Origin: Auanema rhodensis
Taxonomy: Eukaryota > Animalia > Nematoda
Assembly: GCA_964057225.1 (NCBI GenBank)
Contig: OZ059897.1
Location: forward strand, 6,510,001-6,574,000
Direction: 5' to 3'
DNA length: 64,000 nucleotides
A program made the translations under genes and the position numbers. A model generated the notes under the pieces. The model did not search any database. It worked only from the letters and a program-made list of their open reading frames with translations, and was not told where the DNA came from. The first letter of the stretch is position 1. Every line of letters starts with the position of its first letter. Positions 1 through 64,000 of the stretch are shown piece after piece.

Positions 1-10
1 TCTCTCGCTT

Positions 11-70
<60 letters not shown>
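1..70. repeat. (TC)n microsatellite
   Basis: Run of TC dinucleotides. Similar tracts at ~2438-2483, 16060-16100, 16826-16905, 18734-18765, 19040-19100 and 20875-20958. Confidence 0.95.
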
Positions 71-74
<4 letters not shown>

Positions 75-837
75 TATCGAAACTCTGACTCTGTCAGATC
101 CATCAAAAAGAATAAGATACAAGAAAAGAATAAAGAATATGAAGAATATGAAGAAGAATAAGAAGAAGAGAAAGAAAGAACTGAATTTTCGATTATTCCA
201 TATATGGCAACAGATGGTAATAAAAAGGAAAATTGTCTTTCTAATATTCTATAGATTTCTTATAAAGATTTTATAATTTTTATATTGAAAATTGGATCAG
301 ATAAAGCCGTTTATATTCCATATAATATCTGAAAAAGATGGCAGATTTTTGATAATAGAAAGGCAGACTGGATGACACCTTCACTCTTGCAACCTCATCT
401 CTGAGCCTGTACTCTCAAAGGTTATGACAATAGCAAATTCATAATGAATTCATGTTTTCTACAGCTTCTACATAAGGTTTGACTTCGATTTTCGAAAAAA
501 AAAATAGAAAAGTGTAAGAACTAGAAATCTTTATTGTAAATCTCTTTAAGTAATATACACGTAAAATGAATAAAATATCAGAGAAAAGCCATTACTAACA
601 ATTAGAAATCTTAATAACGAGTGTTAGATGAATGCTTTTACATATATGTATGTGTGATGATAATCATCTGAAGATTAAATTTGAAAGAATTTTGTAGGAA
701 TTAAGGAAAAGCATTCTGTTAACATGAGGTCGATTCAGAGATTGGTATGAGATGAAGATGAGTAATGAATATATAATCGAAATAAAAACATTTTGATTGC
801 TATTCAGTCTCAGAGTTGAAATCACTTTCCTATAAGT

Positions 838-2437
838 TTACTTTCCACGTGGCTGATCGTAGGTTAATCCGGCTGTTCGGCTGCCGAGCTCAGCAAGTTG
901 GAATGTCTCAACCTCAGCTCCATCGGGCTTAGCCTAAAAGCAATCAAGTAAGCCATGCGATTTGATATGTGAATATGTGACATACCTTACAAGCAATACC
1001 AATAGATTGGTTATCATTTGGAACATTGAAGATTGTGTATGTTCCTGGATGAAGGTAGATGGTATCAAATCCATTGTGTCTGTAGATACAGGCAATAGTC
1101 TTGATGACAGTCTTGTCATCTTCCAATTCACATGTTTGTTCAATCTTAGATTCCAATGTAGTCAAATACCTAGAAAATGAAATATGTTAATGCTTATATC
1201 AACTCATGAACCAACCATCTGCATCCAATAACACGATCGACAGATGATCCATCAAGTTCGTGGGAGATGCATCCAACTGGACGATGTCCAAAGGTCTCTT
1301 GACGAACCTGAATATAATCATTCAAATAAGTCTCATAACGAAAACTTTAATTTACTTGGCATTGATAGACAGTTCTATCTTTACGATAACGATCTCCGTC
1401 ATATAAGTTCTTGTTCTGATATACACATCCGATGACATTCTTTTGGCATCTTCCTCCATTTACTTTACAGTAATAGATATAGTCTCCATTCTAAATTATA
1501 CTAATATATCAATTTTCTTTTCATATTATATCATGTAATTAATGTCATTCTGAACTTCACATCATAACGTTTTTAAACAAAAAAAAAAGCAGTTTATAGT
1601 CTTGATAACTTGTTTTGCAATCATTAAATACAAACCTGCCACTGTTGTCCAACTGAATAATGTTGACCAGCATGAACACAGCCAACGCTGCAGAGTTGCA
1701 CAACTCCACTGCTTTTCTCTTGGCACTCATATCTGAAATTTAAAGATATAAATAAATTTATAGATATCCTTTTCTATATACGTATAGTCTTCGAGATCAT
1801 ATTTTTCCCCAATTTTCAAGACGCGAGACTTATCATGGGTTAAACATCCTTCAACTGTAACCTTCAAGAAACCGTTGACTCTCGAACATTTGTACTCGTA
1901 CGTATTCTGCAATAAACGAATAATTAAATTAACGAATTTTAGTGCAAAGTAGAAGTTAAAATGAAAATTAATTCAAATTAGAATATTATATAAACCTTAG
2001 GATCTCTCCAAGTTTGTTCAGGTTGCATAACAGCTCCTTGTTGACTGACACAAGCTGTGAATTCAAATGCAAGATATCCTTCAGCATCTATAAGTTTTTA
2101 AATTCAATTAATGTCTTCTGTCATGATGGCATACCAACAACACATTTGTTAACGAATCCTTTCTGTTGGAATTCTTCACCAATCTTTACGCGGTCCCCAC
2201 TTGGTGTGAAACATCCTTGTGGTTGAAGCTCACCTCCTTGACATACATAAAAGTATTTTCCTATAATAAATAATAATAAATATTCTATTTTAAATTGCTT
2301 TGAGATGTTATATTCATTCAAATGCCAATCATTTTATAATTGATTATGGTTGCCAAAACATCATTGTTTTTTCTTTTATTATTACACATCGTCATTGATA
2401 TCAAAATTTGACCAGGTATATTCACAAGAAAAGACTT

Positions 2438-2488
<51 letters not shown>

Positions 2489-3375
2489 ACAAACGTTTTG
2501 AAGAAGAATCATTGAACGTTCATATTCACGTGAAACTTTTTTTGCACGTGAAATACTTTCATTTTAATTTCTAGCGTCGCTCTCATGAACGGTTGTATCT
2601 TGTTGTAGAACTGTGATTGTTCCATCATGGGTGGCCTAATAATTGTGTGAAAATTAAAGAAAACAACCTCTATCATCAATGATAATAGGATCAAAAACGT
2701 TTGTTACATCAGAACGATCAAATAAAATTGGAATTATAATCAAATTACAGTATTGCTTTTGCAACTATTTTTTACAGTTTTTGTTTGTCTCTCACTCTTT
2801 TTCTATATACAATGGGTGGCTCGATTTGTTTCAACTAACCTCGTTCAACTTGTTCTCCTTCGCTCCACCATTTGGCAGGTTGGCCATTTCCGCTGCTCCA
2901 GCATCTGTAAGACACGATGGTGTTAAAATGATCCAGAATTCATCAAAAAACTTGATGGGAAATTTTGAAAAAAAAAATTTACAAATCTATTTTCAATTTT
3001 AGAATTTCTTAATATAATTGGATTTTGCACTGTCGTTGCAGATCATTTTGATGAAAAAAAAATTTGTGAACGTTCAATCGAAATGATTTTCGGTGATTCG
3101 TCTCTGATTGAGGATGTGCGCATTGCATAAAATATAAAAAAAGGCAAACGGAACTAATTGACGAATCGCAAAAAGCAGATTGATTTTCATCAATTTCAGG
3201 TAAAAATTAAATAGAAACAGGTGATATATTCATATTTCAAAAGTACAAGATTGAGAAAGAGGACGTTTTTGTGTTTCAAAGAAAAATTTAGAGGAAGTAA
3301 GGCATACCTTCCAGTTGAATCAGCAGCAATGAATGCTGGTAGCGAAAGCAAGAGTAGAAGTGATGCAGAAATCAT
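838..3375 (-). CDS. Secreted cysteine-rich repeat protein, MIG-18-like (fibronectin type I-like repeats), about 10 exons
   Basis: Spliced frame with GT-AG introns: signal peptide MISASLLLLLSLPAFIAA, then RCWSSGNGQPAKWWSEGEQVERGKYFYVCQGGELQPQGCF, YEYKCSRVNGFLKVTVEGC, VGCVHAGQHYSVGQQWQNGDYIYYCK, ending TYDQPRGK*. The family call comes from the recurring GC..G..Y..G..W...Y.C units and is from memory. Confidence 0.8.
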
Positions 3376-6300
3376 TTTTTTTGATAATTGAGTAAGTTGG
3401 ATCTTCGTCTTCTTCTGAATTTCCGGAAGAATAGGAGGAGGAGACGAGGTTGATGGACGGTACAACGGTTGCCGATGTTCTCTCTTTATACCAGAAGACC
3501 TAGTAGGCGGATCGTTCACGAAGCAAAAGGGTTGGTCAGAAGTAGACAGACAGCTAAAGTAATTTTTTTCTTTTTTTGAAAATAGTCATTCTAAAATAGT
3601 AACAATTTTAAAAATTGAAGAGAAATTAGAGAAAGAGACGAAAAACGTTCAAACAAAAGCCACTAGTTGATGGAGCATGAATGTAGGTTATACAAGTCGG
3701 AGACGCAGCATTGGTGCTGGTTACTATTACAAGTAATAGTAGCGAGAGAGTGACAATTTGTGTATGGTTAGTGTATTTGTGTATGATCATCAGGTGGAAA
3801 AGTATTGAGAAGAGAAGAACAGAGCAACAAGCTGGTCCTGTCTTCTTGATTATGTGTCGCTGTCTTCTATTACAGGCTTCATTTAGATCCAAAATTTGAC
3901 AAAAAATAGAAAATTAGGTGTACGATTGTAATGAAAAACCAGACCAAATCATTAAACAAGACATATATTGAGTTATTGAATAAACTTCTTTTGTATTCCA
4001 ATTATCGTCTATAATGATTTTTTACATGAAGCTGAACATGTAACATGTAACTACGAGAGCGAAATATGCGAAGTTAATGTTCGATTTGTCTCCATCTTTC
4101 CTCATTTTTTTCCAATTACGAGATATTATTATACTCTTTTCTCAGTCTTTCCTCCACAAAAACCTTTATTAGCTGATAAGATGATCATAAAAAAGAAAGT
4201 TTCAAATAAAAACACTCAGGTTGGGACTATGTGTAACTAATTTCTTGGGGTTAAAGTAAGAAATAACACACTTATGTGAAGAGATTAGAAAAAAACATTT
4301 TGATGGTTCGGTCATTTGATCCAAAAAAGGTAATTCAGGCATTTTAACCGCCTACACAAGCAAGTTTTGCTGTTAAATATTTGAATTTAAAAGTTTAATT
4401 GCATCAGAAGCTGTATCATTCATATCATTTTCAACATAAATCCTAAATTGAACTTTTTATGACTTTGGTCAAGGTAAGTTGCAATTCAATAAGTACATGC
4501 ACACACACATACATACACACATGATGATATCATAACTGATTTCATAGATATCCAAAAAATGAAAATACCAATTCTATAATATGAGGCCAAACTGATAAGT
4601 AGAGACAGCTATCATAACAGAAGCCCCGAAAAAAGGGAAAAAAACGTTTTGAGCCAAAAGACAGTCGTAATAGGGTCAGTTTCATGTCAGATTACGTCTC
4701 AATTAAACGATAGCCTTGAGAGAAACTGGCGAAAGCACGTGTTACGGATGGTAAGTGAAGGCGACGTTCTGTCGAAGCCGGTTCCGGTTAGTTCACATTA
4801 ATCGGAAATGATACTCAAAATTGGTATAACTTATTACAATTCGAAAGAAAAAAGAAAAAAACGGTTGTTATCAGAGATAGGGACATACGGTTTAACAATT
4901 ATTTTCTCGGATCTTATCTCTCTTTTCAGTTTTCATTAGAAAGTTTGTTCTTTATGCAATCTTAAGGACATTTCTTTGATAACTTTTAGAGATTTTTCGA
5001 TGATTTTTCTTATATTTCCAAAGCAAATACAGCTGAAAATACATTTTTCTATTATTGAAACTAACTTATTTCAAGAATCAGGTTTTTGGATATTGAGGAT
5101 GAGGTAGATTGTTCCAAATACAGTTTTCGTTGTCTCTTCTTCTCGTCACTTAAGTAAACAATTCAAAATTGAAAGTGATGCTGGTAGGCGGCTGAAGACA
5201 AACTAGTGGATTACATCATCGTTTCAGGATATTTCGAGATGAATGAATCTGTATGTAGATATGACAACCTCATTCTATTCCTTTTTTGTCTCCTTTTTTA
5301 GTTTTTTGTTCTTTTTTTGTCGAAAATTTGAAAAGAAGATGTAAGCTGTGTATGAAGACTATGAAGGAGTAAGAGAGAGAAAGAGAAAAGCCCTTTTAGT
5401 TTGGCCAACTAACTGGTCAATCTGGTCAGTATTTTCAATCTAAATTCATCCTTTTTCCTGTGTATGACCTACATTAGGCTTCTTCTCAATGAATTTACTA
5501 ACAAGGAACATATCACGATCAGGAAGGCAATACATCAGAAGCTCCATCAACACCTCTTCACACGTCCATCTTCCAAGCAAAACAACATTTACTGTTCTCA
5601 AAAGGTTTAGTTGTTTCGTGACTAATCCATCTTTCTCATCCGATAACATGCGCAAGCTTCTCTCACAGCATTTGAGAACTTCAGCTGCTCATCGGAACAA
5701 CAACGAGAAGTAACAAGCTGATTAAACTATATACTATGTATGTACAGTGTATGCTGTTAAACATTACAATCGAACAAATTAATTTCACTGTTTTGAAACA
5801 AAAAAATCAAAAAAAACACAAGTTTATACTCTTCAGTATCTCTCGTCGTCTCACTATTTCTCTCCTATAGTTTCTCTCTCGAAGCTTCTCACTTTCTCAT
5901 TCTATTCTTCATTTTCATTTAAGAAAGAAAAAGTTTTCCATCCAATTACTTTGAAGATAAACCAAATTTAAGTGTTATGTGATTGCCCTAATTAGATATC
6001 ATAAAATTAGGTTGACGATTTAGTACTTTTAAACAAAACAATTTACAAAAAAAAGCTCTAAATTTTGTACTTTTATGTAAAACATGATGATAATGATCAA
6101 AATAACCATAAAGTTTTGTATCTTTTTTGGAAAAATACTTATAGCAGGTATATAACAGTGTCTTGCAAATAGAATATCTATATCTGTATCATAGTTAAAT
6201 TCAAAATAAGTTATAAAGTTTGTGAACAAGGAAGAACACATTAGATCCTTAACTTAATTTCATTTTAATTCCTGATTGTTTCTTCCGCATTTCGTAATTT

Positions 6301-6474
6301 TATTTAGACATAACATACCTCATTCAGTGCGTAAACAGAGACATCTTTGAAAATACAAGTTAGCAGGAATCACAGTGAATACAACTCCTTATACAATTCC
6401 TAACCGACTCTTAACTTCATCTTTGACCTTCTATTTGCCCTCTCCTGTTTTAATTTTATCTCCAGCTTTAAAGA

Positions 6475-7509
6475 TTAGTGATAAGGATAAAAACTTTTAT
6501 TGCAACTTATTCCACAAAGTTTAGCATTAGCGGTATACTGAATCGTGTGAGCTACTGGCCATCCACCGAATGGCGTGAAATCCTTACTTTGTGGAGCTTC
6601 CCCGGTTTCCGGAGCATCGGCCAACCTATAGAAATTCAATGAACTGTGTTCTATTTTGAGTATGAAATACCATAATTTGATATAGTGTTTAGCGAATTGA
6701 AGATGATCAACATTATCAGTAATCTCGCGCCAGTCGTTCTCATTGGTAAGGATACTGATAATATACCAACCCTGAACAAAATAAATGAAAATCTAATTTC
6801 AAATAGAGGCTATTCACTTTTTCTTCAGAAGCATCAAATATTTCCTGAATTAACTGAACATTCTTAGCAGGATCTTTGTTCCAATTCTCAGGAGAAGTAA
6901 CCTATGGAGTGACAAAGTAAAGTAAGACTTCGAAAAATATGAAATACCCAAACATGGAAATGGTTTACTCGACCCAAAAGCCCACAATATGAACTATAGA
7001 TACCGTCCATCATCTCATTGAATTGATCAAACCCACATTTTGACCCTTTTGGAGACGGTATCATGTGGATATTTACATAAATATTTGGATCTGAAAATGA
7101 CAAAACTGAACGGTTGGTCTTCAGTTATAACATACATTGTGCAGCCAGTTTGTATGAATTACATACATTTTTATCAAACATTCCATTATCTTCGCCGTTG
7201 TAAGCTCTTCAAGCATACTATATGAATACGAATTTTAGTATTATTAATTACCTTACCGATATCCATAGTTGGCTATGCTGTTCAGATAAACAGCTTATTT
7301 GACCATCAACTACATGCTGTGAAAAATCTATTATCTGTTTCTTAGAAGTCTAAAAAAATGAAAAATAGTCTTGAAGAAAAAGGGGAACTAAATAAGACTA
7401 CCTCAGAGGAAATGCTAATGAAGATAAAGCTTAAAGTGAAGAATAAGAATAACCTAAATTAAATTAAATTTCAATTATGTTTGAATAGGTATTTATAATA
7501 CCTGGTCAT
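6475..7509 (-). CDS. Protist-type (GH25-like) nematode lysozyme-like protein, copy 1
   Basis: 8 exons: MTRLFLFFTLSFIFISISSE / IIDFSQ..ISCL / AYNGEDNGMFDKNVC / MIPSPKG / VTSPENWNKDPAKN / TNENDWREIT / DFTPFGGW...QY...CGISCNK. These motifs are typical of C. elegans LYS proteins. Confidence 0.88.
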
Positions 7510-7661
7510 TTTTATTAACGTGGTGATATGAAATGCATTAGTGATATTTATAATTATAGAAGAGGAGAAGTTGGCTGATTTTTAAACTTTTTAAATATAT
7601 ACGCAATAAAATATATGAATATAACGTTAAAATGCGTATACCGCATCTTGTCAGACAAGAT

Positions 7662-8140
7662 TATACTTGGGCAATAAATCGGATTTTTACAATTTCGACT
7701 AACGACTAACCAGTGTTTTTCAAGATTAGTCGGATTCAACTAATCAACTAATCACGCATTATTCATAATTTTATTCGAATAATTAATCGACTAATTTAGA
7801 CTAAAAATAATAGTCGAATTAGTCGTTTAGTTCGTAATATTAGTCGTAATTTGTCGCCGTTGATTTTCTGCCGAATTATTATTTATCGACTGATCGTTCA
7901 ACATTCCTTAATATTTATTTCAATTTTATCATATATTTAATTTTACTTTATTTTATTTTACTTTATTAGCATTTCAACTAGTAACATCTATAATTTCCAT
8001 TGGGTCTTCTTCCATATATTGTTCATCTTCTTCCGATTCTTCTACCACTTCCTACTGAAGAGGATTTAGACAAATTTAGTCGATTTTAGTCGTTTTTCAG
8101 TCGTTTTTCAGTCGTTTTTTTTTAACCGTGCCCAAGTATA
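7662..8140. mobile_element. Non-autonomous TIR element (MITE-like)
   Basis: Perfect 12-bp inverted ends TATACTTGGGCA (7662-7673) and TGCCCAAGTATA (8129-8140). Internal CGACTAA/TTAGTCG sub-repeats in both orientations. Confidence 0.65.
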
Positions 8141-8181
8141 TTCACGAGACAAGTCTTGTAACAAGACTTGTCTCGTGAATA
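8139..8181. repeat. Perfect 43-bp palindrome (21-bp arms, 1-nt centre)
   Basis: TATTCACGAGACAAGTCTTGT-A-ACAAGACTTGTCTCGTGAATA. Confidence 0.95.
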
Positions 8182-8439
8182 AAACAAGACTCAGCATGAA
8201 CTTCATGGACATTCCCGGCAAAGTCATGTCTGAACCTAAAATAACGGATGTCTCATTGTTTAAAAAGCAGATTTATTAAAAATAAATAGAATTAATTCAG
8301 AAATATTCAATTACTTTGAATATTTATCTTGTACAGAAGTAGATTTGTTAATTTTCGCGATCACCTCTGATGTTCTTCTTAGTAATTCTATTAGCGGAAT
8401 CAGCTTTACAGTTTATAAAAATTAATTTTAAATCTTGCA

Positions 8440-8660
8440 TTTCAATGGTGAGAGAGAAGATACATGTTTAAAAATAGAGGACTGTATTGATTATTTAAAA
8501 AATTTAGGTAAAGGATGTATTTTCGAAGTAGATTTGGAATATCCTAAGGAATTACGCTCAAAGCACAATGATTTTCCTCTGTGTCCAGAAAATGTGAAAA
8601 TTGATAAACAAACCGTAAAAAAGTTGTGTAATACATTATTTGATAAAGAGAAATATGTTA
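8440..8660 (+). pseudogene. Fragment of a protein-primed family-B DNA polymerase (Polinton/Maverick/adintovirus-like)
   Basis: KGCIFEVDLEYPKELRSKHNDFPLCPE...KKLCNTLFDKEKYV matches the remembered G..EVDLEYP.ELH..HND.PL.PE...KL...L.DK..YV block of pPolB. Intronless and truncated. Confidence 0.8.
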
Positions 8661-9995
8661 ACTCCTCGTTGAACGGTGCTCTGGAATATACATATATACA
8701 TACAACACGATTGAATTACTGTGAGATTACCATTGCAGCAATGTTGATGAGAATCAACGCAGATATATAAAGTTGGGACATTGAGCTTCAGAACTTAATT
8801 GAAAGAAATGATTACAAATTATTTGAAATGAAAGTTTTCAAGAATTTTTTTTGCTTCAAACATTAATTTGAAAAGCCAATTAGCTCTTGATAACTAATAG
8901 ATAAGTTATCACACAAGTTTCTTCCGCAAAACAAGGCGTACACATCTTCTTTTTGGCTTTATAGTGTTCTACATCTATTTGGACGAAAAATCTAATAAAA
9001 TGCAGTTAAAACTTGTATAAATATTGTTTTCTAATATATAATTTATATTTATAAAAAAATTGTGTTATGTTATAAAATATAGGATAAAAATCGGTATTGA
9101 ATGACTTTCATAAGCCCCGTTTTTCTTTTAAAAATATCTATTTTTCTCACTTTTTTCTAATTTTTTTATTTATTTTTATGAATTTTAACCAAAGTTAAAA
9201 CGTTATTATAACAATGAAATAAGAAAAAGTTTTATTATGCATAAGCTAAAAATCATTGAAGACTTTTATACTTTTGGTGACAATGGATGTTTGAAATGAA
9301 ATACAGTTACTATTTTCTTGGGCAAATTCATGATAAGAGCAGCTATATTATAGTCATTTGAACAGAAATAATTATTAAAATTCTAAATATAATGAAAGAG
9401 AAACCGGGAACAGCAAAAAAGGGAACAAGGCAATTAAATTAAATTAACAGTTCACGGCAGAAACAGAAACAATAGCAACAACGAAAATTTTCAGAAGAGC
9501 TGGGAAAAGAGAGTACGATGGAGGGTTCAGAAAAAGGAATTTGCGGGTGGGGTATTTTGAAAGTTTTATCTCTCGAACATCATAGAAATAATCAGTTTCT
9601 TTTACATTTTTAGTTGTTTCTCCACCTGTCAAATGAAAATTTTCTAATTGGTGAAAAGTAGCACAGACTACACGTCTAGCACGTATTTCAATATTTTACT
9701 TGAAATCTCAAAATCTTAAGAAAATCTTTTATAATTTTTAAAAAGTTAAAAGGAGGTTTAGAGGCTACGAACAAACAGGATGTGATGGCCGGATCAAATG
9801 ATAACTTATCTATCAAATATCAGGCGTAGTTGGCTTTAGTCAAATAGAGGACAGAGAAAGATAGAAAGAGAACAAAGGAGAAGCAGAGCGGAAGAGAGCA
9901 AAAAATAATTCGCTTATCTATTAGAAATGTATTCTCATAGATGCATATAAGCAGTAGGCTTCTAACAAATTCTCATATCATTTCACATTTCAACC

Positions 9996-11023
9996 ATGCA
10001 AGCTTATATCCTACTTGGTTTTGTTTTCGTCGGCGTGAATACGGTATATTGGTAGATTTCTGATAGTTTGTTTGTTATTTTTCAATCATTTCAGCTATCT
10101 GCACTTCGTAATATAGATTTTTCACAACCAGTAACTGTTAGTCAAGTTAGCTGTCTATCGAGTTCTCATGACAAAATTGGCGTACACGCCAGGTATTTTC
10201 ATATTTGAAGTCATCGAATCCGCCTGATATGTATTTCAGAATCTATATGGGTGAAAATAATGGAATGTTTGATTATAATGGTTGTACTACAATCAATACC
10301 ACAAAACATTGTACGTTTTTCGTGTTTCATCTTGAGAACAACAACCGTTCAGCTTTGTCTTACAGCAAAGAAATGAAACTTTGAATTTGATGCCATACGG
10401 ATTTCAGATAACAATATATATCCACACCTTTATATGGTGCCATCAGCAAAAAGTAACAAAAGTGGAGAAGTACAAGCTAATGAAGTTATGAATGGTATAA
10501 ATGGTCCACATTGTGCTTTAGGTATCAAACAATTCAGTATTTGGGTATTCCATACTATTTGATAATTCTTTATATAATTCTTTAATTTTATAGGTCAGAT
10601 CACCAAAGGATTGGCATTCAAATCCATCTAAGAATATTGAAATAATTAATGATATTATAAATGCTGCTATTGTAAAAGTGAGTAAGAAATCCTTTTCGAT
10701 TTTGACTTCTTTTTATTCAGAATTGGGTGATTGACAGCATTTACACGAATGTGTTCGATTGGAGAATGATTACAAACGATTTTAATAGCAAAATATTTAA
10801 TCAGTATATTAATTTATGGTATTTCCTGTTCTTAATAGAGCATAGCTTATTCAATTTCTATAGGTGGTCCAATGCTCCTAGCACAGATGACCCCAACCAC
10901 TGCTTGGATGATTTCAAAACGTTCGGAGGATGGACAGCCAAAGACATTAAATATGTTCAGTATGCCAAAAAGTTCGACGCTTGTAGAATAACTTGTAACA
11001 TGGATCACCGTACAAAAGAGTAA
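9996..11023 (+). CDS. Protist-type lysozyme-like protein, copy 2
   Basis: 7 exons: MQAYILLGFVFVGVNT / NIDFSQPVTVSQVSCL / IYMGENNGMFDYNGC / LYMVPSAK / VRSPKDWHSNPSKN / IYTNVFDWRMIT / DDFKTFGGW...VQY...CRITCNMD. Confidence 0.9.
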
Positions 11024-11723
11024 CTATTTCATTGACCTCACAAATATATTTTATTTGTAAAATAGTTTTTGTATATTTTTTTAATCTCAAAAATGAAAAA
11101 TTTTAAAATCAAAATGTAGTGAATGAGAACAAGTTACACCTTTTTTCTAATTCGTTTATTTTGATCTGAAAAAAAAAAGCTGAATACAAATTTTTATGAA
11201 AATGGCTCATCCAGCTTGGTTCACTACGCGTAGTAACTCCGGTCTGCAGATAAGCCTTTCCACGATACAAGGTACCAGAGTTAGAAGGTTAGCACAGGAA
11301 GGTTGCATTTACCAGTTGAAAAACAAGGACGTTGTGTGCTTCCGATAGAGAATGAACCACGGCCTTAAGAGCAGCTTTAATTTAGCAACTAGTTCGAACA
11401 ATTGGTAAGGAAAAACTTGAAACTCAGTGACGAATCAACAACATTGAAAGCAGAGGCGCATCTGTGCACGGAGTTGCTTGATTCATTTCCACGCTACGTG
11501 AACGATAAATCCTTTTTATAAAATAACAGAAAAAACCATGCAAGAAATAAATGTAATAACCTGAGCCCCAGTGTCCGGTTTTGGAGAGAATGTAATCGAA
11601 AGAGATTCATTAGCGAAATACTTTCTGAAGTAGGATCCCACAGTCTTGAAATTGCAATTATTGACTCAATAAAGTGCCGTCAAAAATACTCACTATTTGA
11701 TGTTCTCTTTTACTCCATTAATG

Positions 11724-12723
11724 TCGTTGTGTGCATCTGTTGCCCTCCCCCCCCCCTACAATTATTTCAATGTTAATTCAATTTTTTTATGTTAGCGGTT
11801 GTCTATAGCGCGAAAAAGAGACTCAAAATTTCAAAAAACAATTATATTGAAAAAAAAATTATTTATTTTGATAAAGACTTTCGATAACAAGCTATATCAT
11901 TCAAAATTAAATCAAAAATTCTTTGCCATCTGAATCGTTTTCTGTACATGAATCTAACGTTCCTTTGTGTGATTTTCACATTCTCTTGAATTTCATCTTG
12001 GCCACGTTCCACATAGATTCTACTTTGTTGGTGCAAACACCAGTAGAAGGATCCACAGAATTTTCGAAATGGTTGACGGTCATATTGGTGTAGTTCATCT
12101 CCATCAAAGGTATGCCATTGTAGCTCTTCCAACAATCAGATATGACTGTAGTTCCTTCTTTTATCGATGCAGGATTCCAAAGTTTCTTTGGTTCTATCAG
12201 GAATATGAAGCATTCATTAGTTTTGTGACGAACGCCACCAAAAAGCAAGGCCCACACTTCTCGAAGCAAATTATTCCGGACCGAAATGGAAGATGGCATT
12301 CTTAAAAAATATATAAACAAATATATGCCACTAATCAAATATACCTTCAAACCATGTGCCTGATTTCAAACTGATTTCTTTACTGCATTTTTTATCGATA
12401 CATCGAAATCTATCTCGCTTTTCAGAGAGCATTAATTTCATTTCAGTACCGCAGTTACAAACCCTTTCTTTTGGCAGCAAGTGCTTTTCTTAGAAAAATT
12501 GAATGCATTTTTCTTTAGTGGCAATTAGGGCAAAAAAGCCAAAAAAAAAAAGACCATTCTTATCAAAATAATGAATAGAAATGATTTAAATATGTTAAAT
12601 AATTTATTTTCAATGATGAAAAACGGCTGTATGTATGTATTACCTTCCGGAACATTTAAACTAAAGTCGAGTGAAGACCCAATAATTTAAAGAATGTGGG
12701 GTGGCAACAAAAGCACTAGAGCC
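11724..12723 (-). mobile_element. Degenerate Merlin (IS1016/IS1595, ISXO2-like) DNA transposon
   Basis: Minus strand carries the zinc-ribbon N-terminus (ERVCNCGTEMKL...FRCIDKKCSKEISLKSGTWFE, ~12345-12480) and the catalytic region (LFGGV...GTTVISDCWKSY...TVNH..N.VDPSTGVCTNKVESMWN) with deletions. Imperfect inverted ends GTGCATCTGTTGCCCTCCCC (~11731) and GGGGTGGCAACAAAAGCAC (~12697-12716). Confidence 0.85.
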
Positions 12724-13312
12724 GAATCATCCTTTTTCTAACACTCATACCAGATACGGAGAATTATTTACACCTTTTATATATACGTTGTGTAAAACAT
12801 GTAAACCGATTGATCCGGAGGCAGTGGGTTATCTACCCACCCCATTGTCGCTCACTTGACTCATCTTTTTCCTTAAATTAATAGTGGTATTCTTATAAAA
12901 AAATTTAGTTTTAAATTTTGACAATTTCTATAAATTTCTGTTAGAAACTAATACATTAACTGTCGTATTTCTTAAGCTAATTTTTACATAAATAGTTATA
13001 AAGTCGTAGATTAAAAAGAAAAAATTAAGTCAAGTGAACAACAATGGAGTTTTAACTGATAATCTACTGCAGTTAATGTATGTATTAGTTTCTAACAGAA
13101 ATTTATAGAAATTGTCAAAATTGAAAACTAAATTTTTTTATAAGAATACCACTATTAATTTAAGGAAAAAGATGAGTCAAGTGAGCGACAATGGGGTGGG
13201 TAGATAACCCACTGCCTCCGGACCGATTGGTTTACATGTTTTACACCACGTATATATAAAAGGAGTAAATAATTCTCCGTATCTGGTATGAGTGTTAGAA
13301 AAAGGATGATTC
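12724..13312. repeat. Long inverted repeat (foldback) with ~235-bp arms and ~110-bp spacer
   Basis: 12724-12961 is the reverse complement of ~13070-13312 with few differences. Diverged copies of the internal CACTTGAC/GTCAAGTG unit lie in the spacer and at ~13425-13485. Confidence 0.92.
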
Positions 13313-13708
13313 ATCTTGACAACCGCCAGTACTTTCGTGTTTCCCTATACTCGAGCACCCATATGAAGTACGTGGAATAGTCTTACCCTCTTATATATAT
13401 AAAAACATTTTATATTAAAATGTATTGGTCCGGAGATAGTGGGTTATCGGTTAATTCCCCACTGTCACTCACTTGACTAATTTTGTATTTTTCAAAAATA
13501 TTTTTTGATTTTATATTTAAGTAACCATTAGCTTAAGGAATAAGATAGGAGCGTTATGTTTTTGATTTTTTTGAAATCAAAGTAAAATTTCATTAATGAA
13601 CTAAAATGTTTTCAAATAAAAATTGGAAATATTTAAATATTTAATATTATTTAAATGCTTCAGTCTTTATTCAACAAATCCAAAAATTAAAAAAGAAAAA
13701 TGATTTTT

Positions 13709-13809
13709 ACGTCAAAGTTCACGTAATGGGTGTACGTCGAGTTGGTGTTGACGTCAAAGTTCACGTAATGGATGTAAGTCGAGTTGGCATTGACGTCAAA
13801 GTTCACGTA
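13709..13809. repeat. 42-bp tandem repeat, about 2.4 copies
   Basis: Unit ACGTCAAAGTTCACGTAATGGGTGTACGTCGAGTTGGTGTTG. Confidence 0.9.
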
Positions 13810-13904
13810 TACACACTATGCGAAGACGTAGATGAGATTCAAGCACAAGTCGTTGTACATATTTTACTGTAAACAGGAAGTAAACAAAGACTTTGATAAA
13901 TATG

Positions 13905-14016
13905 GTATACCCAAACATGGAATTTGGATCTCTTATCCGATAGATTAACATAAAAACCTGTGCTGCTTTTCAATACCATATCTCACTTCTACATGTGTTG
14001 TCTAATTGGATCTGAA
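13905..14016 (-). pseudogene. Relic lysozyme exon
   Basis: Minus strand begins TTCAG|ATCCAA and ends TTCCATGTTTGG|GTAT, the same boundaries as the MIPSP exon of lysozyme copy 1. It has an in-frame stop and a diverged interior. Confidence 0.5.
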
Positions 14017-16820
14017 GACATGCGCAACATCCGATTTTTTGTTTCAGAACAAAATAAATAGATGTTTTCGAGTTATAACTTACATTCTTTAGCCATTTTT
14101 AATTTATTATTTGGATGAATATATTGACGAAACAAATTGTTGTAAGATAGGCTAGCCTATATCGACAATTGGATATTGCCTTATATCCAAAATAATCTTA
14201 AATTAATAAATTATATTTTCAATTCGTTTTAGTGTGAGCTATAACTGATTTTTCATATATTTTTTTTTTGTAATTTGTACAATAAATTTCTAGCGAATAT
14301 TTTTTATTTTCAGCAATAGTCAATTTCTTCTATCAAAATTTGAAATTAAAAAATATTTTAATTGTTTACAAATTCAAACTTATATTTATCACAGTGTTAA
14401 CATGTGTTTCCTCTTATTCTTATCACGATTGGTTTTAAAAAGAAGATGTGTGAAATGGAATAAAACATACTTTACAATGTATAAACCAAAAAGAAAAATA
14501 AATTATTTACAAAAATATAATAAACAATCCTAAAATCCACAATTGGATTACGTGTTTACGTCTTTCGTTATCTTACAGAATTAGACATTTTTTACCATAC
14601 TATCAGAAACTTTATTTTTTTTTCAAATGACTTAAAATCCAAGTAAAACTTGAAATATGGGCTATCTGATATTAAACAAAAGAAATAAAAATAATAAAAA
14701 TTTAAGAAAATATTGAACTGAATAATGTACCATATTCCTATATTTATTTTTCATTATTAGACCAAGATGAGCGGTTGTTTCCTTGATATATCAATATATT
14801 TTTTCGAATGTACAGATAAAAAGGCTTGAAAAAACAATTGGAAATTGGAAAAAAAACCAAATACGTTTGTCTATAAGATCCCTATAATGATGACGACCAG
14901 CATTTATTCAAGACATAAAGCCACATGAATGAGCACGAAGAATAAAAAAAACTGAAAATTTGATGAAAATTGTCAGCCTACTTGCTTTTTTAAAATTAAT
15001 TTTGAGAATATAATCTCTTTCTCCACATATATTATCTCTCTCTATCCCCTCTTTCACTCATCTTCTTTGTTCTTTCTTTCGGATTTTCTTTAAGCAGCAC
15101 CTTAAACTCTTAAGATATCGTCTACAGGCGGTGATCTATGTTTTAAAAAATGGCCACAATTTCAAAAATGTATTCAAGATAATTTTATTATTATTATTAT
15201 AACTTATAAGCAAATGAAATAATGAAATTATTATATTTTATTTGTTTAAACATCATTATATAGTTAATAATTTTAATTTATCTCATTGAAAAATGAAAAT
15301 TAATAAATTATCTAAAATTATTTTTACTTTAATATAAATTTAAAAACAAAATTATAATATTTAAATTCATCCATACATAGTAATATGTATAGTATATTGA
15401 CTTAATACCGTTCAAATATGTTCTAGTTAATATAAGGTTTTATTCTGTACTTCAGTCTTGTCACCATGACAACCTGCAGTGTTGAATACGTCATAAATTC
15501 GTCTTATCGAAAGAGAATATATGAGAAAAAATCATTTTGATATGTTGCCACACATTTGTACATATATGTATGTGTATGTATATCAAAAATATTTTCATAT
15601 TCTCAACAATACTTTATAACATTTTTATTTATTGGAAATTGTAAAAAAAAAAATAATTTTTTCATATAATTTTTAATTTTGTTTCGCCAATTTTTCTTCA
15701 AAATATGGAACATTTGATGCAAAATACATTTTCATGTATCGTTCAAAAATTCTTCAACAATACTTCCCATATTCATGCTATTGTTTAATTGAAAAAGTTT
15801 TTATTTGAAAATCAATCTTTAATGGATTGAAACTTGTTTCATTATTCAGATATTTGTATGTGTACTTGTAGAATACTTTGAATATTTAAACTTCATAATA
15901 ACATTTTGTATTTTCTTGAAACTATTTTCTGAGTGGTTACAACTGTATGTTTCAACTTGAACTTTAGACAAAGTTTTAATATTAATAGTATAATTTGTTT
16001 TGAAGCCTTTAAACTAGTCTCTTTCCCGCTTTTTCTATTCCCTCATGCAGCCTTCCTTTTCTCTCTCTCTCTCTTTCTCCCCCTCTCTCTCTCTCTCTCT
16101 CATAACTTAAAATCTCGGGAGATATTTATTTCAAATTCTTGTTACCATTCAAATACATATGTATGTACTACAAAAACGATTCTTATTATTACTGGTAATT
16201 ATTATATATTTTCATTTATTTTCCATTCAATCAGATTTTTCAAATTCTTAGAATATTCTTATTTTATTATTTTTTTATTATAAATATATATATTTATTAC
16301 ATAAGAATCACTAATATTCTGATAAATTCTTCCATACTACTACTCAGCCGATTATATCCATCATCTACATACGTATGGATACATACATACTAGGATATTC
16401 TTCCAACTTTAATTTTGCAAATAATGCTGAAAATTCAAATCAAATACAACAAAGCCATGATGAAAGAAGGATATATTTTTTATTTTTTTGTCTTGTTCAT
16501 ACACATACGTATGATATATAGTATATCAATTTCAACTTCAACTTCAACTTCAACTTCAATTTCAAAATTAAAATTAAAATTGAAATGAAATTCTATTATT
16601 AGTATCGTGATGGATACAAAAAAAAAACTAAAAGATCAACTTATTCATAAAAAGTTTTCTACTTGATCAAGCATGATTTAAATTTCTTATTCATACGTAT
16701 AATTAGCAAATTTTCTTTTGATTTTAAGCCATTTTTGTTTTTTATTTCTAACGAAGCTGTATATTCATTGTAATAATGTATGACATACTAGCGAGGTATG
16801 CAACGTATGAATTCAGATAT

Positions 16821-16889
<69 letters not shown>

Positions 16890-18300
16890 CCCCTCTCTCT
16901 CTCTCTTCATTAATCCCTCTCCTTACAGAATTTTACACTATACTTAACAATACATACATACATTGATGTACATACATATATTTTTCAATTTTTGAATAAA
17001 GATATATATTAATAATTAAATATTCCGATTAATTTATGTTCTCAAATAGATTTATTAAAAATTCATTGTATTTTCTTAAATATTCAAATGAAAAATTATT
17101 AAAATTTATAATTTTAACTTTAACATATATCTTTTATATAGATTTTATATTAGATACTAACAAAATTATAATTTTTACATTAAATTATATATGATTTTCT
17201 ATATTCGGCAATAAAAGTGATTTTCAGATAAAATTCGTGTCATTATATTTAATTGTCTTAAAAGAAAATATATGAATGGCTTTCAATCAATGAATCAGAT
17301 ATTTTTAGTTTATTCGGAATCTCTTTTCTCTCTCTCTCTCTCTCTCCCTCTATATATACTTTTGCTTCTAAATATTTTTTTTTTTTGGAAACCCAGGATC
17401 TGTATCCACAATTATCCAAACTTTTTCTTCTCTTCTTAACTTTGTTGTTGTTATATACATATATGTATATTAAATTAACAAAATTAGTATAATTTGTCTT
17501 TTTGAAGAGAAAAAATATCTAACTGATTACATGTTGAAGGATAATTTTTGGTTGGCTAGATATCAACAATCCACAACAATTCAATAGCAAAATTCTATTT
17601 TTGTTTCGTCAACTACTTGATATTTCCACAAATTTTTTATTACACAAAAATCTTCAAAACGATTATTATAATGTGTTCAAGTATATTTCATTAATTGCAT
17701 ACTATAATCAAAGTTTGTTCAGTTCAAAATAACAGTATCTGATGTGTTTAGTGGAAATACTATAACGATTTCTATCCCTTTATCTCTCCCCCTCCTTCTA
17801 TCCACCCCCTTTTTATTTTGAAATCTTTAAACTTTCAAATACATTGAGTTCTTTTCTATGTTCTAAAACGATAAAAAACTTTATTTTATTCTGTTTGAAG
17901 AAGCAGAGTCATGCTGAGAATGTGTGCATAATGGGCTTCATCATTTAGGTTAAAGCTTGATCTCAGGTTGGATTTGTCAGCTTGAAGCTCGATTGGTTAT
18001 TCATTCAAATATTTCACATGTTTGTTTGTTAAAAAAACATAAACATGTTGTCTGTGAAGATAAAGAATTCTAAATCTAAATCTCTTCTAAGGTTTTTTCT
18101 GATCAAATTGAACTCCAAAGTTGAAGCCTGATATCATAAATCAAGACCATGAAATATTATTAAATTGTCGTCGCAAAACTATTTTAAGATATATTTTCTT
18201 TATGACTGAATGAATAATAATAATTTTTCTTTTATTCTTATAATATTACCTTTCTATAAAAATTGTATAATTAAGTTTATAAGTAATGATATTTTAGCTG

Positions 18301-18730
18301 ATGGATCGGGGAACACTGGAGTTTCGAGATAATTCAGATCAATACATTGTGCTTACAGTCATTCATATTAAATATTTGGCTATATTTACAAATCTACTTG
18401 GTAAATTAATTTCATTTTTTATTAAATTATCAATACTATACGATATAGTTAGAATTTCTTTTTGATCATATAAGTTTTTTATAGGTTTAGTCATTGTTGT
18501 AGCAGTTTTCAGCTGTGGATTTGCCTTCTTCCCTTGGGCACTATATGATACATCTTTTGATGTAATTGGTAAGATTTTCAGAATATTTCAATTTCTCTTC
18601 GTTTTCTTCTTTTTTTTTCTGAAATGGAAGAGAAAAAAACAAAAAATTAGCATAAAAGCAAATAGAATCATGATTAGAACACGGACTGTATGACAAACAA
18701 TCAGACATTTTCTCAAAATCAATTAGACAA

Positions 18731-18767
<37 letters not shown>

Positions 18768-19908
18768 CTCTCTCTACAATTGAAACTTATTACAGCTCTT
18801 CTTGGATTCTTCATATTCTTAGTTTCTGGTCTATGTGTTCATTGGCTAGCTCTATATTCCATTCATGCTACTAAGGTAACATTTCAATAGTTTATTCATT
18901 GAAATTTTAAAAATTTCAGTATCGTCTCATGATTCCCGTAGTTATATTTCATTCATTCCTCATTGCTCTTGAAGGTATCACTGTTCTTATTGCAATTGGC
19001 GAGCTAGTAGCAAATCAGGTAACTTTTACTGTTTGTCCTTCTCTCTCTCTCTCCCTTTCTCTCTCTCTGTCCCTTTCTCCCTTTCTCTCTTTCTCTCTCA
19101 ATTTTCTTAAACATCAGCATCATTTCAGAATGTAACCATGAATGAGAATGATTTAGCTGCGAGATATGTATTAATAACAAATCCGATATGTATTTTATTT
19201 GGAGTTCTTATGATCTACACTGTTGTTCGTGCCAAATCTTATCTTCGAAATAAACATCGTCATATACGTAATGGGCTACCACCTGTGAGATTTCATGCTT
19301 TTACTCAAAAAATAAACAAATAAAATTATCTTTTTTTAACATTTTGCAACTGAAAAGCAAAAAAAAAATGTAAGAAATAATTACTATATTTTGGCTAATT
19401 CGTTTGAAGAGCATAATGTTTTGATCTAAAAACAAAAAAACTTTTATTCCAAGAACTGATAAACAATTATTCATATAGTAATAATAATAATAAATTATAA
19501 TTTTAATGTTATACATACTTTTTATTTAATTTATAATATCTAAAGAATAATTAAATAGAATAACGTTTGTGAGCCTATCAATATCAGCCGTCGGTACAGC
19601 TGAAAACTCATTGAATCACGTTAGAATTTCAAAAATCTTGAGATAAAAGTTTAAAAAGTTTAAAAATTTAGCTGAAATTTGATGTTTTATTATAAAATTT
19701 TAATTATGAAACGAATAAATTATTAATTATATCGTCATTTCAGCCAGTTATGGAAGTTTCACATGAAGTTGTCTTCTTTCAAAATAAAGTATTTTCATCA
19801 GCTGAAAACAGCACAACGGAAGACTCAACAGCAAATGCTCGTTCAAATGCTGATGCCATGATTGAATCAGCACAAGCCCAGGAACAAAACAAGGACAACA
19901 ATAGTTGA
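18301..19908 (+). CDS. Four-transmembrane nematode protein of unknown function, 6 exons
   Basis: Continuous spliced frame MDRGTLEFRDNSDQYIVLTVIHIK...EQNKDNNS* with four hydrophobic segments. The ATG lies 3 nt after a TTTTAG acceptor. Confidence 0.82.
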
Positions 19909-20873
19909 TTTATTATGATTTTCTTGTTAAGAAAATACTAAAAATACTTATATTAAGTGCATAGATGAAGTAAGTACGGGAGATGATGATATATACATAT
20001 TTTTGGATTAAAAAATATAAGAAAAAAACCAATCAACTCAGTTAATATTGTATATTTTATCAATATAATTAAGTATATATTATATAATTTATTTTATATC
20101 TTTATAAAATAATAATGTCTTATATTATATAGAAAGTATTATGAATTTATTGCTTGAACTAGGAAGTATGCTGATTGTTTGAATGTAATGTAATCGTATA
20201 TGCTCAAGAAAAAACTATAATTTTCAGTCAAAAATCAAATAAAGTATTATGCTCAATGATCTATAAAGTTAATTAAACTTGTGTTTTACAAGATTTTCAC
20301 ATATATAATGCATGTAGTATAGTATAGTATATGATATAGTATAAGGATAAGTGTAAATTGAAATACACATGTATGATTCAATACGTGTATGTCGTAATAG
20401 CAAAAGGCCAAAAAGACCAGAAAGTAAGTAAAGAGACGTACTTCATATTCACACATCAAACATACATATCATATACACGTTTTATTAGATGTAGGCTTAA
20501 TCTTGCCGTAATATTCTGGATCGGATCAGATCAAGATGTTTACTGAAGAGCTGAAAGCTGTAGGGTATGTACTCACATCACTACTACTACTATCCATCTA
20601 GCTATGTTGCAGATGTAGAAAGTTAATGAAATCGAAGATATAACCATTAAATGGACAAAAAAAAGATAATTTCATCTTTTCCTACTTGATTCATCATCAA
20701 GACTGAAGATGTAAATGGCAAACCGGTCACACACACATACACACACATGTATAGAACGATAGTTCCAAGCTATAGAGGTTGTCATTCTTCCATTTTTACA
20801 TCAAAGAATTATGAATTTTCTATTTAACTATTGTTTTAAAGAAATTACAGAAGTTGTTTCATTTATCCTTTTA

Positions 20874-20906
<33 letters not shown>

Positions 20907-20917
20907 TTCTCTCTCTG

Positions 20918-20961
<44 letters not shown>

Positions 20962-21810
20962 CTTTTGTGTAGGAAACTTTCTTGTAAGTATAACATCAAT
21001 ATAACATCTACTAATATATAGTAAATGCATGTACTTATAACAGATAAACAATACAAAACTTGGATTGAAAAATTAAAAACTTGACGATACGGCATGACTT
21101 GAGAGTTGCCACAGAAGATGAAAAAGGTTCATTATCATCATGATGCTGCTACTCGTGGGTTAACGTCCATTGTCATCATCGTCATCTTGTTCAACCAGTC
21201 ACCACCTAATCAATAATCAACTCAATACTTGTTCTTTTCATTTGTTTGAACATCTTTTTATTATTTTATCATAATAAAACAACAAGAAAAGTATATTTTC
21301 TCTTTTAATTTCCATCAGATTTCATTTTCATAAATTCCTTTTTTCCAATTTTAATTCCAATCATCTTATTCAATCTTTTCTTTATTATAATTTGAACTTT
21401 GTATAGCTTAAAGATGAAAGAATGCGAACGAAGAATTGACAGTAACATCATCATCATCATCATAGCAGCAGCATCAGACCTCCTGTATCGTTTTCTTACC
21501 GAAGGCAATTAAAAATTTTCAAACTTTAACGATCTTTTCACATCATAAAATCATCATTTTCAATTCTTTTCAATCACTTTTGTACTATAGCAATCTAAAC
21601 GTCTTTTATAAAAATATAAAATAAATTATATAATATATACTTCTGATAAAGACACTTCGGAAATTCTTAATCTTTAATGTGTCTACTAATTCAATGAGAT
21701 CATAATTTGTCAGAAGTTTAAGATTTTGGGAAAAGCTTATTGAATAGCAATAAAAACAATAAATACAAGTGAAAAATTGAAAGTGGGCAAAATGGTCACT
21801 TTTACGTCCA

Positions 21811-21921
21811 GCCCAAAACATGACGTTTTTCAAAAATGACTGATTTTCGATGAGCTTAGACACTTTTTTGCTGAAAATAAGCGTTAAAATAGTCAAAAAG
21901 TGCAAAAAACGTCATTTGGGC
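21811..21921. mobile_element. Small inverted-repeat element (MITE-like remnant)
   Basis: GCCCAAAACATGACGTTTTTT ... AAAAAACGTCATTTGGGC. TGGGCAAAATG...CGTCCAGC also occurs as a direct repeat at ~21784 and ~21917. Confidence 0.5.
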
Positions 21922-24023
21922 AAAATGACCGTCCAGCGTCAACCATTTGTATACTACTGTCGTCGTCGTCGTCGTCGTCGTGGTGGTGATGAAAGACGTC
22001 ACTATCATCGACGTCGTCATCAGAGTCATTGTCGTCTTCATATCTTCCAAATGACTTCATTCTCTTCAAATTGCTATCCAAATATTCTTAATAATCTTTA
22101 ATTAATCTCTATATCGTTAGTTGAAAATATATTTTAAAATCTTCAATCACACAACACACAGCAGCAATACTTAACGTTAAAACAATTTTTCTTCTTCTTC
22201 TTCTTCTTCTTCTTCGTACTAATAAAGCAAAATAAAATAATTTTTTTTGTGATTCTTGATTCTCAGAGAGGATCAATCATTTTGTGTTTCAAGGATTTCT
22301 TCATGTTTATATCAATTCAGATTTATATATGTACGTATGTGGTAAGCGTAGAGAACCGGAGGGCTATTTATCAATATAAGAAATCAATGATCTTCTCCAA
22401 TTTCTCTCCTCATATGTGTCTGTCTGGTGTCCAAATGATTTTCTGTGTGTATGTGTCTTTAGGGGGGGAAATTCTCTATGTATGTATATGGCATACGAGG
22501 AAACCGGTAAGAGTTTCAAGAGACTGTGTTAGCTGAAGCAACCTATCACAGACACTACTCTTCGCTTCTCTAACATCAGCAACATCTTTTTGGAATATAA
22601 TTTCAAAATCTATTCTAAACATTCACATCATCATCATATATATACATATAGTAAAGAAATAGTAAAATATATATTTCTGAATTGGATATATCATCGTCAT
22701 TGTCATCATCGTCATCATCATCGTCACCATCATCAACTGAAACATGTTGAACCACATGTTCATGTTCTATCTAATCTCAAATTTGTATGTAAGTGTATGT
22801 ATGTATGTGTTTGAATATCTCACTCCTACCTGTCTCAAACAAAAAAAAACGTGAACAAGGTCAGTCAAGGTCTTACGTTAGAAAATTTCTATAGAAAACA
22901 ATTAAGTTCCACAGATTAATTCACTGTTTATTGATTATATTTTTCAATTTTCAATCATTTTTTCAGAAAAAAACTTAAAAATTCTATATTTTGAGCTTAT
23001 CTGAAACTCTATTGACAAATGATTTTCACGCACCTACTTGAACAGTTATGTATGTACTTATATCATCAACTTCATCTGCTTCTTCTCTGTTAAACTACTA
23101 GTATTTCTATTCAACTCTTCTCTAATTCATTGGATTTTTATTTTATTTTTGAATAATTCCTATATCTTCTGATTCCTTAGCATTAGCAAGAGCTCTACTC
23201 TCTTTGTCTCTATCAATATTTCTTTTTAGAATCTTTTTTTTATCTGGTTTTCTCTAATTTTCAATGTAAATTATGATTTTAACTATTATTATCTATTACA
23301 TTATGCTATTTTATAATTAATCATTTTCAAAATATATGTTTTACTTCACAAAAAAAATCAGAAAAACACGAATGCTAAGCATATCTGAAACAACTGGAAT
23401 TACCTATCTTAATCGGGTTGTTACATATGACATATTGATAAGAAGTTTTTATTTCATTGTATATAAATGATTAAAATAAAAACCTTATCTTTATATTTCT
23501 TTATATGTTCTGTACTTCTAAAATCATTCAATTTTTTGAATTTACTATCACTAGCTTGAATTGCTTTCATGTATTCTTGTCATATTTTCTTGATATAGTC
23601 TAATCAGCATTGAAGTTTTCTCTTTCAATATCCCGCTTTTCCTCCATTTTTACCTTTTAATATATTAGTTCCATGTCTATTCTTTCTAAATTACCTCTTT
23701 TCTATTTTTCATTCATTCTCTCTATTCATCCTCATCCACCCCCCTCTCTCTCTCACTCTCTCTTCCTCTCTCTTTTTCTCTGTTATTTAATTTTTTTTTA
23801 CATAATTTTTTATATAATAATTTATAAAAAAATAGAAATTGTAATATTTAAAATAAATTAAAAAACTATAATTCATAAGCTCACATAGTAAATTAGAATA
23901 TTTTCAGCTTTATTATTCTTCTACAACTCATGTCCTGATCTCTCAAAAATACATGTAAGTTTATTTTTTTTTTATTTTTTCTAATTAAAATTTTTTTCCA
24001 GATTTTGACTCTGAAAAAGCAAT

Positions 24024-26863
<2,840 letters not shown>

Positions 26864-27189
26864 AACTTTAAAACCTCATTTTCTCAAATATTCTGGAAAT
26901 TATGAGAAAACAATATAAATTTAAATTATTATTTATTTGTTTATAAAAAAAATTGAAAAAGAAAAACTATTTAAATTTGGAGTATGTACAGTTCATTCGA
27001 CAACAATATTATTTCTGACGTGATGTATCTAATAAAACTAACAATTCCAACAACCGACTTTGAAATTACTCAGTTTCCTTTATAATTATTCAAAGATGGC
27101 AGGAGCAGCCAGAAGAATTCAATGAACTATTCAGAATAAGAAAAACAATAATGAAATAACTTTTCTGAATGTGGGCTCAATGTTGCCCG

Positions 27190-27274
27190 TATTCATTATT
27201 GAGGAACCGCTCGATATTCAATTTTTCATTTTTCATTGTCAGATCAAGATGAGCGGTTGTGTCTCTGATGAATA
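27190..27274. repeat. Most complete copy of the dispersed ACAACCGCTCA inverted-repeat element
   Basis: Left arm TATTCATTATTGAGGAACCGCTC, right arm GAGCGGTTGTGTCTCTGATGAATA. The right half closely matches 14747-14787. Confidence 0.75.
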
Positions 27275-27654
27275 TTAGAGAGTAATAACTTACATTGACA
27301 GATTGTATATAATACAATAATAATAATAAAAGAAAATCAACGTTATCTCATATCTACAGAACTTTTTTATATTTTGGACAAAATTTATTTTTCAATTATA
27401 TCTTCCTAACAGTTTATCTTCACTTCATTTTTTACGATTACAAGTGTATCTTGTATTAAAAGAAAATAAAATGTTTTAATAAAAAAGATCATATTATATG
27501 AATATTCTTTTGAACAATATAAAGATTGAAGAGAATGTAGAGAATACAACTTTAACCCTCCATTTACAAGCATATAGTTGAAAAAATAAGAAGAAACTTA
27601 AACTTTACCAGTTATATCATATTTAATTATCAAATAAGAAAAAACAAAACTGTA

Positions 27655-27726
27655 TGCGTTCGGGGGGAATCGAACCCCCTTCGAATGCTTGGAAGGCATC
27701 CATGCTGACCATTACACCACGAACGC
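27655..27726 (-). tRNA. tRNA-Gly (anticodon TCC)
   Basis: GCGTTCGTGGTGTAATGGTCAGCATGGATGCCTTCCAAGCATTCGAAGGGGGTTCGATTCCCCCCGAACGCA: 72 nt, 7-bp acceptor stem, intact A and B boxes. Confidence 0.97.
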
Positions 27727-30356
27727 TACATTCAGATCCCTTACATCTGGCTAGAGAAACTTTGACCCAACACGAGAAAACATCGAATGCTGCATTTATC
27801 AGTTTTCCTAATATCGTATAGAATAGTATATAGATTGCAACTTATAGAAGTTTGAGAAAAGTTCGGCAATTGGTGAATAACATAGCCGGTTCTTCATCAA
27901 TCCTTCTAAAAAAAAAATATTTTCAGTTTCTCCTCTTCCATTAGTTTTGTCCCGAGTGACCATTGTATAAAATATTCTTAAAAGGGAGAATGAAACCTTA
28001 GTTTGTTTATATATTTTTAAAATTTATAATAAAGATTTTAATTATAATAATCCATATATACAAATATTTCAAACTAAACTAATGTATAATTTCATGAAAT
28101 CATAGATGTATGCAAAGAAAAAGTCAACGTTTTCTCTTTTTTCTTCTCATATTCTTCAAACCGCAACAAAAAAAAAGAAATCCAATAACGTAGTCCAGCT
28201 ATCACTCACTAATGTCAGTTCGGATCTGTTTTTTATTTTCTACATTGGCCTGTTCATCCATGTTTTTCTTCACCCTCTAACACCTCATTTCACGGAATAT
28301 TTTCTGCCAAATTCTGATTGATAGCTAGGATATGTATGTTGTCTGCCTGTCCTCTTCTCGAATTTCAAACTTTTTTTTCCTCTTTTCGTCTCCACAAACA
28401 GATGTCTTTCATTTGTAAATCGCTTCCCAACATGAAATTTCGTCTAAATCAAAATCCTAAATGAAATTCATGCTATTTAACAATCCATTTTGTTCATTTT
28501 AATTAAGTATGTTCAAGAATTTCTGCTACATTTTCTTGGAATTTCATCTTTTCTTACACACATATGGGGTGGATGATCATTTTTCTTATTCCCAAATTCC
28601 GTATTCAGCTTAAATCTTAATCTGAGCCATTCATATTCATTCATGAATTTCTTTTTCGCTCAGCCGAATCTGATTTCCGTCTGTTCTCTTGACGGTCATC
28701 AAGTTACCTGGTCCATACATCCAGCTAATACAACCCTCCAACATTTCGTTTCCGGTTCTGCGTGTCAAGTCGAATCGCGACATTTGACTTCGGATTGTTG
28801 CACTGCAATTATGATGTTGAAAAAGAGAAAACATGTCAATTCTGCTCACTTTCTGGCGTGATTTTTAAATATTTTGCAGCAAAAACTGAATGCTTTTCTA
28901 CTTTTGTTAGAGCATCAGGCTGCAACACTTCGTTATAACTATGATACTCGTCAAAATATTGTTCATTTTACATTAACGGCTTCAAGTTCAAAGTTTGGTG
29001 TTTATAACTATATATGCTATATAATTTTTATCTTTCGAATTATATGTAAACATCTGATCTCCCTTATATGTATGTATGTATATGCATGTGTATATACATC
29101 TCTCTTCTCTCATCAAGTTGTTGAAAAGAAAAATCAGCACCAAACATATGCTTACGGCTAAATCTTTAATACATTACTTGGCTTATGAAGACGAAAATGT
29201 TGAATTGAAGAATTCAATCCATCAGATTCGTCGTCATCCCGTTAACTCCTATTGATTTCTTTGTTTTATTCAAATTCCAAGCATGACGCCTAATGAAGTG
29301 AAGCCCCTAGATTGCGGGTCAACAAAAGTCATCGCCAAGTTCTCTTTTTCAAGGCATGTTCTCCAAGTTGTTCCCATTTTCTTAAATTCTGTTATGCAAA
29401 GTACCGAACAACAACTGCATTCTCGTATAATCAAAAATCCTAATAAAGAGCTTTAGAACAGAGAAGCTTACCAGAGATATCTATCCTGAAGCACTTTGAC
29501 ATTGGGCTGTTGTCTATATATTGGCGATAGTGCCAAAACTTGAGCTTCTCAGAGAACTTTTCTGTTCCCTATTCCTTATATAATCTCTGTCTTTCTTTAT
29601 CTCCCCCCCCCTCTCTCTCTTCTCATCTGTTAAGTCTCTATCCTATCTAATACTAATTCTCATTCTTTTCATTCATTTACATATCCTGTATACTAGCATT
29701 CAGTATTGTTAGTCCGGATGAAAAGTTCCTAAGAACATTCATTACTACCAACTTGTTTAGTTCATACTTCAAACTTTCTTCTTCATTAACCATCCAATAC
29801 AGATCACTTACATGAGAACTTGTCATATCCTGGTAAATACGAAGAAACTTCTCCCTCTTTCTCTCTCTCCTTTTCACATTTTCCTCTTCTTTCTTTCACT
29901 TTGAGATGATTATTACTAAGAGTTTTTTTGAACGCCTCCTTTCATTCAGCTGATTTTTCTTCTTTTCGTACATGTAGCTTAATGTCAAAGCATTCATTCC
30001 TCTCTCGATCTCACTCAACCTAGCTAACAACATGCTTCATTGCTTGACAATATGCTCATTCACGATGCTATTCCTTCGTCATGAAACTGAAATTATCAAT
30101 TTCTCTTTTTATTCTTTTAAATTTTACTTTTCCATATTCTCTCTTTTTCTTTTTCTACGTATAGTTTGTAGAATAAAAGTTGCTAACTTCCATATGTTCT
30201 TAAGCCTCCTTAGTCGGAGAAACGAAGGCTATTAATCTATTTCTTGTACGTTATGTTGACAGGTGTTTATCCAACTCAATCACTTAATTATATGTTATAA
30301 TCTAATTGATTATCTATATTATTTAGATTTTCATCAACTCACTAACTATGTGAAAA

Positions 30357-31431
30357 ATGAATAGACTTCAACTGCTCACAATTCATCGCATATTTCATTT
30401 TTGTTTATTTTTGCTAAGCATTCATGTAGTGCAATCTGTTCGATATTGTAATTTATGTTCAGATCCAAGTATAGAAACTGTAGGTTTTATATATTTTAAG
30501 TTGAATTATTAGATTCAAAAACTTAAAATCAATATACATATTTATAGCATTATGGAGGTTTTTTCATAAATCCACGAGATCTTCAGGATGGAATACGCCA
30601 TAATATAACCAGATGTGACAGGTCGAATTTTTTCATTTTCGCTCACATAAATTGCGAATTTTTTTATTTTTCAGAACCAGAGTATCTTTACAAGAATGTG
30701 AAGATAGCTGTTTTTCATTGAATGTTACATCACTGCATATTAAAAGCAAGAAGCTGCTTCCATTCGGTAATAAAGTTTTGAAATTTTTTTTCTAAAACAA
30801 GACGAATGCAATCTTCAACTAATTTCAGGAGTATCTTATGGATGTTCAAGTATGATTATAGAAAACATGAATGCTGTCGGATGCTTCAGAAAAGATATTG
30901 TCTTGAAGTAAGTAGCTTCTCCAATTAAAACTTCAAAGAAAAAAAAAAGAAAAACTTCTCTAGTTACATTGAATCAGCTCGAGAAAAGAAACACATACAT
31001 CATATACATAGATGTATATATATCATACAACCGCTCTTCGTGTTTGAAAATTTAAAAATGAGCGATTGTGCTTTGCATCACGTGGCGTTCTGCGTGAAAT
31101 TCATTTATATATGCTAATGTGTGTGAAAAAACATATTATAAATACAAAATAAATACATATTATACATAAATCCATTTACCCAATCATATATTTTTCATTC
31201 AGGACAGTACCGCCATATGTTGTACAAGCAGATTATTGCTTATGTGATTCAACTGAATGTAATGAAGTTCATATATCTCCGAAATATCAACATCAACAGT
31301 CTTCTGATTCTGCTCATTATCGTAACGGTCAATCATTCTATGGCTATTCCGCTGGAGCATTGCCAATGCTATCTTCATATATCGCTATTATTTGTATTTT
31401 TACTATACAAATGATATTTTATATAATATAG
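30357..31431 (+). CDS. Ly-6/three-finger (ODR-2/HOT/Quiver-like) protein, probably GPI-anchored, 5 exons
   Basis: Signal peptide, then RYCNLCSD...TRCDR...ECEDSCFSL...YGCS...GCF...YCLCDSTECN and a hydrophobic C-terminus. All introns are GT-AG and in phase. Confidence 0.8.
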
Positions 31432-31819
31432 AATTATAATCTTATCACTTAGGACAATACAATATAATACATGATTTCAATAATCATTAGTTATACTTCA
31501 GAATTTTGCTTTATGGATATTTCTATGAAATTTCGTATTCTTACGTCGTTCTCAATGTCTTCAAGTCTTCTGTTCCTCTCTCATCCTCATTTAAGTGGAT
31601 AAAAGATTGAAATGCATAGCTAGCTCTTCTTCTGTCTTTCTTTTTCTCCATTTTTCGAACATCAAATGCCTGTCGACACCGAGAATATAATCCAAAAAAT
31701 TGAATATTTGCATTATTGTGATTCTTCAAAATTTCATATTGTGATAATATAAATCTGAATAAAAGCTTATATTGATTTCTGTTTATTGTTTTTCAGAAAG
31801 TTAAAACAAAAAAAAGTTC

Positions 31820-31930
31820 GGCGCTGGTATTGTTTCGCCAACCAGATAGAGAAAGCTTCAACAAAATTTAAAAGTAATAAAAGTATCAGAGAGAGCACTC
31901 CCACTCGCAGAGAGAAACGATACCAGCCCC
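31820..31930. mobile_element. Short inverted-repeat element (MITE-like)
   Basis: GGCGCTGGTATTGTTTC ... GAAACGATACCAGCCCC, ~17-bp imperfect inverted ends. Confidence 0.5.
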
Positions 31931-34262
31931 AAAAATACATATTATTATAGTTAAAGGATATAAAATTTTATTTTTTCTATTCTTTACTACTAAATGTTAG
32001 TTTGTTCCCAGCTCATATAGAGTATGAAGATAAGATAAAGAGATAAATACATACATACAAACGCATAGTGATCTGCTTTTTCATCTGAATACTGAAACAT
32101 CATTTAGATTTTTAATTTTTTTGTCTAGCTCATGCTATTTCCTTTTCATTTCCAATAGATTTTCATTTTCATTCCGGCTTCCTGTCTTGGCTATGTCGTT
32201 TTTATCAAAAAAAATTGGTTTGTTTTATCAATCTCATCAAACAAGGTTTACCATGTTTATCAATCTCATCAAACAAGGTTTACCAATATCTCCCTGCTTC
32301 CAAACCCCTCAATTAAACTTTCACAAAAAAATATTTTTCTGCCAATAATCTTGAAAGCTAGACCCAAATATTCATTCATCATATTGAATATACATCTTTT
32401 AAAATTGCTCTTCCCATTATTCTCATCATTTCATTCATATGACCTATTGAGAAACAATGAAAAATACTGATTTGAATTTCTAAATTATATTTTTTCCAAC
32501 TTATACGGTAGTCATTATCACATAATCTAATTGGAACTATTATGTTCTTTCATTGTTTTTCATATCCTCAGAATTTGTCTGCCAGAAACAGAAAACGACA
32601 GAGAGTTGGCACACTAGACACTGGCAGACGGTCGTGATCACAGCAGTGACCCGGCCATCTGGTCTTGACCTTCTCAACTACGCTTATGCTTTCCACTGTT
32701 TCCATTATTCTGTATCTCGTTCTTGATATTTAGTATATTTCAAATTATTAATTGACGTTTCTTTTGGGCTTACAACTCTCTTAATTTTTCAGTTTTTGTT
32801 AATAAATATAGAAATTTGGAGTGAAAATGCTAAAAATTCTAGATGTTAAATCATTTTTTTACATATTGTCTGTGAGCATTTTCAATTTTTTTTTATAATT
32901 TCCTTTAATTTTGTCATAAGATGTATATAATTATACCTTTTATACGTTTTCTTAAACATTAATTATATATAAAATTATTTATTTATTCAGAAATAACAGT
33001 TGTTAGATGAGGATGTCGTGTCATCGAAGACATAAAGCCAGCATTTGACCCTTTCTATTTAGCTTTTCCTTTCTACCTATTTTGATTTTTCTATTCTTAT
33101 ATCTTTGACATCTATCTAATTGTCTTTGTTTCACAACTTTATATTTTCTTTCTCTATATCATCGACTCTCATACATTCATATGTTTGTACATTTGACTTC
33201 TAATTAGTAAAATTTAATATTATATAGATAGATAGATAGATAGATACACATATGGATTCTACATACATATACATATATATCTCTATCTATGTGCATACAT
33301 ACATACATACATCTAACATAAAAACGAATTATTGAGCACTTCATCATTGCCTATCCAACATGTCCATTTTCATTCCAACTATTTTACAACCTGAACTTAT
33401 CTTTTATCCTCCTTTTTAAACTCTTGCTTACTTTCCTTTTTTGTGTTTTCGTTCTCCAAATTGAAGTTCTAATTTAAAGAATGTAAAGCTCATGTTCCTC
33501 ACATTTCCGAAACATGTTTATCATTCCAAAGTGCTATTTCATCTTAAACAATCCTTTTCATTCCCGATCATTACGTTTTTCTTTTACTTTACCTGACCTT
33601 ATAACGTGACTTATAACTATTATCCTTAAATGTTTCACCACCCACTGAGAACACTACTTCCCTTTTAAGCTTCTCTTCGTTCGTACAAGCTTCAACTCTT
33701 ATTCTGAACAGTACTCAAGATTGAAAATTGTTTTAGATACCAAAGAACAATTCGATAAACTTCAACTTGAAAGGCTCAAACTTTGAGCGTCTATTTGAAA
33801 TTAAATAAATCATTTTAATCATATCTATACAAATGCTATTAGAACATTGAAGAAGCTTTATAAAAATGTTTTTTTCTCATTTTTTCTTTAAAAAGTACAA
33901 GAATCTCTTTCAAATTTTTATATTTTATTGATAATTTTCTATTTTTTACTTGTATGTATTTTAGATGAACGTTTAGTTATTGTCTGTTTTATCTCCCAAA
34001 CTTCGTTCCAATCCAATTTATTTTTAAACGAATTCTATGATCATTTCAACATCTTTTAGAAGAGAAATTTCCAGTTAATGGCTTTTCAAATTCTTGTGGG
34101 GTGGTCTATCGTATTTTCCCTTCAACTTACTCACCCCCCCCCCCTCTATTTCTTTTCCATCCTCATATCATTTGATCAATTTCAACTTGAGCTTATCCTA
34201 TATGAGCTATTTTTCAGATTTCTTACGAAAGTTTTAACTTTATAATTTTTTTATTTTACAGC

Positions 34263-35741
34263 ATGAGGCATAAACAACTTTTTCTCGTTTTCCTCATCTT
34301 ATTCACACCTGAAGCTACGATCTCTTCAACGCGTCGTTGTCATGAATGTCGAGATGATGGAATTATACAAGTATGTTCTTCAATTTATCCTTTTTTTTTT
34401 TCAAAAAATGAAAATCTGTAAATCTGAAAATTTTCAATTTCTTGGATTTTCTGAGTCCATCTTCCACATAAATCGATATTCGTTTATCTTTTGTCCAGAT
34501 TTTTGATCTTGTTCTTCAAAATAACTGTGCATTCTGTAACAGTGAAACTCGTCATCATACTCAACCATGTTTTTCGACAGAAAAAAGGAAAACGTTGTCC
34601 TTCTTAAGCATATTTCTCTAGAGAATTATAAGAAGTTCTTAGTATAGTCAATAAAATTTGAAAAGTATATAAATTTTTTTTTCTATTTTCCTATAAAAAA
34701 ATATTTTTTTAAAGATGATTCAAGAAGAAAAAAATTATATTGGATTGGATAAATTGAAAATAGATTCACTAACAGAAGTAGTTCCATGTGATCAAGCATA
34801 TGAGGATGACCAGCTGGTATAAATTCACAAATTCGCGTTTTTTCAATCAAGTTTTTAAGATTCCATGTGAAAATTCCTGTATTGAAATTGTGCGTATTTC
34901 AACACATCATAGTAAGATAAAACTATAATTGTTATATACTGTGTTAACATATTTCATAGATTATACTATGAGAAGTTGTATCAAAAATCTTTTGTTGGAA
35001 TCACCCGGTGGTTTGAACTTATCGAACTTTAATGGAACTGGCGTTGACTATTTGAATGCTCAAAAAGGTTGACAAGCTTTTTTCTAAGCGTATGTTTAAT
35101 TTTCGTTTCAGGGGGCGAGTGGAGGTTTGCATATTGTAATGACGATGAATGCTGGAACCCAGGACCACCAGGTTTTTCTTCATTCAATGGCCTTTTAGTA
35201 TTTTTTTAAACTTTAGTGCCTAAACGAGATCGATTGCGAGAGCTAGAAGAGGCATTGGATGAGCTAATCCCAGAGCAAATTCAGGGTGTTCTCAGAATAG
35301 GAATGGCCCTATTATGCATTGTTATTATGCGTAAGTTGATGTGATTTCAAAGATGCTCTTGATGTTCATATGCATTGCAGTTAGCTGCTGTTATAGTGTT
35401 CCAAAGGGAAACAAAGAGAAAAATCTAGCTCAATACAACGTTCGACCATTCAATATACCGGAAAGAACAGTTAACGTATGCTAACTCATATATCATATAA
35501 CCTAAAATTTGACGTTTAGGTTGCTCCTGAATATGTGCAGATGTTAGATGAATACTTAGATCCCAATTTCTCACCCAAGGCTCAAAGAGCACTTGGTTCT
35601 ACTGTAGTGACGGTGGAGAATGTTTGTGATGAAGCCGAAAGAGAGCGTCGATCATCTCATCAGAAGCAGACTCAAAACTCTGAAACTTCAATTCCATTGT
35701 CTGCTGTTACAACTTCTACAAGTCTAAACGTTGTGAACTAG
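34263..35741 (+). CDS. Type I membrane protein with Cys-rich (Ly-6-like) ectodomain, 8 exons
   Basis: MRHKQLFLVFLILFTPEATISS signal, RRCHECRD...PCD...PCENSCIEI...MRSC...AYCNDDECW, TM segment IGMALLCIVIMLSCCY, cytoplasmic tail ending SLNVVN*. Confidence 0.8.
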
Positions 35742-36283
35742 AAGAATCAATTATGACAAACAATGTTAATGATCTCATTCCAGATGATTTCAAAAAATGA
35801 AAAAAATCATCAGATGATTATGAAATGAAAAGAAAAATTGAAAATTTCATAAATGAAGTAAATTTTTAATTTTTTCTTTAAATAATTCAACAACATACAA
35901 GTAAAATAACAAAAAATGGATAATACTACTATGAAAAATGAAGAAAATATCTTTAAAATGAAAAACTTATAAGCAAGTATATGTAACATGCGGCGAATTC
36001 TTAGACAGCATTCTTCTATTTGTTTCCTAACCAATTCAATTCTTTTTATACTTTAAGTAGATGATAAGATAGATCATGGTTAATAAGATTGAATGATAAG
36101 TATATCTATAAGATATCAGAAAATATTTTTGGAAAGAGCAAGAGAGCAAAGAATGAGAGAGCAGAGAAAAGAAGAGAGAGAGAGATTTTAGTGCCCCGTA
36201 TCGTTCGAAAATAATGCATCAAGAGTCGATAAGGAGACAGTTTTTGAAGATTTTTCATTTTGTTTGATACTTCGCTTTCAAAC

Positions 36284-37295
36284 ATGCGGTTTTCTGTACT
36301 CGGCTTCATCCTTATTTGCGTAGGCTCCGTGCAGGTATTATGAACCATTTTTAAAACTTGCTTAAAGGCTTATTATTGAAGACGTATCAACATATAGATT
36401 TCACACAACCGGCAACTGACAGTCAGATGACCTGTCTGAGTACAACTAACAATGGATCTTTGATATTCATCAGGTATTCCCTGATATGAAATGATAATAT
36501 TATAAATAATCAATATGCTTGAAGAGGTTATATTGGCCTGAATAACGGAATGTTTGACAATACTGTCTGTAATACGTATAAACTGGCTCAGGAACGTAAG
36601 TTTCTATATTTTAAACGAAACAACCGCTCATCAGCATTTCAAAACACAAAATTAAAGTTTTGAATATTGCGCTTGTTCAGAATCTAATGTATGGCCATAT
36701 ATTTATATGGTACCTTCTGCACAAGGAACGAAAAGTGCAAAAGATCAAGTTAGAGAATTGGCTGTAGGATTGAAAAACTGTGGTTTGGGATCTGTCAACT
36801 TGATCAGACTTTGGGTATACCTTGACTTTCTATAGTTCTTTCTTCACTCTTCTATCTTTCAGGTTACATCTCCTGATGACTGGAATGTAGATGTTAATAA
36901 GAATATCGAATTCATCAAAGAAATTGTAGATGCTGCTGAAGATTGGGCAAATAATCCATTATTTTAACTTATAACTTTAATTGTTTTGGATTTAGAGAAT
37001 CGATGTTAGAACTATTTACACAAATCAGAAAGATTGGAAAGCTATTACTAACGATATTGATTACAAGGAACTTCATGAGCGATATTCCCTTGGTTTATGG
37101 TATTTCATATTCTCAATAGAGCGTAATTCACTTATTTTTTGTAGGTGGGCCAATGCTCCAAGCACTGATAATTATTCCCAAAACTACGATAACTTCAAGC
37201 CTTTTGGCGGATGGGCCACATTTGACATCAATATGATACAGTATGCCAAAAATGCCAATGTTTGTGGCATAGTATGTAATAAGAATTTCGTTTAA
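36284..37295 (+). CDS. Protist-type lysozyme-like protein, copy 3
   Basis: 7 exons: MRFSVLGFILICVGSVQ / HIDFTQP..MTCL / GYIGLNNGMFDNTVC / IYMVPSAQG / VTSPDDW..KN / IYTNQKDWKAIT / NFKPFGGW..IQY..CGIVCNK. The model needs a GC donor at 36947. Confidence 0.88.
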
Positions 37296-37951
37296 ACTAT
37301 AAACTAATATTTTAATCACGTAAATAAATGTTTATATACAGACTTGTACGAAATAGTTGGGACACTCATTGGAATCCCTTATACCTTCTCAGACAAACTA
37401 CAAAAAATCAGAAAAAAATATATTTTGAGTGTTAAAAAATGATAATGAACTTAGAAAAAATTTAAAATAATCAAAAAATTATGTTTAAAAGTATTTTCTG
37501 AAGTCTCCGAAATTTTCATAAACTGCCTAGGTCTTTTTAAGTCTTCTTTCTTGAATTTCAGAAGTTTCATCAAAAATTAAGATATAATCTCTTAATATAG
37601 TGTTAGGAGTACACTAAACGTCAATTTTTCTTTTAAATGGGAGAATTTGGTTGTATGTTAACCAAGTTCTCTTCATAGATATTCAGTAAGATTCAGATGC
37701 TGAAGCTTACTTGTTTGAAGCTATGCTGCAGATAAAACTTAGTTATTGATCGAGTTTTGTGCTGAGAATCATTTTAAAATATTTTTAATGAAATAACATG
37801 TTCCTAATTTCAAATTTTGTTAAGTCAAAAGAGATTATTCAAAATAGTCAAAAAACACTAAATTTCTTTATAAATTTAGAAAAAAAAATATTGAAATCAT
37901 TTTTTATTATATTAACATATATTTTCACTGAATATAAACTATATGAACTCG

Positions 37952-38041
37952 CAACTCAAAGACCCCAGAAAACAACTTCAAACTACAAAAAAAAAGTTTT
38001 TCTTTTGTAGTTTTAAGGGGTTTTCTGGGGTTTTTGAGTTG
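37952..38041. repeat. 90-nt imperfect hairpin (39-bp arms)
   Basis: CAACTCAAAGACCCCAGAAAACAACTTCAAACTACAAAA ... TTTTGTAGTTTTAAGGGGTTTTCTGGGGTTTTTGAGTTG. Confidence 0.85.
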
Positions 38042-38398
38042 AGAATGTTCCAACAATTTCGCACAGGACTGTACACAAAATGATTTGAAACTTGTGATTG
38101 CCTAGAGTCTATGAACTGAATCTCCTGAAATAACATCTTAATCAGAAAAGTTAAAATGCTTCTACTTTTTGTAAGCCATGACGTTAATTAGATGGTGTTA
38201 GAACCAAACTAATTTCAATATTTCGCGGTTAATTTGATTTCAACTAGGTTACATGACACTAGTATATATATATCAGACAATTTCCAAACTGAAAACCTGT
38301 TCGAATATTAGATACAAACTAGGAGATGAAACGATTATGAGTTATCACGAAGCACTTCTAATGATTATTTAAATAATGAAGACAAGACGAGCTCGTTC

Positions 38399-38423
38399 GA
38401 TAACTTATCTATTTCAAATTATA
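38399..38423 (+). promoter_or_regulatory. Inverted GATA pair GATAACTTATCTA plus TATAAA upstream of lysozyme copy 4
   Basis: The same 13-mer lies upstream of copy 2 (9800-9812, +) and copy 1 (8898-8910, -). GATA sites drive nematode intestinal genes (ELT-2). Confidence 0.6.
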
Positions 38424-38552
38424 AAGAAGAGTTTTGTTACGCTTAAATGACGTTATTTTATTATTTAATCTTTTGAATTTTCTAAAAATCTTAGTATATA
38501 TACTGAGATGTTGATAATTATTTATTCAGCATTTTGTTTTTGCTTATACAAA

Positions 38553-39562
38553 ATGATAAAACTTCAAATCGTATGTTTCGTTCTCATTGGTCTGGTCACA
38601 GCACAGGTATTCCAACCTTTTTCAGTTAATTTCCCTCATTCCTCAATTTGTTTTCAGAACTATGTTGATTTCTCACAGCCACTAAATGATTTACAAGTAA
38701 AATGCTTCAAGACAAACACCATTGACATGCTCTTCATCAGGTTTTTAAAAATACAAACTTATTCATCCAAATATGAATTCAGAGGTTACGCCAATGTGAA
38801 TAATGGAATATTTGATAGTAATGCTTGTAATTCATATCAAACGGCTTTTCATAGTAAGATTTACTTCATTCATATATCAAAGAAACAACCGCTCAACTTT
38901 TTCTGAAAGGTTAAAATGAAAATTTAAATAACGCGCCCAATATTTCAGATTCAATTACATCAGAATTCTACATGATACCTTCTCCAAAGGGACCAAAAAG
39001 TGCTGAAACTCAAGTTTTAGAATTGATTCAAGGAACTTATTATGGGAATTGTAAGCTTCCTCATGTTCAGCAGAGAATCCATCTTTGGGTATTTTCAATT
39101 TCTCCATAAATCGTCGCTAACTTCTTCACTCTATAGGTTTCATCTCCTGAAAGTTGGAATCAAGATCCTGCTAAGAATATTCAATTCATTCAAGATATTC
39201 TGACAGCTGCTAGCTCTAGGGTTCATATTTCTGTTGTTTTCATTTCAACTTAGGTTTTGTTCGTTTAGGGTTGGGTCTTTATCAGTATTAAAACAAATCA
39301 GGAGGATTGGAGTAAGATTACTGGTAATACTAACCAATTCAGCCAACCACCAGTTAAGCTATGGTATTTTATAATTTAAAAATAGCATAATTAATATAAT
39401 TTCCATAGGTGGGCTCCAACTTTAACCAATTTCACTGCACCTCCTACCAGAGATGATTTTAAACCATTTGGTGGATGGACATCTGATACTATTTCAATGG
39501 TACAGAACACCAGAAATGTTCAAACTTGTGGAGTATACTGTAATATTGACAGTTATTTCTAA
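38553..39562 (+). CDS. Protist-type lysozyme-like protein, copy 4
   Basis: 7 exons: MIKLQIVCFVLIGLVTAQ / NYVDFSQP..VKCF / GYANVNNGIFDSNAC / FYMIPSPKG / VSSPESWNQDPAKN / KTNQEDWSKITG / DDFKPFGGW...CGVYCNIDSYF*. Confidence 0.9.
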
Positions 39563-41232
39563 TTATATAATTATTTATAAATAAAAAGTTCATGAAAATA
39601 TTTTTTTAATTCAAAAATAATATTTCTACAAAAAATATTTTAAAAAGAAAATTTGAAATGATACAAAAAATTGCAAGAGCTAACACTTAGTTATTATAAA
39701 ACTAACCAACGAAAGTAATATGAAAATCAAAGTGAACAAAGCAACCTGAGACAACCTCTCAACAACTATTCACACACAAGAACTAACTCATTTTCTCTTA
39801 TTGTAATTAAACTTATTAGCATAGCTGTCTGTATTCTGAAATCCTTCACGCCTATACATCTCAGGATACTCGCCAGTTCCTTGATTCACATATGAGCTCG
39901 TCATGTTTCTTCCAAGTCTAGTCGAAAGACTGAGTGCTCTCAAGCTATCAGTATACCTTCCTGACTTACAAAATGATAATATTATTCAAAGAACATATCA
40001 AGTAAAGTTATATCTACGAAATATAATCAAAGAAAAGTGATATCATTGACCACAGATCATGAGCTATTTTTCAATATTTTTTAATTCTTGATAAGTAATT
40101 GATATTGATAAATATATGATTAACTGTTTTATATCGAATGATCAAATTTTATCAGAAATTTAAAAAAAGAAATTATCTCCATCTTGTTCCTTGATAAATG
40201 AACTTATGAAAGCCAGTATTTCTACTTGATTTTCTGAATAATCAAAGCCATGAATACTGTTGATATAAACACATTTAAACCAATAATTTTGAAATTTGAA
40301 AAGGATTAAGAAATTTCATAGCCCATTGTAGATTAAGAAAGTCGAACTAACTTTAATAACTTATTCATTTGAGATTATCAGGTAGTTTACAAGAAAAATG
40401 ATCAAGAATCATAGTGCTTTCTCTATACTTTGATTACAGCTGAACATGCATACGTTAACTTTCCTATTCGATATGGAGTTGCACGTAACTCATGAATAAC
40501 GAATCTTTGCGTCTCTTCTTTTATATAGATCCGTATATCGTACAGAGTTGACTTTGATTACACATATTTTCAAAAGGAAAAACTCTGATCCTTAGAGGAA
40601 CAACCGCTCAACTTCGTCAAACAACCAAAAATAAAAAGTTGAACATGGCATTTTTGGTTATTAATTTCTACGAATTTTCTTAAATATACATCAAACCAAA
40701 AAAAAGGGAATTTCTATTTGATGAGATGTACAATATAATTCAATGAGGTTTGTTTATCATGCTTATAGTTCTTCAACTACTTTCAGATCAAATAATTCTT
40801 TTCATTATCTCAGTTAGCAGTGGTTCAACGGTGGTTCATCTCCATAAGTTTGCATCAACATATTTGAAATCTTATTTTGATTTGTCGTTATTTGATTGTC
40901 AATATAAATGATCTCATATATTCTTAATAAATGAATGTAATAACAACGATAGACAGCTCAAATGGTTCATATGATTAACAGTCTTATCGCTTTGCATTGC
41001 CTAGAGTCTATGAACTGAATCTCCTGAAATAACATCTTAATCAGAAAAGTTAAAATGCTTCTACTTTTTGCAAGAAATGACGTTATTTCCATTGTATTAA
41101 AGCAGAACTAATATAATAATCTTCAAATGACGTTATTTTATTATTTAATCTTTTGAATTTTCTAAAAATCTTAGTATATATACTGAGATGTTGATAATTA
41201 TTTATTCAGCATTTTGTTTTTGCTTATACAAA

Positions 41233-42242
41233 ATGATAAAACTTCAAATCGTATGTTTCGTTCTCATTGGTCTGGTCACAGCACAGGTATTCCAACCTTT
41301 TTCAGTTAATTTCCCTCATTCCTCAATTTGTTTTCAGAACTATGTTGATTTCTCACAGCCACTAAATGATTTACAAGTAAAATGCTTCAAGACAAACACC
41401 ATTGACATGCTCTTCATCAGGTTTTTAAAAATACAAACTTATTCATCCAAATATGAATTCAGAGGTTACGCCAATGTGAATAATGGAATATTTGATAGTA
41501 ATGCTTGTAATTCATATCAAACGGCTTTTCATAGTAAGATTTACTTCATTCATATATCAAAGAAACAACCGCTCAACTTTTTCTGAAAGGTTAAAATGAA
41601 AATTTAAATAACGCGCCCAATATTTCAGATTCAATTACATCAGAATTCTACATGATACCTTCTCCAAAGGGACCAAAAAGTGCTGAAACTCAAGTTTTAG
41701 AATTGATTCAAGGAACTTATTATGGGAATTGTAAGCTTCCTCATGTTCAGCAGAGAATCCATCTTTGGGTATTTTCAATTTCTCCATAAATCGTCGCTAA
41801 CTTCTTCACTCTATAGGTTTCATCTCCTGAAAGTTGGAATCAAGATCCTGCTAAGAATATTCAATTCATTCAAGATATTCTGACAGCTGCTAGCTCTAGG
41901 GTTCATATTTCTGTTGTTTTCATTTCAACTTGGGTTTTGTTCTTTTAGGGTTGGGTCTTTATCAGTATTAAAACAAATCAGGAGGATTGGAGTAAGATTA
42001 CTGGTAATACTAACCAATTCAGCCAACCACCAGTTAAGCTATGGTATTTTATAATTTAAAAATAGCATAATTAATATAATTTCCATAGGTGGGCTCCAAC
42101 TTTAACCAATTTCACTGCACCTCCTACCAGAGATGATTTCAAACCATTTGGTGGATGGACATCTGATACTATTTCAATGGTACAGAACACCAGAAATGTT
42201 CAAACTTGTGGAGTATACTGTAATATTGACAGTTATTTCTAA
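41233..42242 (+). CDS. Protist-type lysozyme-like protein, copy 5 (recent duplicate of copy 4)
   Basis: Matches 38553-39562 at offset 2680. I see only three differences: two intronic and one synonymous (TTT/TTC). Confidence 0.9.
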
Positions 42243-42477
42243 TTATATAATTATTTATAAATAAAAAGTTCATGAAAATATTTTTTTAATTCAAAAATAA
42301 TATTTCTACAAAAAATATTTTAAAAAGAAAATTTGAAATGATTTTATTCAAAGAATATGTCAAGTCATTGTATATTTGCTTCATCTGATCTTCAAATATA
42401 GTAGGAATGCTACACCCACATAAAAGGAAAGACAAAAGTTAGAGAAACAAAAAACCTCGTAGGGACGTGCCCACCTA

Positions 42478-43550
42478 CACTCGTGGCCATAAATTCTCGG
42501 CAGGTGGTGCCTCGACGAAAAAAAAATTTTAAAAAAATTTAAAATTTAATTTTCAGGATAATGTAGTTTGTAATAGTTCAGGCTTCTAGAATTTTCAGTT
42601 TCAATGGGAAGGAAGTTATGAAAAAATATCTGACGTCCATATTTGGACTAAATTTACATATTTATATCTTGAGTTAGGGAGCATGAACTTTGATAATTAT
42701 TTCGCTGAATTGTAGACAAAACCTTACTTTATCATTTTAGAACATGAATAGGGGTTTTTTTGTTTCTGAAGATCTAAGAAAATCAGTTCTACAAGCACAT
42801 GCATCTGGCATGACCCAAGTTGCTGTTGGACGTCTTCTGGGTGTCCCAAGGTCTACAGTAGGAGATATCGTCAGGAAAGGACATTCTGGAGATGACGGAA
42901 CACTGCAGAATCAAGGAAGACCAAGATCTACCAAAGAACGAGAAGACAGAGTGATAAGAAGGTTGGCTGTCATTAATCCCTTCACGACGTCTCAGGAAAT
43001 CCGTGAAGAGCTGAAGTGGCTGAAGCCCAACGTTTGCTCCGCTAGGACAATCCGTATAAGGGTTACGTTCCCACTCCTCGGCCAAAAAACCTCTACTTTC
43101 TATGAGGAACGTCAAAAAGCGTCTGGAATTCGCTAAGGAGCACGTGAACTGGACCCAGGAGCAATGGAAGAAATGCATCTGGACGGATGAATGTAAGTTC
43201 ATGTTGGCTGGGAATGGTGGAGCAAGGAGAGTCAGACGTCCCACTGGCTTCAGGTACCATAGAAGATACACGACTGGCACCACCAAGTTTGGTGGAGGCA
43301 CGTGATGGCGTGGGGAGCCTTCACGTCATCTGAAGTTGGTCCCTTGCACCAAATTGAAGGAACCATGGATCAATATGGGTACAGAAACATTCTGGAGAAT
43401 GTAATGTATCCATACGCTCGCTCAAAATTTCGTAGAGGATTCATCTGAAGATCCTGAGGGAAACCTGGAAGAAATTGCCACGAAGACTTCTGGAAAAACT
43501 AGTTGCATCAATGCCACGAAGATGCAAAGCGGTGATTGAAGCTAGAGGAC
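42478..43550 (+). mobile_element. Defective Tc1-family transposon (5' TIR plus transposase pseudogene)
   Basis: TA|CACTCGTGGCCATAAA 5' end. ORF from 42744 with paired-type HTH, GRPR, CIWTDECKF, KFGGG.VMAWGAF, MDQYGYRNIL and LVASMPRRCKAVIEARG. It has frameshifts and lacks the second D and the SPDLNPIE region. I found no 3' TIR. Confidence 0.93.
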
Positions 43551-43738
43551 AAAAAAAAATGAGTCAAGTCTTTTTTTGTATAAAATTTTTGAAAATAGTA
43601 GATAAAATACACAAATTGGAACTTCGAAAATTCTTGATTTTTAGTTGTTTTACGAACTCTCCGAGGATACGGTTTTCTGTACTGACAATCATATGAACCA
43701 TTTGAGTGTCCCGGCGGAAAAAATAATTCAAAATTCCT

Positions 43739-44735
43739 CGTGGGGTCTTCTGGGGTCGGGGTCTTCTGGGATCGGGGTCTTCTGGGGACGGGGGCGTCGT
43801 GGGGTCTGCTGGGGTTGGGGTCTTCTGGGGTCGGGGTCTGCTGGAGTCGGGGTCTTCTGGGGTCGTGGTCTTCTGGGGTCGGGGGCGTCGTGGGGTCGTG
43901 GTCTTCTGGGGTCGGGGTCTTCTGGGATTGGGGTCTTCTGGGATCGGGGTCTTCTGGGATCGGGGTCTTCTGGGGTCATATGAACCATTTGAGTGTCCCG
44001 GCGGAAAAAATAATTCAAAATTCCTGGGGGGTCGCGTCGTGGGTCGGGGGCGTCGTGGGGTCTTCTGGGGTCGGGCTCTGCTGGGGTCGGGGGCGTCGTG
44101 GGGGTCGTGGTCTTCTGGGGCCGGGGGCGTCGTGGGGTCGGGGTCTCCTGGGGTCGGGGGCGTCGTGGGGTCGGGGTCTTCTGGGGCCGGGGGCGTCGTG
44201 GGGTCGGGGTCTTCTGGGGTCGGGGGCGTCGTGGGGTCGGGGTCTTCTGGGGTCGGGGGCGTCGTGGGGTCGGGGTCTTCTGGGGTCGGGGGCGTCGTGG
44301 GGTCGGGGTCTTCTGGGGTCGGGGGCGTCGTGGGGTCGGGGTCTTCTGGGGTCGGGGGCGTCGTGGGGTCGGGGTCTTCTGGGGTCGGGGGCGTCGTGGG
44401 GTCGGGGTCTTCTGGTCCTCGGGGGTCCTGGTCCTCGGGGGTTCGCGGGTCCTCAGAGGTCCTGGTCCTGGGGTCCTGGGGTTCTCGGAGGTCCTGGTCC
44501 TGGGGTCCTCGGGTCCTCGGGTCCTCGGGGATCCTGGTCCTGGGGTCCTCGGGTCCTCGGGGGTCCTGGTCCTGGGGTCCTCGGGTCCTCGGGGGTCCTG
44601 GTCCTGGGGTCCTCGGGTCCTCGGGGGTCCTGGTCCTGGGGTCCTCGGGTCCTCGGGGGTCCTGGTCCTCGGGGGTCCTCGGGTCCTCGTGGGTCCTGGT
44701 CCTGGGGTCCTCGGGTCCTCAGGGGTCCTCGGGTC
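43739..44735. repeat. G-rich compound minisatellite (33-bp then ~32-bp units)
   Basis: GGGGTCGGGGTCTTCTGGGGTCGGGGGCGTCGT arrays to ~44412, then GGGGTCCTCGGGTCCTCGGGGGTCCTGGTCCT arrays. Interrupted at 43977-44025 by a copy of the 49-bp flank 43690-43738. Confidence 0.95.
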
Positions 44736-46616
44736 ATCCTGTATCTGTATCTGTATCTGTAACTTTTGTCTTACCTTCTGTTCATCAGCAACCTGTGGGA
44801 TTCGATCTTGGACTGTTTGAGTGCCAGTCTGTCATCTTATCCTTTCGGCTATTGACCACATTTATATATAATTGGTAACTATATGATAAAATAAAAAATG
44901 GATATATCATATAAACTATAAGGCAACATAGTTTCATAATGGGGCTATGTTTAAGACGTCATATCTCATCGATATGTCAATATTTTCAATTTTCAATCAG
45001 ATTTTCATGTTCTACGGGTCCGATTCCATATATAGTAAGTCTCGTAATATTTAATATATTTTTTTAAAACATACTTTTAGTAAAATTATCAAAGAATTCT
45101 CTTCAAGGTCGCGCTCCATTGATAATAATGAATTTGATTCAAATATATTATTCTTATTAAACTAAAATTAAAATATTTTATTTAATGATTTTTATAAATT
45201 TATATAATAATTTTATATTTTTAAATATTAAATAATTTTTATTATTTCTATTAATTTGTTTCTTTTGCTCGGCGATTATCCAGACAAATTCTTATTAACA
45301 AATGTTTTTCACAACTATTTAAGAAATATTATATTTTCGTATACGACAAGAAGCGATTGTTGTCCAATTCGTAGTAGCCTCAACCTTCTTTACATCGTTC
45401 CATATTTTGAAAAATTTCAAATTTCTTGGTTTTGGGAGATCCGAAAGAAATAAATCGACAATCGAACTTGAACACTTTTAAAATTCTTCAATCCCTACGA
45501 GAGTAATGTATAATCATACTTGTACAGTTAAATCACTGTATTTTTATTACTTTAAGTAATATATATTTTATTTTTTTGATGAAATTCAAAAAAAATTAAT
45601 GAAAAGCAATTTTTTCGCTTCTTTGAATTTCTCTTACCTTTCTCTCATACACCTCTCTTTATTTATAAATTATTGAAAATTTGTATTTTTAATACTAAAA
45701 CTTACTTTATTAATAGATTGTGAAGAATAATTTAAAAAAAAAAAGATTTTATTTATTTCATACCTGATCTAGTTGACATCTCATACTCACCTCCCCCAGT
45801 AACGAAAAAATGAAGGAATTTCGCACTGCATGTGACATTAACTTATTATCTTTCCTTTTATAACAATAAATTTCTAAAGACACATACACTTTTTCCAATA
45901 CTAACCGGATGAAAAAAAAGAAACGATTGTTGTTAATTCCTTTCCTTTAATTTTTTTTTGACAAATTTCAAACTATAAAACTGTTCATTTTATGAACACG
46001 GTGACACGCACATGCACATGTATTTTCACTTTTTAATTTTTTTTAACATTTCGAAACATCTTAGTTCAGTATCATGATAACGAACTTTAGATGAGAAGCC
46101 GATTATAAGAACATAGTAGGTGTTTGCTTAATCAAAAAGCCTTCATTCCCACCCCTGAACGGTTTGAGAGTAAGTTTATTAGAGTTAAAACAGACAACCA
46201 AAGCTGAAGATGTAATATGAAAATGGGAAGAGAAACATATGTTTTGAATCACTTTGTTAAGCATATTAGTGATTCAGAATAATCATAATGCTCTTTTTAA
46301 TCTTTACAATTAAAAAAGAGATTTCATTATAAAATTTGATGACAAATGAAGAATATTCTGGAGAGAAGACGATGGTTTGCTTCTGATATTTGTTTTTATT
46401 AGATTGCTGATGCAATTTTTGTAATTCTCTTATAATTAAGAGAAAATTTATAATCTGATAAGAATATATGTAATCAGCTCATAATAATTTGATATATATT
46501 TTAAAGTCCAATGATTTCCGTCTGTAGTCTTGCTTGTTAGGTCTTGTAGAGTTGTTCTGTCGCTCGACAATGTTCCATTTTTTAAATATTCTGTTCTCAT
46601 AATTTCAGTCAATCGA

Positions 46617-48665
46617 ATGCACACAAGTCAGAAAATCGGAGTTGCAAGTGCTATTTCATATTGTGTTGGTGATATTGTTGGTTCAGGTTCTCCATTAGCC
46701 ATTCTATATAGTAACTTAAGCTTCCTCTATTTTGTTAGGTATTTTTGTTTCTCCAACTTCAATCTTAAAACATACCGGATCATTGGGCTTATCACTCGTA
46801 GTATGGGCATTATGTGCCAGCATATCACTTTTCGGTGCACTATGCTACATTGAACTTGGGACTGCTATTCGCAAATCAGGCAATGATTTTGCTTATTTAT
46901 CCCATTTCGGATGGTAGATTTACATTATTTTTAATTGAAAAATCTTTATTCTCCTATATAGGCGACCATTTGCATCTGCATTTCTTTGGGTTTCAGCTAT
47001 TCTATCATATCCTGCAACTATGGCTATTCAAGTAAATTAAACTTGTTCTCCATCTGTTTTCATTCAAAGTCTTTGTAGACAGTGACATTAGGTGAATACG
47101 TTATTGCTGGTTTTGGAAATAAGTTGAATCTGGATGACACTTCTCTGTTTTATGCTCAGAGATTAATTGGATTCGCAGTACTATGTATGTGAACTTGATA
47201 AAAATTTGGTGAATCAACTGAACTCTAACAGGGCCACTCATGTTTCTCAACTTTTTTTCACTCAAGAACGTTGCTGGCCGTTTTCAAATTCTTGCAACTG
47301 CTGCCAAGATTCTAGTAGCAGCTATAATCATAATAACCGGCTTTTACTATTTGGTTTTCAAAGGTAAAATCAGAAAACAAGAATTGAGAAAAAGATTAAT
47401 CTCTCATTTCCTTAGGTTGTAAGCAGAATTTTCAACATAGTTTTGAGGGTACTAATTGGAGAGCAGGTGATATAGTGCTTGGAGTATATTCTGGACTTTT
47501 TGCTTATAACGGTTGGGATGTCTTGAATTTTGGAGCTGAAGAAATTGAAAATCCCAGAAGGTTTACTAATAATACATGAGATTTTCACGCATTTACTCGA
47601 CAGGACTCTTCCAATAGCAGCATTTGCGGGAATTGGAATTTCTGCTATAATCTTCATTTCTATGAATATTTCATATTTCACTGTTTTAACAGTTGATGAA
47701 TTCAAAAGTGCAGATGCCGTAGCGGTGGTATGGCTTGAATATTCAGTATCTAACAAAGAAATTGGAATTTCTAGGCTTTTGCCAATAAAACATTAGGAAA
47801 TTTTCAATATGCTATACCATTCCTTATAGCTTTACTACTTTTTGGAAACCTCAATTCTACCATATTTGCCTGCAGTAGGTATAATAACTTGTTAATGACT
47901 TTATTAATAAATCGATTGTATTGTAGATATCTATATGCTGGAGCTTTAAGAGGTGTTGTACCTTCAGCTGTCCGAGGTTACAACCCTAATTCTATGTCTC
48001 CAAGAGTTTCTGTCTTTATACAAGTAATCTATATGAGTTATATCTGTTTTACTATTTGTTCGGCTCAGGTTTGCCTCGGCATTGGTATCTCCTTCATTGG
48101 AAATTTGGACAATATTATCAGTTACATGTCCTTTGCTCTTTGGGCTCAACGAACAGCAACACAAGTGAGCAAAGCGATCTTTGATTAAACCATTTTCTTT
48201 ATAATAAAGGCTGGATTCATATACTGGAAATGGAAAGGACGTTTAAATGGGCCAGGAGTATTTCAAGTTCCTCTATTTGTACCAATAATATTTTTCTGTA
48301 TTTGTGTAGCTTTACTAGTTATTCCAATAGTGCAGGTAACTTGAAAACCCGAAAAAATTACAAGGAAATGACGTTTTATTCCTTTCTTTTTAGGATTTTT
48401 ATGTTGCAATTTATGGCTTAGGCTTGATTGTAATTGGCTTTATCATCTACTTTTTGTTCATTTTTCCAACACATGTTCCACAATTTCTTATAAGATTAGA
48501 TGGTAATGTTTAATTAATTTTTGTAATCACATTCAAATCTGCTTTTCAGTCTGGTTACTAAGACTAAGTCAAATTGTATTTGATTGTATACCAGGAAGCT
48601 TGGCTGAATCATCATCAGAAGTAGTACTAGATGTTGATTGTTTAGACATTAAAACAAAACTTTAA
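46617..48665 (+). CDS. SLC7/APC-family amino-acid transporter (nematode AAT family)
   Basis: [64 protein letters not shown], multiple TM segments, C-terminus IKTKL*. The start codon is uncertain; it lies 8 nt after a TTTCAG acceptor. Confidence 0.92.
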
Positions 48666-48940
48666 TCATGCATTATAATGCTTTAATTTTGTTTGAGAAG
48701 AATCTCTGAAATAATCTTATCACAACCAGTATTATATTTCATTAAAATTATCTTTTGTACATACATTCAATTTAATTATTTTTTTTCGAAATGCTCTAAT
48801 AAAAGTTTCGGTGTCTGATGTGTTATCATCAAGTTGTCTCAGCTAAAAAAAATAATCTAATTTAATCAAAACGTTTCAACTGAGGCAATTGTCGTCGCGT
48901 TGGTCCGTAAAACATCTGAAAACCAAGAAATTTCTCATAA

Positions 48941-51900
48941 TTAGTATATATGTTTGCTATAATCTTTTACCACATCTTGATCTTCAGTGTTCTGTAGTCT
49001 ATAAGGAGTTGGTCCATATCCTGGTCGGGGAGCACGTAGGTCGCTTCTACTTCTGTAATATTCATATTTATATTGATTTTTAATTAATATATAATTATTT
49101 ATTTAACATACCCATGATCATTTCTAGAGTATGAGCCATATGATTCATGTGATAGTTCCCCCATTGATGGTGTCTTCTGAACACCATTCTGAATAATTTA
49201 GTATATTCGTGTAAACTACATACTATAATGTGTTTGAAAATAAATTGTTGATGTAATTATTGAATGATTAAGTAAATTGAATGAATATTGATTTGGTCTT
49301 TTAAAATCATCAATCTATATAATGCGAAACACAACCGACTACAGCGTATGCATCAATGAAAATGAAATTTATGCTAATGAGATAAATTTTTTTTGGAAAT
49401 AACTAAGCATGTTTGTTATGCTCTTGCATACACAGAATGCACTTTGATTACTGTGCTACGTGATCGTCGATAAGCACATTTTAACCTTTTCTTCAACTTG
49501 GTAAAACTTTGTTTTTTGACAAACATCGTACCTGGTGTAGGTGGTCATAGCTCATTGCATTACGTAGCTGGTTAGGGAGTACAAATCCTTTCTGGCCGTG
49601 ACGCCAAGAATCAATAGTATCCTGTAAGAGAAAACAATCATTAGCTCTTAATTGTAAATTTGAGAGAACAACTTCAAGCGTTGGAAGGCCTAACTCGCTG
49701 CGACTTCTTCTCAGCTCTTCTTCACGCTCACGAGCATGTCTTATTTCTGCAGCAACAATGGATTCTCCAGGTCTCACATCTTCCTAGAATGCCAATTTCA
49801 GACAAAGATCAAATGATACTTCACAAATAACATGAAATACCTGTCGTTCACGTACAGGATCATTTTTACGATAACGAGGAACATTTGGCCCGAATTGAGT
49901 TTTTTTTATGTATCTGCCAGATTTCTGATTATTCGGAGAGTATTGCCACTAAAAAATGATGATATTAGAAATGTATCAGAGAGCAAAGAACAAATTACAC
50001 ATTGATTTGACATATCATCATCTGTGGATCGTATTTCAACTCTCCGATAGGGTATATCATCCATAGCTTGACGAGTAGCTTCAGAATAGCTCAATCCAAC
50101 ACCTAAAATGGAAAATTGGAAAAACATATAGAAATTTGAACAATATCGTGTTCTCATCATCAAATTTGTTCTATTCTACAACGAATGAAATTCGATTTTC
50201 TTCAAGTTAACGTTAAGAAAAAAATAAAGTTTCTTGGTGATCAAATTTAAAAAAAAAACTGATAAAACTGAATAAAACTTACTATTAGCTATATCTGGAT
50301 TTTGCTTAATATATAGTAATAATAGTTGTTGTTCAATATGAAATTGCTGATCTCTTGTGTATCCATTGTTATAATTACTATTAACAGGCTGATTAGATGT
50401 TGGGCGATAAGTTGAAGTTGAAAAACTGTCTAAGCTCTCCTTAAATATATATTTTTTTGAAGTTAAAAAACTTGAGTTTACTTACTTGGCATTCAGAATA
50501 ACGATTGGCTTGAGCCTGACGCATTAATGTTTCTTCACTTTTTGGCGGTAGGGGAGGAGGAGCTGAATCATGCCGACTAGATGCATTGGAGAATGAACGT
50601 TCTAAAAATAGTTTGAAAACTAATAATTGTTGTTGGAAAAAACAATCTAAATGCAAATACCAACCTCTGTGACTAAAATCTCCGCTTTCAAAACGTTGAC
50701 GAGCTTCATGGATGTTGGCAATCGATTCTCGACTAACTCCCTCTCGAATCTTATCTCGATCATACCTACAGATTATGTAATCTGCTTTGTGAACTATGGA
50801 AAGTCTTACCAGGATTGCTGTTGTTTCTGCTCTTGCATTACCAGGGAATCTAAGCTTTTGCCTTTATGAAGTGGACGTGTGGGTTCAACTGTTTCATGTA
50901 TATGTTGCTAGAGCCAAAATATTGTACAAACAAATTTGAAAGATGACCTTACTTTCGTCAGTACAGCTTCTCTGTCAGTTAGTTCCATTTTTCGTAATCT
51001 ATCTTCAGGAATTCTACTATCTTTTGGAATATCTACAGAATTTGATGCTACTAATGAAGCTGACAGAGCATCCGATGATCTCCACTTTGGAAAACCATAA
51101 GTTTTTGGTCGAACTGTTCGAGCAGTTTCTTCCTGCAAATTATTGAGAAAATCATTGAAAATGTGAGAAATAAAGTATTAAACTTACTCGTTCAAGTTTT
51201 TCCTTATGAATATTCTGCTCCCAATAACTCCTAATACTAGGAGTCTTTGCACAATCCACTTTGCCGCCTAGCTTGGAGCAAGGCCAAGCAGAATCACCTT
51301 TAAATGGGACAAATAACTTATTTGGACAGAGAGCTTAGAATGGGTAGAAGCTTTTTGACATTTGTGACAGCTATACGGAAAGATCAAATCTTTTCATTTG
51401 CGATGATCATTTACGTACCGACTATAGCATTATTTTGGTTCATAGTACGATTTAAGATTAAAATAAAAAATAAAACTTAGATCTCAAGAAGCTAAAACTA
51501 AATAACAATCATCGTTCAGGGTTTACCCGTAACAAATCAATTAATTTGCCACCAAGAAGTCACAAAAAAACTTCACAAAACCTTTTCTCCAAGTACATTC
51601 CGAAGCGAAGGATTAAAAAGCTGTTAGTTAACCATTGTGTCGTCAGATATTTGTCTTTGATAAATAAAAATGTTGTAACAGTACTCAGTTTAGAGCTAGT
51701 AACTGAGAAATTTTACAATGAAGATGAATACAATTCAAATAGAAATAATAATTATATAATATATATTGAAAATACTAACTATACGCATGTACATTAACAT
51801 TTTTTTTGTTTTTAGAATATCAAGAGAATGTGTGAGTATGTACTTTTCTTCAAATGAAGTGAATTATATTTCTATTTAATTATTTAAGATGATATTGAAG

Positions 51901-53663
51901 AAATAGGCCGAAATAACTTTAGATACACTCACCTATTATTTGTAACATAATCAGGTGAAAAAATGGAAAAAAATGAGTCGAACTGTGTTAGAAACAGAAA
52001 AGATTGAAAAGCGAAAGATAAATATTGTGAGCAAGTTGGAAGCTCTACGCATCTACTACGCCCACTTGAACACTACCTATTGAATAGCACACAAAATGAA
52101 TGAACTGATTGCTTATGAGCCGAATTTTCAAATTTCAAGCTTTAGAATATGAAATTGAGATCTCTTAAGCTTGAGCTGCAAAACTTTTTATTCGGAGAAA
52201 AACTTGCTTTTACTGTTTAGATTTCCACCACTTGGAGTTCTACTAGCTCGACGTACCATTTCCGATTCCCGTCTGAGAGTGTCCATTGATGGAGTTGTAG
52301 AAGACTTAAAATATTAAAAATATAATAACATATATAAGCTGGAACATTAAAACCTTATCTAATTTGGACCGTGGACTTCGCATCGAGTTATTACGAGTTG
52401 CAAACTGTACATGATTAACGGGAACTGACGGTGATGATGTTGATACTGAAAGATATTTTCTTCCCTCCCTAGTATCAGATGCTTGTAACTTTCTCTCTGT
52501 TTCCTTTTCTGATGATGGCGGAGGAGTTCTACAATTTTGTATTTGTAAAATCATTGATTACACATTCTTTTATATTTTGCACTATGTATGCTAATTTGTA
52601 TTAAGTACATGACAAACTCACGTTATGACGTGAAACATCAATTGAACATTTATTTTATTTTTATGGCATATAAAGAGCGGTTGAATATAGTATATAGAGG
52701 TTAGTAACTTTCAACATTTTGTTCGATTTCAATAATATGACTACAACTTTTATTCCGATAAAATGAGGAAAAAGTGAAAAAAACTTCATTACATTTCATT
52801 GTTTGTTGTTTATATTATATTTAAGCATGTTTATGAAAATTCGCTCATACTCCCTATGCACTAATATACGTTCTCTTCAATTTTGAATTTAATTTAGAAA
52901 TTCTAAAATCGAAGAGATCTCGCAGTCAATGAGGCTTAAGAGAAAATTCCAATTTCAGCTCGAGTGGTCATCTGAAGAGTGAATCTCGTCATCTTTATCC
53001 TCGTCTTCCTATGATTGCTCTTCCTTTTTTTATTTTTTTGTTCCGATTTGACAGTTTAGTCTGTCAGACCACAGCTTTTCGAAAATCGGGTCTCTTCTAT
53101 ATTATTTTACCGCTACACTCCCTAGAATTCTTAATTCTTCAACTCTCTCCCCCAATTTCGTTGACACTTCTCGACTCTCTTTCTCTGCTCCTCCATATTT
53201 ACCAAATTCTTCGATGCCACTCAACAATGGTATACGAGAACTCCGAAATCAGACTGGATATTGCTGCGAAAAACTTTATGCATTTCGCTTCGATCTGCAT
53301 AGTTAATTAACCATAATTTTATTTTCATCGTGTTTATATGATACTAATTAAAATTTCGATTGAAAGAGAGACATCTCATTAAAACTAATAATCCTAAACT
53401 AACCTTAGAGGGATGTTTGTTATGTGGTTATTAGCTTCCGGAACTTGATATATTTGTTCATGTTCCTCTTCAACTATACGAACTATATTTTTTTCTTCAA
53501 AGCTTCTCCCATTAACTGTACCGAAGGCAAATCCCCGCGGCTTCAAATTAGATCCTCAATTCATATTTTTCATATAACATCATAAAAAAATTACATGAAT
53601 ACCTTTAAGTAATGGAGAGCTTCGCACAATGGACGATGACCGTCGTCCGACTTCCATCTCCAT
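48941..53663 (-). CDS. Largely low-complexity protein with AKAP2_C/MISP-like motif; multi-exon, 5' structure uncertain
   Basis: Exons include TVRPKTYGFPKWRSSDALSASL, APPPLPPKS and ESIVAAEIRHAREREEELRRSRSELGLPTLE. The last exon ends KDYSKHIY*. Putative start MEMEVGRRSS follows an ATTCAG acceptor. Confidence 0.7.
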
Positions 53664-54949
53664 CCTGAATTAAAGTTTTCAACATACAAAAAATAAATAT
53701 AAACAAAGATTATCAACAGAGGTGAAAGTCTAAATCCACTATTCTAACTTGAACAATGTGGGAAAGGCTCAGGTTTTTGTAGTCTACACTATTACTTATG
53801 TTCTTTTGGAGTAGGAAGCATCTTTTTACAAAATTTGTTCATTTTGCACAGTGGAACGCTAACATTATAACGAATATATTACCAGACAAACCAATCAAAC
53901 TTATTAGATTCAGGATTTGAATATCAATTCGATTTAGAACTAGAAATTCAGGCAATATTTCAGAAAGCTCAGAAAAACAAAAGGTATCACATTACGGCGC
54001 AGTAAAAAAAACTATATTCCGAGAAAGTTAAGCGGATAACATGAAGGTCGTGAGCATGATTGTTAGGCTGCAAACACTCGACGATAAACCGGCAGGCTTG
54101 TGAGCGAACTGTGAAAGGCGGAAAAGGAATAAAAGTATATTGATAGCGACGCATGCTTTTGAACTAACAAGCAAGAAAAAAAAAGAATAAGGAGAAGTGT
54201 GTGTGAGCACGTTTGAACGAACCGTAGAGAGAGATCGTCCACACTGTAGTGCTAAGCCGGCAACTGCTTTAGCTTCTTCAGTCTCTTTTCCTCCTCCGAA
54301 ATCAGCTTCTTGAGAGCTGCTGTTGTCTTCAGTCGGTCTATGCTTTTCATCAATAGTTTCTCTCTTTGTCTTTATCACTCATCAACGTAATGAGCAAGAC
54401 AAAACGCAAAGGGACGGCCAAACCTCCTTCCCAGATGAGTAGGGCTTGTCGCAGAACGAACGCAATGCGTTCCAATCAGCTGAGAAGTGGTAATAGTGAG
54501 ATGAGGACCTACAGACTAGCGGAAGCGATTTGAGAGAAGAGATAAAGAGATAAAACAGAAGAAAATATCGAGTGTGTTCATATAAATATATTTATAGACC
54601 AAATAGGACAACGTGCATCAATCTGGTAAAAGTAACAAACAGCTTTGCTAACATTACATGGTGATTACGTGAAAAGGAATCTGAAAATTAGCAATCGGAG
54701 TAGTAGAGTCACCGGCTAATAAGTATTAGCGCTGAAAACATTTCTTATACAATATCGTGTACTCAGGAATTTCTGACAACAATAACTTTTAAATACCACG
54801 AGATCAAATATTAAAGCAATTAATGCAAAGAACAACTAGGGACATACAAAGATCAACAAAATGTGCAAAATATTAATGTAAAAGATTATGTTTTTTATGA
54901 TAGAATGGGTTACTCACATGAAAAGGAAAATGAAAATAATATAAATTCT

Positions 54950-57168
54950 TCACATGCGGAGGACTTTGTTGTCCTGTCTGATATCTGCTGATGGTCTCTT
55001 TCTGCTGTTCTTCGAGTCTTCCGAATCTGTACTACCATTCAATATACTTTTACTACTCTGTAGACTAGCGTTTACTGAAAAATTGCGACATTTTTCGGTA
55101 AACTACTGAGTCTTTTAAATATATAACTCACAATTTTGTCTAGATTGATCAATGTATAAAGATGTGTTCAAGGTTCCATCAAGGTTTAGTAAATTTACAA
55201 GCTGATCTTGCATAAGTCGTGCATGAGATGCCATTGATGTACTTAGTTGAGAATTATTCAATGAAGAGGGAGGCTGCTGAAAATAAAATTAAAACATTCC
55301 GTAAGTGTGCCCAACTCAGTAAGCTTACTGGAGATGGAGACTTTTGTTGCATAACCAAAGATCCGAATGGCAGGTTATAAGGTGACAATCCGTTTGCTAG
55401 AGGAAATCCTAAAAATTCATAAAGTTTTAACAATAACTATGAACTTCAAACCTGAAGCAGCATTCATGCTTCCTAGTGAATACGTGAAGGATTGATGAGC
55501 TGGAGCTGCCTGTGCCGCACTTGCCTGCAGCGGTGTATAAGCCGGTACATGGAAAGGGTTTAACGGTGGTAACCCAAGAGTCTGATTAGCAACCAAAGGA
55601 TTTACGTTAAAAAGCCCTGTTGGGGTAGTGGTAGCGGCCACTGGAGCGGTGGCCGTAAGTAAGCCTGAACATTACTATTTAAACAAATTGCTCATTGAAA
55701 TTCAACAGATATTGTCGGTGGATGTGAGGATACCATGTAGAACATGGTTACATGTAAGGAAAGCCACAAAATAGCTTGAACTAGAGGCACAACCTGACCT
55801 ACTAATTCTTCCAAACACGGCCTTGTCCTATACCCTAGCAATTTGGAACTAAGACTAGACTTTCGAGACTGGGTGAGTGAGCAAACGGAAGGTGATGAAC
55901 CACGACCAGAAATGCAAAAACTAAACCACAGTAAGTTTCAAACATGTTTGACAAGAAATTATGTGATTGGTAGAGTATTTGAAGCAACTAGTCAACGAAA
56001 ACAACATGTCCAAAAGCAAAGTTGGGGTAAAACACGGAACATAGGTCATGTTAGCGAAACTCTTAACCTCTTTAGGTATTAGCTTAGAAAATTAATAAAA
56101 AAAACGAAAATTATTGAAAAAATAACATGCTACTCACTCTGAAGCACTAACGGATTCTGCGATAAGAACAGGTTCAACTGCTGCTGATGCAACTGATTTT
56201 GAAGCAGATTCGCTTGCAGTCCACTATTGAGATGAGCTTTTGTTGCAACGTGAGAAGCATTCGTTTGGGGAATATTATGTGTATGATTTCTGCCATAGTT
56301 GCGACTCGTAATCGGCTTCGGAGGCGAAGTTGCTTTACGGACCTGAATGGAGGCGGTACGTGCACACAGGTGAAGGAAGTTAAACGTGTTCAAGCTGATC
56401 AAGTTAACGTTGTAATAACATGCTAAGATAAGAAAGATTCGAAAACACTAAACGCAGTAAGAGAACATCAGCCATTGTCGACCTTTATCAAAAAAACAAT
56501 AGATAAAAGAGAGCGAATGGTGAGAATGACCGGTGCTCACCACAGACGTTCAGGTGTCCGAAACAAAACATTACATGCTATTATTAACAGTAAACTTGCA
56601 GAAACATGGGTAAAAATAGCATGTGAAATGAATTTATTCCACATGTAACATACCTCTATTGTTCTACCTAATATCTTCTTTCCGTGAAGGTTTTTACGAG
56701 CACGTTCGCAACTTTCAATAGAATCCATAGTGACAAACCCAAAACCTTTTGAGCCTCGTTCATTACAAACAATTAGTGCAGAAACAACAATTCCAAATCT
56801 TGATAGGAAGAATAATAAGATTAAAAGTTCAATGGAGAAAAACAACTTACGGGCTGAAAAGCGTGTGTAGATCATGTTCTCTAAAGGAAAAAGGGATATT
56901 GCTCACATATATTCTGTAATAAATAAAACTGAAAACTGAATCAAAATAAAAATTCGGACCTATTATTGGTATACTGATCAGGCTCTTGAGTCTTCGGCTT
57001 GGGAGGGTTACCGCCATCGTTGGGAATAATAAGTCCTTTATCGTTTATTTCAGGGGGTGAAACAGGTCCAATAGAGGAAGGACTATCTTTACAAGAATAA
57101 AAAACTTTCTCCTTAGGTTTTTCTAAACGTGGCTTCTCAAGAGTAACCATATCTGCAACACCGATCAT
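54950..57168 (-). CDS. spn-4: Rbfox-family RRM protein, SPN-4-like
   Basis: RIYVSNIPFSFREHDLHTLFSPFGIVVSALIVCNERGSKGFGFVTMDSIESCERAR...GRTIEVRKAT closely resembles my recollection of the SPN-4 RRM. Q/P/A-rich tail ending RKRPS...KVLRM*. Confidence 0.8.
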
Positions 57169-57933
57169 AATTGGACATAAAAGAAAAACAATATATTTAG
57201 CGATATATAAAATCAGACAATAGCTGTCGTCATGGCAATCTATATAGCGTATGATTAAGTATAGCGTCTAGATTATGCTAGTTATTAACGAACAAATGGA
57301 TAAGTCTGTGTAATTGAATCTAGGATTGCAAATGGGATGAGAACGGAGAGCTAAGTTGGCAATCAGAAAAAGGACTTGACTAACAAGCCCTAGGACAACC
57401 TCATATGCAGACTGCGTCGCATGCATGTCCTTATACGTCACAAGGCAGGATAGATGAAGGAGGGAAGAGGGAGGAGCTGAATGCGCCCCCGGCAGAAGCG
57501 CCAGCAGCATTGCATTGGCGCCAAAATAACTATTAAGGTAGAGCAGAATTTAAACCTTATATAGAAGTAACAAACTACAGTCTGTGATCGTCATCTTTAC
57601 TTCGGATACATACATACACATGATACGAATAGAGCCAGGTGAGAAACGATAAAATGCAAGAGTTGTATGATTAAACCTCAAAAACATGACAAGATTTATG
57701 AAAATAATAAACAAAATCTTAATAAAGTACCGTGAAACGCATAGAACAGCACCTAGGAAAAATAAATTGGAAAACGTGAGCAAGCATAAGAATATACGAA
57801 GGATAAAATGGGCTCATCACATTAACAAGATTAAGAAGATTGCCGAAATATTAGATCATTTCAAACTATAAGGTTTTCAAAAGTAAGTGAAATAAGAATG
57901 TGAAGAAATAATAAATTTGATGAAAATTATTGT

Positions 57934-59665
57934 CTATATAGCTAACTGCCGCAGATCACCAGAGGAAACGCCCCCGTCACTCATAGAGCGTTTCAATTTA
58001 GGAACTCTTTCCATTTTCAATGGCTGTGTGCTCTCTTGTACAACTGTAGATCTACTACCATCGATTTCCTGGGAATGCGACTGAAATAAAGGGAAGAACA
58101 TTATCTTGCTTTTCAATCTCAATCTAATACCTCATCGCGAAGGGTAGGCGTAGTATTTGCTCGATCCATCATACTACTCGTGCTAGTTGTTCCTGTGCGG
58201 GGTGTTTCTATTCCCGATTCTCCCCGGAAGTCTTTAGTCTCGTCCATCTGGAAAATCTTCATTAAGCATTTTCCTCGCTAATTAGGCTAATTATTACCTC
58301 TTCTGTCGTTTGACGACTACTGAACGAGGAATCAAGTATTACTTGTTGAAGGCAAGATAAATCAGATTCTTCTGTCAATGCTTCTCCTGAAAAATACAAA
58401 ATTAGATACATAAATAAACAATTCATTTAGTTTTGTTCAGAGAAATGTTCTTTAGTGTTATTTCACCTGAAGATTCTGTTGAACTGACAAGGGGAAAAGA
58501 ACTTGTCAAATACTTGCCTGCTCCAGTAAAAGACGCTGCCAGAGCGCTACTGGTAGGAGTATTACTTTGAAGCCCTGACAACTGTGGTCCCATTGAGAGT
58601 CGGTTGCCCAATTGCTGTCCATTCGACAAACCATAAGAGAAAGTTGGTGGGGCAAAATGATTAGTAGGAGGACAGAAAGTATTTGATTGTGTCATTCTCA
58701 AGTGCATGAGTTGCTAAACTAATTTATTTAGAAAAGGCTAATAAAATGAAATGCAATACCTGGTCCAATTGTTGAACCTTATTAAGGAGTTTTTGCTTTT
58801 CTTTATTCATGGTTGTAATTTGATTCAAGAACGCCTACAATCTCAATTATATATATTGCGTATGACGAGAGGGGGTACCTTCTCTGTGGCTTCCTTAGCT
58901 CGTAATAGTTGCTTGCACTGATCCTTATAGTAAAAGTGTCTTTCTTCAGAATGCTTTAAACGACTTTTAAAACGATTACAAGCTTCTTCCATTTGCTAAA
59001 AAAAGGTATTGACTGAATTCTATCAATCACTGAGCAGTATACTCACCGCGATTTTTGCACTGTACTCATATTCTTCAGTATCTGAATCGCCAATCAAATT
59101 AGAAGGGTAGTGACGGCCATAGTTGCCAATGGGTGAAGGATCCCCACTACCATACTCTGAAGTATCCCTTACGGATCTGCAATACAAAACTTAGCATTAA
59201 AACAAAGGATGTGTTAATTACCTGCGATATTTGTCACGAAATTCATACTTTTCTCGCCTGTCGCGTCTCGGATGAAGTTCCGTTTCGAAAGATCTATTCA
59301 TATCTTCATGGCGATATTCATCACGATCACGATATCTAGAAAATAAAATCATGAAAACATACTATGTGAAACAAAAATACCCTCCAGGACAACTTTGCGG
59401 CCCTTTATTCAATTTTGGAGCTGTGATTGTATGGTAGGGAGCAGTTGGAGACAGGGGACCAGGGCAGTTGAATCGAGTGGATCTTTCAGCTCTTGAACTT
59501 TGCTTTGATGATCTAGTTGAATGGCGGTAAGATAAATCACGATCCTAGAGATAAAAAATTAACTTATGAAGAAATGATTTCCGAGCTACTCACCAACTCT
59601 GTAGAATGATCATTTTCTTTATTGCTTGAATTTTTTCGGAAAAATTTTAAAAATTTCGAGGTCAT
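57934..59665 (-). CDS. Nematode coiled-coil/disordered protein of unknown function (GPQSCPG and SEYGSGDPSP motifs)
   Basis: In-phase spliced frame MTSKFLKFFRKN...GPQSCPGG...SEYGSGDPSPIG...DSDTEEYEYSAKIA|QMEE...EATEK|AFLNQI...RQLAI*. Confidence 0.8.
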
Positions 59666-61428
59666 CACCACTATAAATAATTCAGGGTGAATAAATATAT
59701 ATGAAAAAAAAATCAAAATATAAGAACAATAATATTAGCGAATAATAAAGTTTCCTAAACTACCAAATATCTTACGCAACGCAAAAGAATGGCGACACAC
59801 AATGATTGACCAGAGTGGTCAGAGACTATTAGGCTAGCTCGATGCCGCAAAAAAACAAGCCGAGCCTACCGGTGAGAGGTCACAGCAAGTGCCCTTTGCC
59901 ATCTCATAATAACCCCTATTCTTCCTTTCTAACGAGTACAGGTTCTCAAAGAGAGCTTAACTAACAGGGCAAAAGTTTTTAAAACTCATGATAATGGATA
60001 TGAGAGTTCGCAAAGATACTTTGGGAAAACATGAAATGGATAAAATGATGACGTACATCAAATAAATTTAAACAAGTGCAAATAATGTAAGACAACCTAC
60101 GTATTTGTTATTACATAAAAGAACGGCAGATCCACTAAGCGCAGAATAAATCTTAGATATAAAGATAGCATTTTTTGCATTTATCAGAGTTGCGAGCTTC
60201 AAATTCTCATCTCATTCGAAAGCGATAAGGTATTATAAAATATAGTATCTTTTAAAAATAAAGTTGATACTTAAGACCTAGAAAACTGCCCACGGTAATA
60301 TTTTCAAGATAAAGGAAAAGGTATACAAACGATCGGTAATTACAAAAAAAGTTAAACGAATTGTCCTTCATAGATGCTATAACTTATCAAGGTCAAATGA
60401 TAGGTCTTTTAAGAATATTTATGACATGCATCCTTAAAACAACTTAATAGAGAAAGCAATATACAGAACACTTACCAGCACAAAATTTAAAAGCATAGTA
60501 AATGCACTATTAGATGCTTTGAAACTAGTTTCAGAAGTTAAGATTTATAAAAATTAGATTAAAAACTGATTGAGTCTTCCTTCTCTTAAATAGGCAATAT
60601 TGCAAATTACATTCAACATATCCTTTTTATATCAAATTTATGACTCTTTTGAAAACAAAACATATATTTCATGAACTCAGCTGAGTACAACCGGTCAAAA
60701 ATAAAAATTTATAGTAAAAAGGTATTTGATTAAAATTAGAAGTAGAAGAAAAATTAGCTAAAAGTAGAAAAAAAGAATAATTCTGAAGACGGAATGGGGT
60801 TTGCCATATTGCGCAGGATCTTCTTTGATCTTACCGACAGGACGCCTCCAAATTCAAATTTGGCGCCAACGCAACAGGACCATTTAATGATAGAGTATGG
60901 AAACAGAAGAGAGCGTATTGCAGATAAAGACATGAAAAAGAAATCTAGCAATATTAAGATTGAAAGAATAAACAATTTAAGAAAAGTGAAATTTATGAAA
61001 ATCAAATTTGAAATAAAATATAAACCAGGAAATCAATAAACGACGAGCGCAGCTATTATATGAGGTTTTCATTCAAAAAATGGAGACGTTATCATCTTAT
61101 GTTTTGAAGACTTAGACAGGTATCGTATGATTTGGAAGTTTGTTGATCAGACTAGAATACCTTTTTTTCTATAGCATAACTCAAAAGATTATTGATTTCT
61201 CTAGATCTGACGATGGAATCTAAAAGTCTTTTTGTCCTATTGCACCCACGGTTATAGCATCCTTATTTTCCCAAAGATTTACAACAGTTGTTAGTCACCT
61301 TCAGGTGACAGATACCGTAGTCGTATCATTTTTTCTTTCCGCTATCTCTTTCTTCTCTGCTTGGCTTTTGATTGTTTTATTATTTTTTTATTTTATTTAC
61401 TCAATATTTTTGTTTTCAGATATTAACC

Positions 61429-62373
61429 ATGTCTTTTATCAGAAATATGTTCCAAAATAAGCCAAAAAAAGAAAATACTAAGGTACTTTTATTAATTGAA
61501 TCATGCTAGAAACTTGAGAAGATATTTCAGAGAAGTGCACCACTGGAAGTTCCTTTTCAGTATCCTTCAGTTTATATGGGTCTACCTTCTACTAATCCAC
61601 GTTTTCCTCGTTCTATTCTCAAGAGTGGCTCCAGAAGTGTATATGATGCGTGCGTTCTCAATTTACTACATAATGAAACAATGATTCTTCAGTAATGAGC
61701 TATCTGCTTTATCGGGATCAAGAAATGCTCTCTCTCTTGTCGGAGAGCCTGAGTTGATCACTAGAAGAAGTTTACGAAGGTTCTTTGTAGTTTCCGATAT
61801 ATTCATTCATTGCTTTCATAGATCCCGATCTAGAGCTCGCAGTCTGGTATCCAGTGATTCTTCAGAAGTTGACGATTTATGTTGGCAAGACAAAATGGTG
61901 GTATGTTTACCAATAGCAATGTCTTGACATTGATATGTTATCTTAAAGACATTAGAATATGAAAACAAAAAATTGCTTCATAAATTAGATCGTGTAGAAG
62001 CCAAATGCGATTATTTGTCGGACGCTAAGAGGCAGATTGAAAAGGTTATCTATAGGTCCTTTAATTAGCGGCAAACTGTTAGAATTTTAGGCGTTTCTCC
62101 GTGAAATAAACGACGTTAAAGAACATAACAGTTTATTGAGAACTGAAAAAATAGCCTTGGAGCAAATGGTCATGGCCTTAGAACAGGTTTGCTTTCATCT
62201 TTAAGGTTTGAGTTCCAAAATGCCAGTTTAGCGGCTGGATGAATTATTACAAATATCTGCTCGTAGAGCTGACACTTCAGCACTTTCCAGAGGTAGGCAA
62301 GGCTTCAATAATTTGTTTTCATATTTCGTTTTCAGCGGATACACGCTCTGAAGTTCACGGTTTAGATGATTGA
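61429..62373 (+). CDS. Small coiled-coil protein of unknown function, 8 exons
   Basis: MSFIRNMFQNKPKKENTK / RSAPLEVPF / SDSSEVDDLCWQDKMV|TLEYENKKL...RQIEK|AFLREINDVKE...HGLDD*. The ATG follows a TTTCAG acceptor. Confidence 0.82.
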
Positions 62374-63292
62374 CTCATTTTCATAACGCAGTTTGAACGT
62401 TGTTTGATTTTTTATTTTTTTGTTGGTGTTTGTGGCTAAGCCACTCTCTCACGGGTACTTCTTAACGTATTAATCTCAAAAAATTAGTCTAGCAGATCTC
62501 GGTTTTCATAATTTATTCTTATCGGTTCATAGATCAACTTTTTGTGGATACTTTAGTATTTAGTTGATCATCTTGAATTTGCCGTCCTTTGTGTCATTCT
62601 GTTTATAAGCATCACTTCACGCTTCACGAATATTCAAATTACTGTCCTGAATCATCTTAATGATTATTACAATGTTTATCGAATTCTATTCAGATACATT
62701 TATTTCAGTTTAATTCTTTTGGTTAGCCAGTAATAGTGGCAAATAATAATATTTGTATGTGTATATTTGTAACAAATGATAAATATTTTAGACTGTTTGA
62801 TTCTGTTTTGCTGTTCCAAAATTTAGGCTTTGATCATGTTTTCATTATTCTGCTTTTAATTATTTCCTGAAGCATTCAAGCTTCTCATTACCGTAGTAAA
62901 GTTGCAGCTTTACAAAGTAAGTAATATGAGCTTTTAAGAGTTTTTAATCCGTATAAGTCGAAGATTTCTGCCTTTTTAAAGCGAATTTTCTGAGTTAATT
63001 CTAGCCTATATATTATACATGTATTTTTAGTTTCTTGATGTTTGTCTATTTCGAAGCCTGAATACCCTGATTACTTGTAAAATTGGCATCAAAAACTTTA
63101 TTATTCAATGATGTTTCAGCCACAGGCTTTAGAAGAGCTATACATGGTTAGCTGACTTCAAAAATCAAAATTTCATCAATTCACGCCTTTATAACTTTTC
63201 CATTGCCCTTGTATAACAGTATTTCAATGAATTATATATCGGAATGGCGATGTTATTCAGCAAACCTGTCATAAGCTGGCTTCCGATAAGCA

Positions 63293-63830
63293 TTAATGCT
63301 CTGCGTATTCTTGCAAAATAATACTAGATTTATCTGCTTCATCTTGAGTGTTGCTAAATTTCTGTAACATTTTAAGTTTTTTCTCCAATTGTTGGACTTT
63401 GCGGCTCCTGAAGCCAAGGCAATTTTCCAAGCGCTCAATTATGCTTTCGTTGCTAATCAAGATTGCATCCGGTATTCTATATGAATTCTACGTATTGTAT
63501 TCCAAAATTAGCTAGTCTCATTCTTGTCTTTCGGCTTGCTCAGATATAATATATACTTTCATATTCAATTAATTTACGGATTGGGAGAAACTACGTAGAG
63601 ACTCAGCGTCATCCAATTTTTCTGTTAATAATTGTCTTTTTTTAGTTTGAATACATTCAACAAATCATAAAGTTTTGCAACTTTGACTGGAATTCTATCC
63701 TCTCAAGTTTCTCAAAAAAATTCATTTAGTATTCTATATAGCAGTCATTCTTGATCGTAGTTCTTAGCTCCATCACTCCCTCGCACTCTGTCACGGTATG
63801 GTTAAATCTGTCACCATAAGCTAAATTTAT
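63293..63830 (-). CDS. Probable exon fragments of an uncharacterised gene or pseudogene near the window edge
   Basis: Open, coding-like frames (IPDAILISNESIIERLENCLGFRSRKVQQLEKKLKMLQKF; KLDDAESLRSFSQS). I could not build a consistent splice model. Confidence 0.35.
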
Positions 63831-64000
63831 GTTTCATTTCAAATTTAAACTTATCCAAATCTAAAAATTCCGAATGTGAGCTTATTTGAGCTCATCAAAG
63901 TACTGAAGTCATACCCTGATCATCAAGCAAACTAGTCAGTTTCTATTTCTCCATAATTCATCTTATGCATTTTTCTTCCTTAAACAATCCACATTTGATC

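Follow-up and report, generated by a model that had tools for sequence, protein, structure and literature searches.

An intronic decamer of GH25-like genes in Auanema rhodensis as the probable downstream half of an antisense core-promoter cassette

The decamer CAACCG(C/T)TCA, found in one intron of each of five lysozyme-like genes in the window (the whole 64-kb stretch of DNA that was analysed), is best explained as part of a compact core-promoter cassette for RNA polymerase II, of which it would form the downstream half. The cassette would be antisense to the genes, ancestral to them and one of a dispersed family, and we give this reading a probability of about 0.6. By its sequence, the element would be generic and not immune-specific.

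Exon mapping resolved five paralogues with a common 7-exon structure, in which the decamers were placed as follows:

6478-7331, minus strand: lys1, GH25-like, exons 2-7 mapped; decamer at 7107-7116 (minus)
10113-11020, plus strand: lys2, GH25-like, exons 2-7 mapped; decamer at 10342-10351 (plus)
36391-37292, plus strand: lys3, GH25-like, exons 2-7 mapped; decamer at 36621-36630 (plus)
38553-39559, plus strand: lys4, GH25-like, exons 1-7; decamer at 38886-38895 (plus)
41233-42239, plus strand: lys5, duplicate of lys4, exon translations identical; decamer at 41566-41575 (plus)

The decamer was hosted in all five genes by intron 3, a phase-1 intron that follows the NG(M/I)FD..C exon, and it lay on the sense strand of the gene, 19-32 nt downstream of the 5' splice site. 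Exon mapping and exact matches thus agreed with the first-pass annotation, which had placed the motif in the same intron and orientation of all five genes. Intron 3 measured 97 nt in lys2, 85 nt in lys3, 95 nt in lys4 and lys5 and 45 nt in lys1 (7091-7135), and the shortened lys1 intron did hold the core, as had been described. The five matches were also real; their independence was not, since lys4 and lys5 form one near-identical 1.24-kb duplication (3 mismatches) and only four independent copies therefore remain. Apart from that pair, the proteins were as strongly diverged as had been stated (41-47% amino-acid identity, dS 1.1-1.6).

The decamer was the longest invariant internal block among the paralogue introns, and around it lys1 and lys2 agreed at 17 of 18 bases despite a dS of 1.39, the block being retained against saturated synonymous divergence. 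That all copies share the intron, the strand and a similar spacing from the 5' splice site points, together with the dS values, to inheritance plus constraint. Intron 3 of the ancestral gene most likely already carried the element. An ancestral, retained element had been proposed before, and that part of the proposal stood, whereas its second part, an enhancer or splicing element co-regulating the family, did not. Nor did the statement that the other introns share little sequence hold after alignment: intron 6 was exactly 45 nt long in all four copies, with 23 of 45 columns invariant and ungapped pairwise identities of 69-78%, and its overall conservation was at least that of intron 3.

Nine exact decamers were counted in the window against 0.11 expected, a number reached in none of 100 shuffles. 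Outside the GH25-like genes there were four exact copies (2586, 14768, 27250, and 40601) and three near-copies (31028, 49332, and 52683), which contradicts the earlier view that the element is particular to lysozyme genes. The non-lysozyme decamers sat in the same roughly 75-nt module as those of the lysozyme introns, and at least two copies lay outside introns of mappable genes, namely those in the lys4-lys5 spacer and between two small-RNA genes.

On the opposite strand the decamer reads T(+23)GARCGGTTG(+32), where GGTTGT at +28 to +33 matches the DPE, CGG at +27 to +29 matches the MTE, and the DPE block begins exactly 27 nt past the A of a TCATTT or TTATTT initiator. With initiator and DPE at canonical spacing, the informative strand is therefore the one antisense to the genes. 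Initiator-like hexamers occupied the exact offset in 9 of the 22 CGGTTG sites of the window, against about 0.3 predicted from their background rate of 1.3%, and 0-2 were found at each of the other offsets from -12 to +12. Likewise, the histogram of TCAKTY-to-GGTTG distances showed 7 counts at +28 and no more than 2 at any other distance, and the bipartite pattern with a fixed 18-nt spacing gave 8 matches against 0.37 expected. A weight matrix built solely from non-lysozyme flanks recognised the copies in lys4 (p<1e-4), lys3 (p=0.003) and lys2 (p=0.018). The cassettes and their remnants were the following:

38885-38919, minus strand: intact cassette in lys4 intron 3 (38854-38948); TCATTT, A+1 at 38917, GAGC at +24 to +27, GGTTGT at +28 to +33
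41565-41599, minus strand: cassette in lys5 intron 3 (41534-41628), duplicate of the lys4 copy; A+1 at 41597
36620-36654, minus strand: cassette in lys3 intron 3 (36596-36680); DPE block intact, weak TAATTT exactly spaced, predicted A+1 at 36652
10341-10376, minus strand: remnant in lys2 intron 3 (10311-10407), with the T-variant block GAACGGTTGT; TCATTT (A at 10374), DPE at +29, 1 nt off
7107-7116, minus strand: decamer in lys1 intron 3, where the downstream block alone survives
14744-14778, plus strand: non-lysozyme cassette; TTATTT (A+1 at 14746), GAGC and GGTTGT at +24 to +33
27226-27260, plus strand: non-lysozyme cassette; TCATTT (A+1 at 27228), GGTTGT at +28
31027-31061, minus strand: non-lysozyme cassette; TCATTT (A+1 at 31059), GGTTGT at +28, CACGTG upstream
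40600-40634, minus strand: cassette in the unique lys4-lys5 spacer; TTATTT (A+1 at 40632), GGTTGT at +28
49331-49365, minus strand: cassette; TCATTT (A+1 at 49363), AGTC followed by GGTTGT
52650-52684, plus strand: cassette; TTATTT (A+1 at 52652), GAGC followed by GGTTGA, ACGT boxes upstream
2586-2595, minus strand: T-variant decamer, no correctly spaced initiator, TCATTT 3 nt off

In lys1 the place where an initiator would be expected is now part of exon 4, and none was found there. The decamer at 2586-2595 is probably a decayed cassette or a member of a different subclass.

The information profile, based on the 8 independent cassettes that the window offered, peaked at -2 to +4 (1.77 bits per position) and at +24 to +33 (1.78 bits per position), and all remaining segments gave 0.86 bits per position or less. 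The initiator was TCATTT in four of these cassettes (lys4 included), TTATTT in three and the weaker TAATTT in one (lys3). The hexamer at +28 to +33 was GGTTGT in 7/8 and GGTTGA in 1/8. A looser consensus for the initiator is YYA+1NWYY, and the MTE is written CSARCSSAAC at +18 to +27 or, in a revised form, CGANC at +18 to +22. Among the 8 cassettes, GA(G/A)C at +24 to +27 fitted the SAAC of the former, CGG at +27 to +29 was invariant, and +18 to +22 was only weakly conserved and did not fit the revised CGANC. Additional conserved stretches were found at -14 to -7 (ATATTCAA) and +34 to +44 (TTCYTTGAT), and the similarity between copies ended at about -30 and +45.

This architecture resembles that of the TATA-less, TFIID-dependent Inr plus DPE/MTE promoters of Drosophila, whose consensus comprises an Inr TCA+1GTY, a DPE RGWYV(T) at +28 to +33 with strict spacing and, as revised contact of the MTE, CGG at +27 to +29 (PMC5580651). 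In the cassette, TCATTT fits TCA+1KTY, GGTTGT fits RGWYVT exactly at +28 to +33, CGG occupies +27 to +29, the spacing is rigid to the single nucleotide and there is no TATA at -30. Unlike the degenerate fly DPE, the downstream block hardly varies over its 10-11 nt, and the conserved stretches at -14 to -7 and +34 to +44 are extra; moreover, several cassettes lie inside introns and not before annotated first exons, and the host is a nematode. In C. elegans the DPE has been reported as not enriched (PMC3730108).

According to the core-promoter reading, a cassette family would be dispersed through the genome, and one copy in intron 3 of the ancestral gene would have been passed to all paralogues. 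In lys4 and lys5, transcription is predicted to begin at the cassette within intron 3 and to proceed antisense from exon 3 through exon 1, and the same start, although weaker, is predicted in lys3. The spacing in lys2 is off by one, and lys1 is left with the downstream block alone. TFIID-type machinery may bind the cassette and RNA would start at the predicted A, and the antisense RNA might likewise have a role.

A reading that we regard as unlikely is that the cassette constitutes a mini-gene for short capped piRNA-type RNAs, with the lysozyme introns as mere hosts. Pol II would start at the initiator, where CATT or TATT fits the YRNT start of nematode piRNA precursors, and would pause or terminate at the GC-rich +24 to +33, so that the precursors would measure about 28 nt and their variable +3 to +23 would be the small RNA. 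Positions +5 to +17 are indeed variable and AT-rich, and the conserved block behind them is markedly richer in GC (0.59 vs 0.26). No convincing coding ORF was found after the predicted cassette starts, which suits the piRNA reading and weighs against the core-promoter reading. At a Ruby-motif (type I) locus, a GTTTC core stands about 40 nt upstream of the 21U start, and 21-nt RNAs with a 5' U map 2 nt from capped precursors of about 28 nt. The canonical Ruby core CTGTTTCA was not enriched in the window (2 matches vs 3.2 expected), so its role may be open to the cassette; both matches were away from cassettes, the cassette consensus contained no GTTTC, and the absence of this motif from its expected place at the cassettes speaks against the piRNA reading. 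So do the YRNT fit, which is automatic for any initiator, and the partial conservation of +18 to +23, which limits small-RNA diversity. As for organisation, cassettes occurred every few kb, several in introns and in either orientation to the host gene, a dispersal like that of Pristionchus-type piRNA loci, which are hosted by introns of active genes, likewise in both orientations (Beltran et al. 2019, PMC6436959). The two systems share short candidate Pol II units scattered in this way, a YRNT-compatible start and a downstream sequence change that could favour pausing; unlike the Pristionchus-type loci, the cassette has no upstream GTTTC (Ruby) and has its conserved partner downstream of the start. 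The corresponding wider proposal, by which the cassette would have taken the place of the Ruby-motif piRNA gene in this lineage, in thousands of intron-hosted mini-units, with the intron 3 copy yielding small RNA antisense to the pre-mRNA of the lysozyme family, seems to us equally doubtful.

The near-invariance of the downstream block TGAGCGGTTGT (10 nt at 1.78 bits per position, well above the degenerate RGWYV) invites another interpretation, which we consider improbable. Being longer and far more invariant than the fly DPE, the block could be bound by a sequence-specific protein other than TFIID (an insulator, chromatin-domain factor or activator), the fit to the DPE register being secondary or coincidental. 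In both lys1 and lys2 the block is retained almost perfectly although no initiator stands at the correct spacing, and it may therefore act independently of an initiator; a stand-alone factor site, however, predicts neither an initiator-like hexamer at one exact offset (9/22) nor the match at the DPE positions and at the CGG of the MTE. Very little credence is given to an enhancer or splicing element that would act from the sense strand of the intron and co-regulate the lysozyme family specifically. Its placement in one intron and on one strand throughout the paralogues, and its rank as the longest invariant block of the introns, would suit such an element, but the same module occurs outside the family and, in at least two copies, outside introns of mappable genes, the introns displayed no conserved RNA structure (z-scores 0.02, -1.48, and 0.65), and the informative partner motif has a fixed offset typical of a promoter on the other strand.

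It is similarly hard to credit a snRNA-type (SNAPc/PSE-like) sense promoter, with CAACCG as PSEA-like and AAATGAAA as PSEB-like element, driving a small RNA codirectional with the lysozyme gene. There is some letter likeness to those fly PSEAs that contain CAAC, and a Y-RNA/sbRNA-like gene has one CAACCG 101 nt upstream and ATGAAGTACGTGG in its region from -58 to -46. In insects, however, the invariant PSEA positions are ATTC-CAA, including T5 and C6 (PMC1761439), and these are absent here, where AGAAA and not ATTCN precedes CAACCG; in addition, the AAATGAAA box overshoots the PSEB position by 6 nt, neither of the two sister sbRNA genes has a CAACCG in cis, and no known RNA family follows any copy. 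The intronic non-coding RNA loci of C. elegans have upstream motifs of their own, UM1-3 (PMC2527325). In those loci, PSE or tRNA-like box promoters precede a recognisable snRNA, snoRNA or sbRNA, whereas the boxes of the cassettes are of Inr/DPE type and are not followed by a known RNA family. Just as remote appears a mobile-element origin, with a MITE or the 5' end of a retroelement inserted by chance in the ancestral intron and left there as a neutral relic. Fly LINE elements carry internal Inr+DPE promoters, the copies are dispersed and of similar length at each site, and a second arm in inverted orientation is present in two of them (27259, z -2.8; 31028, z -2.3). Against a relic stand the homology, confined to about -30 to +45 and position-specific rather than uniform, the lack of terminal repeats or target duplications in most copies, and the retention of the block in paralogues at saturated dS.

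If RNA does start at the predicted positions, a nematode would possess rigid promoters with a fly-type initiator and downstream element, often buried in introns and, in one intron, held antisense through several ancient duplications. The turnover of core-promoter types between animal lineages would then become directly testable, as would the control of an apparently non-catalytic lysozyme-like family by a conserved antisense start. The case also cautions that a motif kept in paralogous introns can be part of a generic promoter read on the wrong strand.

As regards the family itself, Pfam scans of single exons gave no match for the GH25 domain. A profile of the last exon retrieved 19 proteins; PF01183 was present in 3 of the 7 that were scanned, and in a language-model search 21 of 30 named matches fell in a GH25 set. 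In the alignment of separate exons the catalytic D-x-E after LW was not found, the Asp being missing and the Glu replaced; exon 4 ends in LW and exon 5 begins with V(S/T/R)SP, in contrast with the (I/L)D(V/I)E of classical GH25 members.

Regarding the surroundings of individual cassettes, that at 31027-31061 was overlapped by a degenerate inverted copy of the block, and that at 49331-49365 lay just downstream of, and codirectional with, a coding-looking exon on the minus strand (49496-49783).

Dinucleotide-preserving shuffles of the 64-kb window predict 0.11 matches to the motif CAACCG(C/T)TCA; nine were present, a count that none of the shuffles equalled. Five of the nine matches were those that the first-pass annotation had assigned to the same intron and the same orientation in five lysozyme-like genes, and this assignment was confirmed. 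The decamer lies in every case in intron 3, a phase-1 intron directly 3' of the NG(M/I)FD..C exon, on the sense strand of the gene and 19-32 nt 3' of the 5' splice site. Intron 3 measures 45, 97, 85, and 95 nt in the first four genes (lys1, lys2, lys3, and lys4, respectively). The five paralogous genes were mapped by exon-by-exon tblastn, using the exons of one copy as query, and have a seven-exon structure in common:

6478-7331, minus strand, lys1
10113-11020, plus strand, lys2
36391-37292, plus strand, lys3
38553-39559, plus strand, lys4
41233-42239, plus strand, lys5

Amino-acid identity of 41-47% and dS values of 1.1-1.6 indicated that the paralogues are old; their third-position identity was 47-55%. 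The five sites stood as claimed, but not their independence, since lys4 and lys5 belong to a single 1.24-kb duplication (approximately 38430-39670, and 41110-42350; offset 2680) that contains the whole gene with three mismatches, thus leaving four independent copies. Unique spacer DNA separates the two arms, and the pair reflects either very recent duplication or an artefact of assembly.

The statement that the other introns share little sequence did not hold, intron 6 being at least as conserved as intron 3 overall. It is exactly 45 nt long in all four independent genes, with 23 of its columns invariant and an ungapped pairwise identity of 69-78%, in a background of saturated synonymous sites; a AATAGAGCATA-like internal stretch is found among the invariant positions. 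The conserved intron lies at the following sites:

6626-6670, minus strand, intron 6 of lys1
10819-10863, plus strand, intron 6 of lys2
37100-37144, plus strand, intron 6 of lys3
39364-39408, plus strand, intron 6 of lys4

Equal conservation of other introns had been named beforehand as evidence against a selected element in intron 3; because of intron 6 such conservation was partly found, although the decamer is still the longest invariant intron-internal block.

Nor was the decamer specific to the lysozyme family, as four exact copies (2586, 14768, and 27250 on the minus strand, and 40601 on the plus strand) and three near-copies (31028 and 49332 on the plus strand, and 52683 on the minus strand) were located outside it in the window. 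When aligned on the decamer, the copies formed a rigid module rather than a lone 10-mer, with a second box (AAATGAAA-like) at a fixed distance of 18 nt and less conserved flanks on both sides; this bipartite pattern gave eight matches vs. 0.37 expected. A weight matrix derived from six non-lysozyme copies, using only their flanks and omitting the decamer, recognised the intron copies of lys4 (p<1e-4), lys3 (p=0.003), and lys2 (p=0.018), which indicated that the intron elements are members of a dispersed family. The lys1 copy did not score above background, a consequence of the loss of the distal part of its intron. A metagenome scan for the module yielded 28 single matches against about 29 by chance (a rough estimate that assumes ~1e12 bases), all of them on unrelated contigs, most of higher GC.

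On the opposite strand the decamer reads TGARCGGTTG. When distances were measured between the A of TCAKTY and GGTTG, +28 had seven counts and every other distance two or fewer. The window has 22 CGGTTG sites, and in 9 of them a hexamer resembling an initiator (YHA+1KTY) precedes the first G by exactly 27 nt. Each other offset between -12 and +12 gave 0-2 counts, and the background rate of the hexamer (1.3%) predicts about 0.3 sites at the exact offset vs. the nine observed. In the eight independent cassettes, that is, initiator plus downstream element with A+1 as the predicted start, information was concentrated in two segments: -2..+4, with the consensus T(C/T)ATTTT and 1.77 bits per position, and +24..+33, with GAGCGGTTGT and 1.78 bits per position. 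Every other segment had 0.86 bits or less. The downstream block had a GC content of 0.59, whereas the transcribed flanks between -2 and +50 ranged over 0.08-0.35.

Promoters composed of an initiator and a downstream promoter element (DPE) are textbook in flies. The fly initiator is TCA+1GTY and its partner DPE reads RGWYV(T) at +28..+33, a spacing change of a single nucleotide causes a several-fold loss of activity, and the revised contact of the MTE, another downstream element, is CGG at +27..+29 (PMC5580651). The cassette matches these published positions and letters for initiator, DPE, and the CGG of the MTE. The C/T variation of the decamer becomes G/A at +26 on the opposite strand, a position occupied by A in the original MTE consensus. 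The DPE has been reported not to be enriched downstream of start sites in C. elegans (PMC3730108).

The cassette is antisense to the host in every lysozyme gene, and its state differs among them:

A+1 at 38917 (lys4) and 41597 (lys5), minus strand, intact, TCATTT with GGTTGT at +28
A+1 at 36652 (lys3), block intact, exact spacing kept with the weaker initiator TAATTT
lys2, TCATTT present, DPE at +29
lys1, distal intron lost, initiator position inside exon 4 and initiator absent there

Outside the lysozyme genes, starts are predicted at 14746, 27228, and 52652 on the plus strand and at 31059, 40632, and 49363 on the minus strand. The window shows retention of the cassette across old paralogues and a graded decay from intact, through a weak initiator and a 1-nt shift, to the block only. 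It also shows a split between the C and T variants of the decamer, as the exact spacing was present in all C-variant copies of the window and absent from the three T-variant ones (lys1, lys2, and the copy at 2586). Judging from their sequence, the latter may be decayed or a functionally different subclass:

2586-2595, T-variant decamer (CAACCGTTCA), no initiator in the exact +28 register
7107-7116, the same
10342-10351, the same

The block is constrained even where a proper initiator is lacking, because lys1 and lys2 have 17 of 18 bases around it in common at dS 1.39; a pure TFIID reading has its chief difficulty here.

A compact Pol II start cassette is the best-supported mechanism that the sequence suggests. 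In lys3-5, an RNA would be launched inside intron 3 and run back over exons 3-1. The direction of a cassette varies with respect to its host gene, since the cassette at 49363 (minus strand) has the same direction as a neighbouring minus-strand exon. No convincing ORF was found in the transcripts predicted from the cassettes. Four small RNA read runs contained 18-19% of the sequence words. The earlier proposal of a lysozyme-specific enhancer or splicing element gave way to a dispersed initiator-DPE cassette; what is new is that a rhabditid nematode has it in a rigid, high-information form, frequently inside introns and here kept antisense through several old duplications. It is improbable that the cassettes would instead be piRNA-like short-RNA units, a reading with which several features agree: the initiator fits YRNT, positions +5..+17 vary and are rich in A and T, a pause at ~28 nt would fall on the invariant GC-rich block, and the canonical Ruby core shows no enrichment in the window. 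The dispersed, intron-hosted piRNA loci of Pristionchus (PMC6436959) offer a parallel.

Other candidates were rejected. A sense-strand snRNA-type (PSE) promoter lacked the invariant positions of the insect PSEA and had the wrong box spacing, and the sister Y-RNA/sbRNA-like genes A and B nearby do not carry the CAACCG motif. Neither an intron-encoded structured RNA nor a mirtron was supported, as the lysozyme introns folded no better than shuffles (z of 0.02, -1.48, and 0.65), and a mobile element was dismissed for its inconsistent inverted arms and absent extended flank homology. Rfam, at gathering or E-value thresholds, placed no family near any decamer copy; with later scans covering positions 1-39600 and 39670-64000, it recovered in the window one tRNA and three Y-RNA/stem-bulge-RNA-like genes only, none at a cassette:

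12807-12869, plus strand, Y-RNA/sbRNA-like gene
13167-13229, minus strand, Y-RNA/sbRNA-like gene
13421-13486, plus strand, Y-RNA/sbRNA-like gene

One of the three reached the ceN72-3_ceN74-2 gathering score, the other two remaining below. All three have a TATA box near -27 and share a CACYCATA..TACG box near -60, and two are arranged as an inverted duplication of ~190 nt.

In a subset of cassettes, paired ACGT/CACGTG boxes that could form a small hairpin were seen at -15..-35 upstream of the predicted start; the lysozyme cassettes have a GC patch in their place:

2530-2560, minus strand, box region
31075-31095, plus strand coordinates, box region
52615-52640, box region

Intron 5 of lys4 and lys5 contains TCATTT (39242 and 41922, plus strand) exactly 27 nt before a GGTTGG at the beginning of exon 6. 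This sense-strand initiator/DPE-like match is without the GAGC part, its spacing is not conserved in lys1, and it is probably due to chance.

Further ORFs were noted. Those with transposase domains adjoin the lysozyme clusters and are probable transposon remnants, and the overlapping pair may represent an exon of mucin-like repeats or an artefact of simple sequence:

42744-43136, plus strand, Sleeping-Beauty/Tc1-type HTH
11976-12350, minus strand, ISXO2/IS1595-like DDE domain
43740-44878, plus strand, long ORFs of 340 and 359 aa that overlap in different frames, Pro/Thr-rich repeats without Pfam match

Protein work on the lysozyme-like genes, including Pfam scans and alignments, used single exons throughout, and no Pfam match was obtained for exons scanned in this way. 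A last-exon profile of four paralogues retrieved 19 proteins from the representative library, and PF01183 (the GH25 domain) was present in three of the seven that were Pfam-scanned; a language-model search likewise pointed to GH25. The profile matches in this library were distant GH25-like proteins only, without sister-species orthologues. A word search with the exon 1-3 ORF gave zero matches, and an RRM ORF used as query for sister-species relatives gave one distant match. At the site of the GH25 catalytic D-x-E, all four independent proteins have LW and then V(S/T/R)SP, which the alignment of separate exons places where classical GH25 members have D-V-E. The exon 4/5 junctions are:

39088/39137, lys4
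6948/6901, lys1
36814/36863, lys3
10544/10594, lys2

The catalytic pair seems absent from these aligned residues, and the proteins are probably non-catalytic.
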